A stretch of 64,000 nucleotides of DNA from Planctomycetota bacterium (GCA_044225365.1 JBGAIQ010000004.1:128001-192000); one strand, 5' to 3'. Shown: positions 1 to 64,000, counted from the first letter of the stretch. Notes: generated by a model not told the origin, from the sequence alone. Made by a program: numbers and translations.

Positions 1-429
1 CGCACCGACCTCGGCGACGCGCTCGGCGCCCTTCGCGATGACGATGAACTGGATCAGGACGAGCACGACGAACACGACGCCGCCGACGACGAAATTGCCG
101 CCGACGACCACGTTGCCGAATCCGAAGATGATGTCGCCGGCATTCGCTTCGAGCAGGATGAGGCGAGTCGAGCTGACGTTGAGCGCAAGGCGATAGAGCG
201 TCGTGAGGAGGAGGATGGTCGGGAAGGCCGGGAACTTCAGGAGGTCGCGGATGTACAGCGCGACCATCAGCACGACGACCGACACGCCGAGGTTGACGGC
301 GATGAAGTAGTCCATCGTGTGCGGATGGATCCGCACGACCATGAGCCCGACCGACGCGAGCACCGCGATCGCGAGTGCTACATCGCTGAAGCGATCGAGC
401 TTCTCGAAGAGCTTCCCGAAGAAATTCAT
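1..429 (-). CDS. sctV: T3SS export gate SctV (FlhA/LcrD family), N-terminal 143 aa, truncated by the window edge
   Basis: Not in the ORF track. Manual translation from ATG at 429 gives MNFFGKLFEKLDRFSDVALAIAVL...FPAFPTILLLTTLYRLALNVSSTRLILL...FGNVVVGGNFVVGGVVFVVLVLIQFIVIAKGAERVAEVGA, the FlhA/SctV signature motifs. Confidence 0.96.
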   Translation of the reverse strand, partial: MNFFGKLFEKLDRFSDVALAIAVLASVGLMVVRIHPHTMDYFIAVNLGVSVVVLMVALYIRDLLKFPAFPTILLLTTLYRLALNVSSTRLILLEANAGDIIFGFGNVVVGGNFVVGGVVFVVLVLIQFIVIAKGAERVAEVGA

Positions 430-495
430 CGCTGGGTTCCGTTCGCTGGTGGCTCAGAGGATACGGACAAGAGGGGTGCGACCGCAACGAGCGGA

Positions 496-536
496 GACGC
501 CCGCGAGGAGCTTTTGATGGCTGCCTCGCGGGCGTC
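496..536 (-). terminator. Strong GC stem-loop between the DUF1521-like gene and sctV (terminator-like or mRNA-stabilising)
   Basis: 13-bp inverted repeat GACGCCCGCGAGG...CCTCGCGGGCGTC; no clear U-tract on the minus strand. Confidence 0.5.
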
Positions 537-565
537 CGTTCGATCGCAGGGGGACTGGGATCGGA

Positions 566-1816
566 TCAAAGGGAGAGGTTGCGGATGACGGCCATGCGCT
601 CGTCGTGTTCCGTCTTCAGGATGCTCGTATACATGTTGATCAGCTCGTTCTTCTGCTGCAGGAGTTCCTGGAGCTGGAGTTGGAGCTGCTGCGCCTGTTC
701 CGGCGGGACCTGGCCGCTCGCGAGCGCGTTCTTGATCGCGGTGATCTGCGAGTCGAGGCCACCGAGCTGGCCGAACACCGCGTTCTTGAACGAGTCGCCC
801 GAGTTGCCGACCGTCGGCAGGCCGCCGACCGAACCCGTCGATCCGCCACCGGTCGGGAGACCCGGGAACTTCGGCAGGGAGGGGAAGCCGAAGTCGCCGG
901 GGTTGAAGCCCGGGAGCTTGCCCGGCAGCGGCGACGTGTTGCCCGCGCCATTGTGCTGGATCGCAGCCATGATCGCGGCGATGAGCTGGCGGATGTTGTC
1001 GAAGCCCTGGCCCGGCGTCGGCGCCGTCGGATTCTTCGGGCTCTGGAACGCGCCGCCGTTCTTCAGCAGGTCCTGGATGCGCTCGAGCATCGCCTTGAGA
1101 CCCTGCTGACCGAACTTCGGGAGCGCCTGGTGCGCACCACCCTGGATCAGCTTGAGGAGATCGCCGATGTTCAGGTTCGCGAGTTCGCTCAGCGGCTTCT
1201 TCAGGAGATCGTTCGTGAAGTCGATGGCGCTGTGTCCACCGGCGCCGTCGAGGTTGACTTCACCGAAGCGGGCGGTCGGATCGCCACCGACGATCTGCTG
1301 ACCGTTCGAGGCATAGAACAGGTCGTCGACCTGATTGCCGGCGCGGAGCACCGTGCCGTCGTTCCACAGTTGGTCGAGCTCGAGCGAGCTGTCGAAGTGC
1401 TTGCCGGCCGTCGGCGCGTTCGTGATGTTCTCGACGAGCTCACCACCGCTCGGGGTCATGATCGCGAGGGAGTCGATCGTCGAGATCCCGTCCGCGTTCG
1501 GGGCCGTCGGCTTGATCGTGAGCTTGGTGCCGTCGGCGAGGTCGAGGGTGAGGTTGTCCTTCTGGAACTGCATCTTGTCGCCGTCGCCCGTCGTCAGGTG
1601 CGGGTCGCCCCACGCCTTCACCGACGTCTTGGTCTGCTTGTCGAAGACTTCGACTTCACCGTTCTTGACCGAGATGAGGTAGCGCTGCGTCTCGAATTGA
1701 CCGTTCCCTAGGTTCTTGAGGCCCCCCGGAGGGACCTGGGTTGGAAAACAGCACGCCTGGAGCGTGGACTTGACGTTGTCGAGGCTTGCGAGAGCGGCGG
1801 CGTTGATCTGGGACAT
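566..1816 (-). CDS. Putative T3SS-secreted protein (416 aa): DUF1521/MIIA-like autocleavage domain, Gly/Pro linker, needle/filament-like C-terminal helix
   Basis: Start MSQINAAAL at 1816 with AAGGAG RBS. Contains WGDPH followed by LADGTKLTI and periodic DG motifs. C-terminus is NMYTSILKTEHDERMAVIRNLSL. Lies between sctU and sctV. Confidence 0.75.
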   Translation of the reverse strand: MSQINAAALASLDNVKSTLQACCFPTQVPPGGLKNLGNGQFETQRYLISVKNGEVEVFDKQTKTSVKAWGDPHLTTGDGDKMQFQKDNLTLDLADGTKLTIKPTAPNADGISTIDSLAIMTPSGGELVENITNAPTAGKHFDSSLELDQLWNDGTVLRAGNQVDDLFYASNGQQIVGGDPTARFGEVNLDGAGGHSAIDFTNDLLKKPLSELANLNIGDLLKLIQGGAHQALPKFGQQGLKAMLERIQDLLKNGGAFQSPKNPTAPTPGQGFDNIRQLIAAIMAAIQHNGAGNTSPLPGKLPGFNPGDFGFPSLPKFPGLPTGGGSTGSVGGLPTVGNSGDSFKNAVFGQLGGLDSQITAIKNALASGQVPPEQAQQLQLQLQELLQQKNELINMYTSILKTEHDERMAVIRNLSL

Positions 1817-1880
1817 GACGAACTCCTTGGACTTCTTTGCACCCGGTAGTCCGGGGCGAAGGGGTTTTGTTGATGCCGTA

Positions 1881-1908
1881 GTTGTCGGTCGAGGCGGGAG
1901 TTCGTTGC
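1881..1908 (-). promoter_or_regulatory. Repeated promoter-like motif, copy upstream of the DUF1521-like gene
   Basis: Minus strand reads (T)GCAAC-N14-ACCGACAAC. Confidence 0.6.
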
Positions 1909-1932
1909 ACCGCCGACCGCGAATCCCCGGAA

Positions 1933-3075
1933 TTACTCGTTCGCCGCCGGTTCCTCGCCCTTTTCCGCGAGATACGCCTGGACGCGCGTCTCCCAGGGAG
2001 CGAGTTCGCCACGGTCGTGGGCCTTCTCCGCGACCCACTTCAGGAGCTCGGCCACCGCTTCGTTCATTTCCTCGGGGATCTGACGATTCAGCTCTACTTT
2101 GAAGAGCGCCCGGGCGAGCGGTGGATCCTCGCGGATCGGGATCCCCTTCTGATCCGCGATCTCGCGGATGCGCAATGCGACGACGCCCTTGCCCTTCGCG
2201 ATGAGACGAGGCGCGCCCTCCTTCTTCGGATCGAATCGCAAGGCGCAGGCGTAGTGCGTCGGGTTCACGGTGACGACGTCGGCCCCGCCCGATGCGAGGT
2301 TGCGATACATGCCGCCCTGCATGCGTTCGATGCGGGCGCGCTTGATCTTCGCCTTCGTCTCCGGGTCGCCCTCCATCTGCTTGTATTCCTTCTTCAACTC
2401 CTCCTTCGACATCCGGTTCTCCTTGCCGAACTGGAAGCGTTGATAGAAGAAGTCGAAGGCTCCGACGCCGAAGAAGCACGCGAGCGCCCAGCTCACCATG
2501 TCCTTGAGCGCCATCGCTCCGCGATGACTCGCGTCGAGGAGCGGCAACCGCGACAAACGCACGAAGTCCGGCAGGTAGCCCTTCAGGATCTGCCAACTGA
2601 CGAGACCCACGATCATGAGCTTCGTGATGTTCTTCCCGAGCTCGATCCAGGTCCGCATCGAGAAGAACTGCTTCTTCAGACCGCCGATCGGATCGAGGTT
2701 CTCGAGCTTCGGTGTGAGCTTCTCGAACGAGAGGACCGGGCCGACCTGCAGCCACTGGATCAGTCCGCCGACCGCCGCCGTGATCACCATGAACGGAAGG
2801 AACGCGACGAAGAGATCCTTCACCGCGTCGGTGAACGCCTTCACGATGACTTCGTTGTCGAGCCGCCCGCGCACCGCGAGTCCGAAGACGTCCGTCGTCG
2901 TCGTCACCAGCCGCGTACCGAGATCGACCGCGATGAACGACAACGAGGTGTACCCCGCGAGCAGCACGAATGCCGTCGTGAAGTCCCGCGACTGCGGAAC
3001 GTTGCCCTTCTTCCGCAATTCCTCGAGTTTGTGCGGTGATGCTTCTTCGGTCTTGTCGCCGGCGTCGTCGGCCAT
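1933..3075 (-). CDS. sctU: T3SS substrate-specificity switch protein SctU (FlhB/YscU family)
   Basis: DKTEEASPHKLEELRKKGNVPQSRD, MSKEELKKEYKQMEGDP, and the NPTHYA autocleavage motif. Confidence 0.96.
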   Translation of the reverse strand: MADDAGDKTEEASPHKLEELRKKGNVPQSRDFTTAFVLLAGYTSLSFIAVDLGTRLVTTTTDVFGLAVRGRLDNEVIVKAFTDAVKDLFVAFLPFMVITAAVGGLIQWLQVGPVLSFEKLTPKLENLDPIGGLKKQFFSMRTWIELGKNITKLMIVGLVSWQILKGYLPDFVRLSRLPLLDASHRGAMALKDMVSWALACFFGVGAFDFFYQRFQFGKENRMSKEELKKEYKQMEGDPETKAKIKRARIERMQGGMYRNLASGGADVVTVNPTHYACALRFDPKKEGAPRLIAKGKGVVALRIREIADQKGIPIREDPPLARALFKVELNRQIPEEMNEAVAELLKWVAEKAHDRGELAPWETRVQAYLAEKGEEPAANE

Positions 3076-3110
3076 CGCTCTGCCTCTTTGTCCGTCAATC
3101 GTATCAGCGA

Positions 3111-3138
3111 GTTACCGGCGATGGCGATCGAGCGTTGC
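3111..3138 (-). promoter_or_regulatory. Repeated promoter-like motif, copy upstream of sctU
   Basis: Minus strand reads GCAAC-N14-GCCGGTAAC, about 35 nt upstream of the sctU ATG. Confidence 0.55.
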
Positions 3139-3186
3139 GGAGGGAATGGACCGAATCCGCGTTCGCCGACGATTCGGAAGGAGCGC

Positions 3187-4083
3187 TCAACCCTTCTTCT
3201 TCGGAGTCTCGCCCGCCTTTTCTTGGCTCGTCGCCTGCCGCACGAAAGTGGTCCAAGGATCGATCGTGTAAGCGAAGGTGCCCGCCAGCACGGCCGGATC
3301 GGCCGCGAGGAGTCGCTCCGCGCGCGACCGATCGGAGACTCGCAGGATGGCGAGCCCGTGATCGTCGCCGAGTCGCCCACCCATCACGAGCGCTCCAGAC
3401 CCGTAGAGACGCTCCATGTACATCAGATGGTTCAGGATCTTCGGCTGCTCGCCCGGCGATTTGCCGGCGATCCAGTTCGAGCCCGGCGCGAGATGGACCA
3501 CGTACAACGTTTCGGTCTTCGGCAAGGAAGCGAGTCGTGTTCCGAGATCGCTCGGGGATGCGAAACGCTCGGTGAGTCCGTCCAACACGCTCTTCCATGC
3601 CCCTTCGAAGTACGAGTACCCCGCGTCCCACTCCGGTCCATTGCCGAATCCATCGTGCTTCAGCGTGACGTGAGTTCGGCCCGCCGCAGTCTCCTGGAAG
3701 TCGAGCGTCACTTTCGTCGGGAACGGACGCGCGTTCATCGCCGGCATGTCCGGCTTTCCACGCCATTCGAAGACGACCCGCGAATCGGGGACCAGTTCTT
3801 TCATCACACAGCCATTCGTCCCGAGCGAGTCACCGCTTGGATCGACCTCGGGAGCGAAGATCACGCAATAGGCGCCGCCGACGCGAGCGTCGATGCGAGC
3901 GTCGGCCCCCGGGAACACGACCTTGACGCCCGCCGTCGTCGTCCAGAGACGGAAGAGCTCGGCCCGCGACGTGGCGATGTCCACTTGGAGCGTGATGGCT
4001 CGAGGCGTCGGGTCGCTCGGAGCGACGCGCGGTACCGGCGCGGCGAGGAACGCAAGGCAACACAAAAGGATTCGCAAGATCAT
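3187..4083 (-). CDS. Exported SRPBCC/AHSA1-like domain fused to a YciI-like domain
   Basis: Signal peptide; LFRLWTT..G, ARVGGAY, RTHVTLKHDGF..GW-type SRPBCC motifs; C-terminal HLMYM..L..SG.LVMGG...ADPAV YciI pattern. Confidence 0.75.
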   Translation of the reverse strand: MILRILLCCLAFLAAPVPRVAPSDPTPRAITLQVDIATSRAELFRLWTTTAGVKVVFPGADARIDARVGGAYCVIFAPEVDPSGDSLGTNGCVMKELVPDSRVVFEWRGKPDMPAMNARPFPTKVTLDFQETAAGRTHVTLKHDGFGNGPEWDAGYSYFEGAWKSVLDGLTERFASPSDLGTRLASLPKTETLYVVHLAPGSNWIAGKSPGEQPKILNHLMYMERLYGSGALVMGGRLGDDHGLAILRVSDRSRAERLLAADPAVLAGTFAYTIDPWTTFVRQATSQEKAGETPKKKG

Positions 4084-4679
4084 GTGGCCTCCGAGGGCGC
4101 GAAACGATGGAAGAAGCTGCGCAGCACCATGACCGCGCGATCGAAAGGGACGAGGCTCTTAGCGACGCGCGCTTGGAGCACGGCGCCTTCCATCACGGCC
4201 AGCACGAAGACCGCGATGTCCTGAGGATGTGTGCCGGGAGGCAATCGCGTGGCGATCGGCTGCAGGCATCGCGCAACTCCGCCGCGCCAGGCTTCGAACA
4301 GTTCCTCGAGTCGCTTGCGCAACCGAGGATGCGTGTCGGCGATCTCGCCGCCCAGATTGCCGACCGGGCAACCGAGTCGACAGCCCGTCGCCGCGAGGAA
4401 GTCGCGATAGAACTTCAGGATCGCGAACACGCGCTCCACCGGATCGCTCGACGATGCGATCGCAGGGCCCAAGATCTCCTCCTCGAGCCGGATGCTCAGA
4501 TCGTCGAGGATCGCCGCGAGCAGTCGTTCCTTGGAATCGAAGTGATGGTAGAGGCTGCTCGATCCCGCTCGACTCTTCGAGAGGATTTCCGCCATGCCCG
4601 TCGCGGCGAATCCTCGTTCGTGGATCAGTCGCTGGGCCGTCTTCAGGATCGCGGTCGAAGTGGGATGTCGGTCTGCCAC
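4080..4679 (-). CDS. TetR/AcrR family transcriptional regulator (NemR/LmrA-like)
   Basis: HTH AILKTAQRLIHERGFAATGMAEIL...SSLYHHFDSKERL and GCPVGNL. Probable GTG start at 4679 (alternative ATG at 4700); stop overlaps the next start (ATGA). Confidence 0.9.
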   Translation of the reverse strand: MADRHPTSTAILKTAQRLIHERGFAATGMAEILSKSRAGSSSLYHHFDSKERLLAAILDDLSIRLEEEILGPAIASSSDPVERVFAILKFYRDFLAATGCRLGCPVGNLGGEIADTHPRLRKRLEELFEAWRGGVARCLQPIATRLPPGTHPQDIAVFVLAVMEGAVLQARVAKSLVPFDRAVMVLRSFFHRFAPSEAT

Positions 4680-4686
4680 GCCGCAG

Positions 4687-4714
4687 ATTGTATCGATCAT
4701 TCCACTCAGTTCAA
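4687..4714 (-). promoter_or_regulatory. Sigma70-like promoter of the TetR gene, probably leaderless transcript
   Basis: TTGAAC-N16-TACAAT followed 7 nt later by the GTG codon at 4679. Confidence 0.55.
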
Positions 4715-4799
4715 GACGAGGCGAACGGAGCCGCGGTGAATCGCGCGGACGGGCCCGCCGAGGTAGAATCGTCGCGCAACTCACTCCGAGGCTCACATC

Positions 4800-5864
4800 A
4801 TGTCGCGCACTTCTTCGATGATCGCCCTTCCGCTCGCTGTCTTCATCACCGCTGTCTGTGCGAGCGCTTCGGCGCAGCAGATCGTGTTCGACGACTTCAA
4901 CCGGCCCGATTCGACGAGCCTCGGCCCGAACTGGGTCGAAGCGAACGGCGACTTCGTCATCCAGTCGAACGTGTGCCGCGGCAACGTGCTGTTTGCGAAC
5001 GATACGTGGATGTACAACACCCCGTTCCAGCAGACCTACACGAACACGAAGGTTCGCGTCGACTTCTCGAAGACCGCGGGAGACAACCTGTTCGCCGCGG
5101 GCGTCGGCTTCGGGCTCGACCCGAATACCTGGGGCGGCGTCACGATCCTGATCCAGGACAACAACCTCGACGGCCATTTCGACCGCATCTTCTTCGAGGC
5201 AGCGATCAACGCCGGCGCGTGGTTCTCCCAACCGACTCCGATCTTCTTCGACTTCCCGTTCCAGGTCGACGCCGGGCAGCTCACGGTGTGGGCCGAGGAC
5301 AACGGCAATCGCGCCGTCGCGCGCGTCGAGGACGCGAGCGGCAACCTCATCGGGACCTACAGCGCGGCCGGAATCGTCGGCTCGCCCTTCCCACCGACGG
5401 GAACCCGCGCGGGCGTGTGGGTCCGCAGCAAGGCGCGCGTCGACAATTTCTTTGCGATCCAGCATCGGAAGCTCGACGCCTATCCCGCGGCGCTCTCCGT
5501 CGCGACGGGCGGAACACAGACCCTCGACGTCTCCCTCGGCTCCGCATTCGCAGGTCAGACCTACATGCTGCTCGGTGCGCTCAGCACTTCGAGCCCGGGA
5601 ACACCGATCGGCGGAGGCGTGCTCTTGCCGCTGGCCGTCGATCCCGTGCTCCTGTGGACCGTCTCGAACCCGAACGTGCCGCCCTACGACTCCTCGTTCG
5701 GAGCGCTCGACTCCGTGGGTCACGCCCGTGCGCGCTTCGTTCTCCCGCCCGCCGCGCTCCCGTCGCTCGTTGGAGTCACTCTCCAGCACTGTGCCATCGC
5801 GATCAAGCCGAACAACGTGCCTTCGACCGCGACGAACACCGCCTCGCTGACGTTCAACCCCTGA
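4800..5864 (+). CDS. Exported beta-sandwich (ConA-like) protein with a conserved C-terminal domain
   Basis: Signal peptide ending ASA-Q; FDDFNRPD..LGPNW start; C-terminal about 120 aa similar to that of 52845..53858. Confidence 0.75.
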   Translation: MSRTSSMIALPLAVFITAVCASASAQQIVFDDFNRPDSTSLGPNWVEANGDFVIQSNVCRGNVLFANDTWMYNTPFQQTYTNTKVRVDFSKTAGDNLFAAGVGFGLDPNTWGGVTILIQDNNLDGHFDRIFFEAAINAGAWFSQPTPIFFDFPFQVDAGQLTVWAEDNGNRAVARVEDASGNLIGTYSAAGIVGSPFPPTGTRAGVWVRSKARVDNFFAIQHRKLDAYPAALSVATGGTQTLDVSLGSAFAGQTYMLLGALSTSSPGTPIGGGVLLPLAVDPVLLWTVSNPNVPPYDSSFGALDSVGHARARFVLPPAALPSLVGVTLQHCAIAIKPNNVPSTATNTASLTFNP

Positions 5865-5885
5865 TCGCGAACTCTCGCGCCGCCT

Positions 5886-7811
5886 TCAATTCTCGAGCAG
5901 CTGAATCACTCGCAGCGCCGAGTTCGGTCGCTCCGAGGTGAGCCTCACGGCCACGACGTGATCGGCATCGGGCAATTCGTCGTCGAGGATGAGCGCCCAC
6001 GGCAGGTGAAGGGACGCACTCCAAGGAGTCCTGGTGTCGACGCGGCGCCACGCTCCGGTGTCGACGCGAAATTCGATGATGCCCGTATCCGGTCCCGCAG
6101 CGAGGAGCAATCCCGCTGCGGTGCCGCGAAAGTCGAACTCGAACGCCGCTCCCGGTACCTCGGCGACGAGTGCCGGCACGCGAACGAATCCCTCACGGGT
6201 TTCCTTACCGTCCTTCGGCTCGAAGCGCGGATCGAGCACGAATCCGTTCAGCTTGGCTGCGGCGAGATCGCCGAATCGTCCTCGTCCATAGGAGAGCGGA
6301 TCGACCGGCGCCGGGAGGGGATGATCCTTCCTCGTCGGAGATCCTCCCGTCCACGCGGCGTCGAGGAGCCTCGCGATCCCGTTCGCATAGAGTTGCTGGC
6401 CGAACGGTGAAGGATGCAGATCCCGAAAGTCCGCGGCCCACGTGAATTGCCCGGCGCGAATGCGCTCGTACACCTCGCGCGAGAGCTGGACCGATGGACA
6501 GCCATATTGCGCGGCGACCCGTTCATGCGCCTCGATCGTGTAGGGCTGTTCTCCCTGGCCGTAGATCGGGAGATGTTGGTCGTGGACGAAATGCAGCATC
6601 ACGATGTCGGTGGCAGGACTCGAAGTTCGTAGATGACGAACGACGCCCTCCATGCCGCGTAGCGCCAGTTCCTTGCGGTTCGGTAGTTCGTCGTAGTTGT
6701 GATCGTTCACCGCTGCTTCGACGAATACGAGGTCGGGGATCCCGTGCGAGAGCACATCCTTCTCGAGACGAAACGCGTGCGGAACGGATCCGAGCGACGG
6801 GATTCCGGCAGCCACGAACTCGAACTTCGTGTCGGGAAAATGCTGCTGTATGCAATGCATGACGGCGTCGCGCCATCCGGGATTGAACGTGATCGATCCC
6901 CCGACGAAGGCGACGCGACCCACCTTGTCCGTCATGAACCGCGACCGGCAATTCTGCAATCCGTCGCGCAGGGAGTCGTATTCCACGGGCTTCGCCGCAC
7001 GGGGGAGAACAGTCGTCCAGCGCATGACGAAGCGCGCCGAATCGAACACGGCGGGCAGCTCGAAGTGATGACCGTTGCTCTCCTTCGTTCCATGCTCCAC
7101 GCTCACGATCTCCATCACGTGGCCGAGCTTCTCGAGGCGTCGTCTCGCTTCCAAAGTGTTTGCTTCGGGCGGTACGACCTCGTCATCGAGGCTTATCACG
7201 TGACGCAGCGGGATCCCGGCTCTCGCGATGGGCTCGAGCACATTGGAATCGACCGGATTGCCGCGATAGGCCCGCAGAGCGGCGACGTCATCGAATCCGA
7301 AGGCACGCAGCGCATCCGCGACCTCTTTCGACGCGCCTGGCCACGAAAGCGGCCAGCTCGCGAGTTGCATGACCGGAGTGTCGGCATAGATACAAGCGAT
7401 GCGCTCGGGACGACGCGCTGCATACCGATACGCGGACAGCCCGCCGCGACTCACCGCCTCGAGAGCCGGCTTCTCGGCCAGGCCGTATTCGCTGCGCAGC
7501 GATTCATAGAATCCATCGAAGATGTCGAGCGCGGCGTCGCAACCGAGCATGTCGACACAGTCGACGTAGGCGACGTACCAGCCATGATTCAGCAATTCGA
7601 TGTCGACTTCGGGGTGGAAGTCCGGGAACGAGGTGCGCCAGATCCATGGTTTTCCCGCGGCCGCGACGCGCGGAATCGTGACGAATGCCAAATGGCGGTC
7701 GAAGATGAATTCCTTTCGCTCGAATCCATTCCACGCATTCCCCGCCCGGCTTTGCGGCAGGACGAGAGTGAGAACGAAGAGAGTCCACCACGCGTGCATT
7801 CTCATCGTCAT
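5886..7811 (-). CDS. Exported bifunctional alpha/beta hydrolase plus SGNH/GDSL esterase
   Basis: AVSRGG nucleophile elbow; FVGGSIT, VEAAVND and DLHPS SGNH blocks; start at 7811 overlaps the upstream stop (ATGA). Confidence 0.85.
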   Translation of the reverse strand: MTMRMHAWWTLFVLTLVLPQSRAGNAWNGFERKEFIFDRHLAFVTIPRVAAAGKPWIWRTSFPDFHPEVDIELLNHGWYVAYVDCVDMLGCDAALDIFDGFYESLRSEYGLAEKPALEAVSRGGLSAYRYAARRPERIACIYADTPVMQLASWPLSWPGASKEVADALRAFGFDDVAALRAYRGNPVDSNVLEPIARAGIPLRHVISLDDEVVPPEANTLEARRRLEKLGHVMEIVSVEHGTKESNGHHFELPAVFDSARFVMRWTTVLPRAAKPVEYDSLRDGLQNCRSRFMTDKVGRVAFVGGSITFNPGWRDAVMHCIQQHFPDTKFEFVAAGIPSLGSVPHAFRLEKDVLSHGIPDLVFVEAAVNDHNYDELPNRKELALRGMEGVVRHLRTSSPATDIVMLHFVHDQHLPIYGQGEQPYTIEAHERVAAQYGCPSVQLSREVYERIRAGQFTWAADFRDLHPSPFGQQLYANGIARLLDAAWTGGSPTRKDHPLPAPVDPLSYGRGRFGDLAAAKLNGFVLDPRFEPKDGKETREGFVRVPALVAEVPGAAFEFDFRGTAAGLLLAAGPDTGIIEFRVDTGAWRRVDTRTPWSASLHLPWALILDDELPDADHVVAVRLTSERPNSALRVIQLLEN

Positions 7812-8620
7812 CGCGGCTCCGTCCTCGAACCCGAATCGTCGGGATCGCGACTCGTGAAGATCAGGCTCGAACAAGTGAGTCCGCCTTCGGCCTTCTCGAG
7901 TTCGCTGTTGTCGATCGTTCGCGTCGCGAACCCGAGCGACTCGAGCTTCGCTCGGGTTCGCGGCGATCGCGCGGAGACATGAACGATTCCATTCACTACG
8001 AGGGCATTCGCGGCGAAGGGCTCTTCGGAGTCGACCTCGACGAAACGGAATCGACGCAACGCGCTCGCATCGATCCAGGCTGGATGGATCAGCAGATTGT
8101 CATCGAGAAGCGCCGTCACCGCGGACTTGAGGTGCAGACAACCGGTGACATCGATCGCCGTCGCCCGGCAACCGAACTCTTGGACGATCGCCGCGAACTG
8201 CGCGAAACCCTCGGCGTTCGTGCGCGACGACCGCCCCACGAAGAAGTCGCGACCCACACGAAGGACATCGCCGCCGTCGATCGTCCCCGGTTCGACGATC
8301 TTCGCGAATCGGCGATGGCGCGCGATCGCTGCGGCGACGGTCGACACCTCCGCGCGGCGACTCGCAGCGCCCGGGCGAGTGAGAATGGCGATCTCGTCGA
8401 GCACGACCGCCGTGTCCTCGACGAAGACCGCGTCGGGAAGGTCGTCCTCCGGAGGAAGCACTTCGACCTCGACGCCCGCCGCCTCGAGCGCACCGCGATA
8501 GGCGGCATGCTGCTCGCGAGCGCGCGCAAGATCGATCGATTCCCGCTCGAGGAACGTGAGCTCGCAGTTCGCGAGTGCCGCCCCGATCTCGCGAGTGATC
8601 GCAACGATTCGCTCGGCCAT
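7808..8620 (-). CDS. ddaH: Dimethylarginine dimethylaminohydrolase (amidinotransferase family)
   Basis: PDAVFVEDTAVV, TRPGAASRRAE, DGGDVL, HLKSAVT, EGGLTCSSL. Confidence 0.9.
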   Translation of the reverse strand: MAERIVAITREIGAALANCELTFLERESIDLARAREQHAAYRGALEAAGVEVEVLPPEDDLPDAVFVEDTAVVLDEIAILTRPGAASRRAEVSTVAAAIARHRRFAKIVEPGTIDGGDVLRVGRDFFVGRSSRTNAEGFAQFAAIVQEFGCRATAIDVTGCLHLKSAVTALLDDNLLIHPAWIDASALRRFRFVEVDSEEPFAANALVVNGIVHVSARSPRTRAKLESLGFATRTIDNSELEKAEGGLTCSSLIFTSRDPDDSGSRTEPR

Positions 8621-8646
8621 CGTCGACGTCTCCCTTCACACGGACA

Positions 8647-10344
8647 TCAGGACAGCTCGCCTTCGGTCGTAGCTTCGAGCTTGGATGAACTCTCCCGGGT
8701 CCGGACTTGTTCGAGCGCGGCGAGGATCTTCAAGAGATCCTCCGGATCGACCGGTTTGACGCGATGATGATCGAATCCGGACTTTCGCGCCTCGCGAACA
8801 TCGGCGTCCTGTCCCCATCCCGTCACGGCGATCAGGATGATCCGCTTCCCCCATGGTTCGCGACGAATCGCTTTCGCGACGTCGTAGCCATTCAGCTTCG
8901 GCAGACCGATGTCGCACAGGATCACGTCCGGCCGATATTCCTCCGCGGTTCGAACCGCCTGCTCGCCGTCGACCGCAACGCGGACATCGTTGCCCATCAT
9001 CGTCAGAAGCATGGCGAGGCTGTCGACCGAATCCCGATTGTCGTCGACGACCATGACCCGAAGGTGGGAGGTCGCGTTCACGGCGCCTGGGCTCTCCCGC
9101 TTGCCCGTCGCCGACTTCTCGTCGACGATCGGTAGACTCACGATGAATTCGCTGCCCTTGCCGAGCCCTTCGCTCCGCGCCTGGATGCGCCCCCCGTGCA
9201 ATTCGACGAGGCGCCTCACCAGTGAGAGTCCGATGCCGAGACCGCCCGCGGAGCGGTACAGCGCGCCTTCGACTTGCGAGAACATCTCGAAGATCGTGGG
9301 CAGTTTGTCGGGCGGGATTCCGATCCCCGTGTCCTTGATCGAAACGACGAGTTCGCTGCCCTCCCTCTGAGCGGTGAGCTCGATGCGACCGCCGCGATCG
9401 GTGTATTTCACGGCGTTGTCCAGGAGGTTCAGGAACACTTGCGCGAGGCGCGTCAGATCCGCGTCGAGGATCACTGGGGTCGCGGGCAGGGTCACGATGA
9501 GCTCATGTCCGCCCTCGTCGATGTGCGGCCGGCTCGTCTCGATTGCTCCGGAGATCACTCGCGAGGCGTCCACCAGCTCGCGCTTGAGCTCGATCTTCCC
9601 GCGGCTGATCCGGCTCACATCCATCAGGTCGTCGATGAGGCGCGTGAGGTGATGCGTCTGACGATCGATGACGTCCTTGGCCCACTGGATCTCGGGAGTC
9701 GCCGATTCATGCGCTCGAAGGAGACGCACGGCGTTCCTCACGGGAGCGAGCGGATTGCGCAGCTCATGCGCCAGCGTCGCGAGGAATTCGTCCTTCCGGC
9801 GATCGACTTCGCGCAACGCGCGTGTGCGATCCTCGACTCGTTCCTCCAGCGACTCATTGAGTTCGCGGAGCCGCTCCTCGACGACTCGACGCTCGGCGAT
9901 CTCGATGCTCAGTTTGCGATTCGCCGCCTCGATCAGGCGGTTCTGTCGGAACAGCTCCGCGAAGACGACGACCTTCGAACGGAGGATGGGCGGACTCACT
10001 GGCTTATGCAGGTAATCGACGGCGCCGACGTCGTAGCCCTCGAGCACGTGTTGATCTTCGTTGTAGAAGGCGGTCAGGAAGATGATCGGGATTCGCGACG
10101 TCTTCGCGCGCTTCTTCACGATCTGCGCGAGCTCGAATCCCGTCATCGTCGGCATGTGGACGTCGAGGATCAGCAGCGCGAACTCCTCCACCATGAGAGC
10201 GAGGAGCGCCTTGTCGCCAGTGTCGGCGCGGACGATCCGATATCCGGGGTCATCGAGAATCGTCTCCAGCACCGTCAGATTCCTGGGCTCGTCGTCGACG
10301 ATCAGGATGTTGATCGGGTCTTCCGTGCTCGGATCCATGCTCAT
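8647..10344 (-). CDS. Hybrid histidine kinase REC-HisKA-HATPase-REC
   Basis: ILIVDDEP/LLILDVHMP; FLATLAHELRNPL; NLLDNAVKY, DTGIGI, GGLGIGL; C-terminal receiver domain. Confidence 0.93.
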   Translation of the reverse strand: MSMDPSTEDPINILIVDDEPRNLTVLETILDDPGYRIVRADTGDKALLALMVEEFALLILDVHMPTMTGFELAQIVKKRAKTSRIPIIFLTAFYNEDQHVLEGYDVGAVDYLHKPVSPPILRSKVVVFAELFRQNRLIEAANRKLSIEIAERRVVEERLRELNESLEERVEDRTRALREVDRRKDEFLATLAHELRNPLAPVRNAVRLLRAHESATPEIQWAKDVIDRQTHHLTRLIDDLMDVSRISRGKIELKRELVDASRVISGAIETSRPHIDEGGHELIVTLPATPVILDADLTRLAQVFLNLLDNAVKYTDRGGRIELTAQREGSELVVSIKDTGIGIPPDKLPTIFEMFSQVEGALYRSAGGLGIGLSLVRRLVELHGGRIQARSEGLGKGSEFIVSLPIVDEKSATGKRESPGAVNATSHLRVMVVDDNRDSVDSLAMLLTMMGNDVRVAVDGEQAVRTAEEYRPDVILCDIGLPKLNGYDVAKAIRREPWGKRIILIAVTGWGQDADVREARKSGFDHHRVKPVDPEDLLKILAALEQVRTRESSSKLEATTEGELS

Positions 10345-10382
10345 GTAGTCCTACTTCCCTGGGCCTTGTTCTTCGCGGACGA

Positions 10383-17591
<7,209 letters not shown>

Positions 17592-17801
17592 GAGGACCAC
17601 ACGAGGATTGGACGAGAACGCAACCGACCGAGGAGGTTCGAGGGTGGGCCGCGATCCACGGTTCATGGAATGGGAGGGATCGCCACGGATTCCTCTACCG
17701 CCTCTTGCTGAACAAGATAGCGCGGTTCCGCGATCGTGAACGTCCCGCTCGTGGGAAACGAGCTTTCGGCCCATCGACTCCGGCGATGGGTTCCTCGCGC
17801 T

Positions 17802-18587
17802 TCAACCGCCGAAGAAGGCCGCGATTCGTTGGAACGACCCCTGCACCAGGACATCGAGCGTGTAGCCGAGGGTCAGCATCATCAGCGCGAGACCGATGAG
17901 TCCCTTGAACGTCATGCCGAGGAAGAAGACCTGGATCTGTGACGCGACACGATTCGTCACGCCGAGCATCATGTCGACGAGGAAGAGCGTCACGATCACC
18001 GGCATCGCGAGTTGGAGCGAGGCGATGAAGAGATCGGCGACGAGGCCGACGAGCGCGTGCATGCCTTCCGCGCCGAGGAATCGGGCGGGAAGCGCGGGAC
18101 CGACCGGTGCGCTCTCGAGGCTCGAGGCGAGCGCGGAGATCACCATGCGATGACCGCCGAGGGAGCAGAAGAGCGCGAGCGTGAGCGAGAGTTGGAAGAG
18201 CGCGAGCGGGGACTGTTGCGTGCGGGCGAACGGGTCGTAGACGAGGGCCTGCGACGAGCCGCGCACCATGTCGACGAGACTGCCGACACTCGAGACGAAG
18301 TCGAACAGGATCCGCACAAAGACCGCGAGGACGAGTCCGATGAGCGCTTCCTTCACGGCGTAGAGGCCGAACTCGGCGAGTGTGGGCGCCGTCGAATCCG
18401 GACGATACGCGAGGCCTGCGAGCACGAGAGCGAGGAGGAGCGCGAGAGCCGTCTTGAACCGCTTCGGCGCGCTCTCGCCGCCGAAGAGCGGCGTGAGCGA
18501 AACGAGGAACACGACGCGGATGAACACGAGGCCGAAGTAGGCCGCGTAGGACTTCAATCCGTCCGGAATCAGCGTCGCGAGCTCCAT
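17802..18587 (-). CDS. sctT: T3SS export apparatus SctT (FliR family)
   Basis: PLFGG..P.RFK, VKEALIGLVL, NRVASQIQVFFLGMTFK; follows sctR-sctS. Confidence 0.93.
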   Translation of the reverse strand: MELATLIPDGLKSYAAYFGLVFIRVVFLVSLTPLFGGESAPKRFKTALALLLALVLAGLAYRPDSTAPTLAEFGLYAVKEALIGLVLAVFVRILFDFVSSVGSLVDMVRGSSQALVYDPFARTQQSPLALFQLSLTLALFCSLGGHRMVISALASSLESAPVGPALPARFLGAEGMHALVGLVADLFIASLQLAMPVIVTLFLVDMMLGVTNRVASQIQVFFLGMTFKGLIGLALMMLTLGYTLDVLVQGSFQRIAAFFGG

Positions 18588-18609
18588 CGATCGGCCACGA
18601 GCCTTCTAC

Positions 18610-18879
18610 TCAGGCGTGAACGGAACCGATCATCGTGAGCATCTTGGCCGCGAATTGGATGAGGCCTTGGAGCATCCACATCCCCGCCGCGATGAGGACG
18701 CCGTAGGTGACGACGATCTTCGGGACCTGTGTGAGCGTCTGTTCCTGGATCTGCGTCGCGGCCTGGAACAGGCTGATCACGAGCCCGACCACCATCGAGG
18801 CCAGGACCGGCAACGCGGAAAGGACGATCGCGAGCTGAAGTGCATCGCGGCCGATTCGAATCGCGACTTCAGGATCCAT
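18610..18879 (-). CDS. sctS: T3SS export apparatus SctS (FliQ family)
   Basis: VVGLVISLFQAATQIQEQTLTQVPK. Confidence 0.95.
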   Translation of the reverse strand: MDPEVAIRIGRDALQLAIVLSALPVLASMVVGLVISLFQAATQIQEQTLTQVPKIVVTYGVLIAAGMWMLQGLIQFAAKMLTMIGSVHA

Positions 18880-18891
18880 GTCCGCTCTCCA

Positions 18892-19662
18892 TCACGACAC
18901 GTAGCCCTGGACGAGGCCCTCGAGGATGAGCCGCCAGCCGTCCACCAGGACGAAGAGCAGGAGCTTCAGCGGCAGCGTGATGACTTGCGGGTTCATCATC
19001 ATCATGCCGAGTGCGATCAGGATGTTGCTGACGACGAGTTCGATGACCAGGAACGGAACGAGCAGGAGGAATCCGATCTGGAACGCCTCCGTCAACTCGG
19101 AGAGCAGGAACGCCGGCGCGTGGATCGTGAGGAGATCGAGCCACTGCGTGATCGTCGTGCGCGCGGCGGGATCGGCCGTCGCCTGAATGACCGCATCGGT
19201 GCCGCCCAGGCGGGCGCGCAGATCGCGGAACAACTGACGATTCGCCTCGGTGGAGTGCTTGTCGAGGAATTCCTCGACGACCTCGCGTCCCGCCGTGAGA
19301 CCGACCTCGATGTTCTTGTCCTTGTTCTCGGGGACTTGGATCCGCTCGTTGTAGCGCTGGTACCCGATCGCGGCGACCGGCGCCATGATGTGGATCGTGA
19401 GGATGAGCGCGATGCCGGTGAGCACCGACGTCGGCGGCGTCTGCTGCGTGCCGAGCGCCTGGCGCAGGAGTCCTCCCACGATCACGAGTTTCGCGAACGA
19501 GGTGATCATCGAGAGCAGGAACGGGGCGAGCGCGAGCGAAACGAGGATGACGAGCATCAGCGTCATCTGATTGGGATCGAGCATCCCCTTCGCTGCATTG
19601 GGCGCGGCGTCGGTCGCGTTCTGCAACGCGGGCAGCGCGATCGCGAGAAGACAAGGGCTCAT
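18892..19662 (-). CDS. sctR: T3SS export apparatus SctR (FliP family)
   Basis: TSFAKLVIV..LLRQALGTQQTPP, PAFLLSELTEAFQIGF, LGMMMMNP..ITLPLKLLLFVLVDGW. Confidence 0.96.
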   Translation of the reverse strand: MSPCLLAIALPALQNATDAAPNAAKGMLDPNQMTLMLVILVSLALAPFLLSMITSFAKLVIVGGLLRQALGTQQTPPTSVLTGIALILTIHIMAPVAAIGYQRYNERIQVPENKDKNIEVGLTAGREVVEEFLDKHSTEANRQLFRDLRARLGGTDAVIQATADPAARTTITQWLDLLTIHAPAFLLSELTEAFQIGFLLLVPFLVIELVVSNILIALGMMMMNPQVITLPLKLLLFVLVDGWRLILEGLVQGYVS

Positions 19663-20147
19663 GATTCACCTCCGATCGGAGGCTCGTGACGCGAACCCTC
19701 CGCCTTCGACTGGAGCAGACGTTCGACGAACGCAACCGACTGCGGTGACTTCTTCGACTGCACGGACGAGCCGTCGCTCGCGACGCGTGCGAGGTGTTCG
19801 AGCGTCGAAGGATCGAAGTCGCCTCCCGCCAGGACGTCGATGCGCTGGTCCGTGACCCCGAGGAGATAGAACTGGTCGACGACTTGAACGAGACAGAGTG
19901 AGCGCCGCGGCTCGAGCGGGCGCCGTTCGATGACCTTGATCAACCCGCGCGACGCGAGGGGAAACCGCTGCCCGAGGAACCGCGGCAGGAACCGCCCCGC
20001 GGCGAAGAGCAGAACCACCATGATCGCGAGCACCCACAGCATGCGCGTGAGGCTGTCCGCGTACGACGTGGCCTCGATCGCCTTCGTCGTCTTCTCCGGG
20101 ACGCCGTCCTGGATCGCGATGGATGCGAGGAGCAAGATCCCGTTCAT
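19659..20147 (-). CDS. fliO: FliO-like membrane protein
   Basis: Start MNGILLL at 20147 (ATGA overlap with sctQ). Single TM followed by IKVIERRPLEPRRSLCLVQVVDQFYLLGVTDQRIDVL, a FliO-type pattern; located between sctQ and sctR like fliN-fliO-fliP. Confidence 0.8.
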   Translation of the reverse strand: MNGILLLASIAIQDGVPEKTTKAIEATSYADSLTRMLWVLAIMVVLLFAAGRFLPRFLGQRFPLASRGLIKVIERRPLEPRRSLCLVQVVDQFYLLGVTDQRIDVLAGGDFDPSTLEHLARVASDGSSVQSKKSPQSVAFVERLLQSKAEGSRHEPPIGGES

Positions 20148-21307
20148 GGCGCCTCCTCTCCGATCTGCTTCGAATAGATCGCCGTGAGTCGAACGCCGAC
20201 TTCGCCGCTCACGCTCACCAGTTCGCCGCGAGCGATCTCCGCGCCTTCGCAGCAAATCGAAACGCCCGCCGAGGTCGACTTGGCCAGATCGAGACGCGCC
20301 CCCGCGGTCCAGTTCTCGAGTTGATCGTGAGTAAGACGAGAAACGCCAAGGAGCGGCTGTAGCAGCGCCGATCCCGCAACCGCGCGAGGACTCGCCATCG
20401 GCGAGAAGACGATGGGTTCGAGCCGTCCGACGCGAACACCGACCGAGGTCGGAGTGTCGATCTCGATCGTCGCGTGCGAGAGTCGCCAATGGGTCGCGGT
20501 GACCAGCGAACAATTCGCACCGAACGAATCGAGCGTGGTCGCCCCGGTGAGGAGGACGTCCCCCAGGTCGGCGGCGGCCCATTCGAGCGGAGTGATGTCG
20601 AAAGCCGGAAGCGCGAGGAAGACCTCGACGCTCGTGCGGCCGCGTCCCGCGACCTCCGATCGCGGCGCGGGCGGCAGCACGCGCCGAACCGGTCGCAGGT
20701 AACCGTTCGGCAGCCAGAGATTCGCGCGTCCTTCGAGGTGGTCGACGATCACTCGCATCTCGAGCGGATGACCTCGAAGCGTGTCCCCCGAGGCGAGTTC
20801 CGCGCGCTTCAAGAACGACTGCAGGCCCGCCGCTCCGACGACACCGATCGATTCCCGGTGCAGTTCGGCGAGCGTTTGCAGCGTCGCGAATTCCAGCAGC
20901 GCGGTCTCGACGCGAGTCGGATCGCCGTAACCGCGAATGGGTGCGTAGAGGGGTACGAACACGCTCGCGATTCCCTCGGCCGCGCGCTGATCGAGAACGA
21001 CCGTCGCAACTGCGTCGCCGCCGAGCGCGATCCGGAATCCGAACTTGGCATCCGCGCTCGCGAGCCGTTCGCTCTTGCCAGTGAACAGGATCTGGACGCT
21101 GCGGCGATAACGGACTCCGAGGACGCTCTCGACCGGCAATCCCTCGGCGAGCGAGCGCTCGATGTCATTGACGATTCGGCGCAAGGCGAGCCAATCGCGC
21201 GCCGCCGCTTCTCCCCCTGCTACGGGCACGAGCGCATCGGCAGCGATCGCGGCGATGACGCCGGGATCGACTCGCTCCTTCTGCTCCTCGTGTTCGTTAC
21301 CGTGCAT
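20144..21307 (-). CDS. sctQ: T3SS cytoplasmic ring protein SctQ (FliM/FliN SpoA domains)
   Basis: C-terminal SpoA domain G.RLDL....VSICCEGAEIARGELVSVSGEVGVRLTAI; internal LGDVLL segment; synteny. Confidence 0.85.
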   Translation of the reverse strand: MHGNEHEEQKERVDPGVIAAIAADALVPVAGGEAAARDWLALRRIVNDIERSLAEGLPVESVLGVRYRRSVQILFTGKSERLASADAKFGFRIALGGDAVATVVLDQRAAEGIASVFVPLYAPIRGYGDPTRVETALLEFATLQTLAELHRESIGVVGAAGLQSFLKRAELASGDTLRGHPLEMRVIVDHLEGRANLWLPNGYLRPVRRVLPPAPRSEVAGRGRTSVEVFLALPAFDITPLEWAAADLGDVLLTGATTLDSFGANCSLVTATHWRLSHATIEIDTPTSVGVRVGRLEPIVFSPMASPRAVAGSALLQPLLGVSRLTHDQLENWTAGARLDLAKSTSAGVSICCEGAEIARGELVSVSGEVGVRLTAIYSKQIGEEAP

Positions 21308-21406
21308 CGGTCCGTTGCCTCGTTCTCGATGTCGTCGCAGCCGGCGAGCCCGGCGCGCAGCGCATCACGCTACCAGTCCAAACGGCGTTTTCTCGCACCT
21401 GCTCGC

Positions 21407-22309
21407 TCATGGCGTCACTTCCACCGTCGTGACATCGATTCCACGCTCGCGCATGCGCTCGACGAGTTCGTTCAGATCGGAAGGCGAAAGGGCCTTGCCG
21501 CCGCGGCCGTTGACGAGCTTGATCGCGATCTTCTTGTGCCCCAAGGACTGGATCGTGAGCAGCGCTCCACCGAGGACGTTTCCGGCGAGGCCGAGCGAGA
21601 ATTCGAGGAGTCCGCCGCGCTCGGAGAACTGGGCGAACTCGACGGCCTGTCGCACGACCGAGTTCGGGACGAGCGGAGCGCCGTCTTGCTTCTCTCGCTC
21701 CCCCTTCAACCCTGGCGATCCGGGTAGCCCCGTGGACGGATTCCCCGCGAAAGCATCTGCCTCGGCAACGCGCGACGGCGCGAGTTTCGCAGGATCCGAG
21801 GGCGGGTCGGCGTCGCTCTCGGAGATTCGTTCCCCGTCCTTCACGCGCGGAGTCCTGGATTCGCTCTTCTCGACGCTCTGTGCTTCGTTCGATGGACGCA
21901 CCGCCGCATTGTCCCCATGGAACGGCGTGCTGCGCCCCACCTGCGGCTTGGATTGCGACGTCGAGTTCCGGGGCAGTGCGCGGCTCGAGCTGCGAGGCGA
22001 ATCGTCGTCCGCCCTCGAACCGACATCGACGAGCGGCTCGCCATCGCGCCGCGACGCATCCCGGTCGCGATCGCCCTTCGTCATCGCACTCTCCACGGCT
22101 TCGGTGGTCTCGCGCGAGACTTCCATCGCCGCGTTCTGCTGAGCGCGCTGTTTCTCGTGCTCCTTCGTGACGCTGTCGCGCATGACACGGAGGAACGCAT
22201 CCGACTTCTTTGCGCGATCGTCGCGATCGCGGTCCTTGTCATCGTCGTTGTCCGCGGGCGGGATGGGCGCTGGCGGCACGCTCGGTCCGTTGACGTCGAT
22301 CGGCGCCAT
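21407..22309 (-). CDS. sctP: Putative needle-length ruler SctP (FliK-like), 300 aa
   Basis: Start MAPIDVNG at 22309; long low-complexity disordered region plus C-terminal domain ending LVERMRERGIDVTTVEV; sits between sctO and sctQ. Confidence 0.65.
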   Translation of the reverse strand: MAPIDVNGPSVPPAPIPPADNDDDKDRDRDDRAKKSDAFLRVMRDSVTKEHEKQRAQQNAAMEVSRETTEAVESAMTKGDRDRDASRRDGEPLVDVGSRADDDSPRSSSRALPRNSTSQSKPQVGRSTPFHGDNAAVRPSNEAQSVEKSESRTPRVKDGERISESDADPPSDPAKLAPSRVAEADAFAGNPSTGLPGSPGLKGEREKQDGAPLVPNSVVRQAVEFAQFSERGGLLEFSLGLAGNVLGGALLTIQSLGHKKIAIKLVNGRGGKALSPSDLNELVERMRERGIDVTTVEVTP

Positions 22310-22311
22310 GA

Positions 22312-22794
22312 TCACGGATCCCGCTTCTGGTTGAATCGGATGATCTGGTCGTCGTCCCGTTCGTTGTCTTCCTTCTTCGCCTGCTTGGCGAGGAATTGCT
22401 TGAAGCGGATCTCGCGTTGGCGGCGATAGGAGTCGAGCTCGGCCTCGATCCGCACGAGTTCGGATTCGGCGATCTCGAGCTGGGCTTTGATCGTTCGGGC
22501 GACTCGCGCTTTCTGTTCGAGTCGAACGGCGTGACGCCGGACGTGTTCGCGCCGGACTTCGAGCCGCCGTCCCTCCCGTTCCATGTCGGCGGCCGGCAAC
22601 AGCACGAGTCGCGCGTAGCCGATCTTCAATCTCCGATCGATCCAAGCCGAGAAGCGTTTTCGCCGAGTCACGTTCCGTTCCGCGCGCTTCAACTTGCCGC
22701 GCAGCCTCTTGACGCGACGCTCCGCCTCCACCTTCTCCCGGTCTTTCAGGAGGAGGACGGCGTCGAGTTCGGAACGGAAGACGGGCTTGCTCAT
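22312..22794 (-). CDS. sctO: T3SS stalk protein SctO (FliJ-like coiled coil)
   Basis: FR..LDAVLLLKDREKVEAE N-terminus, charged coiled coil, directly downstream of sctN with an ATGA overlap. Confidence 0.75.
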   Translation of the reverse strand: MSKPVFRSELDAVLLLKDREKVEAERRVKRLRGKLKRAERNVTRRKRFSAWIDRRLKIGYARLVLLPAADMEREGRRLEVRREHVRRHAVRLEQKARVARTIKAQLEIAESELVRIEAELDSYRRQREIRFKQFLAKQAKKEDNERDDDQIIRFNQKRDP

Positions 22795-24146
22795 GCGTCG
22801 TCGTACCAGTCACCGAATTCGGATCCGAGGGCTTCGACCGTTTGCGCGAGCGGAACGCGGATCGCCGTGTCCTGATGCAGGAAGCGCTCGACCTGCTTGT
22901 CCCGCGACGAGATCTCGGCCGAATCCATGCCATGGTCCTCGTAGAGGCCCATCTTGATCTTGTCGTAGTTCTTCACGAACTCGGACTTGAGCTGCAGCAC
23001 CTTCGACGCGAGCGCCCGATGCTCCTTCGTGGTGACGAGACTCATGAGGCGGCTCTTGCTGCGCAGCACGTCGATTGCGGGATAGCGACCGCTCGCAGCG
23101 ATCTCGCGCGAGAGTAGGAAGTGGCCATCGAGGAGTGAGATCGTCTCCTCGACGACGGGATCGGAGACGTCGTCGGAATCGGCGAGGACGGTGTAGAACG
23201 CGGTGATCGATCCCACTTCCGCATTGCCCGCGCGCTCGAAGAGCTGAGGAAGCCGCGCATACATCGAAGCCGGATATCCGCCCTTGCCCATCGGTTCGCC
23301 GACCGCCTGGCCGAGGTCACGCAAGGCACGCGCGAAACGGGTCACGGAGTCCATCATCAGGAGCACGCGTTCACCGCGGGCGCGCGCTTCCTCGGCGATC
23401 GCCGTCGCGGTGTACGCCGCGCGCACGCGCATCAACGCGGATTCATCGCTGGTCGACACGACGACGGTCGCGCGTGCTACGCCCTCGACGCCGAGATCGT
23501 GCTCGATGAACTGACGCACCTCGCGGCCACGTTCGCCGATGAGCGCGAGCACGATCGTGTCGGCCTTCACGTTGCGAACGAGGCAGGAGAGCAGGGTCGA
23601 CTTGCCGACGCCCGCCGCCGCGCAGAGGCCGACGCGTTGGCCGACCGCCACGGTGAGCAGGCCGTCGATCGCGCGAATGCCGGTCTCGAGCGGCTCGACG
23701 TTCGATTTCCGCTTCATCGGATCGGGGGGCTTGCTGAACATCACCGCCCGCTGATTTCCGACGAGCGGGCCCTTCGAATCGATCGGCTCGCCCATCGCGT
23801 TGATCACACGACCTCGCACCGAATCGCCACAGGGGACCGTGGGAAGCGCCTCGACGGGCTCGACGACCGCGCCCATCGCGACGGCGTCGACGCGGTCGTA
23901 GGGCATCAGGATCGCACCGCGATCGTCGAATCCGATCACCTCGGCGAGGAGGTCGGCGACGCCCGCGCGCCGAATGCGGCACACTTCGCCGAGACAGACG
24001 TCGGGCACCGACGCGATGACGATGAGTCCCTTCACGCTCGTGACGCGCCCCGACCGCGCCACGACCGTCTGCGCGCCGGAGCCGAGGAGCGCGTCGAGGT
24101 TCGGCGCCTTGAAGTCGATCTCGAAGTCGAATTCAGGTTCGGTCAC
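22791..24146 (-). CDS. sctN: T3SS ATPase SctN (FliI/YscN family)
   Basis: TGIRAIDGLL, AAAGVGKST Walker A, ALIGERGREV, LLMMDSVTRFARA, LDGHFLLSR, YPAIDVLRSKSRLM. Confidence 0.96.
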   Translation of the reverse strand: MTEPEFDFEIDFKAPNLDALLGSGAQTVVARSGRVTSVKGLIVIASVPDVCLGEVCRIRRAGVADLLAEVIGFDDRGAILMPYDRVDAVAMGAVVEPVEALPTVPCGDSVRGRVINAMGEPIDSKGPLVGNQRAVMFSKPPDPMKRKSNVEPLETGIRAIDGLLTVAVGQRVGLCAAAGVGKSTLLSCLVRNVKADTIVLALIGERGREVRQFIEHDLGVEGVARATVVVSTSDESALMRVRAAYTATAIAEEARARGERVLLMMDSVTRFARALRDLGQAVGEPMGKGGYPASMYARLPQLFERAGNAEVGSITAFYTVLADSDDVSDPVVEETISLLDGHFLLSREIAASGRYPAIDVLRSKSRLMSLVTTKEHRALASKVLQLKSEFVKNYDKIKMGLYEDHGMDSAEISSRDKQVERFLHQDTAIRVPLAQTVEALGSEFGDWYDDA

Positions 24147-24156
24147 GAGTCACCTC

Positions 24157-24374
24157 GTAGGGGCAGACGGCTGTCTGCCCGGCTTGGGGACGGACGCACA
24201 GCCGTGCGCCCCTACGGACGGGCGCATCGCCGACACCATCACCCCACGTGTTCCGATCGCCGGCCGCCCGGGGTTCGCGCGAAGGTCGATGCCCCCCGTA
24301 GGGGCAGACGCCTGTCTGCCCGTTCCTGGGATCGCGGAAGACGCGACGCCGGGCGCACAGCCGTGCGCCCCTAC
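24157..24374. repeat. Four GTAG-type REP sequences arranged as two inverted doublets (REPIN-like)
   Basis: GTAGGGGCAGACG(G/C)CTGTCTGCCC at 24157-24180 and 24298-24321 (+); GTAGGGGCGCACGGCTGTGCG(T/C)CC at 24192-24215 and 24351-24374 (-). Confidence 0.9.
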
Positions 24375-24877
24375 CGGTCGGGGTCGGTCGACCAATTCAC
24401 TGGATTCGCGCGAATGTAGTCGCGCGCGGCATCGAGTTCGCGTTCGTCGCGCACGATCCGATCGAAGAATCCGCGCTGCCAGATCACCCCGCCCGGACTG
24501 TTCAGCATGGTGCGGGCTCGCGTCGTCACCGCCGCTTCGAACTGAGCGATCAAGGAGGACAGCGAACGTGACGGACGAGCGAGACGAGTGCGCTGTTCTT
24601 GTTCCGGACCGGACCCGTCGATCTGCACGATCGCATGAAAGTGGTTCGGCATGATCACGAACTCGTCGAGTCGGATCTCCGTGCGAATCGCCGCGCTTCG
24701 AACCCATTCCTCGCTGACGATCCTGCCGACCGGGATGAGGAGAACCTGATCGTCGGAGATGTTTCCGAAGATGCAGCGCTTGTCCTTCGTGCAGATCGTC
24801 ACGAAATACCAACCGTCCGACCCGTAGTCGTAGCCGGGAAGGCGAGAGGACTGCCGATCGGGACGCGGAGGTTCCAT
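24371..24877 (-). mobile_element. REP-associated tyrosine transposase (RAYT, Y1 HUH, IS200-like)
   Basis: RLPGYDY...YFVTICT, VIMPNHFHAIV (HUH), WQRGFFDRIVRDE...DYIRANP; flanked by REPs. Start at 24877 or 24910. Confidence 0.9.
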
Positions 24878-24961
24878 GCTGAGAAGAATGCTCGCCAATG
24901 CGAAAGACATCCTGGATTGACGAGGAATGTCTACGAACGCAATCGTTCGAAACGCGACGAC

Positions 24962-24985
24962 GGGCGCACAACCGTGCGCCCCTAC
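24962..24985 (-). repeat. Fifth REP copy upstream of the RAYT
   Basis: Minus strand GTAGGGGCGCACGGTTGTGCGCCC. Confidence 0.88.
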
Positions 24986-25024
24986 GTGCGATCTTTCGCC
25001 GGCGAATGGATGAAAGGACCCGCG

Positions 25025-25735
25025 TCACAGCCCTCGCTCCAGTTGCTTCTTCAAGTCGGCGAAGGCGGCGTCGACGCCGGCGTGGTACGCCGCGCGATTT
25101 GCACCGATCTCGATGCGAACGGACGAGCGTTGGAGCGTGCGGTCCTCCACGACGGCGGGAGTCTCGGGAAGCTGCATCTTCTCGGCGAGCTTCGCGGCGG
25201 CGGACTGGACGATGGAGACGTCGTCCGGATGCAGGTAGATCACGATTCCCGACGCTCCGAAGCGCGCCTTCTCGAGCGCGTTCTTCACGAACTCCACGAT
25301 GCGCTCCGGCTTCACCACGAACTCGCACTCGACCACGCGATGCGCGAGCTTGAAAGCGTAGGCGACGACGTCCTTCGGGTACTTGTTGGTCCACGACTCG
25401 ACCGCCTGACGCATCGACGTCAACAACGCCTCCACGCGCTGCGTGACGGCGGCGCGCGCTTCGTTCGCGGCGTTGACCTTGATCTTCTCCGCTTCGATCT
25501 CGGCGGCCGCGCGCAGATCGACGGCCTTGTCCTTCGCCTCCTGCACGATGCGCGCCGCCTCCGCTCGCGCTGCCGCGAGTTCGGCAGCGGCGGCGGCCTT
25601 CAATTCGTCGATCTCGACCGCGCTCTTCTTGAGGAGTCGGGCGGCCGAATACAGCGGTGCGATCGCGATCGCGTCACCCTTCAGGATGCGCGCTTGCGAT
25701 GTGCCGCCTTGATTCGTCTCGACCGGGTCGACCAT
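25025..25735 (-). CDS. sctL: T3SS stator SctL (FliH family)
   Basis: ARILKG N-terminus, AxxEAxxI repeats, IYLHPDD motif; upstream of sctN. Confidence 0.88.
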   Translation of the reverse strand: MVDPVETNQGGTSQARILKGDAIAIAPLYSAARLLKKSAVEIDELKAAAAAELAAARAEAARIVQEAKDKAVDLRAAAEIEAEKIKVNAANEARAAVTQRVEALLTSMRQAVESWTNKYPKDVVAYAFKLAHRVVECEFVVKPERIVEFVKNALEKARFGASGIVIYLHPDDVSIVQSAAAKLAEKMQLPETPAVVEDRTLQRSSVRIEIGANRAAYHAGVDAAFADLKKQLERGL

Positions 25736-25782
25736 GACTCCACTCTCCGATGTTCTCGAATGGCTCTCGAACGCTCAGCGAT

Positions 25783-26676
25783 TCACTGTGTAAGAAAGAC
25801 TTGCTCGGCGAGCGCCTCCGCGATCGCCCACTCCTCGCTGCCCGCCGCGATCGGCAACACGTCGCTCTCGTTCAGCTTCTTCACGATCACGGTGACCGCG
25901 AGTTCCATGGCGCGCATGCGCAGGGATTCGTCGAGCGCCTTGAACAACGTCGCGAGCAAGGTGCGACCGAGGAGGTCGCCGACCCGCTTCGGTCCGCGCG
26001 TCGGATCGGAAGCGATCCTCTGCCAGGCCGCAAGCCACTCACTCACCAGCTTCGATTCGACGACGGGCTGCGCCGCCCCGCGCGCCGCAGCCTCCTGCGA
26101 CTCCGCGATGAGTTCGAGCACGCGACGCACCGTGTTCGAATGGAGTGGACGCAATCGCGTACGCACATCGAGCTCGGGATTCGCGAGCAATGCCGCCGCG
26201 ATCATGCGCGCCGAGAGCTCCATGCATCCGCGCTGGACGATGTCGCCCGACGCCTTTGCGAGCGCGACGAAGAGCGGAGGCAGACTGCCCCACACGGTCA
26301 CCACTTCGGCGTGGCGGTCGATATCGCGACGTCGCAACCAGTACGCGAGCGGCTCGCGCGTCTGGAGATTCCGATCGACGTCGATCCCGAAGCGTTCGGC
26401 CTCGAGCATCGCAAGTTCGTCGAACAACAGATCCGTGAACGATGCCGCCGTCGACGTCGTTTCGCGGATCGATTCCGCCTCGGGATGCAGCTCGAGCATG
26501 TGCTCCGCGAGCGCCTCCCCCGCGCCTCCCCGCCGCTTCAGATCCGCGAGCAGGAACGACCATGCCTCGCACTTGAAATCGCGTGGAGGCGGGGACGGCG
26601 GACCGCGGAGCGTCTCGTCGCCCGCGCCTTCCACGCTTTCCATGCCGCCTGGACCGAGGAGCGATTCGCCCGTCAT
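25783..26676 (-). CDS. Hypothetical helical protein in the SctK position
   Basis: Between sctJ and sctL; no diagnostic motif recognised. Confidence 0.55.
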   Translation of the reverse strand: MTGESLLGPGGMESVEGAGDETLRGPPSPPPRDFKCEAWSFLLADLKRRGGAGEALAEHMLELHPEAESIRETTSTAASFTDLLFDELAMLEAERFGIDVDRNLQTREPLAYWLRRRDIDRHAEVVTVWGSLPPLFVALAKASGDIVQRGCMELSARMIAAALLANPELDVRTRLRPLHSNTVRRVLELIAESQEAAARGAAQPVVESKLVSEWLAAWQRIASDPTRGPKRVGDLLGRTLLATLFKALDESLRMRAMELAVTVIVKKLNESDVLPIAAGSEEWAIAEALAEQVFLTQ

Positions 26677-26718
26677 CGAAGCCTCACAGGATCAATGGAG
26701 GACGACGGGTTCATGGAC

Positions 26719-27738
26719 TCAGCGCCGCGTCAGCTTGCGAAGGGCGGCGCGCGCCTTGATGACCGAGATGATGCAGACGACGGCGACGAGACCCAGGGCG
26801 ATCAGACCGACCTGATACAAGAGATCGCGACCGCCACCACTCGACGCGCCCGGATTCGGCGCTTCACTCGCCAGGAGCTTGCGCCGCGCACCGTCCGGAT
26901 CGCTCTTGAAGTCACGCTCGACTGCATCGACGAAGGACGCCCATTCCGGAGCCGCGAGGAACGACTTCGGCATCTCGCCGCTGCCGCTCGCGACCGCAGC
27001 GACGTCGCCCGACCGGAGAACGCCTGGCTGACCCTCCACGGTGACCATCACGCCAACGTGCTTGGGATCGAGACCCTCGACGCCGTTCGCAACCGATTGA
27101 CGGACGAACTCGGAATCGGTCTTCGCGACGAAGGGCGCGTCGGGCGTCACACTCGCCGCAGGTGCGTTCGCATCGAGGAACGGCTTCGCGTAGGTCGCAT
27201 CGCGGAACTTCAACATCACCGACGCCGAGGCCGGCGTCTTGTCCTTCGGCTCCGCTCCGCGGGCGTCCTTCGGCATCGCGATCGCGACGCGCACGTCGAT
27301 GACACCGGGAATCGTGAGCAGGGAATTCTGCAGCTCGCCTTCCTTCGCGTGGATGTAGCGAGCGCGGTCCTCGGTCTCGCTCGGAATGAGCTTGCCGCCG
27401 GCGAACATCTCCTCGAAGCCGGGATACTTGATCCGGGGGCGATTGCTGCGAACGAGGTCGCGAAACGCACGGTCGAGGTCGTCGTGGGTGCAGTCGAGGA
27501 TCTTGATCTCCCAGACCGTCTTCTGCCCGTCCTTCACCGCCTCCTTCACGGCGGTCAGGTGCGAGGCCTCCAGGCTGTCGTGGAGCAGATCGAGGATCTC
27601 GATCGCGTCGCGCTCGTCCGGGACGCGCACCAGTTCGCGATTCTCGCGATCGCCGCACGCCGTGGCCAACGCGAGCAGCATCGCCCCGAATCCGAGGCAA
27701 CGCCCGCGCCTGCCGAATTTCGACCTCTGCTCGTCCAT
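26719..27738 (-). CDS. sctJ: T3SS inner-membrane ring lipoprotein SctJ (YscJ/PrgK family)
   Basis: Lipobox LATAC; ERDAIEILDLL; LIPSETEDRARY..AKEGELQNSLLTIPGVIDVRVAI; PASASVMLK; VANGVEGL; C-terminal TM. At 339 aa it is too short for FliF. Confidence 0.92.
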   Translation of the reverse strand: MDEQRSKFGRRGRCLGFGAMLLALATACGDRENRELVRVPDERDAIEILDLLHDSLEASHLTAVKEAVKDGQKTVWEIKILDCTHDDLDRAFRDLVRSNRPRIKYPGFEEMFAGGKLIPSETEDRARYIHAKEGELQNSLLTIPGVIDVRVAIAMPKDARGAEPKDKTPASASVMLKFRDATYAKPFLDANAPAASVTPDAPFVAKTDSEFVRQSVANGVEGLDPKHVGVMVTVEGQPGVLRSGDVAAVASGSGEMPKSFLAAPEWASFVDAVERDFKSDPDGARRKLLASEAPNPGASSGGGRDLLYQVGLIALGLVAVVCIISVIKARAALRKLTRR

Positions 27739-27859
27739 CTCGATTCCTCGTTCGTCGTCCGTCGCCAACCCGTTTGCTTCGCGATCGACCGGCCGTCCGG
27801 TCCGACTGGGTCGGCTGGGGCAAACAGAATACCGGTTGTCGGGCCCCTTGTGGCCCGCC

Positions 27860-28402
27860 TCAGATTTGCGTCTGCATCGCGGTCTTCGCCGCCGATGTGC
27901 CGTGTTCGACCACTTTGGAGGCGACCTCCATCGCGAAGGACACGTCGTTCATCTCCATTTGCAGGGCCAGGAGGTTCACGTTGTAGTTGTCGTAGAAGTC
28001 CTTGATCTCCGGCCTTCGATCGCGGACCGTCGGGTCTTCTTTGATCGCTTCGCGGTAGCCCTTGTCGCGCTTCACCAGTTCATCCATCCGACCGTGGACC
28101 TTGCTCCAGGCCTGGAAGACTCCGTCGAGCATGCCCGACTTCTTCACGTCGACCGGCGCGGTCACTTTGGTGGTCTCGGCGACCGCCTGGGTCGGCGCGG
28201 GCGGCGCCGCTGATTGGCCCTGCGCGAGCGATCCCGTGCTCACCTGCGTCGAGTTCGACGGCTGCGGTGGTCCCGCGAGTTGGTGTTGCGAGATGAAATC
28301 CTTCGCACCCTGAACGACCTCATGGACCCATTTCTCGAGATCGACCGGCGGCTTCGGCGCGGGTTGCGCCGGCATCGCAGTGAGTGGATCGATGAGTCCC
28401 AT
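27860..28402 (-). CDS. sctI: Putative T3SS inner rod protein SctI
   Basis: Start MGLIDP at 28402; C-terminus LLALQMEM...EVASKVVEHGTSAAKTAMQTQI; directly upstream of sctJ. Confidence 0.75.
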   Translation of the reverse strand: MGLIDPLTAMPAQPAPKPPVDLEKWVHEVVQGAKDFISQHQLAGPPQPSNSTQVSTGSLAQGQSAAPPAPTQAVAETTKVTAPVDVKKSGMLDGVFQAWSKVHGRMDELVKRDKGYREAIKEDPTVRDRRPEIKDFYDNYNVNLLALQMEMNDVSFAMEVASKVVEHGTSAAKTAMQTQI

Positions 28403-28433
28403 GATGACGACCTTCTGACTTCGTTTCGTCCGT

Positions 28434-28808
28434 TCAGGCTCCGCGCGAGGCGCGGTCGAACAGATCGTTGAACAAGGAACGCAATCGAGGTTCGTCCTCG
28501 AATGCGGCGGAAACGGATTCCCGCATCTTCGGCGTCGCTGCCTTGCCGAACGCTTCATCGAGCTCGGCACCGACGACTTCGTGAAGGATCTGGTCCTTCG
28601 AGAGATTTCGCGCGAGGCCGTCGCGGATGCGAGCATGCATCCGCGCTGCGAGCGCTGCGTCCGAACCCGCCGTCGGCGCAACGGGGCCGACGCTGCCGAC
28701 CGACTTGATGAAGTCGGTCTTGCCGACCTTGTCGGGTCCTTGCGTCGATTGCGGACCCCGAGGCTTCTCGGGGCCGCCTGCGCCTTGCGATCGATCGATG
28801 CGGGTCAT
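28434..28808 (-). CDS. Hypothetical T3SS-associated protein (124 aa)
   Basis: In-operon ORF with GGAG RBS; disordered N-terminus and helical C-terminus. Confidence 0.7.
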   Translation of the reverse strand: MTRIDRSQGAGGPEKPRGPQSTQGPDKVGKTDFIKSVGSVGPVAPTAGSDAALAARMHARIRDGLARNLSKDQILHEVVGAELDEAFGKAATPKMRESVSAAFEDEPRLRSLFNDLFDRASRGA

Positions 28809-28854
28809 CTCGAACTCTCCGTCCTGTATCTTGGGTTCGTGGCTCTCGAACTCA

Positions 28855-29295
28855 TCACGCCGGCGGCGGACGCTTCAACGCTTCGACGTACGATCGCGCC
28901 GCCTCGGCCTCGTCGCTTCCGGGATCGAGTTCGATCACCTTTGCGAAGGCCTTCTCGGCGAGCGCGGGCTTGCGATGGAGGACCCACGCCTCGCCCTTCT
29001 TGCGGAAGATCATCGCGAGCGTCCTGGCGTCCGCGTGCGGGCTCTTGGCCGCACGATCGTACTCCTGGATCGCCCCCGAAAGATCCTCGCGCTGCCGCTT
29101 GCTGTCGCCCAGTCCGATGAACCCGGTCGCGTCGTTCGGCGCCAGCGTCGTGATCGCTCCGAAGATCACTTCCGCCTCCTCCGCGCGATGCAGATCGAGG
29201 CAAAGGAACCCGGCCTCGGCGAGGAAATGGAGCGGCTCCTGATCTTCTTTCAGATGGAGCTGCTCCGAGAGTTGGGATTCCTTCGCCTTGCCCAT
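28855..29295 (-). CDS. TPR protein, probable needle chaperone (YscG/CdsG-like)
   Basis: About three TPR motifs (AEEAEVIF..., AIQEYDRA, AEKAFAKVIELDP); directly downstream of the needle gene. Confidence 0.7.
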   Translation of the reverse strand: MGKAKESQLSEQLHLKEDQEPLHFLAEAGFLCLDLHRAEEAEVIFGAITTLAPNDATGFIGLGDSKRQREDLSGAIQEYDRAAKSPHADARTLAMIFRKKGEAWVLHRKPALAEKAFAKVIELDPGSDEAEAARSYVEALKRPPPA

Positions 29296-29342
29296 GATTC
29301 ACGATCTCCGCTGGTGCGACCACGTCGAGCGTTTGCGAGCCG

Positions 29343-29684
29343 TCACGGCCGCATGTTGCGCACGAGGTTCATCCGCGATTCGTGCTCCGTCTTCGAGATG
29401 TTCGAGATCATCGAGAACGTCTGCATCTCGAGCTGGAGGCGATTCTGTTCCTCGAGCAACGTGGCGAGATCGCTCGTGCCGCCCGCACCTCCGGCGCCGC
29501 CGCCCGCGAGCCCACCGGTCTTGCCACCGATGGCGCCGCCGAGCGCCGACTTGCCGACGGTGCCCGCACCATTCAGCAGCATCCCGAAGGATGCGGAAAG
29601 GCCGTCATACCAGTTGCCCGTAGACGCGGACCCGGAATTGTAGACGGCGGAGAAGTTCGCTGCGCTGTTGACGTTGAGACCCAT
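29343..29684 (-). CDS. sctF: Putative T3SS needle subunit SctF (113 aa)
   Basis: AAGGAG RBS before MGLNVNS; C-terminus SNISKTEHESRMNLVRNMR fits the needle pattern SNxxKxxxD/ExxxxhhxNhR (compare PrgI SNTVKVFKDIDAAIIQNFR). Confidence 0.75.
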   Translation of the reverse strand: MGLNVNSAANFSAVYNSGSASTGNWYDGLSASFGMLLNGAGTVGKSALGGAIGGKTGGLAGGGAGGAGGTSDLATLLEEQNRLQLEMQTFSMISNISKTEHESRMNLVRNMRP

Positions 29685-29763
29685 GACATCTGCTCCTTTG
29701 GAGGGCTCGACCGTCGCGGAATGGGCGGCGGATGACGAAGCGCTCTCACCACGAAACAGGCGG

Positions 29764-29792
29764 GTTCTCGGCGGAAGAACGACAAGTGTTGC
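29764..29792 (-). promoter_or_regulatory. Repeated promoter-like motif, copy upstream of sctF
   Basis: Minus strand reads (T)GCAAC-N15-GCCGAGAAC. Confidence 0.6.
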
Positions 29793-29856
29793 AGTGGAAC
29801 TCGCGACCCTCAAACCTCGACGAGGCTGGCGAGACTCCCCACGAAGTCGCCGTAAG

Positions 29857-30147
29857 TCACTTTTGGTTATTCGGTAAAGCGATCTGTATCGCGACGGAAG
29901 CGGCGAGCTCCATCGCGCGAAGCACGCGCTCCGCTTCCTCGCGACGTTTGTGATTCGTCTCGCTTGCCCGAATCTCCTCGACGGCCCGGCGGACGTCCTC
30001 GACGAATCGCCGAAGCCGCGGCTCGGGCGCGCCGGACCGCAGCTCTCCCACGATCGAGAGCAGCGTCGGGTAGCGCTGTTTCAACAGCCCCTCGATCGCG
30101 TCGGTTCCCAAATCGGCCTCGCGATTTCGATCCATCGGCTCGTTCAT
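29857..30147 (-). CDS. Small helical protein, candidate YscE/CdsE-like needle co-chaperone
   Basis: Start MNEPMD at 30147 (ATGA overlap); 96 aa, ends RVLRAMELAASVAIQI...; E-F-G gene order. Confidence 0.5.
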   Translation of the reverse strand: MNEPMDRNREADLGTDAIEGLLKQRYPTLLSIVGELRSGAPEPRLRRFVEDVRRAVEEIRASETNHKRREEAERVLRAMELAASVAIQIALPNNQK

Positions 30148-31625
30148 CTCGTGCCTTCCTTCGGATTCGATATGACTTCGTCGCGGCGGACGCGCAAGCG
30201 ATGCAGGCGTTCGTCGGCGGCGCTCTCCGCCGCGGGCGGAAGCTCGACCGCGAGCTCCTCGAGCGCGAGCAGCCACTGTTCGCAAGCGACTCGATTGCGC
30301 TCGAACTCTCGTTTCGCCGCGGCGTCCTTTCCCGCGAACGGCGCATAGAAGCGCAATGTCGCGAGGTCGTAGCCGACGCGCACGGCGATGAGATCGAACA
30401 ACAGCCCGGGATCCTGCGCGATGCGCTTTCCCGGCGTGCCGATGAACTCCGCCGTCAAATTCTCGACCGATTCATAGAGGGAGCGTTTCGTGGCGATCTC
30501 GGTCGCGACGTCGTTCAGTTCGACGAAGCGCGAGACGCGGAACTCGGCGTAACCGCAGATCGCCGAGAAACACGCAAAACGCACGCGGGGGTCGTTTCGG
30601 ACCATCGGACCGTTGTTCTCGATCATCGAGCGAGCGATGTCGTAGGCCGCGAGGAAGGAGTCGTCGGTGCGCGTCGGCAGCTCCGTCGCGAGGCGGAGCT
30701 GGACCTTCAAGAGTTCGAGCTTCGCTTCGAAGCAGTTGGGATCGAGCTTGCCGAGGAGATCGTCGAGGTTCTTCTTGTATTGCGCGAGGAGCACGGGCGT
30801 CACCGGCTGCTTCTCGAAATCGAACCGCGCGAGATCGAACGCGAGCGTGCCGAGTCGGTGGCGCGCCTTCAGTTTGCCGATCACGTCGACGCCCTGCGCA
30901 GCGATCGATGCGTCGTTCGAGTGCCCTCCGCCGCCTGCGGCGGTGACCGCGTCGATCGGTACCGCGGCCTTGTTCCCGAGGTCGAACGCGAGATAACGGT
31001 CGATCACGCGCAGGCGCTCCAGCATCTCGAGCGGCGGCGTCAGGAGGTTCGAGTAGAAATCGTCCTGGGGAGGCAGGGGATCGTCCATCCGGCCGCCGTG
31101 TTCGAGCCAGCAAATCGCACGCTGTGCGTCCTCGAGGTCCTTCTTGGCCTGAGCGAGCGCCTCGATGGTCATGTCCGACTGACGTCGCGTGAGGTGGAGT
31201 TCCGCGCGCAGCAGGAATGCGGGCGCAAAACCCTTGTCCTCGGCCGCAGCGGCGGTCGCGAGTCGCAGCGCTTCCTCGACACCGTCGGCCCCGTTCGCTT
31301 CGAGCACGAGCTTGCCGAGCACCGTCTTGGACAACCCGTTCCGCCCGCCGCCCTGCGCATCCGCCTGCCGCGCCTTCTCGATCGCGGCCTGCATGTGCGA
31401 GGTGAACTCAGGGCCGCGCTGGACGAGCGCGTGAGCACGCCCCCACTGCTCGAGGCAGTCCTGGATCAGCGTCTCGACTTCCTTGCTCGGACGATCGACG
31501 GGGGGCGGCGGCGGCACGACGGGCTGCGGACAGCCCACGGCGAGAAGCAGCACGAAACTGGGAACGATGAGATCGCACAGTCGGCGAGCCCAGCTTCGGT
31601 GAGTCGGGTCGTACCTCCGGCGCAT
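30144..31625 (-). CDS. TPR-like alpha-helical lipoprotein, first gene of the T3SS operon
   Basis: Lipobox LAVGC, Pro-rich tether, TPR-like helices; translationally coupled to the next gene. Confidence 0.7.
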   Translation of the reverse strand: MRRRYDPTHRSWARRLCDLIVPSFVLLLAVGCPQPVVPPPPPVDRPSKEVETLIQDCLEQWGRAHALVQRGPEFTSHMQAAIEKARQADAQGGGRNGLSKTVLGKLVLEANGADGVEEALRLATAAAAEDKGFAPAFLLRAELHLTRRQSDMTIEALAQAKKDLEDAQRAICWLEHGGRMDDPLPPQDDFYSNLLTPPLEMLERLRVIDRYLAFDLGNKAAVPIDAVTAAGGGGHSNDASIAAQGVDVIGKLKARHRLGTLAFDLARFDFEKQPVTPVLLAQYKKNLDDLLGKLDPNCFEAKLELLKVQLRLATELPTRTDDSFLAAYDIARSMIENNGPMVRNDPRVRFACFSAICGYAEFRVSRFVELNDVATEIATKRSLYESVENLTAEFIGTPGKRIAQDPGLLFDLIAVRVGYDLATLRFYAPFAGKDAAAKREFERNRVACEQWLLALEELAVELPPAAESAADERLHRLRVRRDEVISNPKEGTR

Positions 31626-31800
31626 CGTTCCTCTCCTGCCTCGAGCCTCGAATCCGAGCCATGCATTGCAAGATCGTCGATCGGCGACTCGCCCACTCCA
31701 ACGAGCTCGCCAAAGGGCGATGGGCGGAGTCTACCGGTCGACGAACTCGACCGAGCACGCGACCGAGCAAGAAGCGCCGACGACGCGTGTCTCGGCGAGA

Positions 31801-31828
31801 GGGATCGGCCCGATTCGGCGATCGTTGC
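31801..31828 (-). promoter_or_regulatory. Repeated promoter-like motif, copy upstream of the T3SS operon
   Basis: Minus strand reads (T)GCAAC-N14-GCCGATCCC. Confidence 0.5.
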
Positions 31829-31833
31829 ACGCC

Positions 31834-33177
31834 TCAGTGCGATGCCGGCCGGAATCCGATCCATTCGAACGACTTCGATCCGCCCACCGACGGTACGTAG
31901 ACCGTCCCGAGTGTTCCAACAGTCGCCGAGTACACGAGCGGATAGCCGCCCGCCAGGAATCCGCCGATGCCGGTTCCGCTGGGATTGGTCACCTTCACGG
32001 TCGTTAGCGTGGCGGTCGCCGAGTCCACCGGCTTCGATTTCAGAGTGAAGACCGCGGGTGTGATCGCGATGCCGAAGAAGTCGATCGCGACGGAAGTGAC
32101 CACGACGTCGATCGACGCCCCTAGATCGTCGACGAAACGGGTGCCGGTGGGAAGATCCAAACGCGTCACGTGGATCGCGGCAAGGACGTTCGGCCCCACA
32201 CCGACTCCCATTTCCCAATCCGCGCCATCGTTCGTGGTGTCCGGCGGCGTAGAAGGTGCGAGTCGCGTCGCGATGGCGGTGACGAGTCCCGCGCTCGAAT
32301 AGGGCGACTTACCGGCAAGAACGGGCTCGCTCAGAACGAGATTCGCCACCGTCCGAGTCTCGATCCGCGGTCCCTCACCCGTCGAGCGCACGAGGACGAC
32401 ACCGGGTTTTGCCGCGTCGCCGATCCGCGTCGGAGCGACGGACACCACGTCGGACGGCAAGGTCACCTTGGCAGCGAGCGACGAAGCCACGAATACCGGT
32501 TCGGTCGCGACCTGGAAGAAGGTGAGTTCGCATCCTCCCGCGGACCTTCGAGCGATCACGAGTTCGTCGCCCGGCACCTCGTCGACCCCGAGCCCGAACG
32601 CCGCGAACAGCTCCCCGCCGGCGACCGCAGGAGTGACGTCGAGAACGAGCAGCGGTGGCCCGAGTGGCTTCTTCTTTCCGGCGGGAGGGTCACGAATCTC
32701 GACCCGCTGCGATCCGTCGGAGTTGCGGCACGACAAGACGAGATGGTCCTTGCCCGATCCGTTGCGCGAGAATCGACCGAGCGCCACGATTCGATCGGGC
32801 AGCGCCGGGAGCGCGGGATCCGATTTCGAAGTCGAGGCCGCGACTTTCGGCTTCTTCTCGGCGAGCGCGAAGGGCGCCGACACGATTCGAATCGAGCTGC
32901 GGCCGGACTTCGCGTCGAAGAACAGCGTCGCGATCTCGTCGCCGCCATCGCCATCGAGATCGATCGCGCAGATGTGATGAACGGCGTTCTTGCCATTCGC
33001 CGCGAAGAAATGCGTGAAGCTCGCATGGGCTGGGGCGAGCGATTCCGCGACGCCATCCTCGGACGAACATGCGTGCCGCGTGAGGAAGAGCGGCGAGGTC
33101 GGTTTCGATCCGTCGACGTGCAGCAGCGCGAGGGGGTCGGAGGCGAGAGCGATGGAGAACAGTGCTGCGGTCCACAT
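31834..33177 (-). CDS. Exported beta-rich protein with degenerate FG-GAP-like motifs
   Basis: Start MWTAALF with AGAGG RBS; DLDGDGGDEIA and DEVPGDELVI motifs. Confidence 0.65.
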   Translation of the reverse strand: MWTAALFSIALASDPLALLHVDGSKPTSPLFLTRHACSSEDGVAESLAPAHASFTHFFAANGKNAVHHICAIDLDGDGGDEIATLFFDAKSGRSSIRIVSAPFALAEKKPKVAASTSKSDPALPALPDRIVALGRFSRNGSGKDHLVLSCRNSDGSQRVEIRDPPAGKKKPLGPPLLVLDVTPAVAGGELFAAFGLGVDEVPGDELVIARRSAGGCELTFFQVATEPVFVASSLAAKVTLPSDVVSVAPTRIGDAAKPGVVLVRSTGEGPRIETRTVANLVLSEPVLAGKSPYSSAGLVTAIATRLAPSTPPDTTNDGADWEMGVGVGPNVLAAIHVTRLDLPTGTRFVDDLGASIDVVVTSVAIDFFGIAITPAVFTLKSKPVDSATATLTTVKVTNPSGTGIGGFLAGGYPLVYSATVGTLGTVYVPSVGGSKSFEWIGFRPASH

Positions 33178-33315
33178 GGCGCACCTCTTTCGCAACGAGG
33201 GGTTCGCCCCGGGACAGGCACGCGGCGTGCCGCCGCTGTTCACATCGAAATCACGGATTCCGTTACGGGATCGGAGCGCGCGTGTGCGATCGGCCACGCG
33301 CCGCTTCGTCGTTCG

Positions 33316-35745
33316 TCACGGCTGGACCGCAGGGAAGACGAGCACGCCCGCGTTGTGCTCGGCCACGACGACCGAGCGATCCGGACCGATCGCGATCGAG
33401 ATCGGCAGTCCGGGCGAGTCGAAATGGAAGAGCGGTTTCAGGAAGTTCGCGGGATCGTCCTTCGCGATCGAGAGGCAGATGTACCCCGCGCTCCAGCCCG
33501 CGAGGTGGAGTCGATCGCCGTCGATCACCGCATCGAAGAGCGAGTCACGGCCGTAGACGCCGACGTTCTCGAAGGTCACATCGCGCACGAGGAAGTGATT
33601 CTCCCCGTGGAGACCCTTGTCCTTGGGCCTCGAATCGAAGTCGAAGACTCGCAGGATACCCGCGGTGTCCGCGACGAAGAGCTCGTTGCCCCGCATCGCG
33701 AGGCCGATCTGGATCTCCCCGTTCGGCACGAAACGAGTCCCGCGCGGGAATCGCAGCGGGCCGAACGTGGCGTCCTCCACGACAGGATCCGCGAGGTCGA
33801 AGTACTGCAGATATCCGTCGAACGGCTGCGCCGGCGCCGCCCCGCCACGCCCTCCTCCGCCGCGGCCGCCGGCGGGATCGCGCTGCGCACCCGACCCGAG
33901 GATCACGAACGACTCGTCCGCATGGATGCCCATCACTTTGCCGCTTCGCGCGGTGCGTATCCCCGTGGCATCCTGCGCATTGTCCGGGCTCGTGATCGCG
34001 CGCCAAAGAGGCGGACACTTCAATGCGTATTCGGCCGGCCGCTCGATGCCCTCGTAGATGTTTGCACGCGCCTTGCAGGCGAGGACCTGCGCGATCGAGA
34101 AGCGCTGCCAGCCAAAGACGGTGTTGGTCGAGACGACGTCGAGGTTGTCGCCGTCGATCGTCACGCGATAGCTGCGCGGGGTGAGCCCGAGCGACTCGAA
34201 CTCCTTCTTGCCGCGAACGGCATCGGGAACGGTGATCCAGAGCGGCGTGAGCGACTGCGCTCCCGTCGGGTTCGTCGGATCGATCTTGACGATTCCGACG
34301 CGGAAGAAGTTGTTCACGAAGACGTAGTCGAACGAACGGAGGAATCCGTCGGGTTGCGCCTTCTCGAGTCGACGGGTGACCGCGCAGAACGTGCCACCCG
34401 ATTCGGGGACGCGATGCAGCAGTCGCGGATGCGTCTTGTCGCTGACGTCGAGGATCTGCAGTCCGCCGATGTCGGAGATCGCGTAGACGATCTTGGGATC
34501 GGTCGGCGAGAACGCGCAGTCGATCGCGCCGGCGCGGGTATCGATCTCGAGCCCGAGTTCCTGGAGCCCGGGCAGACCGTCGCGCCGCGGTTTGTCCTTG
34601 GAGGGTCGCATGCGAACCGCGCCGAACGTGAAATCGAGCGCGAGGAAGTCGCCTCCTTCGCAGTGCGGGAGCGGAGCGACGTCCTTGATCCAGTTCATCA
34701 CGTTGCTCGGTGCGTGGCTCGACAGCTCATCCGCGAATCCCAGGATGGTGACCGCGGGAGTCCCCGTCTCGAGTGCTCCGATCTGGAAGACAGCCGTCGC
34801 GGATCGCGGGTCGTAGTGCGGCTCGCCGCGCCAGGCCCCGAACTCGGGAGTGAAAGGACTCTGCTGCGATGCGATCGCCGTGCCCTCGAGGCCGACGTAC
34901 CCGCGATCGTCCAGGACGCGAATGCGTCCGACCGCGAGCGGGGTCTCCGGTTTGGGTGAGCGTTGCGGACCGGGGTTCTTGTTCGCCGGGAGCACGAATT
35001 TCTGGCGCTTCACGACGCCGAGCGATCGCGCGTCGCGAATCGTGAGATCGCCGAGGTCTTCGGCAAAGAGAGCGAAGCGACCATCGCTCGTGAGAGCGAC
35101 CGACCGCGCGACGCCGGTCGAGGGTTGCTTCGCCGCGAGCAGCGGGTGCGCGGGATCCGACAGATCGAAGCGCAGGACGTCGCCATCTCCGCCCGCCACG
35201 ATCACGAAGCCGTCGCCGAGCGCGACACCCATCGCGCGCCCCTTCTCGATCTTCGTCCGCGACAACTCGTGACAGCCATCCTTGCCGCGGCGGAAGAGCG
35301 CGATGCCGCCACCGCCATCGGCGAAGGCGACGAGATCGCCGCGCACCGCGACGTCGAACGCGATGTCGTTCGAAGCGCCGATCTTCGTCGCCGGTCCGGG
35401 ATTCCTCTTGTCGGTGACGTCGACGTGGAAGAACCCGCCGCGGGATCCCGCGACGAAGAGATCGCTGCCTTGCGTAGCGAGCGAGAAGACGAAGCCCGCC
35501 GTAGGGATCTCGGAGACGGGCACCGCCAAGGCGTGGCTGCCCGGACCCACTTGCTTCGGATCGGCGAGCGGGCACACGAGCACCGCGCCGCCCGAGGATG
35601 CGTAGGCGTACCGACCGTCCTCGGACGCGACGACGGAATAGGCGAACCCGTTCGGCCACCTTCCGCAAGGCAACTGCTCACGATCCTCCGCCCGCGCAAC
35701 GAAGCTGGGCACGAGCAGCGCGAGGAGCAAAAGCGTCGTTCGCAT
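33316..35745 (-). CDS. Exported LVIVD-repeat beta-propeller protein
   Basis: Signal peptide MRTTLLLL...ARA; repeats such as GLQILDVSDKTHP, FDLSDPAHP and DVAVRGDLVAFADG. Confidence 0.8.
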   Translation of the reverse strand: MRTTLLLLALLVPSFVARAEDREQLPCGRWPNGFAYSVVASEDGRYAYASSGGAVLVCPLADPKQVGPGSHALAVPVSEIPTAGFVFSLATQGSDLFVAGSRGGFFHVDVTDKRNPGPATKIGASNDIAFDVAVRGDLVAFADGGGGIALFRRGKDGCHELSRTKIEKGRAMGVALGDGFVIVAGGDGDVLRFDLSDPAHPLLAAKQPSTGVARSVALTSDGRFALFAEDLGDLTIRDARSLGVVKRQKFVLPANKNPGPQRSPKPETPLAVGRIRVLDDRGYVGLEGTAIASQQSPFTPEFGAWRGEPHYDPRSATAVFQIGALETGTPAVTILGFADELSSHAPSNVMNWIKDVAPLPHCEGGDFLALDFTFGAVRMRPSKDKPRRDGLPGLQELGLEIDTRAGAIDCAFSPTDPKIVYAISDIGGLQILDVSDKTHPRLLHRVPESGGTFCAVTRRLEKAQPDGFLRSFDYVFVNNFFRVGIVKIDPTNPTGAQSLTPLWITVPDAVRGKKEFESLGLTPRSYRVTIDGDNLDVVSTNTVFGWQRFSIAQVLACKARANIYEGIERPAEYALKCPPLWRAITSPDNAQDATGIRTARSGKVMGIHADESFVILGSGAQRDPAGGRGGGGRGGAAPAQPFDGYLQYFDLADPVVEDATFGPLRFPRGTRFVPNGEIQIGLAMRGNELFVADTAGILRVFDFDSRPKDKGLHGENHFLVRDVTFENVGVYGRDSLFDAVIDGDRLHLAGWSAGYICLSIAKDDPANFLKPLFHFDSPGLPISIAIGPDRSVVVAEHNAGVLVFPAVQP

Positions 35746-35919
35746 GGGGACCGGCTCTTTCTCGAATCTTCGAAGACACCCGCGAAACGTGCAGGCGACG
35801 ACCATGTACTTCATCGGTCGGCGATATCATCGGAATCGAGACCCTGTTTCCAATGTAAGCGCGGCGCAACATCGGATCGTCGCGCACGTGACAGGACCCC
35901 TGCGGACGAGTTTCGAAGC

Positions 35920-38900
35920 ATGAGCGATCGGGGACGAGTGAGTCGGGCGTGGACCAATCTGCTCGCGCAGTTGCGTCGAGCCTCGCCGCCGCTTGCCGCC
36001 CTGCTCGAACACCTCGTCGAGCGGCGGATCGACTCGCGCCGCTATCGAATCCTCTCCGAGATCGCGCGGGGCGGAATGGGGATCGTGTTCCGTGTCGTCG
36101 ACGAGGACCTCGATCGCACGCTCGCGATGAAGGTTGCCCGCGAACCTCTGCCTCTCTTCGGCGATCACCTGCCGAACGAGTACGACGCACTCTTCCATGC
36201 GCGCTTCCTGCGCGAGCTGCGAATCACCGGCCAACTGAATCATCCCGGCATCGTCGCTTTGCACGACGTCGGCATCGACGAGCACGATCGCCTCTTCTTC
36301 ACGATGAAACTCGTCGAGGGCGAGAATCTCGCGACGATCCTGCGCGCGATGAAGCACAGCGATCAGAAGTGGACGTTGCCGAGAGTGCTCGAGATCTTGG
36401 TGCGCGTGTGCGATGCAATGGCGCACGCCCACAGCCTGAAGATCATCCACCGCGACTTGAAACCGTCGAACATCATGGTCGGTCGGTTCTCCGAGACGTA
36501 CGTGATGGACTGGGGTCTCGCCCGATTCCTCGACGAACCCGAGCCGCAAGGCGAAGATCCCGACGGCGATCGTCCGGCGCCGCAACGGTCGACGAAGAGC
36601 GCGAGTCTCGACGAGACCCTCGAAGCGCAGACACTCGACGGCGAGGCCGTCGGTACGCCGTCGTACATGGCGCCCGAGCAGGCGCTCGGCGTGCTCGAGC
36701 GCGTCGGGCCGCTCTCCGATGTCTACTCGGTCGGCGCGATCCTCTACCACGCGCTCACCGGCGAACTGCCGTACACCGTTCCGCGGGACGGCTCCAGCGC
36801 GAAGAAGGTGAAACGATCCCACAACGTGCTCTCCGCGGTGGCGTCGGGAGATTGCGCGTCGATCGAATCCCTGAGCCCGAGCGCGCCGCAGGAGCTCGTC
36901 GCGATCTGTGAGCGGGCGATGGCTCGCGACTTCGAGAAACGCTACCCCTCGATGGAGCATCTCGGAGCAGATCTCCGTGCGTACCTCGAAGGCCGTGTCG
37001 TGGCCGCGTTCGAGAGTGGCACCTGGGCCGAGTTGAAGAAGTGGTATCGCCGCAATCGAAAGGTCGCGCTTCCGGCGATCTTGTTCGTCTTCGCTCTCTC
37101 GACCGCAGTCGGCTTCGGGCTGCGCAACAGCGAACTCGTCCAGAAATGGACAAACATCCAGGACTCGACGAGTCGGCGAATTGGATCCCTCGAGTCGGAC
37201 CTCGCGGAGGCTCGTCGGGTTGCGACGCAGGGCGTCGACGCGCTCGCGGCCGCGCAGAAGAACGCCGATGACGCGGCGCGATTGCGGAGCGAACTCCAAT
37301 CGCAACTCGACGCGGCGAATCTGGCAGCGTCGAACGCTCGGAAGAGTGCCGACGAACGCCTTCTCGAGTCGGCGCGAATCACCGAGGAGAACGAGCGCCT
37401 GAAGGGTGCCGCGAGCGAACTGGGGAAGCAGATCGCGGAAGTGAAGCGACTCGAATCGGAGATCGAACGTCTGAAGAACTCCGCACCCACGGCGCAGCCT
37501 GCGAGTCAGGATTCTCGCATCGCCGGCGATGCGGCGAAGGCGGCGGCGGAGATCATCGACGTGCGCGAGCGCCTGGCTCGCATGGCCAGCCCGTTGAAGA
37601 CGGCGGTCGCCGACTACGAGGGCTGGCTCGAGGATCACCGCGCCGCGCTGTCCGACGCCTCCGATTCGATCGCCGCGATCGAAGGACTCGACGATTCCGC
37701 TCCGCCCCTCCTTCGCCACCTGGCGCTCGTCCTAAAGCGATTGCGCGACGACCTGGAGAATGGGAACAACGGCGTGCTCGGACCCGGCCTCGCCCTATCG
37801 AGCCTGGACGTCGAGAAACTCGCGGCGCAGGCGAGGATGCTCGATGGCGTGCGTACGGGGCCTCTCCCCGCCGGCGTGTTGACTTGGGATCAGGCGCGGG
37901 AGGAACTCGCGAAGATCCCGGGATTCGACGGCGTCGTGTTGGGCAGACAGGACGATCTGCTGCCCATCGGCAGGAATCCGGACAGCGGGCTCCTCGAATT
38001 CTGGCACGTCCTGAGCGGCTCGTTGCCGAAACGAGATGCGAAGCGTCGCATCGTGCGGACCGATGGCGATGGCCTCGTCTTCGTCCTCCTACCCGGTGGC
38101 GAATTCAGGATGGGCGCACAGCGCGAACGATCGTCCGATCGCGGCGGCATCGACTTCGATCCTGACGCCGAGGCGAACGAGGCGAACAAGGGCGGCGAGC
38201 CCGTCAAGGTCGCGCTCGATCCGTACTTCATCGCGACGACCGAGATCACGTTCGCGCAATGGCAGAGGTTCTTCCGCCGCGTCGCGCCGGCGCACTTCGC
38301 CCTCGGGTCGTCGTGGGTCTTCGCGAAGGGCGCCGCGCCGGAGATCATCACGGGATCGCATCCCGTCGAAGGCGTCACGTGGGACGAAGCGAACGCGCTG
38401 CTGCCGCGCTACGGTCTCTCGTTGCCCACCGAAGCGCAGTGGGAGTACGCCGGACGAGCGATTCCCGCGCTTTCGAACAAGCGCGGACCGGATCCCGACG
38501 GCGTGCCGTGGTGGTTCGGCGACCACGGCGCGATCGAGAAGCTCGCGAACTTCGGCAACATCCTCGACCACAAACGCGGCGCGCTCTTCATGACGCCTTC
38601 GGCCGAGGATCAGAAGGTCGAGGACGCATTCACCCTCACGGCGCCCGTCGGTTCCTTCGCTCCGAATCCCGTCGGGCTCTTCGACGTGATCGGCAACGTC
38701 TCGGAATGGTGCCTCGACGCCCGCGTCGATCGCTACGACGAACCGCCCCGCGCGGCGGATGGACTGCGCGGACATGGCGATCGAGGGGTCGAGGATCAGC
38801 ATCCCTATCGCGGCGGCGATTATCGATCGACGAGCCATTTCGCTCGTCTGACCTCGCGACGCTTCGGACGGCACGACGAGTCGCTCGACAACGTCGGAGT

Positions 38901-38928
38901 GCGTCCCGTACGTCTGCTGCCGCGTTGA
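35920..38928 (+). CDS. Ser/Thr protein kinase, TM segment, coiled coil, formylglycine-generating-enzyme (SUMF1) domain
   Basis: ARGGMGIV, AMK, HRDLKPSN, DWGLA, GTPSYMAPEQ; LPTEAQWEYA, NPVGLFDVIGNVSEWC, RGG..., GVRP. Confidence 0.92.
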   Translation: MSDRGRVSRAWTNLLAQLRRASPPLAALLEHLVERRIDSRRYRILSEIARGGMGIVFRVVDEDLDRTLAMKVAREPLPLFGDHLPNEYDALFHARFLRELRITGQLNHPGIVALHDVGIDEHDRLFFTMKLVEGENLATILRAMKHSDQKWTLPRVLEILVRVCDAMAHAHSLKIIHRDLKPSNIMVGRFSETYVMDWGLARFLDEPEPQGEDPDGDRPAPQRSTKSASLDETLEAQTLDGEAVGTPSYMAPEQALGVLERVGPLSDVYSVGAILYHALTGELPYTVPRDGSSAKKVKRSHNVLSAVASGDCASIESLSPSAPQELVAICERAMARDFEKRYPSMEHLGADLRAYLEGRVVAAFESGTWAELKKWYRRNRKVALPAILFVFALSTAVGFGLRNSELVQKWTNIQDSTSRRIGSLESDLAEARRVATQGVDALAAAQKNADDAARLRSELQSQLDAANLAASNARKSADERLLESARITEENERLKGAASELGKQIAEVKRLESEIERLKNSAPTAQPASQDSRIAGDAAKAAAEIIDVRERLARMASPLKTAVADYEGWLEDHRAALSDASDSIAAIEGLDDSAPPLLRHLALVLKRLRDDLENGNNGVLGPGLALSSLDVEKLAAQARMLDGVRTGPLPAGVLTWDQAREELAKIPGFDGVVLGRQDDLLPIGRNPDSGLLEFWHVLSGSLPKRDAKRRIVRTDGDGLVFVLLPGGEFRMGAQRERSSDRGGIDFDPDAEANEANKGGEPVKVALDPYFIATTEITFAQWQRFFRRVAPAHFALGSSWVFAKGAAPEIITGSHPVEGVTWDEANALLPRYGLSLPTEAQWEYAGRAIPALSNKRGPDPDGVPWWFGDHGAIEKLANFGNILDHKRGALFMTPSAEDQKVEDAFTLTAPVGSFAPNPVGLFDVIGNVSEWCLDARVDRYDEPPRAADGLRGHGDRGVEDQHPYRGGDYRSTSHFARLTSRRFGRHDESLDNVGVRPVRLLPR

Positions 38929-38931
38929 CGT

Positions 38932-41094
38932 TCAGCGCACGGCCGCAACGCCGGTCGTGATCGCCGCGACGCGGTAGTTCCCGCCCGCGACGAAATCGGC
39001 GCGCGGTGCGGCGTCCTCGCGGCGGAGCAGATGGCCGAGGGCGGCGCAGCTCGCGGCACGGGCTTGCGACCAGGCTTCCGCATCACCCGCGAGGCTGACG
39101 AGGCTCGCCACCGAATTGCGATCGCCCGTGACACCGATCGCCGCAGCGAGCGAGATCACGCTGTTCAGGGTTCGCTCGCCGCGCAACGCCTCGAGGAGTC
39201 GCGGGTTCGAGTTCGTGCTGTGCAGGAGCCGCACGGCCCACGCCACGTGCCCGCGCATCTCGGGATCGCGATCGTCGAAGAGAAGGCTCTCGAGGTCTTG
39301 CCGCGCATTCTCGGCCCCGGCGAGTCCGAGGGCGAGAGCGCAGTAGCCGATCAGGCTCGGCTGGTCGCTTTCGGCGAGGCGCGTCCGCAAGGCGCTCGAG
39401 TGCGATGGATCGCCGAAGAGGCCGAGCGAGAGAGCCGCAGCGCTCGCGAACTCCGGGTTGGTCTCATGCTCGAGCTTGGCGGTGAGGGCGTCCGCGATCG
39501 TGGCCACGTCCGAACTCGCGCGTTGAGCGTCGAGGAAGGAGCGGCCGATCATGCCGAGCGCGAGGCTCGCCCAGGGCTCGTCGCTCTTGTTGTGGGCATC
39601 GCGAATCGTCTGTCCGAGGAACTGGACGACCGACTGCTCGAGCGCGCTGGAATCGTCCGTGGGTTCCTGCGACCCTCGCGCAACGATTTCGCCGAGAGCG
39701 ATCAGAGCGAAGTGGCGAGTGCCGAGGTTGCCGTCGTTCGCAGCTTTCTCGCGCAGCGCGAGAACGACTTCGCGATCCCTCAGTGACGCGAGGCGACCGA
39801 GCGCGATCACGCACGATTCCTGGATCCGTCGCTCCGTCCCCTTCGCAGTCAACTCGCGGAACAGATCCGGGATCGCACTCTCGGCGCCGAGTTCGGCGAG
39901 GGCGATCGGAACCTCCGCGGCGACATCGACCGCGAGCTTGCCATCGCGAAGACGCGCAACGAGGAACGGCGAGCGATCCGCCGCACTGCCGCAGCGAGCC
40001 AGCGAGAGCACGGCGATCTCCGCGAGCTTCGATGACTTCTTCGCGCCGCTGCGCACCGCGTCCTCGAGGGACGGCGCGGCGGACGGATCGCCGATGCAGC
40101 CGAGGGCGAACGCCGCCGTCGCCCGCAGTTCGTCGCGGATCGAGCCGTTCGAGGCGACCGCGATGCGACCGTCGCGATGATCGTCGACGATCTTGCGCAG
40201 CGTCTCGACGCTGTCGACGCATCCGAGCACACCGAGGGCGGCGACGATCTTCTCCTGGCGTTCGCTGGACGCTCGCGGCAGGGAGGCGATGAGGAGGTTG
40301 GCGACGCGCGGCGCATCCTGACGCGGCGCGATCTTCGACAGTGCGATGGCGGCCGCGGCGGCGATCGAGTCGTCGTCCGAATCGAGGCTGCGTTCGAGCG
40401 TCGGAACGACGCGGCGCGAGATCTCGGCATCGGAGAGCATGCGGGAGGCGTTCTCGATGCGGGTGACGCCCGTGCCGCTGAGGAAGCCGTTGCGATCCGT
40501 CGTGGGTTCGACGTCGAAGTCGCCGTCGATCATGAAACGGTGAGCGTTCGCCGCCCACCACGCCTGCCAGGTCTCGTCGAAATCCGTGCGGGGTGCGCGT
40601 CGCGTCAGATCGCCCGGCTGCCGCGCGTAACCCGGTCCACCGCCGCCCGTCGGGGGCCGCACGGTGCCGCCTCGGGGAGCGCTTGGCGCGGGCCCATGCG
40701 GAGGGGTGATCGTCGGACCATGGGTTCCGCCCACGGGTCCGCCCGGCTCATGATCGCGGGGATCCGGACGTCCAGTTGCCGGAATGGGAGTCGGGCGAAC
40801 GTTTCTTGGACCGCCTCCGACGCTTCCGCCGGTGGGATTGCCGGGGGTCGTGGGATCGGGACGACCCGAGCCGCCGCTGCCACCGGTTCCGCCCGTTCCA
40901 CCAGTTCCATCGTGGCCGCCCGCTCCGCCGGTTCCGCCCGTTCCACTGCCCGAGCCGTCGCCCGAACCGCTGGATCCTGAACCACTTCCGGAACCCGACC
41001 CGTCATGCTGCGCGAACGCGAGGCCGGGCATGAGCACGGCAGCGGCGAGTGCGGTAACGAGCAACCACGGCGTCGTCCATGCGGGGCGTAGCAT
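38932..41094 (-). CDS. Exported HEAT-repeat protein with a Gly/Ser/Pro-rich N-terminal linker
   Basis: Signal peptide ending AFA-Q; GSG/GGT repeats; many (R/A)xxAAxALG HEAT-like units. Confidence 0.85.
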   Translation of the reverse strand: MLRPAWTTPWLLVTALAAAVLMPGLAFAQHDGSGSGSGSGSSGSGDGSGSGTGGTGGAGGHDGTGGTGGTGGSGGSGRPDPTTPGNPTGGSVGGGPRNVRPTPIPATGRPDPRDHEPGGPVGGTHGPTITPPHGPAPSAPRGGTVRPPTGGGGPGYARQPGDLTRRAPRTDFDETWQAWWAANAHRFMIDGDFDVEPTTDRNGFLSGTGVTRIENASRMLSDAEISRRVVPTLERSLDSDDDSIAAAAAIALSKIAPRQDAPRVANLLIASLPRASSERQEKIVAALGVLGCVDSVETLRKIVDDHRDGRIAVASNGSIRDELRATAAFALGCIGDPSAAPSLEDAVRSGAKKSSKLAEIAVLSLARCGSAADRSPFLVARLRDGKLAVDVAAEVPIALAELGAESAIPDLFRELTAKGTERRIQESCVIALGRLASLRDREVVLALREKAANDGNLGTRHFALIALGEIVARGSQEPTDDSSALEQSVVQFLGQTIRDAHNKSDEPWASLALGMIGRSFLDAQRASSDVATIADALTAKLEHETNPEFASAAALSLGLFGDPSHSSALRTRLAESDQPSLIGYCALALGLAGAENARQDLESLLFDDRDPEMRGHVAWAVRLLHSTNSNPRLLEALRGERTLNSVISLAAAIGVTGDRNSVASLVSLAGDAEAWSQARAASCAALGHLLRREDAAPRADFVAGGNYRVAAITTGVAAVR

Positions 41095-41185
41095 GGTGAT
41101 CCTCCCAACGGCGACCTGAAACGTTCGGCGATCGATCCCGGATACTCCGCGCCGGCACGCCGGTATCCGTCCGATCTCGATCTAT

Positions 41186-41213
41186 GTTGTCGCGCGCGCG
41201 CGACAGCCGTTGC
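41186..41213 (-). promoter_or_regulatory. Repeated promoter-like motif, copy upstream of the HEAT-repeat gene
   Basis: Minus strand reads (T)GCAAC-N14-CGCGACAAC. Confidence 0.5.
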
Positions 41214-41287
41214 ACACCGTTCCAGGAATTTCTCGAGGCCGCCCGCATAGACCCGGCCAAAGCCGGCTCGCCAGGGGAGTTGCGGAT

Positions 41288-42742
41288 TCAGGCGAGGATT
41301 TCGGTGAGGATCTCGCCCTTCACGTCCGTGAGGCGCATGTCGCGGCCGCCGAATCGGAAGGTCAGGCGCTTGTGGTCGATGCCGAGCAGGTGGAGCATCG
41401 TGGCATGGAGGTCGTACATCTCGGCCTTCTTCTCGACGGCCTTGTACCCGTACTCGTCGGTCGCTCCATAGGCCATGCCGCCCTTCACGCCGCCGCCCGC
41501 GAGCCAGCAAGAGAAGCCGAACGGATTGTGGTCGCGGCCATTGCTGCCCTGGGCGAAGGGCGTGCGTCCGAATTCGCCGGAGAAGACGACGAGCGTCTCG
41601 TCGAGCATGCCGCGGGACTTCAGGTCGGCGAGCAATGCTGCGATCGGCTGATCGACGGCGCGAGCGTTGTCGGCGTGATCGCGCTTCAGATTGGCGTGCT
41701 GATCCCAGCGGTCGTGACCCGGGATCGAGGGACACGTCAGTTCGATGAAGCGCACGCCGCGCTCGACGAGCCGGCGCGCGAGCAGACATTGCATCGCGTA
41801 TTTCCGCGTCGCTTCGAACTCGGACTCGAAGCCATAGCGCCGCTTCAGTTCCTCGGACTCACCCGAGAGATCCATCAGTTCGGGAACGGCGGCCTGCATG
41901 CGGAATGCGAGTTCGTGGTTCGAGATCGCGGACTCGATCGCGTCGTGATGACCCGCGCGCGCGAGCAGGCCCTGATCGAGCCGTCGCATGAGCGCGAGCT
42001 TGTTCGTCTGCAACTCGACCTCTGGTTCGCTCGGACGGATGTTCGCGACGGGGAGCGCGGCAGGTTTGAAGACGGAGCCCTGATGCGTCGCGGGAAGGAA
42101 ACCGCTCGCGAAGCAATCGAGCCCGCCCGGCGGGATGAGCCCGCCGTTCATGACGACGAAGCTCGGCAGATTGTGATTCTCGCTCCCGAGCCCGTAGGAG
42201 AGCCACGCGCCGGTGCTCGGCCTTCCGGCCTGACCGTGGCCGGTATGCAGGAAGTAGTTCGCGTTGGTGTGCTCGGAGAATTCCGACGTCATCGAGCGGA
42301 TCACGCAGAGGTCGTCGGCACGATCCCGCACGAAGGGGAAGAGGTCGCTGATCTCGAGCCCGCTCTGCCCGCCGCGCTGGAACTTCCAAGGCGAACCCAA
42401 TGTCGCGCCGTTGTTGTCGAACTGCGTCGGCTCCATCTTCATCTTGAACGGCTGACCGCTCTCGGCCGTGAGGCGCGGCTTGGGATCGAAGGTGTCCACT
42501 TGCGAAGGCGCGCCATCCATGTACAGGAAGATCACGTTGCGGGCCCGAGGCTGGAAGTGGCACAGACCGAGCGATGAATTCGGCGAAGGCAGGGGCGCAT
42601 CGGCTCCAAACGCGGAGGGCCGACCGAAGAGCGCGGTGAATGCGAGAGCGCCAAAGCCCGTTCCACAGCGTTCGAGGAACTCGCGGCGGGTTCGCGGCGG
42701 CGGAGCGCGATCAGTGCGGTGAGATCTCGTCTTGGGTGTCAT
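41288..42742 (-). CDS. DUF1501 domain protein (Tat-exported)
   Basis: TRREFL Tat motif; VIFLYMDGAPSQVDTFDPKP, ARRLVERGVRF, GEFGRTP, GRDHNP; ATGA overlap with the upstream gene. Confidence 0.93.
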   Translation of the reverse strand: MTPKTRSHRTDRAPPPRTRREFLERCGTGFGALAFTALFGRPSAFGADAPLPSPNSSLGLCHFQPRARNVIFLYMDGAPSQVDTFDPKPRLTAESGQPFKMKMEPTQFDNNGATLGSPWKFQRGGQSGLEISDLFPFVRDRADDLCVIRSMTSEFSEHTNANYFLHTGHGQAGRPSTGAWLSYGLGSENHNLPSFVVMNGGLIPPGGLDCFASGFLPATHQGSVFKPAALPVANIRPSEPEVELQTNKLALMRRLDQGLLARAGHHDAIESAISNHELAFRMQAAVPELMDLSGESEELKRRYGFESEFEATRKYAMQCLLARRLVERGVRFIELTCPSIPGHDRWDQHANLKRDHADNARAVDQPIAALLADLKSRGMLDETLVVFSGEFGRTPFAQGSNGRDHNPFGFSCWLAGGGVKGGMAYGATDEYGYKAVEKKAEMYDLHATMLHLLGIDHKRLTFRFGGRDMRLTDVKGEILTEILA

Positions 42743-45700
42743 CGGAGGAAGTAGAACTCCTTGCCGTTGAACAGGACCTGGCAGAGGTCCGCCAGTGCGC
42801 GATCCTGCGCGTGATCGGGATCGACGGCGCCGTAGTCCTTCTGCTGCGCAGCGAGGAACTCCGCGGCGAGCCGCTTCTCGTCGTCCGCGGGAGCGCGGCC
42901 CAAGGCGTCGAGGTAGATCGTCGCGAGGACGTCGCCCGCGCTCGCCTCGCACTTCGCCTTCACGCGCTGCGCGAATCGTTTCGCCATCTCGATCACGAAC
43001 GGATCGTTCATGAGGATGAGACCCTGCGCCGGGACGTTCGAGATGCTCCGCCGCCCGACGCAGGTCGACGGGAGAGGGGTGTCGAACGCGAGCATGAAGG
43101 GCGACAGGAAATTGCGGCGCACTTCGATGTAGACGCTGCGCCTTCCGCCGCCGTCGAGCGGTCCGCTCGCGCCCGGGCGACCGCGACCGTCCATGAAGTC
43201 GGTGAGCGCGATCGGCACCGACGGGCCGTACATCGTGGTGTCGAGACTGCCCGCGATCGCGAGCATCCCGTCGCGGAGCGCCTCGCCCTCGAGACGTCGC
43301 ACCGATGCGCGATGCAGCAATCGGTTCTGCGGATCGATCCGCTCCGCGTTGGCGTCCGTCGAGTCGCTCGCCATGCGATAGGTCGCGGACATCACGAGCC
43401 GCTTGATGAGCGCCTTCTGCGACCAACGCCCGTCGGTTCGGAACCAACTCGCGAGATGGTCGAGCAGCTCGGGATGGCTCGGCGCTTCGCCGAGCTTGCC
43501 GAAGTCATCGCAGGTCGGAACGATCCCGCGCCCGAACAGGTGATGCCAGACGCGATTCACCGCGACGCGCGCGGGCAGCGGATTGGATTCCGCGAGCCAG
43601 CGGTTCGCGAGCTCGAGGCGGCCCGACCCGTTCTCGCCCATCTTCGGCTGGACGGCGTCGCCGCCCGCCAGCGCTTCGAGGAAGCGACGCGGTTGATCCG
43701 GCCCCGGGTTCATCCACTTGCCGCGGAGGAACACGTACTCGTCCTCGCCGAATCCGTCCTCGATCGCGAGCGCGTGCTGGGGCGCGGGGATCGAGGCTTC
43801 GATCGCGGCGTACTCGGCATCGATCGCGTCTATGCGCGGATCGGAGAGGAGGAAGCGACCGTCGCGCAGCAATTCGGTGCGGCACGCATCGGCCGTGACG
43901 GGGTTCCCCCTGTGTCCAGGACTGGAATTCGCCCGCGATCCCTGCGGGGCGTCGACGAGATCCGGTGAATTGGCGAACTCGATCGAGTCGACGGCGATCC
44001 ATCCTGCGCCCTCATCGAGGATCTCGATGTGGGCGCGGTGGCCCTTGTACTTCGCAACCCGTTGCGCGTGCCATTGCCAGGAGTCACCGACGTTGACGTC
44101 GAACGTCATGCCGTCGAACAACAGCGCGTTGAAGACATCGAGCTCGTAGCTGTCGACGATCACCCGTACCCGGGAGCCCTCTCCCTTCAACCGATACAGG
44201 ATCCAGTCCGAATCGATCGTGAACGACTTGGAACGCAGTGCGCCCTCGAGCTTCTTGCTGTCGACGCCGCTGTGCGCGCACGACGCGAGGATACGCTGCC
44301 GATGTTCACCGAAGCCGAGTCGCCCGGCCGCTGGTGCACCCCCGAAGGCGAAGCCGGACTCTCGCCAGTTCTCGAAGCCCTCGGTGAAGGCCTCGAAGAT
44401 GCGGGTCGACGATTTCACGGTTCGCCGATCGCCGGATTCGGGATCGTCGTCCAGATCGAGGGACGCCGTCCTGGCGAATCGCTCGAGACGAGTTGCGTCG
44501 ACCCCGAAGTTCGAAGCCACCGTCGCGACCTGCGTCGACCATTGCGCGGGATCGAGCATCGACGTCAGTCGAACCGAGTCGATTCCGACCATGTAGGCCT
44601 TCACCGCCGTGGGATTGCATCCCTTGATCTCCGCGACCAACGTGTGCTTACCGGCTCTCCCGAAACGATGCACACCGAGCGGAACGAAGCCCGTCGCGTC
44701 GACATCCAGGGCGAAGAGATCGATCTCCGCACCGGCGGGTTGCCCGTCGACGTAGAACTGGACGATTCCGTAGTCCCGCGCTTTCGTCAGGGCGGCTTCG
44801 ACGCGGAAGTCTCCGGCACGGGGAATCTCGATCGTCAATTCGAGCTGCGATCCGGGATGAGCTCCCGTCCACCACAGTTGATCGTCGTTCGACCACTTCC
44901 GGGTCCCGTACCCACCCATCGGCTGCATGCTCAAATTGCCGTCGTGCGGCGACTTCGCCCAATCGAGATGCGCCTCGAGGCTTTCGCTCGCGCCATCGGG
45001 GGCCGGAACGACCGCAGAAGCATCCCGGTAGGCCTTCGCCGTTCGGTAGGTCGCAACCGGGTCCTTGCCCACGATCTCTTCGAACAGCTTCTCGCGTTTC
45101 TCCCGGAGCGCTTTCAACTCGGAGACTTTCTTCTCGATCGTGCGATGCGGATCGAGGAACGCGGTCTGCTGGTGCGAGCTCTTCATGAAGCCGGCGAGCG
45201 CGTAGTAATCGCGCGTGGAGATCGCGTCGAACTTGTGGTCGTGGCAGCGCGCGCAGCCGACGGTCAGGCCGAGGAACGCCTTAGAGATCACGTCGATCTC
45301 GTTGTCGACGCGATCGGCCTCGTCCTGCCGAGGATCGACCGGCGCGTGCGTCGCTTGCGGGAAGAAGAAGTGCGCGGTCGCGAGCAGCGATTGATTGGTC
45401 TCGTCGTCGGGATCGCGCCGTGGCGGATCGAGCAGATCGCCCGCCAGGTGTTCCTTCAGCATCTGGTCGTAGGGCACGTCGGCGTTGAGCGCCTTGATCA
45501 GGTAGTCGCGGTAGCGCCAGGCCTCGTAGGTCGGGTAGTCGAACTCGTGGCCGTAGGTCTCGGCGTAGCGAAAGAGATCCATCCAATGACGCGCCCACCG
45601 CTCGCCGAAGCGTGGTGACGCGAGCAAGGAATCGACGACCTTCTCGAAAGCGTTCGCCGACGGATCGGTGACGAATGCATCGATCGCTTCCGGCTCCGGT

Positions 45701-46344
45701 GGCAAGCCGATGAGGTCGAAGTAGGCGCGGCGAATGAGCGTCCGACGGTCGGCTTCCGCGGCCGGCGAGAGCCCCGCCTGCTTCAAGCGATCGAGCACGA
45801 AGCGATCGAGCGCATCGCGCGACCAGGAATCTCCCGCGATCGCCGGCGGCTGCGCGGCGCGGATCGGCTGCCAGCACCAGTGCTCGGACTTGCGCTTCTC
45901 GATGTCGACCGGCGCATCCTTCTTCGGCACGGACGAGCCGGTCGCCCCTTGTGCCTCCTTCGTCCACGGCGCGCCGATCTCGATCCAGTGCTGGATATCG
46001 GCGAGGGCGACGTCGGGCAGCTTGCCCTTCGGCGGCATCTGCAGGTGGATGTCGTCGTAGCGAATCGCCTTCATGAGACGACTCTTCTCGGCATCCCCGG
46101 GAACGAGCGCAGGTCCGGATTCACCGCCGGCCAGGAGCGACTCGAGGTGATCGACGCGGAGTCCGGCCTTCTGCTTCATCTCCCCGTGGCAGCCCTGGCA
46201 GCTTTCGATCAGCACCGGGCGGATGCGCGTTTCGAAGAACTGCAGGTCGTCGGGCGTCGGCGGAGCGCCGTGCGCGACGCCCGGAAATCCGAGACCGACT
46301 CCGAGGAGAACGATCCCGTGCGCGAGGGTTTTCGCGTGAGGCAT
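42739..46344 (-). CDS. Planctomycete cytochrome c / PSCyt2 (DUF1549) / PSD1 (DUF1553) protein
   Basis: FFETRIRPVL..SCQGCH; RFGERWARHWMD; CARCHDHKFD; NRVWHHLFGRGIV; PSHPELLDHLA. Central beta-sandwich insert. Confidence 0.93.
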   Translation of the reverse strand: MPHAKTLAHGIVLLGVGLGFPGVAHGAPPTPDDLQFFETRIRPVLIESCQGCHGEMKQKAGLRVDHLESLLAGGESGPALVPGDAEKSRLMKAIRYDDIHLQMPPKGKLPDVALADIQHWIEIGAPWTKEAQGATGSSVPKKDAPVDIEKRKSEHWCWQPIRAAQPPAIAGDSWSRDALDRFVLDRLKQAGLSPAAEADRRTLIRRAYFDLIGLPPEPEAIDAFVTDPSANAFEKVVDSLLASPRFGERWARHWMDLFRYAETYGHEFDYPTYEAWRYRDYLIKALNADVPYDQMLKEHLAGDLLDPPRRDPDDETNQSLLATAHFFFPQATHAPVDPRQDEADRVDNEIDVISKAFLGLTVGCARCHDHKFDAISTRDYYALAGFMKSSHQQTAFLDPHRTIEKKVSELKALREKREKLFEEIVGKDPVATYRTAKAYRDASAVVPAPDGASESLEAHLDWAKSPHDGNLSMQPMGGYGTRKWSNDDQLWWTGAHPGSQLELTIEIPRAGDFRVEAALTKARDYGIVQFYVDGQPAGAEIDLFALDVDATGFVPLGVHRFGRAGKHTLVAEIKGCNPTAVKAYMVGIDSVRLTSMLDPAQWSTQVATVASNFGVDATRLERFARTASLDLDDDPESGDRRTVKSSTRIFEAFTEGFENWRESGFAFGGAPAAGRLGFGEHRQRILASCAHSGVDSKKLEGALRSKSFTIDSDWILYRLKGEGSRVRVIVDSYELDVFNALLFDGMTFDVNVGDSWQWHAQRVAKYKGHRAHIEILDEGAGWIAVDSIEFANSPDLVDAPQGSRANSSPGHRGNPVTADACRTELLRDGRFLLSDPRIDAIDAEYAAIEASIPAPQHALAIEDGFGEDEYVFLRGKWMNPGPDQPRRFLEALAGGDAVQPKMGENGSGRLELANRWLAESNPLPARVAVNRVWHHLFGRGIVPTCDDFGKLGEAPSHPELLDHLASWFRTDGRWSQKALIKRLVMSATYRMASDSTDANAERIDPQNRLLHRASVRRLEGEALRDGMLAIAGSLDTTMYGPSVPIALTDFMDGRGRPGASGPLDGGGRRSVYIEVRRNFLSPFMLAFDTPLPSTCVGRRSISNVPAQGLILMNDPFVIEMAKRFAQRVKAKCEASAGDVLATIYLDALGRAPADDEKRLAAEFLAAQQKDYGAVDPDHAQDRALADLCQVLFNGKEFYFLR

Positions 46345-46582
46345 GTCGACGAAGCCTCCGAAACGGCGTCGAGCCGGCCCAGTGAGCCCCGCGCCCCGAT
46401 GCGCGTGGCTCCATTCGGCCGGAAACGACGACCGCAGGCATTCTGCCACAGGATTCCACCGCCGGGAGGACTCATTCCGGGCCGAGCTGCGCCCTCCTCG
46501 TCACCCCGACGCAGGTCGCACCGTGAACGGTCATCTAGAATCCGATTCTCGAGACTCTTGAATCCCGGAAGCCCCGCGCGGC

Positions 46583-49228
46583 ATGTCGCGAGCACCCATG
46601 CGTCCTCCCTACGAACGTCCGCAGACGACCGATCCGCTTCCGATCCTCGCTCACGCGTGCTGGCTCCACGGGCTCGCGCGGAGGCTGGTCGAGGACCCGG
46701 CGCTCGCGGACGACCTGGTGCAGGAAACCCAGATCGCGGCGATCGCCGCGCAGCCGGACGCTTCGCGCCCGCTGCGCGGCTTCCTCGCCACGATCCTGCG
46801 GCACTTTCGGCGCCAGCATCATCGCTCGCAACTGCGCCGTGAGCATCGCGAGAAGATCGCGGCGGCCGCGGACCTCCTGGCCTCGCACGACGATCCGGTC
46901 GAAAGACTCGAATCGCACCGTCAAGTCGTCGACGCCGTCGCAGCTCTTGCCGAGCCCTACCGCTCGACGATCCTCTTGCGGTACTTCGAGGATCTCGCGC
47001 CGAGCGCGATCGCATCCCGGCAGAGGGTCCCGGTCGCGACCGTGAAGACACGGTTGCAACGCGGACTCGAACTGCTGCGCGCGAGGCTCGCTCGCGACTG
47101 CGACGGTTCCGGGCGGACGTGGGTATCGCTGCTGCTCCCGCTCGCGCGACCCGCGATCGGGATTCCCACCGTTGCGCTCGGAGTCCTCTCGATGAAACTG
47201 AAATATGCGCTCGCCGTGATCGTCGTCGGCGCCCTTGGTGTCGGCGCCTTCCTGTTCGACGGTGCCGGCACGACCTCGCAGACGAAACGCACCGAACCCG
47301 TGAGCCCCATGCAAGCGGATCGCGCGGCAGAGCGAACGAGCGGCGATCCCACCGTCGTTCGCGAAGTCGTGCGATCGAGCGCTCCGATCCCGAAGAACGC
47401 TGCGGCGAAGGACGCCGCGCCGACGAAAGCCGAGCCGAAGCCTGCGCCCGAGCGGCGCATCCTCCAGGGGATCGTGCTCGACTCGTCCGCGAATCCGGTC
47501 CCCGGAGTCGAGCTCGCCTTCGTGAAGGGACGCAGCGGCGAGAAGATCGATCTCGCCGCGCCTGCCCCGCACAGCGGCGCCGACGGCCGCTTCGAAGCCG
47601 GAGAGCCCGATGATTGGGAGCGGCTGATCGCATCCGGGACGCAATACGCCACCATCTCCGCCGCAGCACGCACTGAGCGACGTGTCGATCTCGTCGTGAT
47701 CGTCGGCTCGGCAGTCGACTATTCCGGAGTCGTCGTCGACGAGGACGGCAGGGCGATCCCGAGGGCGGACATCGAATTCCACTTGCCGCGGGGCTTCCGC
47801 ACGCGCTTTCCCCGAGTCATCGATTCGGCGGTCGACATCCCGATCGTGTTACAGACCGACGAGTCGGGACGATTCTCGCGGGAACGGGCACCTTCGGTCG
47901 TGGGGATGTCGATCTTCGTCAACGCTCCGGGTTTCGAGATCGGCATCGTGGCCGCGCCGCCCGGGGGCGACCGTGCCCTGAGGATCGTGCTGCATAAGCC
48001 GCATCGCGCCGATCAGAGGATCGAAGGCGCCGTCGTGGATGCGCTCGGCGCGATCGTGCCGAACGCTCTCGTCTCGCTGCGGGGAGAGATCACTCGCACC
48101 GATGAGAGCGGCCGCTTCGCGCTCGATCTCGACGATGCCGCCTGGATCGCTCGCCTTTCGGAGAAGTTCGGCGAGCCGGCGGCGCGAGTCGCCGGGTTCG
48201 TGAAGTCGAGCGGCTTCGGCAAGGACTCGCCGCTCGCACTGCGGTTGATCGCTGTCACCGAAGGCGCATTGCCCGCGATCTACTCGCCGCCGATCGGACC
48301 GGACGGGCCGATGTTTCCGAGCTTCGTTCTGTTGCGACTCGGCAAGGAGCCGTTGTCGATCGCGGGTACGGTACAGGATGCCGCGGGACAGCCTGCGGCG
48401 GGCGTGACGGTGTGGGTCGACGACCCCCAGGTCTTCGGCGCATCGGACGATGGCGGTCCGCTCTCGATCGAAGCGGTGGTCGACGATCGCAATGGCCGCG
48501 GTTGGCGCTCGACGACCTCGGATTCGTCCGGACATTTCCTCGTTCGTGGCCTCGTCGACCGAAACTACCGGCTCGCTGCGATGAACAGCGATCTCCTACG
48601 CGCGAACGTTTCGTCGGTCGCTGCAGGAAGAGACGATGTCGTTCTTCGATTCTCCGAAGGAGCCGCGCATGCGAGCGTTCGCGGGCGAGTCGTGTCGCGG
48701 CATGCGAAACCGATGGCGGGCGTCCAGGTTCACACCCAGGCCGACGCATTCGCCTTCGGCGGTTCGACCTGGCACACCATCGGTGAACCGGTCACGACCG
48801 ATGCCGACGGCCGCTTCGAGTTGAAGAACGTGCCGAAGCAAGGGGTCTACTTGCGCCTCGACGGCGACTCCATCGTTCCGCTCGAATACGGTCGCGCGCT
48901 TCCAGATCTTTCCAGCGCATCGAAGCGCGAGATCACGGATCTCGAGATCCTGGTGTCCGTCCGTTGCCACGTCCGCGTCGACCTCGGGTCATCGCTCGTC
49001 GCCAACGAGTTCGGCATCGTGGATTCCACGGGCGCGCCGCTTCCGATCGACCTGATCGAGGGCGGGAGTCGCTCGACGCGTGAGCGGTTCGAGTTGACGG
49101 ACGGTCGTTCCGCAGTGGTGTCGATCCCGGACGACGCGGTGGCCGCCGTGCTCTACCTCGACGGAACGGAAGTAAGGCGACTACCGATCGAATTCGCGGC
49201 CGAAGGCGTGACCACGATCAAGCCGTGA
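46583..49228 (+). CDS. ECF sigma factor fused to a TM segment and carboxypeptidase-regulatory-like (prealbumin-fold) repeats
   Basis: LARRLV.D...ADDLVQET; LAEPYRSTILLRYFEDL...IA......VATVKTRLQRGLELLRARL; TM; G.V.D..G.P...TD..GRF repeats. Confidence 0.88.
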   Translation: MSRAPMRPPYERPQTTDPLPILAHACWLHGLARRLVEDPALADDLVQETQIAAIAAQPDASRPLRGFLATILRHFRRQHHRSQLRREHREKIAAAADLLASHDDPVERLESHRQVVDAVAALAEPYRSTILLRYFEDLAPSAIASRQRVPVATVKTRLQRGLELLRARLARDCDGSGRTWVSLLLPLARPAIGIPTVALGVLSMKLKYALAVIVVGALGVGAFLFDGAGTTSQTKRTEPVSPMQADRAAERTSGDPTVVREVVRSSAPIPKNAAAKDAAPTKAEPKPAPERRILQGIVLDSSANPVPGVELAFVKGRSGEKIDLAAPAPHSGADGRFEAGEPDDWERLIASGTQYATISAAARTERRVDLVVIVGSAVDYSGVVVDEDGRAIPRADIEFHLPRGFRTRFPRVIDSAVDIPIVLQTDESGRFSRERAPSVVGMSIFVNAPGFEIGIVAAPPGGDRALRIVLHKPHRADQRIEGAVVDALGAIVPNALVSLRGEITRTDESGRFALDLDDAAWIARLSEKFGEPAARVAGFVKSSGFGKDSPLALRLIAVTEGALPAIYSPPIGPDGPMFPSFVLLRLGKEPLSIAGTVQDAAGQPAAGVTVWVDDPQVFGASDDGGPLSIEAVVDDRNGRGWRSTTSDSSGHFLVRGLVDRNYRLAAMNSDLLRANVSSVAAGRDDVVLRFSEGAAHASVRGRVVSRHAKPMAGVQVHTQADAFAFGGSTWHTIGEPVTTDADGRFELKNVPKQGVYLRLDGDSIVPLEYGRALPDLSSASKREITDLEILVSVRCHVRVDLGSSLVANEFGIVDSTGAPLPIDLIEGGSRSTRERFELTDGRSAVVSIPDDAVAAVLYLDGTEVRRLPIEFAAEGVTTIKP

Positions 49229-49243
49229 TCGCGAGGTTCGCGC

Positions 49244-49600
49244 TCAGCGCGCGCCGTGGCTCGCCTTCACCATCGTGTGGATCCCTCCGCGGACGTAGAA
49301 GTCGCCCTCGACCTCCATCCACTTGGGATGGGTCGCCGCGACGAGATCGTCGAGGATGCGATTCGTGACGTCCTCGTGGAAATGCCCTTCGTCGCGGAAC
49401 GACCACATGTAGAGCTTCAGCGACTTCAGCTCGACGCAGACTTCCGCGGGGACGTAGCGGATGCGGAAGGTCGCGAAGTCGGGTTGTCCCGTCTTCGGAC
49501 AGAGGCAGGTGAACTCCGGAACCTCGAACGCGATCTCGTAGGCGCGGCCGGGACGCGGATTGGGAAAGGTCTCGAGTTGCTTGGTCGGGCGAGTGGTCAT
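49244..49600 (-). CDS. queF: preQ0 reductase QueF (type I)
   Basis: [38 protein letters not shown]. Confidence 0.96.
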
Positions 49601-49809
49601 CGTTGAAAGGGTCTAGGACCACGAGCCGAATGTCAATTCAGATTCGGCGCACCGATCCATGAGATGACACTTTGGAGATCCGCATCCGCTATTCGTCTTG
49701 AATCGATACGATCCGGCCCAAGGCGCTTCGAACCCCACCCTCTTGCGCCTTCCTTGCCCAGGCTCGTCACGGCGGACGAGTTCCCGACCAGATCCTCATC
49801 GGAGTCGAT

Positions 49810-52659
49810 ATGAGCTTTCGCTTCGCGTTACGCTCGAGTGCGTGCGTTGCATTCGTCGCGTGCTTCTCGGGCGCCTTCGGGCAGGACGAGGACACGATGA
49901 CCAATTCCGGTCCGGTCCTCAATTTCGAGAATCCGCTGGTTCATCCCCTGGCGATCTCGGCGGACGGCAAGCGCCTCCTCGCGGTGGACACGCCCGACGC
50001 GCGACTTTCGGTGTTCGACACGACGACGGCATCGATTCCCGCGCTCATTTCGGAGATCCCGGTCGGGATCGAGCCGGTGTCGGTAAGGATTCGGACCACG
50101 GACGAGGTCTGGGTCGTCAATCACACCTCCGACAGCATCTCGGTCGTGTCGCTCGCTCAAGGGGTGGTCACGGATACGATCTACGTGAAGGACGAACCGT
50201 CCGACGTCCTCTTCGCCGGGACGCCGACCCGCGCCTACGTCAGCGTATCGGGCAACAAGGAAGTGCGCGTCTATGACGTCACGACCCACGCGCTCGTCGC
50301 CACGATCGCGATCCAGGGCGTTCAGCCGCGCGCGCTCGCAGCGAGCCTCGATGGCACGAAGGTCTACGTCGCCATGGCGCTCTCTGGGAACAAGACGACG
50401 GTGATCCCTTCGAATCTCGCGCCGCCCCAGCCGAACCCGACGAACCCGAACGCAGGCACCCCGCCGAAAACAGCTTTGATCGTGGACTCGACGGACCCCG
50501 CGTGGGCCGGCGCGATTCCCTATTCGATCGCCGACAACGACGTCGCCGAGATCTCGACGGCCTCGAACACGGTCACTCGTTACTTCCATGGCGTCGGCAC
50601 GACGCTCTGGAACATCGCGGTTCAACCCACGACCGGTGATCTGTTCGTCGCCAATACCGACGCGCGAAACGTGGTGCGATTCGAGCCTGCGCTGCGCGGC
50701 CATGCGGTCGACAACCAGGTCGCGAGGATCGCACAGGGCTCCGGCGCCGTAAACGAGATCGACCTCAATCCGGGCGTGAACTACGCAGTCCTGCCGAACC
50801 TTTCGGCGAAGGCGACCGCGCTCGCCCAGCCAACCGACATCGCCTTCGATTCGACCGGCAACACGATGTACGTCGCCGCCTTCGGCACCGACCGCATCGC
50901 GAAGATGACTCCGAGCGGCACCATCTTGTCGCGCATCGAGATGGGAGCGGCGACGGGCTCGACGGTCGATCCCAAGACCAAGCGTGGGCCGCGCGCGATG
51001 GTGATTCATCCCTCCGGAGCCCGGCTCTACGTGCTGAATCGCATCTCGAACACGATCGGCGTCGTCAATACGGCGACGGACGCCGTGACCCTCGAGGTTG
51101 CGCTGGGCGCCTACGATCCGACGCCGGCGACCACGCGGATCGGTCGCGGCTTCCTCTACGACGCAAAGCTCTCGGGCAATGGCACGATGTCGTGCGCGAG
51201 TTGCCACGTCGATGCCGATTCCGATCACGAGGATTGGGATCTCGGCGATCCCGAAGGCGATCCGGAGGACATCCCCGACCCGTCGAACATCTACGGCGTG
51301 ATCCACATGCATCCCATGAAGGGACCGATGTTCACGCAGACCCTGCGGGGTCTTGCCGGCAATACCCCGCTTCACTGGCGTGGCGATCGCGCGGACTTCA
51401 CGGCGTTCAACTCGGCCTTCTCGAAGCTCATGGGCGGCAGCATGCTCGCCGCCGCCGACATGCAGGCGTTCTCGGACTTCATGAACGGCGTCGTGTTCGA
51501 ACCGAACCCGAACATGAACATCGATCGCTCGCTCCCGGCCTCGATCGCGGGCGGAAATCCGACGGTCGGCAAGGACATCTACAAGAACGGCTCGGCGAAT
51601 ACTCCGATCGGGGCGTGCAACAACTGCCATCACCTGCCCCTCGGCACCGGCAGCAAGATCGTCAACAAGACGGTGCTGGGACAGGCCCAGGGCCTGAAGG
51701 TCCCGCAGCTTCGGACCTCGTACAAGAAGCTGAACTTCGACAATTCTCCCGGCGCGACGTCGCTCGAGGGCTTCGGCTTCGCTCATGACGGAGCCTTCGC
51801 AACGATCGAGTCGTTCCTCAGCAATCCCGTCACCTTCGGCCCACTCGCCACGTCACCCCAGCAGCAGAAGGACCTCGCTGCGTTCGTGATGTGCATCGAC
51901 ACCGGCACGCCACCGGCGGTCGGTTACTCGCGCACGGTCACCGCCGCGAACATGAACACCGCGCCCATCACCACGGACGTCAATCTCCTCACGTCGCAAG
52001 CGCAACTCGCGGACGTCGACGTCATTGCCAAGGGCCGTCTCGACGGCGTCCTCCACGGTCTCTTGTATCTGCCCTCGATCGGCAAGTTCCAGACCGACAA
52101 GGGCGGATACGGACCGTTCACTTGGAGCGAGCTGAAGACGAAGATCGGGGCGGGTGGAATCCTCACGTTGATGGCGGTTCCCCTCGGCTCCGGCAAGCGC
52201 ATGGGCGTCGACCGCAACATGAACGGCATCCCGGACGCGGAAGAGACCTCTACCTTCGCGCTCGAGAGTTACGGCTCTCCGTCGCCAGCGTGTGCAGGGA
52301 ACATCCACGTGGCTTCGAACTCCGAACCGTTCGAAGGCAATGCGAACTTCGCCTTCACGTGTACCAACCTCACGCCGCTGACGAACTCGTGGCTCGTGCT
52401 GACGCCGGGCGAGGGAATGGAACCGCCCCTGACGATGTTCGGCATGAACCTGTGGGTCGATGTGACCACTCCGACGTTCGTGTTGCTCAACATCCCTGCC
52501 GATGATCTCGGGTTCGGTTTCCTGAAGATCCCCTTGCCGTTGAATCCGCCGTATCTCGACCTCCCGTTCTCGGCGATGGTCGTCACGACGAATCCGTGCG
52601 GATCGGTCGGCCTCGCAGGATCGCAAGGAGTTCGCTTCGCGATCACGACCGTGAACTGA
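49810..52659 (+). CDS. Exported YVTN/YncE beta-propeller plus di-heme cytochrome c (peroxidase-like) plus C-terminal domain
   Basis: Signal peptide; IPVGIEPVSV propeller blades; CASCH and CNNCH heme motifs. Confidence 0.85.
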   Translation: MSFRFALRSSACVAFVACFSGAFGQDEDTMTNSGPVLNFENPLVHPLAISADGKRLLAVDTPDARLSVFDTTTASIPALISEIPVGIEPVSVRIRTTDEVWVVNHTSDSISVVSLAQGVVTDTIYVKDEPSDVLFAGTPTRAYVSVSGNKEVRVYDVTTHALVATIAIQGVQPRALAASLDGTKVYVAMALSGNKTTVIPSNLAPPQPNPTNPNAGTPPKTALIVDSTDPAWAGAIPYSIADNDVAEISTASNTVTRYFHGVGTTLWNIAVQPTTGDLFVANTDARNVVRFEPALRGHAVDNQVARIAQGSGAVNEIDLNPGVNYAVLPNLSAKATALAQPTDIAFDSTGNTMYVAAFGTDRIAKMTPSGTILSRIEMGAATGSTVDPKTKRGPRAMVIHPSGARLYVLNRISNTIGVVNTATDAVTLEVALGAYDPTPATTRIGRGFLYDAKLSGNGTMSCASCHVDADSDHEDWDLGDPEGDPEDIPDPSNIYGVIHMHPMKGPMFTQTLRGLAGNTPLHWRGDRADFTAFNSAFSKLMGGSMLAAADMQAFSDFMNGVVFEPNPNMNIDRSLPASIAGGNPTVGKDIYKNGSANTPIGACNNCHHLPLGTGSKIVNKTVLGQAQGLKVPQLRTSYKKLNFDNSPGATSLEGFGFAHDGAFATIESFLSNPVTFGPLATSPQQQKDLAAFVMCIDTGTPPAVGYSRTVTAANMNTAPITTDVNLLTSQAQLADVDVIAKGRLDGVLHGLLYLPSIGKFQTDKGGYGPFTWSELKTKIGAGGILTLMAVPLGSGKRMGVDRNMNGIPDAEETSTFALESYGSPSPACAGNIHVASNSEPFEGNANFAFTCTNLTPLTNSWLVLTPGEGMEPPLTMFGMNLWVDVTTPTFVLLNIPADDLGFGFLKIPLPLNPPYLDLPFSAMVVTTNPCGSVGLAGSQGVRFAITTVN

Positions 52660-52844
52660 ACGGAAGAAGTCGTCGCGAGAACGCAGGCGCCGTGTGCGGA
52701 TCAATTCCGTGCTCAGCGCCTGCTTGCCTGTCGCTCACCATCAAGAAACGGCAAATCCAGCGACCTGCGAGCGGTGGCTTTTGCCGAACCGCGGTACCGC
52801 GAGTAGGATCACGGCCCTTCGATTCACGAACCGAGGATCCACCC

Positions 52845-53858
52845 TTGAAGCCCACCTCCTGCCTCCTTGCCGCCGCCATCGCGTCCGCACTCGCGACTTC
52901 CGCGCACGCTCAGGTCTTCCTCAACGAGGTCTTCTACGACGCGACCGGTACCGACGGCGGCAAGACGTTCATCGAGATCTATGGTCCTCCGGGCCTCGAC
53001 ATCAGCGGCTACCAGATCCTCTCGATCGAGGGCTCGCCGAACACCACGCCCGGTCTCACCTGCGGCAACGTCAATCAAACGGGACCGATCACCCTGCCCC
53101 CGGGATCGATCATCCAGCCCGATGGATTCTTCGTCGTAGCGGATGCCGAGGCGGGCATCACTCAGGTCGTGTGCGCGCCCACCCACAACAATGGGCAGCC
53201 CGACTACATCGTCGAGAACGCCGACTTCGAGAACGGGCCGGATGAATCGGTCGAATTGGTTGCGGGTTTCAGCGTGATCGACGCGCTGCAGGTGACGGGA
53301 CCCACGCCCCCGACCTGCACGATCGATGTGAACGGCCAACCGATGGGATTCGGCACGCCGGCGCCCGACGTCTTCGGCGGGTTCAGCCTCGAGCGCTATC
53401 CCGCGGGCTCGAACACGGCGAACAACATCGTCGACTTCGGCGTCCAGGGCCGGCCCTCGCCGGGCTCGTCGCGCCTCCCCGGCGCACTCGTGTTCGACGT
53501 CGGAACGATCAATGCGACGAACGGCGGCGGCACCAATTTGTCGGTCAGCTTCGCGAACAGCGCGAATCGGCCGTACCTCGTCGTCGCGTCGGTGACGGCG
53601 CCCGTCGGCAGCTACCCGCTCGGCGTGCCCTACGATGCGATCACCGACGTCTTCTTCCAGCTCTCCGCGATCCCGAATCCGCTCGTCGTCAACTTCGCCG
53701 GGTACCTCGATGCGAGTGGCAAGGCCACCGCGACGTTCAGCGTCCCCGCTGGACTCGTGTCCCTTCCGGGTACGATCGAGTTCTACTTCTGCGCGATCAT
53801 GCCGGTCACGCTGAACAACAACCAGACGAACGTCGCGAACATCCACTTCACGCCCTGA
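52845..53858 (+). CDS. Exported lamin-tail-like domain protein with a conserved C-terminal domain
   Basis: TTG start with GAGGA RBS; signal ending AHA-Q; VFLNEVFYD..GTD...FIEIYG; SLERYP; PSPG. Confidence 0.8.
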   Translation: MKPTSCLLAAAIASALATSAHAQVFLNEVFYDATGTDGGKTFIEIYGPPGLDISGYQILSIEGSPNTTPGLTCGNVNQTGPITLPPGSIIQPDGFFVVADAEAGITQVVCAPTHNNGQPDYIVENADFENGPDESVELVAGFSVIDALQVTGPTPPTCTIDVNGQPMGFGTPAPDVFGGFSLERYPAGSNTANNIVDFGVQGRPSPGSSRLPGALVFDVGTINATNGGGTNLSVSFANSANRPYLVVASVTAPVGSYPLGVPYDAITDVFFQLSAIPNPLVVNFAGYLDASGKATATFSVPAGLVSLPGTIEFYFCAIMPVTLNNNQTNVANIHFTP

Positions 53859-53923
53859 TCGCGGGCGCCGCGGCGAGGTGACGACGCCGTCGCCTCGCCG
53901 CCTCGAGCGATCTTCGAAGCCCC

Positions 53924-55150
53924 GTGTACCCCAAGCTCCGACCGATCGAGATCATCCCCTTCCAACAGTCCGGACGCGATGCCTTCGCGTTGCGCGATCC
54001 CACGGGACTCGCGCCGAACACGATCGTCGTCTCTCCACCGGTGCTCTTCATCCTCCAGCGCCTCGACGGGGAGCACGATGCCGCGACGATCCGCAAGGAA
54101 TTCGAGGCCGCGTCCGGCAGCCGCCTTCCGCCCGCGCAGCTCGATCAGCTATTGCAAGGACTCGACCAAGGGCATTTCCTCGAGGGTCCCGACTTCGAAG
54201 CGCACCGTGCGCGCACGATCGAAGAGTTCCGCGATGCGCCATCGCGCCCGCCGCTCCATGCCGGTGAGGCCTATCCGAGCGACAAGCTCGCACTGAAGGA
54301 CTGGTACTACTCCCTCGAGTCCGACGAAGGCACGCCGCACGTCCCGAGCGGGGCGCTCGTCGGCATCGCGGCCCCGCACATCGATTGTCGCTTTGGTGGC
54401 GCCTCGTGCCGCCTCGTCCACGAACAACTCGTCGAACGGCGTCCGGACATCGACACGCTCGTCGTGCTCGGCACGGGACATTGCGCGGGCGAGGATCTCT
54501 ACACGCTCACTCGTCAACACTACGCCACACCGCGGCGGGTACTGAAAACCGATCGCGAACTCGTCGATGCGATCGGCAAGCGCCTCGGGAGCGAGAACGT
54601 GTTCGCCGCCGAGATCCTGCATCGCGGCGAGCACTCGGTCGAGTTCCAGGCGCTCTTTGCCGATCTCGCCGCCGGCGATCGCGAACCACCCCGCCTCGTG
54701 CCCGTCCTCGTCGGCTCGTTCCACGAATACATGGCACAAGGCATCGAGCCGTTCTCGACCCCTTACGTCCGCAGCTTCGTCGACGCGCTGCGAGAAGAGA
54801 TCGATCGCCTCGGTCGCAAAGCGGCCTTCGTGGCATCGATCGATCTCTCGCACATCGGCCCGCGCTACGGCGATTCGAAGGGCCTCTCCGCCGCCGACGC
54901 ACGGCGCATCGAGATCGAGGACCGCGAACTGCTCCGGTTCGCCGAGGATGGCGATCCCGAAGGGTTCTTCCGCCACAACCAGATCGCGCACGATGCGCGA
55001 CGAGTCTGCGGGTTCTCCGCTCTGTACACGCTCCTCCGCCTCTTGCCGAACGCGCGCGGAACGCTCCTCCGCTACGACCAGACTACGTTTCCCGAGACCG
55101 AGGACACCGTCGCCCACTGCGCCATGGTGTTCGAACAGGACGACGCGTGA
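53924..55150 (+). CDS. MEMO1 family protein (AmmeMemoRadiSam system protein B)
   Basis: APHID, LGTGH, EHSVEFQ, ASIDLSHIGPRYG, VCG motifs. Confidence 0.9.
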   Translation: MYPKLRPIEIIPFQQSGRDAFALRDPTGLAPNTIVVSPPVLFILQRLDGEHDAATIRKEFEAASGSRLPPAQLDQLLQGLDQGHFLEGPDFEAHRARTIEEFRDAPSRPPLHAGEAYPSDKLALKDWYYSLESDEGTPHVPSGALVGIAAPHIDCRFGGASCRLVHEQLVERRPDIDTLVVLGTGHCAGEDLYTLTRQHYATPRRVLKTDRELVDAIGKRLGSENVFAAEILHRGEHSVEFQALFADLAAGDREPPRLVPVLVGSFHEYMAQGIEPFSTPYVRSFVDALREEIDRLGRKAAFVASIDLSHIGPRYGDSKGLSAADARRIEIEDRELLRFAEDGDPEGFFRHNQIAHDARRVCGFSALYTLLRLLPNARGTLLRYDQTTFPETEDTVAHCAMVFEQDDA

Positions 55151-56097
55151 ATCGAAGATCGCTGCGGAGACTCTTCGTCCTCGGCCGGGAGTCGGAAGCG
55201 ATCGCGAGCGCAGTAGCGCGAAATGCACCCGAGCTCGAAGTCCGGCACGCATCGTTCGAGACCGCGACGGCCGCAGAGTTGTTGCCTGCGGACATGCTCC
55301 TCGCGTTCCGCATTCCTCCCGCGTTGCACCACGCGGTGAGCGGGATCTCGTGGTTCCAGTCGACGGGCGCCGGCGTCGACGGACTCCTCGCGTGCCCGCA
55401 CCTGCCCAAGGACGCGCCGGTCACTCGTGTGCTCGACGTCTTCGGTCCCCCGATGAGCGACTACGTCCTGATGCGCTGCCTCGAGATCGCGCAGGACGAT
55501 GTGCGGCAAGGCCGAGGTCAGCGAGCGCGACAATGGGACGTGTTCTATCCGAGGTTGCTCTCCGAGGTCGTCGTCGGCGTGCTCGGCGTCGGTGAGATCG
55601 GCGGGACGATCGCGCGACGTCTCGCCCAGAACGGGGCGACGGTCATCGGGATCAATCAGAGCGGCCGGCCTGTCGATGGCCTGACGGAGATCGTGCCCGT
55701 TTCCCGACTCGACTCCGTACTTCCACGACTCGATGTGCTCGTCCTCGTTACACCGAACACCGTCGCGACGCGGGCATTGATCGGTCCCACCGAACTCGCC
55801 CGCATGAAGTCGAGCGCCTGGTTGATCAACGTCTCGCGCGGCAGTTGCGTCGATGAATCGGCATTGATCGCGGCGCTGTCGACTGGACGAATCGCCGGCG
55901 CGGCGCTCGACGTCTTCGAGATCGAACCCTTGCCCGAGTCCTCGCCCCTCTGGGACATGGAGAACGTACGAATCTCGCCCCACATCTCGGGGCTCACGCG
56001 GCCCGAGCAAGCCGCGGACGCATTCTTGCAGAATTACGCCCGACTGCTGCGGGGCGAACCGCTGCGCGGTCTCGTCGATCGCGCGCGGGGTTACTGA
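55147..56097 (+). CDS. D-2-hydroxyacid dehydrogenase
   Basis: GTG overlaps the upstream stop; [35 protein letters not shown]. Confidence 0.92.
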
Positions 56098-56474
56098 GCG
56101 TCGTCGCGAATCGGAATCGGATTGCGATCGTCGTCCACGGCGACGTACGTGACGTTCGCCGTCGTCACCTGAACCTTCTCTCCCGTCGCGTATCGCTCGA
56201 CCTCGACGTCCACCTCGACCGTGAGGGACGTCCGTCCGGTGTGAACGGTTCGTGTGTAGAACGAAACGGTATCGCCGACGAACACCGGCGACACGAAGAT
56301 CACCTCGCGCATCGCCTTCGTGACGAACACCTTTCGCGCCGAACGTCGCGCCTCGATTCCGCCTGCGAGGTCGATGTACGAGAGGATGACGCCACCGAAG
56401 ATCGACCCCATTCCGTTGGTGTCGCGCGGCAACATGGTGAGTCGGATCGCAGGGTTCGTTCGGTCGTAGGTCAT
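56091..56474 (-). CDS. Acyl-CoA thioesterase (hotdog fold, YciA-like)
   Basis: [39 protein letters not shown]. Confidence 0.92.
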
Positions 56475-56542
56475 CAGCGGTTCACTTCGGTTTCGTGATT
56501 GGAAAGCAAGCGTGCGATCATACCCTGGGTGGACACCATGCC

Positions 56543-58039
56543 ATGCGCAACGTTGAACTGGACTCGATGACCAGGCCGCCGGAACCTCGACTCGAAGACT
56601 TCATCCAGGCGATCCCCGGGCCTGCGATCGTGCTTCGCAAGGACGAGCGCGTCGCCGCCGTGAACGAGGCGTTTCTCGACGAACTCGCCGCCGAGGACGC
56701 CTATCGCGAGACGATCGTCGGCGCATCGCTCGGAGAACTCGCTGACAGTCTCGACGCCACCGTGATCGAACCGCTCCGCAAGGCACTCGCGTGCGAGCGA
56801 CTCTCGTTGCCCGGCGTCCTGCTCTGGCCCTTCGGCGCGAAGCAGCCCGAGCGCTTCGACGTGAACATCGCGCGAATCGACGCCGCCCATTCCCTCATCA
56901 CGTTCACCCTCGATCCCGAGGACACCGCGCTGCTCAGCGAATCGCGTCGCATCCAACGCCTCGCCTGCCTGGGAATGGCGGCTTCCGGCGTGGCGCACGA
57001 CCTGAACAACCATCTCGCGGCGTCCATGAACACCGCGTCGCTCCTCGCCGAGGAACTCACCTCCGCGTCGCCCCACTCGAGGGCGCTGGAGATCATCGTC
57101 GGCTCTTCGAGCGAGGCTGCGGGACTCGCCCGCAAGTTGCTCGCTTTCGCGGGTCATGGGCAACCTCAGATCCGACCGCTCTCCCTCGAGAAGCTCGTCG
57201 CCGATGCAGCCTTGCTCGTGCGACACGAACTCCCGCGCGACGGTCGCATCCATTTCGAGTTCACGGCCGATGACCGTGAGTTGCATGGCGACGCGACGCA
57301 GATCGAACATGCGGCTCTATTGATGCTGCTGCGCACGGCACGCGCCCTCGACTCGAACAAGATCGCAACCGTTCGTTCGCGCCGGGTCGACGTGCCGCAC
57401 GCACAACTCTCGAACTTCAAACGTCGACTCGCTGCCGGTTCCTATATCGGCCTCGAATTCACCGCCCCGGTGACGAGCGAAGGCGCTCCGACCGTGGACG
57501 ACATCCTCGTGACGGTCGATGCGATCGCGGTCGAGCATGGCGGCGGACTCGTCATCGAGCGATCCGAGAACGAAGAGACGGTGAGGATCCTGCTCGCCGT
57601 GGCGCGCATCCACTCGGCGGACCGGTCGGAAAACGAACCGAACGCCGACGCGACGCGCGAGGATCGCACCGTGCTGATCGTCGACGACGACGCGATGGTT
57701 CGCGACGTCGCGGTGGCCATGGTTCGCCGCCTCGGTTACGTCGCCCTGGCAGCGACGAGCGGTGAAGAAGCACTCTCCGTCCTCCGCTCGAAGGACACAC
57801 ACGTCGACCTCGTGATCCTCGACCTCGTCCTCGGCGACATCGATGGCAGGACCGTCCTCCTCGCCCTGACCGAACTCGAACATCGCCCCAAGGTGATCGT
57901 CTCGTCCGGTTTCGGGCAAGACGACTCGATGACCCATATGCCGAAGACGGTCGGTACGCTGGAGAAGCCGTACACGCTCGCCGCTCTGCGCCAGGCCCTC
58001 GTTCGAGCATTCTCGAACACTGAGGCCGACGACGCCTGA
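56543..58039 (+). CDS. Atypical hybrid sensor: PAS-like, HisKA, degenerate HATPase, REC
   Basis: [17 protein letters not shown]-box; no recognisable N, G1 or G2 boxes; receiver VLIVDDD...LVILDLVL. Confidence 0.8.
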
Positions 58040-58061
58040 GCGTTGGGTTCGAGGATCGTCG

Positions 58062-60179
58062 ATGAAATCGGGAAAGACTGGACTCCTCGCCGCGGCCGTC
58101 GTCCTGGTCGTGGCGATCGCCTGCGGCTTCTTCGTTCTCCTGTCGGGCAACTCGAACGAGGACGACAAGGTGTCGTCGACTTCGAGCACGGGTTCGGAGA
58201 GGTCCGATTCGAAGGCGCCACTCGAACCGCCGACGGTTCCGAGCGACCCCGCGCGGCGGGCTGCCGAAGAAGGCGAGAAACCGGCACCCCGCGTCGATGC
58301 GCCCAAGCTCGCGGTCGCCAGCGTGCACGGCGTCCTCCTCGATCGCGATTCATCGCAGCCCGTCGCCGCGGCCAAGGTCGTCGCACTTCGGGTCGACGGC
58401 TCTACTCTGGAACGCTTGACGACTCAGAACGGGCGTTTCGAGTTCAAGGACCTCGACGATGGGGAATCGATCGTGATCCACACCGAAGCGCTCGGATTCG
58501 CACCACCGCGCGAGCCGCCGCGGGTGAAAGCGCATCAGGATGGTGGCGAGGACGTCGTCGTTCGCGTCGCGCACGCGATCGTGCTGCGAGGACGACTCCT
58601 CGACGAAGATGGCCGCGGTGTCATGGCACGCCTCGAGATCCGCCGCGGCTCACGGCGCCTGTCCCTCGAGAGCGACGCGAATGGCGCGTTCATGATGAAC
58701 GATCTCGCCGGTCGACTCGGGTTCGACTCCAACCCTCCTGAGGCGCTCGGACAGTTGTGGACGCGCAGCACGACGCATCTCGACGCATTCCGTTCACTGC
58801 GGCGGAGCGAACTCGAGCGTGGCGACGAGATCGAGATCCGACTCACGAAGGGCGGCAGCATCCTCGGGCGCTGCGTCGCGGTCGGCGACGTCCCGTTGAG
58901 GGATCTGAACGTCGTCTGCTACTCGCGTGACAGCTCGCGCTTCGCGTCGATGCGATCGACGCGAACGGATGCCCTCGGAAATTTCCGGTTCGGCGGGCTC
59001 GACGCCGGTGTGTATCGCATCGAGCCCGCTGCGACCACGGACGACCTTGCACCCAACCACCGCTCGATCGAGATCGAGGTGCAAGACGCACGCGAAGTCT
59101 CGGGAGCCGAGTTCATCTATGGACCGGGGTTCTCGATCGGCGGAAGTGTGGTCGATCGCAAGGACGAGTCCCCGCTCCCCGACCGAATCGTACTCCTGAA
59201 TCATGACGACTGGCTCGAACCGCAGTTGACGGTGAGCGACGAGAAGGGAGAATTCCACTTCGGCCCGCTCACCGAGGGGAAGTACACGGTCGTGCTCCGC
59301 GGCATCTCGCTGCGCGACCCCGCAGAGCCGCAGATCATCGAGGTCGCGGCGGGCGTGACCGATATCCGGTTCAAGGTCGACGAACCGCTGCGCGACGGCG
59401 TCCTCGCGTTGAAATTGTACGATGCGGCATCTGGCAAACCGCTGGAGCCGGGAACCGAGGTCTCCCTCCACGTCATCGGGCACGGGGACAACGATCGTCG
59501 CGTGCGTTTCGCCTCGGGCGCGATCTGCGAAGAAGGCGGTGTCGCCGTGCTACGGCGCCTGCGCCGTTGGCGCTACGAAGTCGAGATCATCGTCGGCGGA
59601 TTCGCCACGAAGCGCGTGGAATTCAATGTGACCAAGGAAGCGGAGCGGATCGAACTCGATGTGCCGCTCGTCGTGGGTGTCACGGTGCGCGGTCGCGTGC
59701 TCGACCCTTCCGGCAAGCCGATCGAAGGCGCGCGTGTCGCGAGCTTCCGCAAGGATGCCCTCGATCTCACCCTCACCGACGAGAGCGGTGTCCTGAGTGA
59801 CGTCGATGGCGCGTTCACGCTCGAGCACGTCCCGCTCGAGGAGTCGTACGTCGCCGCGAAGGCAAGTGGTCTCGCTGCCTCACGCGTGGCACTCGAAGCC
59901 GGGAACCGCGACGTCGCCGGCCTCACGCTCCGCCTCTCGCACGGTGTGACGATCTACGGTTACGTACACCACCCGAACGGATACCCCGCGTACCGGTTCT
60001 TGCTCGAACTCACGGGCGCCGTCGCAGCGGAATCGGCGAGCACGGACGATTCGGGACGCTTCGAGTTCGAGGACGTCGAGCCGGGTCCGTTCACGATTCG
60101 CGACGGCGATGGCGCCGTGCTCTACGAGGACACCGTGGGCGAGGAGCCACTCGAGGTCGAACTGGAAGTCCCCGACTGA
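58062..60179 (+). CDS. Membrane-anchored protein with multiple carboxypeptidase-regulatory-like repeats
   Basis: N-terminal TM; repeated G.V.D..G.P and TD..G.F.F..L..G.Y units. Confidence 0.85.
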   Translation: MKSGKTGLLAAAVVLVVAIACGFFVLLSGNSNEDDKVSSTSSTGSERSDSKAPLEPPTVPSDPARRAAEEGEKPAPRVDAPKLAVASVHGVLLDRDSSQPVAAAKVVALRVDGSTLERLTTQNGRFEFKDLDDGESIVIHTEALGFAPPREPPRVKAHQDGGEDVVVRVAHAIVLRGRLLDEDGRGVMARLEIRRGSRRLSLESDANGAFMMNDLAGRLGFDSNPPEALGQLWTRSTTHLDAFRSLRRSELERGDEIEIRLTKGGSILGRCVAVGDVPLRDLNVVCYSRDSSRFASMRSTRTDALGNFRFGGLDAGVYRIEPAATTDDLAPNHRSIEIEVQDAREVSGAEFIYGPGFSIGGSVVDRKDESPLPDRIVLLNHDDWLEPQLTVSDEKGEFHFGPLTEGKYTVVLRGISLRDPAEPQIIEVAAGVTDIRFKVDEPLRDGVLALKLYDAASGKPLEPGTEVSLHVIGHGDNDRRVRFASGAICEEGGVAVLRRLRRWRYEVEIIVGGFATKRVEFNVTKEAERIELDVPLVVGVTVRGRVLDPSGKPIEGARVASFRKDALDLTLTDESGVLSDVDGAFTLEHVPLEESYVAAKASGLAASRVALEAGNRDVAGLTLRLSHGVTIYGYVHHPNGYPAYRFLLELTGAVAAESASTDDSGRFEFEDVEPGPFTIRDGDGAVLYEDTVGEEPLEVELEVPD

Positions 60180-60198
60180 GGACCGACGGCGGGCCGCG

Positions 60199-61209
60199 TC
60201 AGTTCTCGCGCGCCGCGAGCAGACAAGCCTTGATCGCGGATGCGAGAGACTGCGCCTCGGCCGACTCGAACTTGCCGGCACGCAGATCGACGTCGACGAC
60301 GAACACGCCGGGCTTGAAGCCGGACCCTTCGAGCTGATCGCGCAGCGAACTCTCGAGCGGTCGCTTGAACTCGTTCGCCTCCGATCCGTGGCACTTTCCG
60401 CAGTCGAGCTTCAAGTCGCTCTTCACGAACTTGCGGGCGCCTTCGGCGTCGCCCTTCGTCTCGAGTTCGGTCACCTTGGCCACGTCGGCGCGCAGTTCCT
60501 TCAGTTGATCGCGGTACACGCCGAGCGTCTTCGGAACGATGACGGCGGTCCGTAGGTTCTCGGAGAACAGCTCGATCTTCGCGGCTTGATCGTCGAACGC
60601 CTTGATCTTCGGAGCGAGCGGGTCGGATTTCTCCGCCGCGGCTTCGAGATCGCGCCAGCAGTCGGCGAACTCCCACATCAAGTGATGATGCTTCAGGAGC
60701 ACCCACGCCTTCTTGTCGGCGGGCTTCGGCGGCGGCTTGGCGCTCGACATCACCGCGTCGCGCCGCTTGATGACGCCGCCGATGTCCTCGTTCGACGCGT
60801 CGCTGAGGACGACGCCGTCGGGTTTGTCGAACTGCTTCACGAACGGTGCGAAGTCGGCGATCTCCTTCCCATACTCGTCGAACACTCCGGCCTTTCGAAT
60901 GCTGCCGTCGGGAGAGAGACAGGCGCCGACGCGCACGACCTTGCCGCGCCAGGTGAGATCGACGAGGGCGACCTTGTACACCCCGTCGCTGGCCTCGGCC
61001 TGATAACGCCGCAAGCTCTTCACCGAATCCTGCCCGACCGCCGTGCGCGCGATCCACTTCGACTGCGCCGCCGTCGTGAGTTCGGGCAGCGACGAGACTC
61101 GCGATCCGGCCTTGTCGACGAGTCGCTTGATCCGCTCGCCGTCCTTCTCACCGGGAGCCGCGAACAGCATGAGAAGGAAGGCGCCCGCGAGCGCATGTCG
61201 TACGACCAT
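60199..61209 (-). CDS. Exported c-type cytochrome (helical, CxxCH late in the sequence, cytochrome c'-like)
   Basis: Start MVVRHAL with AAGGAG RBS; signal peptide; CGKCH following a helical bundle region. Confidence 0.65.
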   Translation of the reverse strand: MVVRHALAGAFLLMLFAAPGEKDGERIKRLVDKAGSRVSSLPELTTAAQSKWIARTAVGQDSVKSLRRYQAEASDGVYKVALVDLTWRGKVVRVGACLSPDGSIRKAGVFDEYGKEIADFAPFVKQFDKPDGVVLSDASNEDIGGVIKRRDAVMSSAKPPPKPADKKAWVLLKHHHLMWEFADCWRDLEAAAEKSDPLAPKIKAFDDQAAKIELFSENLRTAVIVPKTLGVYRDQLKELRADVAKVTELETKGDAEGARKFVKSDLKLDCGKCHGSEANEFKRPLESSLRDQLEGSGFKPGVFVVDVDLRAGKFESAEAQSLASAIKACLLAAREN

Positions 61210-61239
61210 GGTGACTCCTTGGACCCCGGGGCGGGCCAT

Positions 61240-62508
61240 TCAGCGATTCACATTCGACGTGGCGAGGATATTGCCGAGGACCGTCGAGAACAACGAGCCG
61301 ACGAGACCGATCAGGATGCAGACGATGCCGTCCGTCGATCGCTCGGCGCCGAAGACGTCGCCCACGAGGAGGACGCCCGTGGTGCCGATCAGCACGAGCG
61401 AGACGGTCAGTGCGATCATGAAGATCCGGGTGGCGCCGGGAGCGCACTTGCCGGCGGACGACGCCGGGATCGTGAGGACCGCGTAGATCAACGCGGCCAC
61501 GGCAGGCGGGAAGCCGATCGCCCAACCCAGGATCGCGCCGAACAGCGCCGATGCGAGGATGGCGCCCACGGCGTAGGCCGCGGCGCGCTCCGCCGCGGTG
61601 AGCGCTTGCCGCCCGAACGGATCGGTCGCGAGGAGCAGATTGAAGAACGGGTGAGCGAGCCAGGAGCCGAGCATGAGGAGCACGAAGACGATCTGGAAGA
61701 TGAGCGCGTAATCGTGTCCGCGGTTCGACTTGTCGAGCGCGTCCACCGCGAGCCTCAGGGCGACGTACGAACCACCGAACAGCGCGGTTCGCATACCTCG
61801 TGGCTGGCGCGACATCCACAGCACGTACGTGAGCAAAGGGCGATAGAGCGGATTCTTCGCTTTCATCGCCTCGACGAGCCCGGCGCGCGCCGATTCGAGA
61901 TTCGGATTGCGGCGGAGCGCTTCGCTGAAGTGGAAACGCGCGGCGGCGTATTCCTTGTGTTCGAGCGCGAACCATCCGCGGTTGGAATGCGTGAAGGGGT
62001 CCTCGGGATCGTTGCTGAGCGCTGCGTTCAGGGTCTGCCGCGCTTCGTCGTGGTTTCCAAGTCGTTGAAGCGCGCGCGCCCGGGCGTTCAAGCATTCGCT
62101 CGACTCGGGGTCGAGTTCGAGTCCGCGGTTCGCAGCGTCGAGCGCCTCGTCGTGACGACCGAGCGCGAGGAGGTAGATGCCGTGCAGCCCGTGGTAGTAC
62201 GGAGCACGCGGCGCGAGACGCAGCGCGTCCTCGATCGCGGCGACGGCGATCTTGTAGCGACCGGTCGCCGCGACGCTCGCGGCGAGCGAGAAGTGCGCGA
62301 ACGACGACTGCGGATCGATCGCGATCGCCTGGCGCGCAGCTTCCTCTGCCGACTCGAACTCCTTCTTGCCGGTACGACAGAGTGCGAGCAGAGCAACGGC
62401 ATCGACGTCACCCGGCGCGTCGGCGAGGTGACTGCGCAAGGTCTCGATCGCGGCGTCGTGGCGGCCCTGTTCGTACAAGAGCCGCGCTCGCTCCAGGCTT
62501 CCCGCCAT
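61240..62508 (-). CDS. TPR-repeat protein with C-terminal transmembrane helices
   Basis: About six TPRs (A.AIDP, ALRLAP, GLELDP, ALSNDP, ALRRNP) followed by several hydrophobic segments. Confidence 0.85.
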   Translation of the reverse strand: MAGSLERARLLYEQGRHDAAIETLRSHLADAPGDVDAVALLALCRTGKKEFESAEEAARQAIAIDPQSSFAHFSLAASVAATGRYKIAVAAIEDALRLAPRAPYYHGLHGIYLLALGRHDEALDAANRGLELDPESSECLNARARALQRLGNHDEARQTLNAALSNDPEDPFTHSNRGWFALEHKEYAAARFHFSEALRRNPNLESARAGLVEAMKAKNPLYRPLLTYVLWMSRQPRGMRTALFGGSYVALRLAVDALDKSNRGHDYALIFQIVFVLLMLGSWLAHPFFNLLLATDPFGRQALTAAERAAAYAVGAILASALFGAILGWAIGFPPAVAALIYAVLTIPASSAGKCAPGATRIFMIALTVSLVLIGTTGVLLVGDVFGAERSTDGIVCILIGLVGSLFSTVLGNILATSNVNR

Positions 62509-62514
62509 CTGATC

Positions 62515-63885
62515 TCACATCCCGAGGTAGCGCTTCACGTCGTCGTACTGCCCACCCTGATTCGAATACAGGACGTAGTTCCGCGCGGTCGCGAACCATT
62601 CGCGCGTCGTCGGCTTCACCTTCTTCGCGGCTGCGAGAAGGTCCTTCGTCGTGATCGGCTTCGGCGCGCCCGTCTTCAAGGCGTCGCGGAGCTTGTCCTC
62701 GATCGCGAGGTCGACGACTCCCTTCAGATCCGCCCCGCTGAAGTGCTCCGTGGCCTTCGCAAGCTTGCCGCCGTCGACGGGCTCATGGGGCCTTTCTTTC
62801 AGCAAGACGCGCAGGATCGCGACACGGGCCGCTTCGTCCGGAGGCGGAACGAACAGGATGCGATCGAACCGACCGGGGCGCCGGAACGCCGAATCGAGAT
62901 GCCACGGCGCGTTCGTCGCCGCGAGCACGAGCACGCCGTCGTTGTCGCCGCGTGCGCCATCGAGTTCGTCGAGGAATTGATTCACGAGCGTGCGCATCCC
63001 GCTGTGGCGCAAGTCGCCGCGATTCGACGCGAGCGCATCCACTTCGTCGAAGAAGAGCACGAACGGCTTGCTGCGGCGTGCCTGGTCGAACAGTTCGTGG
63101 AGCTGCTTCTCGCTGTTGCCGATCCACATGTCGAGGACGTCGGACAGGCCCACCGCGAAGAAGCCCGCCTTCACCTGACCCGCCGTCGCGCGCGCGAGAT
63201 GCGTCTTGCCGCAACCCGGCGGTCCGTAGAGAAGGATGCCGCCCCCCGTCTTCTTGCCGTAGGCTTTGAAGAGTTCGGGATTGAGCAACGGCTGGATGAC
63301 CTTGATGTCGATCTCGGCCTTGACCTCGTCCATGCCGCCGACGGCGGAGAAGTCGATATCGGGTCGTTCGACCTCGATCTCGGCGTCGGCGTTCCCGTCG
63401 CTGCCGTCCGTGCCCATCGCCATCGCCTCGCCCGCCCCACCGGGATCGCGGAGGAGGAGTCGCTCGAGGTCGGGGTCCTTCGCGGCGGGATCGAGTTCGA
63501 CGGCTTCGCGATAGTGATGAGCCGCTCCGGTCGAATCGCCGCCGCGATACTTGATGCGTGCGAGCAAGCGATGTGCGGTCGCCGGCACGTTGCCCTTCGC
63601 GAGCACGCTCTCCAGCACGACGAGGGCGTGCGAGTCGCGTCCGAGGTCCGCGTAACAGGTCGCGAGTGCCACCTTGAGATCGGCGTCGTCGGGGGTCAGC
63701 TTCAGCGCTTCACGGAATTGCTCGAGAGCCTCGTCCCTCTTCTCCTCCCTCACCAGCATCTCCGCGAAATGGCGGCGCAACTGTGCGTTGCCCGGCATCG
63801 CCTTCACGGCATCGCCGAGGATTCGCAAGGTCTCGTCCATGCCGCCCTTTCCCCTGTCGTTGCCGTCCTTGGTGTCGTCGCTCAA
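62515..63885 (-). CDS. TPR-fused classic-clade AAA ATPase
   Basis: TTG start with AGGAG RBS; N-terminal TPRs; GILLYGPPGCGKT, MWIG pore loop, LFFDEVD, ATNAP...AFRRPGRFDR. Confidence 0.92.
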   Translation of the reverse strand: MSDDTKDGNDRGKGGMDETLRILGDAVKAMPGNAQLRRHFAEMLVREEKRDEALEQFREALKLTPDDADLKVALATCYADLGRDSHALVVLESVLAKGNVPATAHRLLARIKYRGGDSTGAAHHYREAVELDPAAKDPDLERLLLRDPGGAGEAMAMGTDGSDGNADAEIEVERPDIDFSAVGGMDEVKAEIDIKVIQPLLNPELFKAYGKKTGGGILLYGPPGCGKTHLARATAGQVKAGFFAVGLSDVLDMWIGNSEKQLHELFDQARRSKPFVLFFDEVDALASNRGDLRHSGMRTLVNQFLDELDGARGDNDGVLVLAATNAPWHLDSAFRRPGRFDRILFVPPPDEAARVAILRVLLKERPHEPVDGGKLAKATEHFSGADLKGVVDLAIEDKLRDALKTGAPKPITTKDLLAAAKKVKPTTREWFATARNYVLYSNQGGQYDDVKRYLGM

Positions 63886-64000
63886 CGGTGAAACTCCTGT
63901 TCAGTCGCGCCCCCCGAGTATAGAACGAAGGGATGACCAGCCCACAATCTTCGCAATCCGCGAACTTGCCCTGCACCCGCGATCTCACCCTGCGCTTCGC

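Follow-up and report, generated by a model that had tools for sequence, protein, structure and literature searches.

A likely non-flagellar type III secretion system of a deep-branching lineage in a planctomycete that also carries a flagellar gene set

Beside the genes for its ordinary flagellum, the genome of a Planctomycetota bacterium carries a cluster that we consider likely to encode an intact non-flagellar (NF) type III secretion system (T3SS) of a distinct, deep-branching lineage, with an inferred function. This lineage, clade A, has so far been seen only in Planctomycetota. The cluster occupies the minus strand at positions 1–31625 of the window, the 64,000-nucleotide stretch of DNA that was analysed (contig C34 of genome G000; positions follow the window numbering), where Pfam and NCBIfam models find sctV, U, T, S, R, Q, N, L and J. 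Its genes encode an SctJ lipoprotein ring, an export gate (SctRSTUV together with a protein resembling FliO) and a sorting platform and ATPase complex (SctK-like protein, SctQ, SctL, SctN and, by position alone, an SctO-position protein). The NPTH switch motif is present in SctU, and a T3S4-like domain in an SctP/FliK-like protein. Neither a secretin nor SctD is found in the locus.

The initial annotation had placed nine named core genes on the minus strand, and Pfam matches, with which NCBIfam agrees, recover all nine. The 5′ part of sctV lies at 1–429 (FHIPEP, 9.1e-48 on 143 codons); the gene is present as proposed, but only these first 143 codons are in the window, the rest continuing beyond its left end. 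The whole gene encodes 706 aa (G000:C34:126309-128429) and ends outside the window at G000:C34:126309. Next come a gene for a DUF1521/MIIA-domain protein (566–1816) and sctU, the export switch (1933–3075; Bac_export_2, 1.4e-104), whose NPTH autocleavage motif is at residue 271. After an embedded block, the cluster resumes with sctT (17802–18587; Bac_export_1, 2.7e-52), sctS (18610–18879; Bac_export_3, 1.3e-26), sctR (18892–19662; FliP family, 8.6e-59), a gene for a FliO-like single-pass membrane protein (19659–20147; PF04347, 3e-11), sctQ for a sorting-platform protein with a C-terminal SpoA/FliN domain (20144–21307; FliMN_C, 3.6e-08), the genes for the SctP-like and SctO-position proteins, and the ATPase gene sctN (22791–24146; ATP-synt_ab, 2.8e-76, and T3SS_ATPase_C). 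Further on lie sctL, encoding the stator of the FliH family (25025–25735; FliH, 1.3e-15), and sctJ for the inner-membrane ring lipoprotein (26719–27768; YscJ_FliF, 3.3e-13). The overlaps between neighbouring frames noted earlier are real: 4 ATGA and one GTGA overlap, each of 4 nt, occur among the 21 junctions checked.

Two further features correct the initial annotation. The 14.6-kb interval between sctU and sctT (3187–17774) is a sensor-kinase/enzyme block with genes on both strands according to Pfam: AHSA1/YCII (3187–3984, minus), TetR (4080–4700, minus), an ORF of no assigned family (4818–5864, plus), a GDSL lipase (5886–7799, minus), an ADI/DDAH-like enzyme (7808–8620, minus), a hybrid kinase-receiver protein (8647–10344, minus) and a 2463-aa HAMP-array hybrid kinase (10383–17774, minus). 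The gaps from sctT through the GDSL gene measure 8–38 nt on one strand, which suggests that these genes are co-transcribed; the sensor kinases in the block are probable regulators of the T3SS. The second feature is an IS200-like Y1 transposase gene between sctL and sctN (24371–24877, minus; PF01797, Y1_Tnp, 27.9 bits, cut-off 23), which is missing at this place in two related genomes, G360 and G142.

The position of the system was examined with trees of three core proteins. A FastTree phylogeny of 156 SctV rows separates flagellar (34) from NF (122) sequences with support 100, places the query in a clade of 42 rows (100) and makes clade A sister to all other NF systems (95). An IQ-TREE analysis under LG+C20, restricted to 74 of the 156 rows that we selected ourselves, recovers the NF group (100) and clade A (24 rows, 100%). 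There, clade A lies outside a group of Chlamydiae and classical injectisomes (99) and is distinct from the Myxococcota clades, forming a polytomy at the NF base with several lineages of Myxococcota; its named members are all Planctomycetota/Phycisphaerae. The SctU tree has an FlhB clade (27 rows, 98) that leaves out the query; the query groups with G386 and G360 (92), and the NF/flagellar split is weak (69). In the SctN tree the query stands outside the FliI clade (21 rows, 98) and together with G360, G386 and G001 (100); the deep nodes are weak (36). The genome's own FlhA, FlhB and FliI cluster with the copies of same-family genomes. All three T3SS proteins thus fall outside the flagellar clades that hold these copies, so the branching inside flagellar clades that the initial annotation had named as its counter-case was not observed, and its reading of the system as non-flagellar stands. 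The further proposal of a deep, undescribed lineage agrees with the fully supported planctomycete SctV clade, for which no matching description was found; our literature search returned no paper on a planctomycete NF-T3SS, and the consulted part of Abby & Rocha (2012) gives NF-T3SS only in Chlamydiae, Proteobacteria and Verrucomicrobia. A secretin-less T3SS on a deep branch may help to show how injectisomes originated from flagella. Predation, contact with eukaryotes and surface filament assembly, suggested in the initial annotation, are possible roles.

The gene order (lipoprotein, small ORF, F113, TPR, 124-aa protein, I, J, K, L, N, O, P, Q, FliO, R, S, T, U) is common to G000, G142 and G386, and G360 keeps it in two pieces without the small ORF. 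These four genomes represent four families and share gene set and order at 21–57% protein identity. The host had been taken for a planctomycete from its PSCyt1/PSCyt2/PSD1, DUF1501 and extended-ECF neighbours, which we confirmed; the genome belongs to the same phylum as Planctomycetota bacterium isolate J103 (L049/G002, same place as G204).

Several components (O, P, K, I, F and an E/G pair) had been proposed initially as positional candidates. Partial independent support was obtained for P, K, F and G, whereas O, I and E remain positional. The SctP/FliK-like ruler and substrate-switch protein (21407–22315), encoded between sctO and sctQ, has a disordered N-terminal part and a folded C-terminal domain (residues 218–301; AF2 pLDDT about 80) kept in four genomes. 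Foldseek ranked the PscP SS domain second (5cuk, E 0.025, prob 0.98) and the FliK C-terminal domain third (2rrl, E 0.046) among 350,542 chains, values below the level that the tool rates clear. For the SctK-like sorting-platform protein (297 aa; 25783–26676, between sctJ and sctL), a search of 1.84 billion representatives gave only 18 relatives at E≤0.001. The top match of its model (AF2 pLDDT 90) among 48,161 chains was PscK (6uie_B; rmsd 3.5 over 113 aligned residues) at Z 6.6, again below what is rated clear. The SctO/FliJ-position protein (160 aa; 22312–22794), a coiled-coil candidate of charged, helical sequence, follows sctN directly through an ATGA overlap, and because its sole Pfam trace is YscO-like at E 2.6 the assignment is positional.

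The same applies to the SctI/FliE-position protein (I180, 180 aa; 27860–28402), which has no PDB or Pfam match and no detectable relative of known function. Its gene immediately precedes sctJ in G000, G360 and G142; in G386 it precedes the sctJ region, sctJ itself lying uncalled at a locus junction. The conserved C-terminal helix of the protein ends ..SK.(V/I)EH..S...T..QTQ(I/V/A). A 124-aa protein at the yscH position (28434–28808) matches no Pfam family and has same-position homologues in G360 (E 3.8e-13) and G142 (E 2.3e-11). The yscE position is taken by a helical 96-aa protein (29857–30147) and, in G386 and G142, by small ORFs of 82–101 aa; no sequence similarity is detectable among them, so that E is assigned by position. 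The operon is headed by a 493-aa lipoprotein (30144–31625; lipobox-like LLAVGC). Its counterparts in G360 (857 aa), G142 (456 aa) and G386 (429 aa) all have lipoboxes and resemble each other, with weak TPR signals in G360 and G386; no similarity to the G000 protein is detectable. In this part of the cluster the gene order mirrors yscE-F-G-H-I-J-K-L.

The needle-like protein of the SctF position, F113 (113 aa; 29343–29684), has homologues in G360, G386 and G142, and a database search gave six matches, five of them distinct relatives at 57–63% identity. It combines a conserved C-terminal helix with an N-terminal half that is Gly-rich and not helical. F113 matches neither PF09392 nor TIGR02105, nor any other Pfam or NCBIfam needle model; hhalign against three needle proteins gave P 0.0054 on the C-terminal helix with a probability of only 6.7%. 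The adjoining gene encodes a YscG/PscG-like TPR chaperone (28855–29295; TPR_2, 8.3e-07), an adjacency also seen in G360 and G386. Structure prediction for the pair scored ipSAE 0.79 against 0.08 for the best of three controls, with at least 87% of contacts common between runs and a partner pLDDT of at least 69. The same score mark was attained in 58 of 80 solved complexes and in 2 of 110 mismatched pairs, rates that hold only roughly because own alignments were used. The TPR protein is thus predicted to bind the C-terminal helix of F113, as needle chaperones do. A needle-chaperone complex, PscE-PscF-PscG, has been solved, and the score may reflect likeness to such complexes rather than independent evidence.

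The 416-aa DUF1521/MIIA protein (PF07481, 31.9 bits, cut-off 23.6) carries a GDPH motif at residues 70–73 within a KAxGDPH..T.DGD block kept in three genomes. Its C-terminus matches the C-terminal helix of F113 (BLASTP E 7e-06), and these two frames are the only ones in the genome with this C-terminal motif. In G360 and G386 the gene for a homologue adjoins sctU, and in G142 the two genes are about 14 kb apart; the DUF1521 hallmark gene is present in 4 of the 401 genomes sampled from the phylum. The consulted part of PMC6506597 describes Ca2+-induced cleavage of the MIIA domain after the D of GDPH and links NopE1/2 and VIC_001052 to T3SS. The protein is a candidate secreted substrate.

We propose that the small axial proteins, the SctI-position protein and F113, would be exported first and would assemble on the SctJ/export-gate base into a short filament of controlled length. 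The adjacent TPR chaperone would keep F113 in the cytoplasm through the C-terminal helix of F113. The MIIA protein, with the same C-terminal helix, would be exported too and join the filament structure, cleaving itself at GD|PH on meeting calcium outside the cytoplasm. Of the genes sought elsewhere in the genome, the flagellar set was found, but an SctC-type secretin, SctD and a model-detectable needle gene were not; the best match to the SctD model, on other contigs, reaches 24 bits against a cut-off of 86. The 13 secretin genes all lie away from the T3SS contig, and none of five clade-A genomes has a secretin on its T3SS contig (0 of 13 and 0 of 29 matches). No route is known for assembling a periplasm-spanning basal body that lacks SctD or a secretin; as the genome is 94% complete, a part encoded in trans could be absent from the assembly or unrecognised. 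The outer membrane might be crossed with the conserved operon-leading lipoprotein or with one of the 13 secretins acting in trans, or the structure might end in the periplasm.

These absences recall the ‘needle-less T3SS*’ of myxobacteria. That basal body has neither a needle nor an outer-membrane part and acts on adjacent cells together with a second envelope machine, which in Myxococcus is the Tad-like Kil system. If our system were of this type, which we regard as rather unlikely, F113 and the SctI-position protein would represent minor components of the periplasm or rod instead of a needle. The locus lacks secretin, translocon and tip genes as in M. xanthus (PMC10433427 and Abby & Rocha, parts consulted), no needle model matches, secretins encoded elsewhere could act in trans, several Myxococcota lineages share the basal NF polytomy with clade A, and FliO-like genes above the Pfam cut-off also occur in NF loci of Archangium and a Bryobacterales MAG. 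However, clade A is separated from every Myxococcota row with 100% support in both SctV trees, and the M. xanthus T3SS* has an SctD (same part of PMC10433427), of which only the 24-bit match is seen here. The F113/TPR-chaperone/SctI-position order is conserved, as is the SctP-like protein; the prediction has the TPR protein holding the C-terminal helix of F113 in the manner of needle chaperones; and the F113, 124-aa, I180 and DUF1521 proteins have no tblastn match in the Myxococcota loci examined.

It is very improbable that the cluster encodes a flagellar export apparatus, duplicated and diverged, for a second structure of flagellum-like or periplasmic kind. Several signals do point to flagella. 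Flagellar models outscore NF models in NCBIfam for SctU (FlhB 329.7 bits vs 304.4), SctT (FliR 145.7 vs 115.2) and SctS (FliQ 88.4 vs 64.5). The FliO-like protein (TIGR03500, 55.9 bits, cut-off 55.25), a further correction to the initial annotation, is encoded between sctQ and sctR at the same place in G360, G142 and G386, and the top PDB sequence match of the K-position profile is FliG (3hjl_A, E 0.054). Flagellar genes follow the order fliF-G-H-I-J-K..M/N-O-P-Q-R-flhB-flhA, which J-K-L-N-O-P-Q-O-R-S-T-U-V equals. Other core proteins gave these scores: SctV (P0001) gives 570 bits with TIGR01399 against 518 for FlhA, both under the cut-offs, SctR reaches 207.3 bits in the EscR/YscR/HrcR subfamily NF009438 (cut-off 179), SctQ 35.9 with SpaO_YscQ against 24.4 for FliN, and SctN 482.1 with TIGR02546 against 458.5 for the best FliI model. 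Against a flagellar apparatus stand the trees of SctV, SctU and SctN and the ring protein, a short lipoprotein as first proposed (349 aa as called, its true start probably an internal MDEQ..; lipobox-like LATAC, C-terminal TM 314–332), which scores 82.8 bits with the SctJ model TIGR02544 and 25.9 with FliF. The genome's FliF, a 541-aa frame of its own on contig C95, belongs to a full flagellar set on separate contigs: FlhA (780 bits) is also on C95, and all five rod-family and both flagellin matches are on C95 or C70. In the window, Pfam finds no rod, hook, flagellin or FliG/FliM family among the called genes, in line with the initial annotation, and no FliE in the cluster.

Equally hard to sustain is a decaying, non-working relic of a horizontally acquired T3SS, as might be suggested by the split cluster with its IS200-like gene, the lack of a recognisable secretin or SctD and the absence of the system from all 41 other genomes of the host's order, since the core frames are all open and full length with no broken frame in the cluster, the NPTH motif and the translational-coupling overlaps are retained, the small clade-specific genes are kept across four families together with the rest of the gene set and its order, metagenome relatives reach 80% and 74% SctV identity, and the GC content of the cluster (0.645) equals that of the genome (mean 0.651, sd 0.011).

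From position 31625 down to 1, nearly all genes of the window lie on the minus strand, according to calls made with a codon-usage model trained on the host genome itself (G000) and checked with Pfam and NCBIfam. The first gene in transcription order encodes a lipoprotein (30144-31625) and is followed, on the same strand, by a 96-aa ORF (29857-30147) and by the genes of a 113-aa protein at the needle position (F113, 29343-29684), a TPR protein (28855-29295), a 124-aa protein (28434-28808) and a 180-aa protein at the SctI/FliE position (I180, 27860-28402). Then come sctJ (26719-27768), the gene of a 297-aa protein at the K position (25783-26676), sctL (25025-25735), sctN (22791-24146), the genes of a 160-aa coiled-coil protein (22312-22794) and of a 302-aa protein at the P position (21407-22315), sctQ (20144-21307), a FliO-like gene (19659-20147), sctR (18892-19662), sctS (18610-18879) and sctT (17802-18587), all on the minus strand. 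Past an embedded block, the same strand carries sctU (1933-3075), with NPTH at residue 271, the gene of a 416-aa DUF1521 protein (566-1816) and sctV, of which the first 143 codons are in the window and the whole gene (706 aa) ends at G000:C34:126309. All nine core genes named in the initial annotation (sctV, U, T, S, R, Q, N, L and J) were thus found with Pfam and NCBIfam, sctV only in part within the window, and the overlaps between adjacent genes that it had remarked on are there, four of them ATGA and one GTGA. An IS200-like Y1 transposase gene (24371-24877, minus strand; PF01797, 27.9 bits) lies between sctL and sctN and has no counterpart at this junction in G360 and G142, two genomes of the same phylum.

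The embedded block of 14.6 kb (3187-17774) contains a hybrid histidine kinase gene, a second hybrid kinase-receiver gene, genes for an ADI/DDAH-like enzyme and a GDSL lipase, one plus-strand ORF, and TetR and AHSA1/YCII genes. The first kinase (10383-17774, minus strand) has 2463 residues and combines 14-15 HAMP domains in tandem with GAF, HisKA/HATPase and three receiver domains. Its gene starts 27 nt past sctT, and the kinase-receiver, ADI/DDAH-like and GDSL lipase genes follow at gaps of 8-38 nt; these embedded kinase and enzyme genes may be co-transcribed with sctQRST.

The system is intact. All eight core genes of non-flagellar (NF) type III secretion systems (T3SSs), sctJ, N, Q, R, S, T, U and V, lie on a single strand inside 36 kb, and the GC content of the cluster is 0.645 against 0.651 for the genome (standard deviation 0.011 in 14-kb windows). 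The criterion for an NF-T3SS in the accessible text of Abby & Rocha 2012 and TXSScan is a cluster of at least seven of these eight genes, with the secretin SctC mandatory. Since these rules demand a secretin, a locus of this kind would go uncalled.

The host is a member of Planctomycetota (assembly of 6.53 Mb in 103 contigs, 94 per cent complete). The initial annotation had suggested as much from the neighbouring genes, and these are confirmed: in the right half of the window there are PSCyt1/PSCyt2/PSD1 and DUF1501 genes, and a gene for an ECF sigma factor that carries a long extension at its C-terminus. Also encoded in the window is a 996-aa fusion of a Ser/Thr kinase domain with an FGE-sulfatase domain (35938-38928, plus strand). 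An 85-nt tRNA-Ile(GAT) called by ARAGORN at 43372-43456 (plus strand), antisense within the PSCyt/PSD1 gene, is probably a false call.

The cluster is a second system, distinct from the flagellum of its host. A search of the remaining genome for flagellar genes, which had been proposed at the outset, found a separate set on two other contigs, C95 and C70. Of the two FHIPEP genes in the genome, the C95 copy scored 780 bits and the copy in the cluster 598 bits. The C95/C70 set also holds a FliF-type ring protein (541-aa frame, 189.7 bits), a second FliO and FliI, and all five rod-family and both flagellin matches of a genome-wide profile search. No Flg_bb_rod, flagellin, FliG, FliM or FliE family was found by Pfam among the called genes of the cluster, in agreement with the earlier statement that rod, hook and flagellin genes are absent from it. 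The ring protein of the cluster is likewise, as had been claimed, a short SctJ rather than a FliF (82.8 bits with the SctJ model against 25.9 with the FliF model). The two machines share a homologous export gate, an ATPase complex and FliO, the SctV of the cluster being 36 per cent identical to the host's FlhA and its SctN 44 per cent identical to FliI. However, they fall in separate clades, the flagellar ring is formed by the FliF frame and not by a short SctJ, and the cluster is without rod, hook, flagellin, FliG and FliM.

NCBIfam scores, nearly all of them under the equivalog cut-offs, leaned to the NF side for SctV (570 bits with the NF model, 518 with the flagellar one), SctN (482 and 459), SctR (190 and 172), SctJ (83 and 26) and SctQ (36 and 24), and to the flagellar side for SctU (304 and 330), SctT (115 and 146) and SctS (65 and 88). 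SctR was over the cut-off of one EscR/YscR subfamily model. A deep intermediate lineage would be expected to show such a mixed pattern.

For phylogeny, SctV/FlhA sequences were assembled from the best 39 database matches, from at least 80 named genome loci (a sample among the matches listed in a scan of genomes other than G000), from planctomycete loci and from five named proteobacterial genomes. FastTree separated the 156 rows into 34 flagellar and 122 NF rows with support 100, and placed the host's own FlhA with FlhA of genomes of the same family. The protein of the window belonged to a clade of 42 rows (support 100) that was sister to all remaining NF rows (95). This clade comprised all 39 database matches, a Phycisphaeraceae MAG (L003, whose protein is the same as P0033) and the genomes G386 and G360; the five matches in it that carry an organism name are all from Planctomycetota or Phycisphaerales. 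An IQ-TREE analysis under LG+C20, restricted to 74 of the 156 rows that we selected for running time, again gave an NF clade (100) and, within it, the lineage of the window's protein, hereafter clade A (24 rows, 100). Clade A lay outside a group (96) of Bryobacterales, Acidobacteria and one Archangium lineage, in which Chlamydiae and all classical injectisomes were nested (99). The base of the NF clade was a polytomy of clade A, two to three Myxococcota lineages and one MAG. Among the matches listed, the SctV of the window was 34-39 per cent identical to those of proteobacterial systems.

The other two markers agree. In the SctU/FlhB tree (58 rows) the FlhB clade (27 rows, 98) did not include the query, which joined G386 and G360 (92), the overall split between NF and flagellar sequences being weak (69). 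In the SctN/FliI tree (56 rows) the FliI clade (21 rows, 98) included the FliI of the host and not the query, which joined G360, G386 and the Phycisphaeraceae MAG G001 (100), with weak deeper nodes (36). The possibility, raised initially, that the core proteins branch inside flagellar clades was therefore not borne out in any of these single-gene trees, and judged by the agreement of the three markers the cluster is a separate NF lineage of its own. Two Myxococcota ATPases, L175 (G432:C167) and L183 (G441:C90), one of them from an Archangium genome, fell inside the FliI clade; myxobacteria are not known to be flagellated.

The organization of the system is conserved in clade A. The loci of G360, G386 and G142 were fetched and mapped, and their gene order is that of the window. 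In G142, one contiguous run begins with a lipoprotein (456 aa), a 101-aa ORF, the F113 homologue, a 154-aa ORF, a homologue of the 124-aa protein and a 151-aa ORF, and continues with SctJ, a 289-aa ORF, SctL, SctN, a 191-aa ORF, an SctP-like protein, a 349-aa ORF, FliO and SctR, S, T and U; this main run is separated by about 14-20 kb from SctV and the DUF1521 gene. The same order is split in two pieces in G360 and contains one insertion in G386. In G386, sctR is called as two ORFs of 63 and 147 aa (L127:14668-15311, plus strand) and the DUF1521 match carries one in-frame TGA (G386:C12:28008-28958); a frameshift, or an error in the assembly of this MAG, could lie behind either. The operon-leading protein has a lipoprotein signal sequence in all four genomes (G000, G142, G360 and G386). 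The last three of these lipoproteins are mutually similar, with a weak TPR signal in G360 and G386, and no similarity to them was detectable in the G000 protein.

The Ysc gene order is yscE-F-G-H-I-J-K-L followed by N-O-P-Q-R-S-T-U. The run of small ORF, F113, TPR protein, 124-aa protein, I180, SctJ, 297-aa protein and SctL parallels yscE-F-G-H-I-J-K-L of Ysc injectisomes.

Three further features of the loci were considered and discarded. The two halves of the G360 system are bordered by GDSL lipase genes (L129:7952-9301, plus; L134:1585-3099 and L134:3112-4710, both minus), and another lies in the embedded block of the window (5886-7799, minus); their role as conserved effectors is unproven, as apart from the domain they show no sequence similarity and G142 and G386 had none flagged. 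The large proteins recurring by the clusters of G360, G142 and G386 are Ser/Thr kinases of a family found on dozens of host contigs, and so are not specific. Nor is FliO a peculiarity of clade A: PF04347 matches above cut-off occur in NF loci of Archangium and of a Bryobacterales MAG (G004:C669:19143-19364, G004:C56:6970-7116 and G436:C3:11796-12011, among others), which indicates that FliO is not confined to flagella in deep NF lineages.

Several injectisome parts are missing. None of the 13 PF00263 secretin matches of the host genome lies on the 255-kb contig of the cluster and there is none among the cluster genes; the best score in the genome with the SctC model TIGR02516 was 111.1 bits, against a cut-off of 238.45. 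None of the 29 secretin matches in G142, G360, G386 and G001 lies on their T3SS contigs either. The SctD model reached at best 24 bits in the host genome (cut-off 86), with FHA-level traces on other contigs, and no bitopic SctD-like architecture or bitopic FHA protein was found among the cluster proteins. The search of the genome for sctC and sctD that had been recommended with the first description thus returned neither. No tip, translocon or SctW gatekeeper family was seen in the cluster.

Other parts had initially been proposed from their position. For the K candidate, the place between sctJ and sctL stands, and when its AlphaFold model (pLDDT 90) was compared with 48,161 chains, the first-ranked match was PscK of P. 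aeruginosa (6uie_B; Z 6.6, rmsd 3.5 Å, with 113 aligned residues in the region 132-297 of the model), 1.2 ahead of the second row, which had Z 5.4 and only about 50 residues aligned. Because the first-ranked structure is the very protein expected between sctJ and sctL, we call the 297-aa protein SctK-like from its model. The scores are nevertheless weak in themselves: a Z of 6.6 is under the tool's clear level for helical proteins, and Foldseek against the PDB found nothing (best E 0.8). A competing assignment, FliG, comes from the family profile, whose best match among PDB sequences was FliG 3hjl_A in the same region, itself weak (E 0.054); the FliG chains among Foldseek's top 572 reached Z 3.4-3.6 at rmsd 14-19 Å. 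Relatives of this protein are few, 18 at E<=0.001 among 1.84 billion representatives.

The 302-aa protein at the P position is disordered in its N-terminal part, and its C-terminal domain (residues 218-301) is folded, with pLDDT of about 80. Among 350,542 chains, Foldseek ranked the substrate-switch domain of PscP second (5cuk; E 0.025, probability 0.98, TM by target 0.46) and the C-terminal domain of FliK third (2rrl, E 0.046), from which we call the modelled protein SctP/FliK-like, but no match reached E<=0.001 and Pfam gave none. A wide structural search with this model was dominated by the long N-terminal helix and left the C-terminal domain untouched. The SctI candidate, I180, has kept its position and C-terminal helix across the clade-A loci but matches nothing known, either in Pfam or by profile against the PDB. 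An ESM Atlas search gave only ARM/HEAT/TPR-like leads (0.88-0.92, low recognition), which were set aside.

F113 had likewise been proposed as the needle subunit from its position, together with its neighbouring chaperone. It has six database matches, namely five distinct relatives (57-63 per cent identity) and one near-identical copy, and homologues in G360, G386 and G142. Its N-terminal part is Gly-rich and its C-terminal 35 residues are nearly invariant. The position is conserved and a complex of F113 with the TPR protein is predicted with a score of 0.79, the highest of three controls reaching 0.08; the runs share at least 87 per cent of contacts, partner pLDDT is at least 69 and the contacts fall on F113 residues 88-113. 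Of 80 solved complexes, 58 attained that score, as did 2 of 110 mismatched pairs; these figures apply only roughly here, as our own alignments were used. Complexes of this kind have been solved for needle proteins, so that the prediction indicates likeness to a needle and its chaperone and is not independent proof. Needle models, on the other hand, did not recognize F113 (no PF09392 match at E<=10; no TIGR02105 match at E<=1 in the genome), and a profile-profile comparison with three needle proteins (hhalign) aligned the C-terminal helices with P 0.0054 and a probability of only 6.7%.

The DUF1521 protein beside sctU (PF07481, 31.9 bits against a cut-off of 23.6 in Pfam) contains the block KAWGDPHLTTGDGD, kept in G360 and G386, and a GDPH motif at residues 70-73 that is invariant in the three aligned homologues. 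Single-sequence searches of the PDB with this protein and with F113 returned low-complexity or GDPH-motif matches only. According to the accessible text of PMC6506597, calcium makes the MIIA domain of V. coralliilyticus VIC_001052 and the T3-secreted NopE proteins fold and cleave themselves after the GDPH aspartate. The last 24 residues of the DUF1521 protein match the end of F113 (BLASTP E 7e-06), and when the whole genome was scanned in six frames, this C-terminal motif turned up in these two frames only. Like NopE1/NopE2 of Bradyrhizobium and VIC_001052, the clade-A protein combines the DUF1521 domain with GDPH and is encoded inside a T3SS cluster. Unlike them, it is fused to a C-terminal helix that the needle-like protein also has, and its gene belongs to the locus in each of the four mapped genomes (G000, G142, G360 and G386), adjoining sctU in three of them; in G142 it is separated from sctU by about 14 kb and from sctV by about 3 kb. 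The fusion and the fixed place suggest a structural or cap role rather than that of a host-specific effector, and provide a concrete, testable idea for the function of DUF1521 proteins.

In the mechanism that we propose, the SctJ ring, the SctRSTUV/FliO gate and the SctK-Q-L-N-O platform would export the early substrates I180 and F113 under the control of a SctU/SctP switch. F113 would be held monomeric by the TPR chaperone and would polymerize through its C-terminal helix; the MIIA protein would join the structure via the same helix and undergo self-cleavage upon contact with calcium outside the cytoplasm. Expression of the system may be controlled by the neighbouring kinases. At its outer end, the structure might stop in the periplasm, cross the outer membrane by means of the lipoprotein or of a secretin acting in trans, or rely on a partner machine as in Myxococcus. 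The cell envelope of Planctomycetota is unusual, which makes the working of a T3SS there a question in itself.

Taken together, the system is a rare, deep-branching NF-T3SS with a distinctive parts list. Full-text searches, whose reach ended short of subscription journals and of supplementary tables (including those with Abby & Rocha's uncharacterised loci), found no description of a Planctomycetota NF-T3SS. With its own fully supported SctV clade, it agrees with the initial proposal of an uncharacterised deep lineage in a planctomycete. Abby & Rocha 2012, in the text available, found NF-T3SSs only in Chlamydiae, Proteobacteria and Verrucomicrobia, and placed their root so that a Myxococcales group devoid of secretin and SctF stands on one side and every other system on the other. 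They argued for an NF ancestor with an SctF-based structure and no secretin; in the accepted scenario, that of this study, flagella gave rise to injectisomes via a secretin-less intermediate known only from needle-less myxobacteria. The M. xanthus system, as described in the accessible text of PMC10433427, consists of SctD, J, I, Q, RSTUV, N and L with LcrH-like chaperones, without secretin, needle or translocon, and acts in prey lysis with a Tad-like machine (PMC10433427; PMC12075869).

As far as these sources describe it, the Myxococcales type ('Myxo' of Abby & Rocha; T3SS* of M. xanthus, MXAN_2434-2464) resembles the system of the window as a deep-branching NF-T3SS of free-living bacteria with an SctRSTUV, J, Q, N and L core and without secretin, translocon and tip; the Archangium loci also have a FliO-like gene. 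However, the two form separate, fully supported SctV clades that meet in the basal NF polytomy of the IQ-TREE analysis, and Myxococcus is described with SctD and without a needle, whereas clade A shows no SctD and has a needle-position protein with its TPR chaperone and SctK-like, SctP-like and DUF1521 proteins. Clade A would be a second, independent secretin-less lineage, in another phylum than the myxobacteria. With the Ysc injectisome of Yersinia, Pseudomonas and Aeromonas it shares the core parts, a parallel gene order and NPTH in SctU, and probably also a TPR chaperone beside the candidate needle gene, a PscK-like fold and a PscP-like T3S4 domain, but it is without SctC, SctD, SctW, tip and translocon, has a FliO-like gene, and the N-terminal part of F113 is Gly-rich instead of helical.

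Clade A appears to keep a needle-position subunit, chaperone, ruler and SctK-like adaptor while lacking SctD, and provides a new case for comparison when the gains of injectisome parts are put in order, which bears directly on injectisome evolution. A broader reading, which we consider rather unlikely, would make clade A the earliest-diverging surviving NF-T3SS branch, or one of the earliest. It would have kept FliO and possessed a needle-type subunit with its own TPR chaperone, together with a ruler of SctP type and an adaptor of SctK type, before SctD and any secretin were recruited, so that needle, ruler and sorting platform would be older than the periplasm-spanning rings. An MIIA protein that bears the needle's polymerization helix and cleaves itself when triggered by calcium would cap or decorate its filament. 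If true, this would be a T3SS architecture without described counterpart.

The system is sparsely distributed. The other genomes of the host order (42 including G000, 11 others being of the same family) contain no second full-length FHIPEP gene; their matches spanning most of the query are 34-37 per cent identical to it, on par with the host's own FlhA at 36 per cent. The nearest SctV in a sample of 401 genomes from the phylum has 42 per cent identity, and in this sample a profile of the DUF1521 protein, built from three of its four matching genomes, found G000, G142, G360 and G386, which belong to four different families. In public metagenomes, among the matches listed, SctV relatives occur at 80 and 74 per cent identity and the next at 48 per cent or less; a metagenome scan with the DUF1521 alignment found one locus, L136, with DUF1521 and SctV 5 kb apart. 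As standard detectors that require a secretin would miss clade A, T3SS diversity in environmental phyla is probably undercounted. At least three SctV lineages besides clade A are present in the 401-genome sample (loci L098, L099, L097, L096 and L100): SctV of G186 and G204 falls near Acidobacteria and Acidobacteria/Myxococcota-type systems, that of G301 and G370 near Desulfovibrionaceae and that of G274 near Verrucomicrobia. NF-T3SS genes would consequently have entered Planctomycetota, or persisted there, several times.
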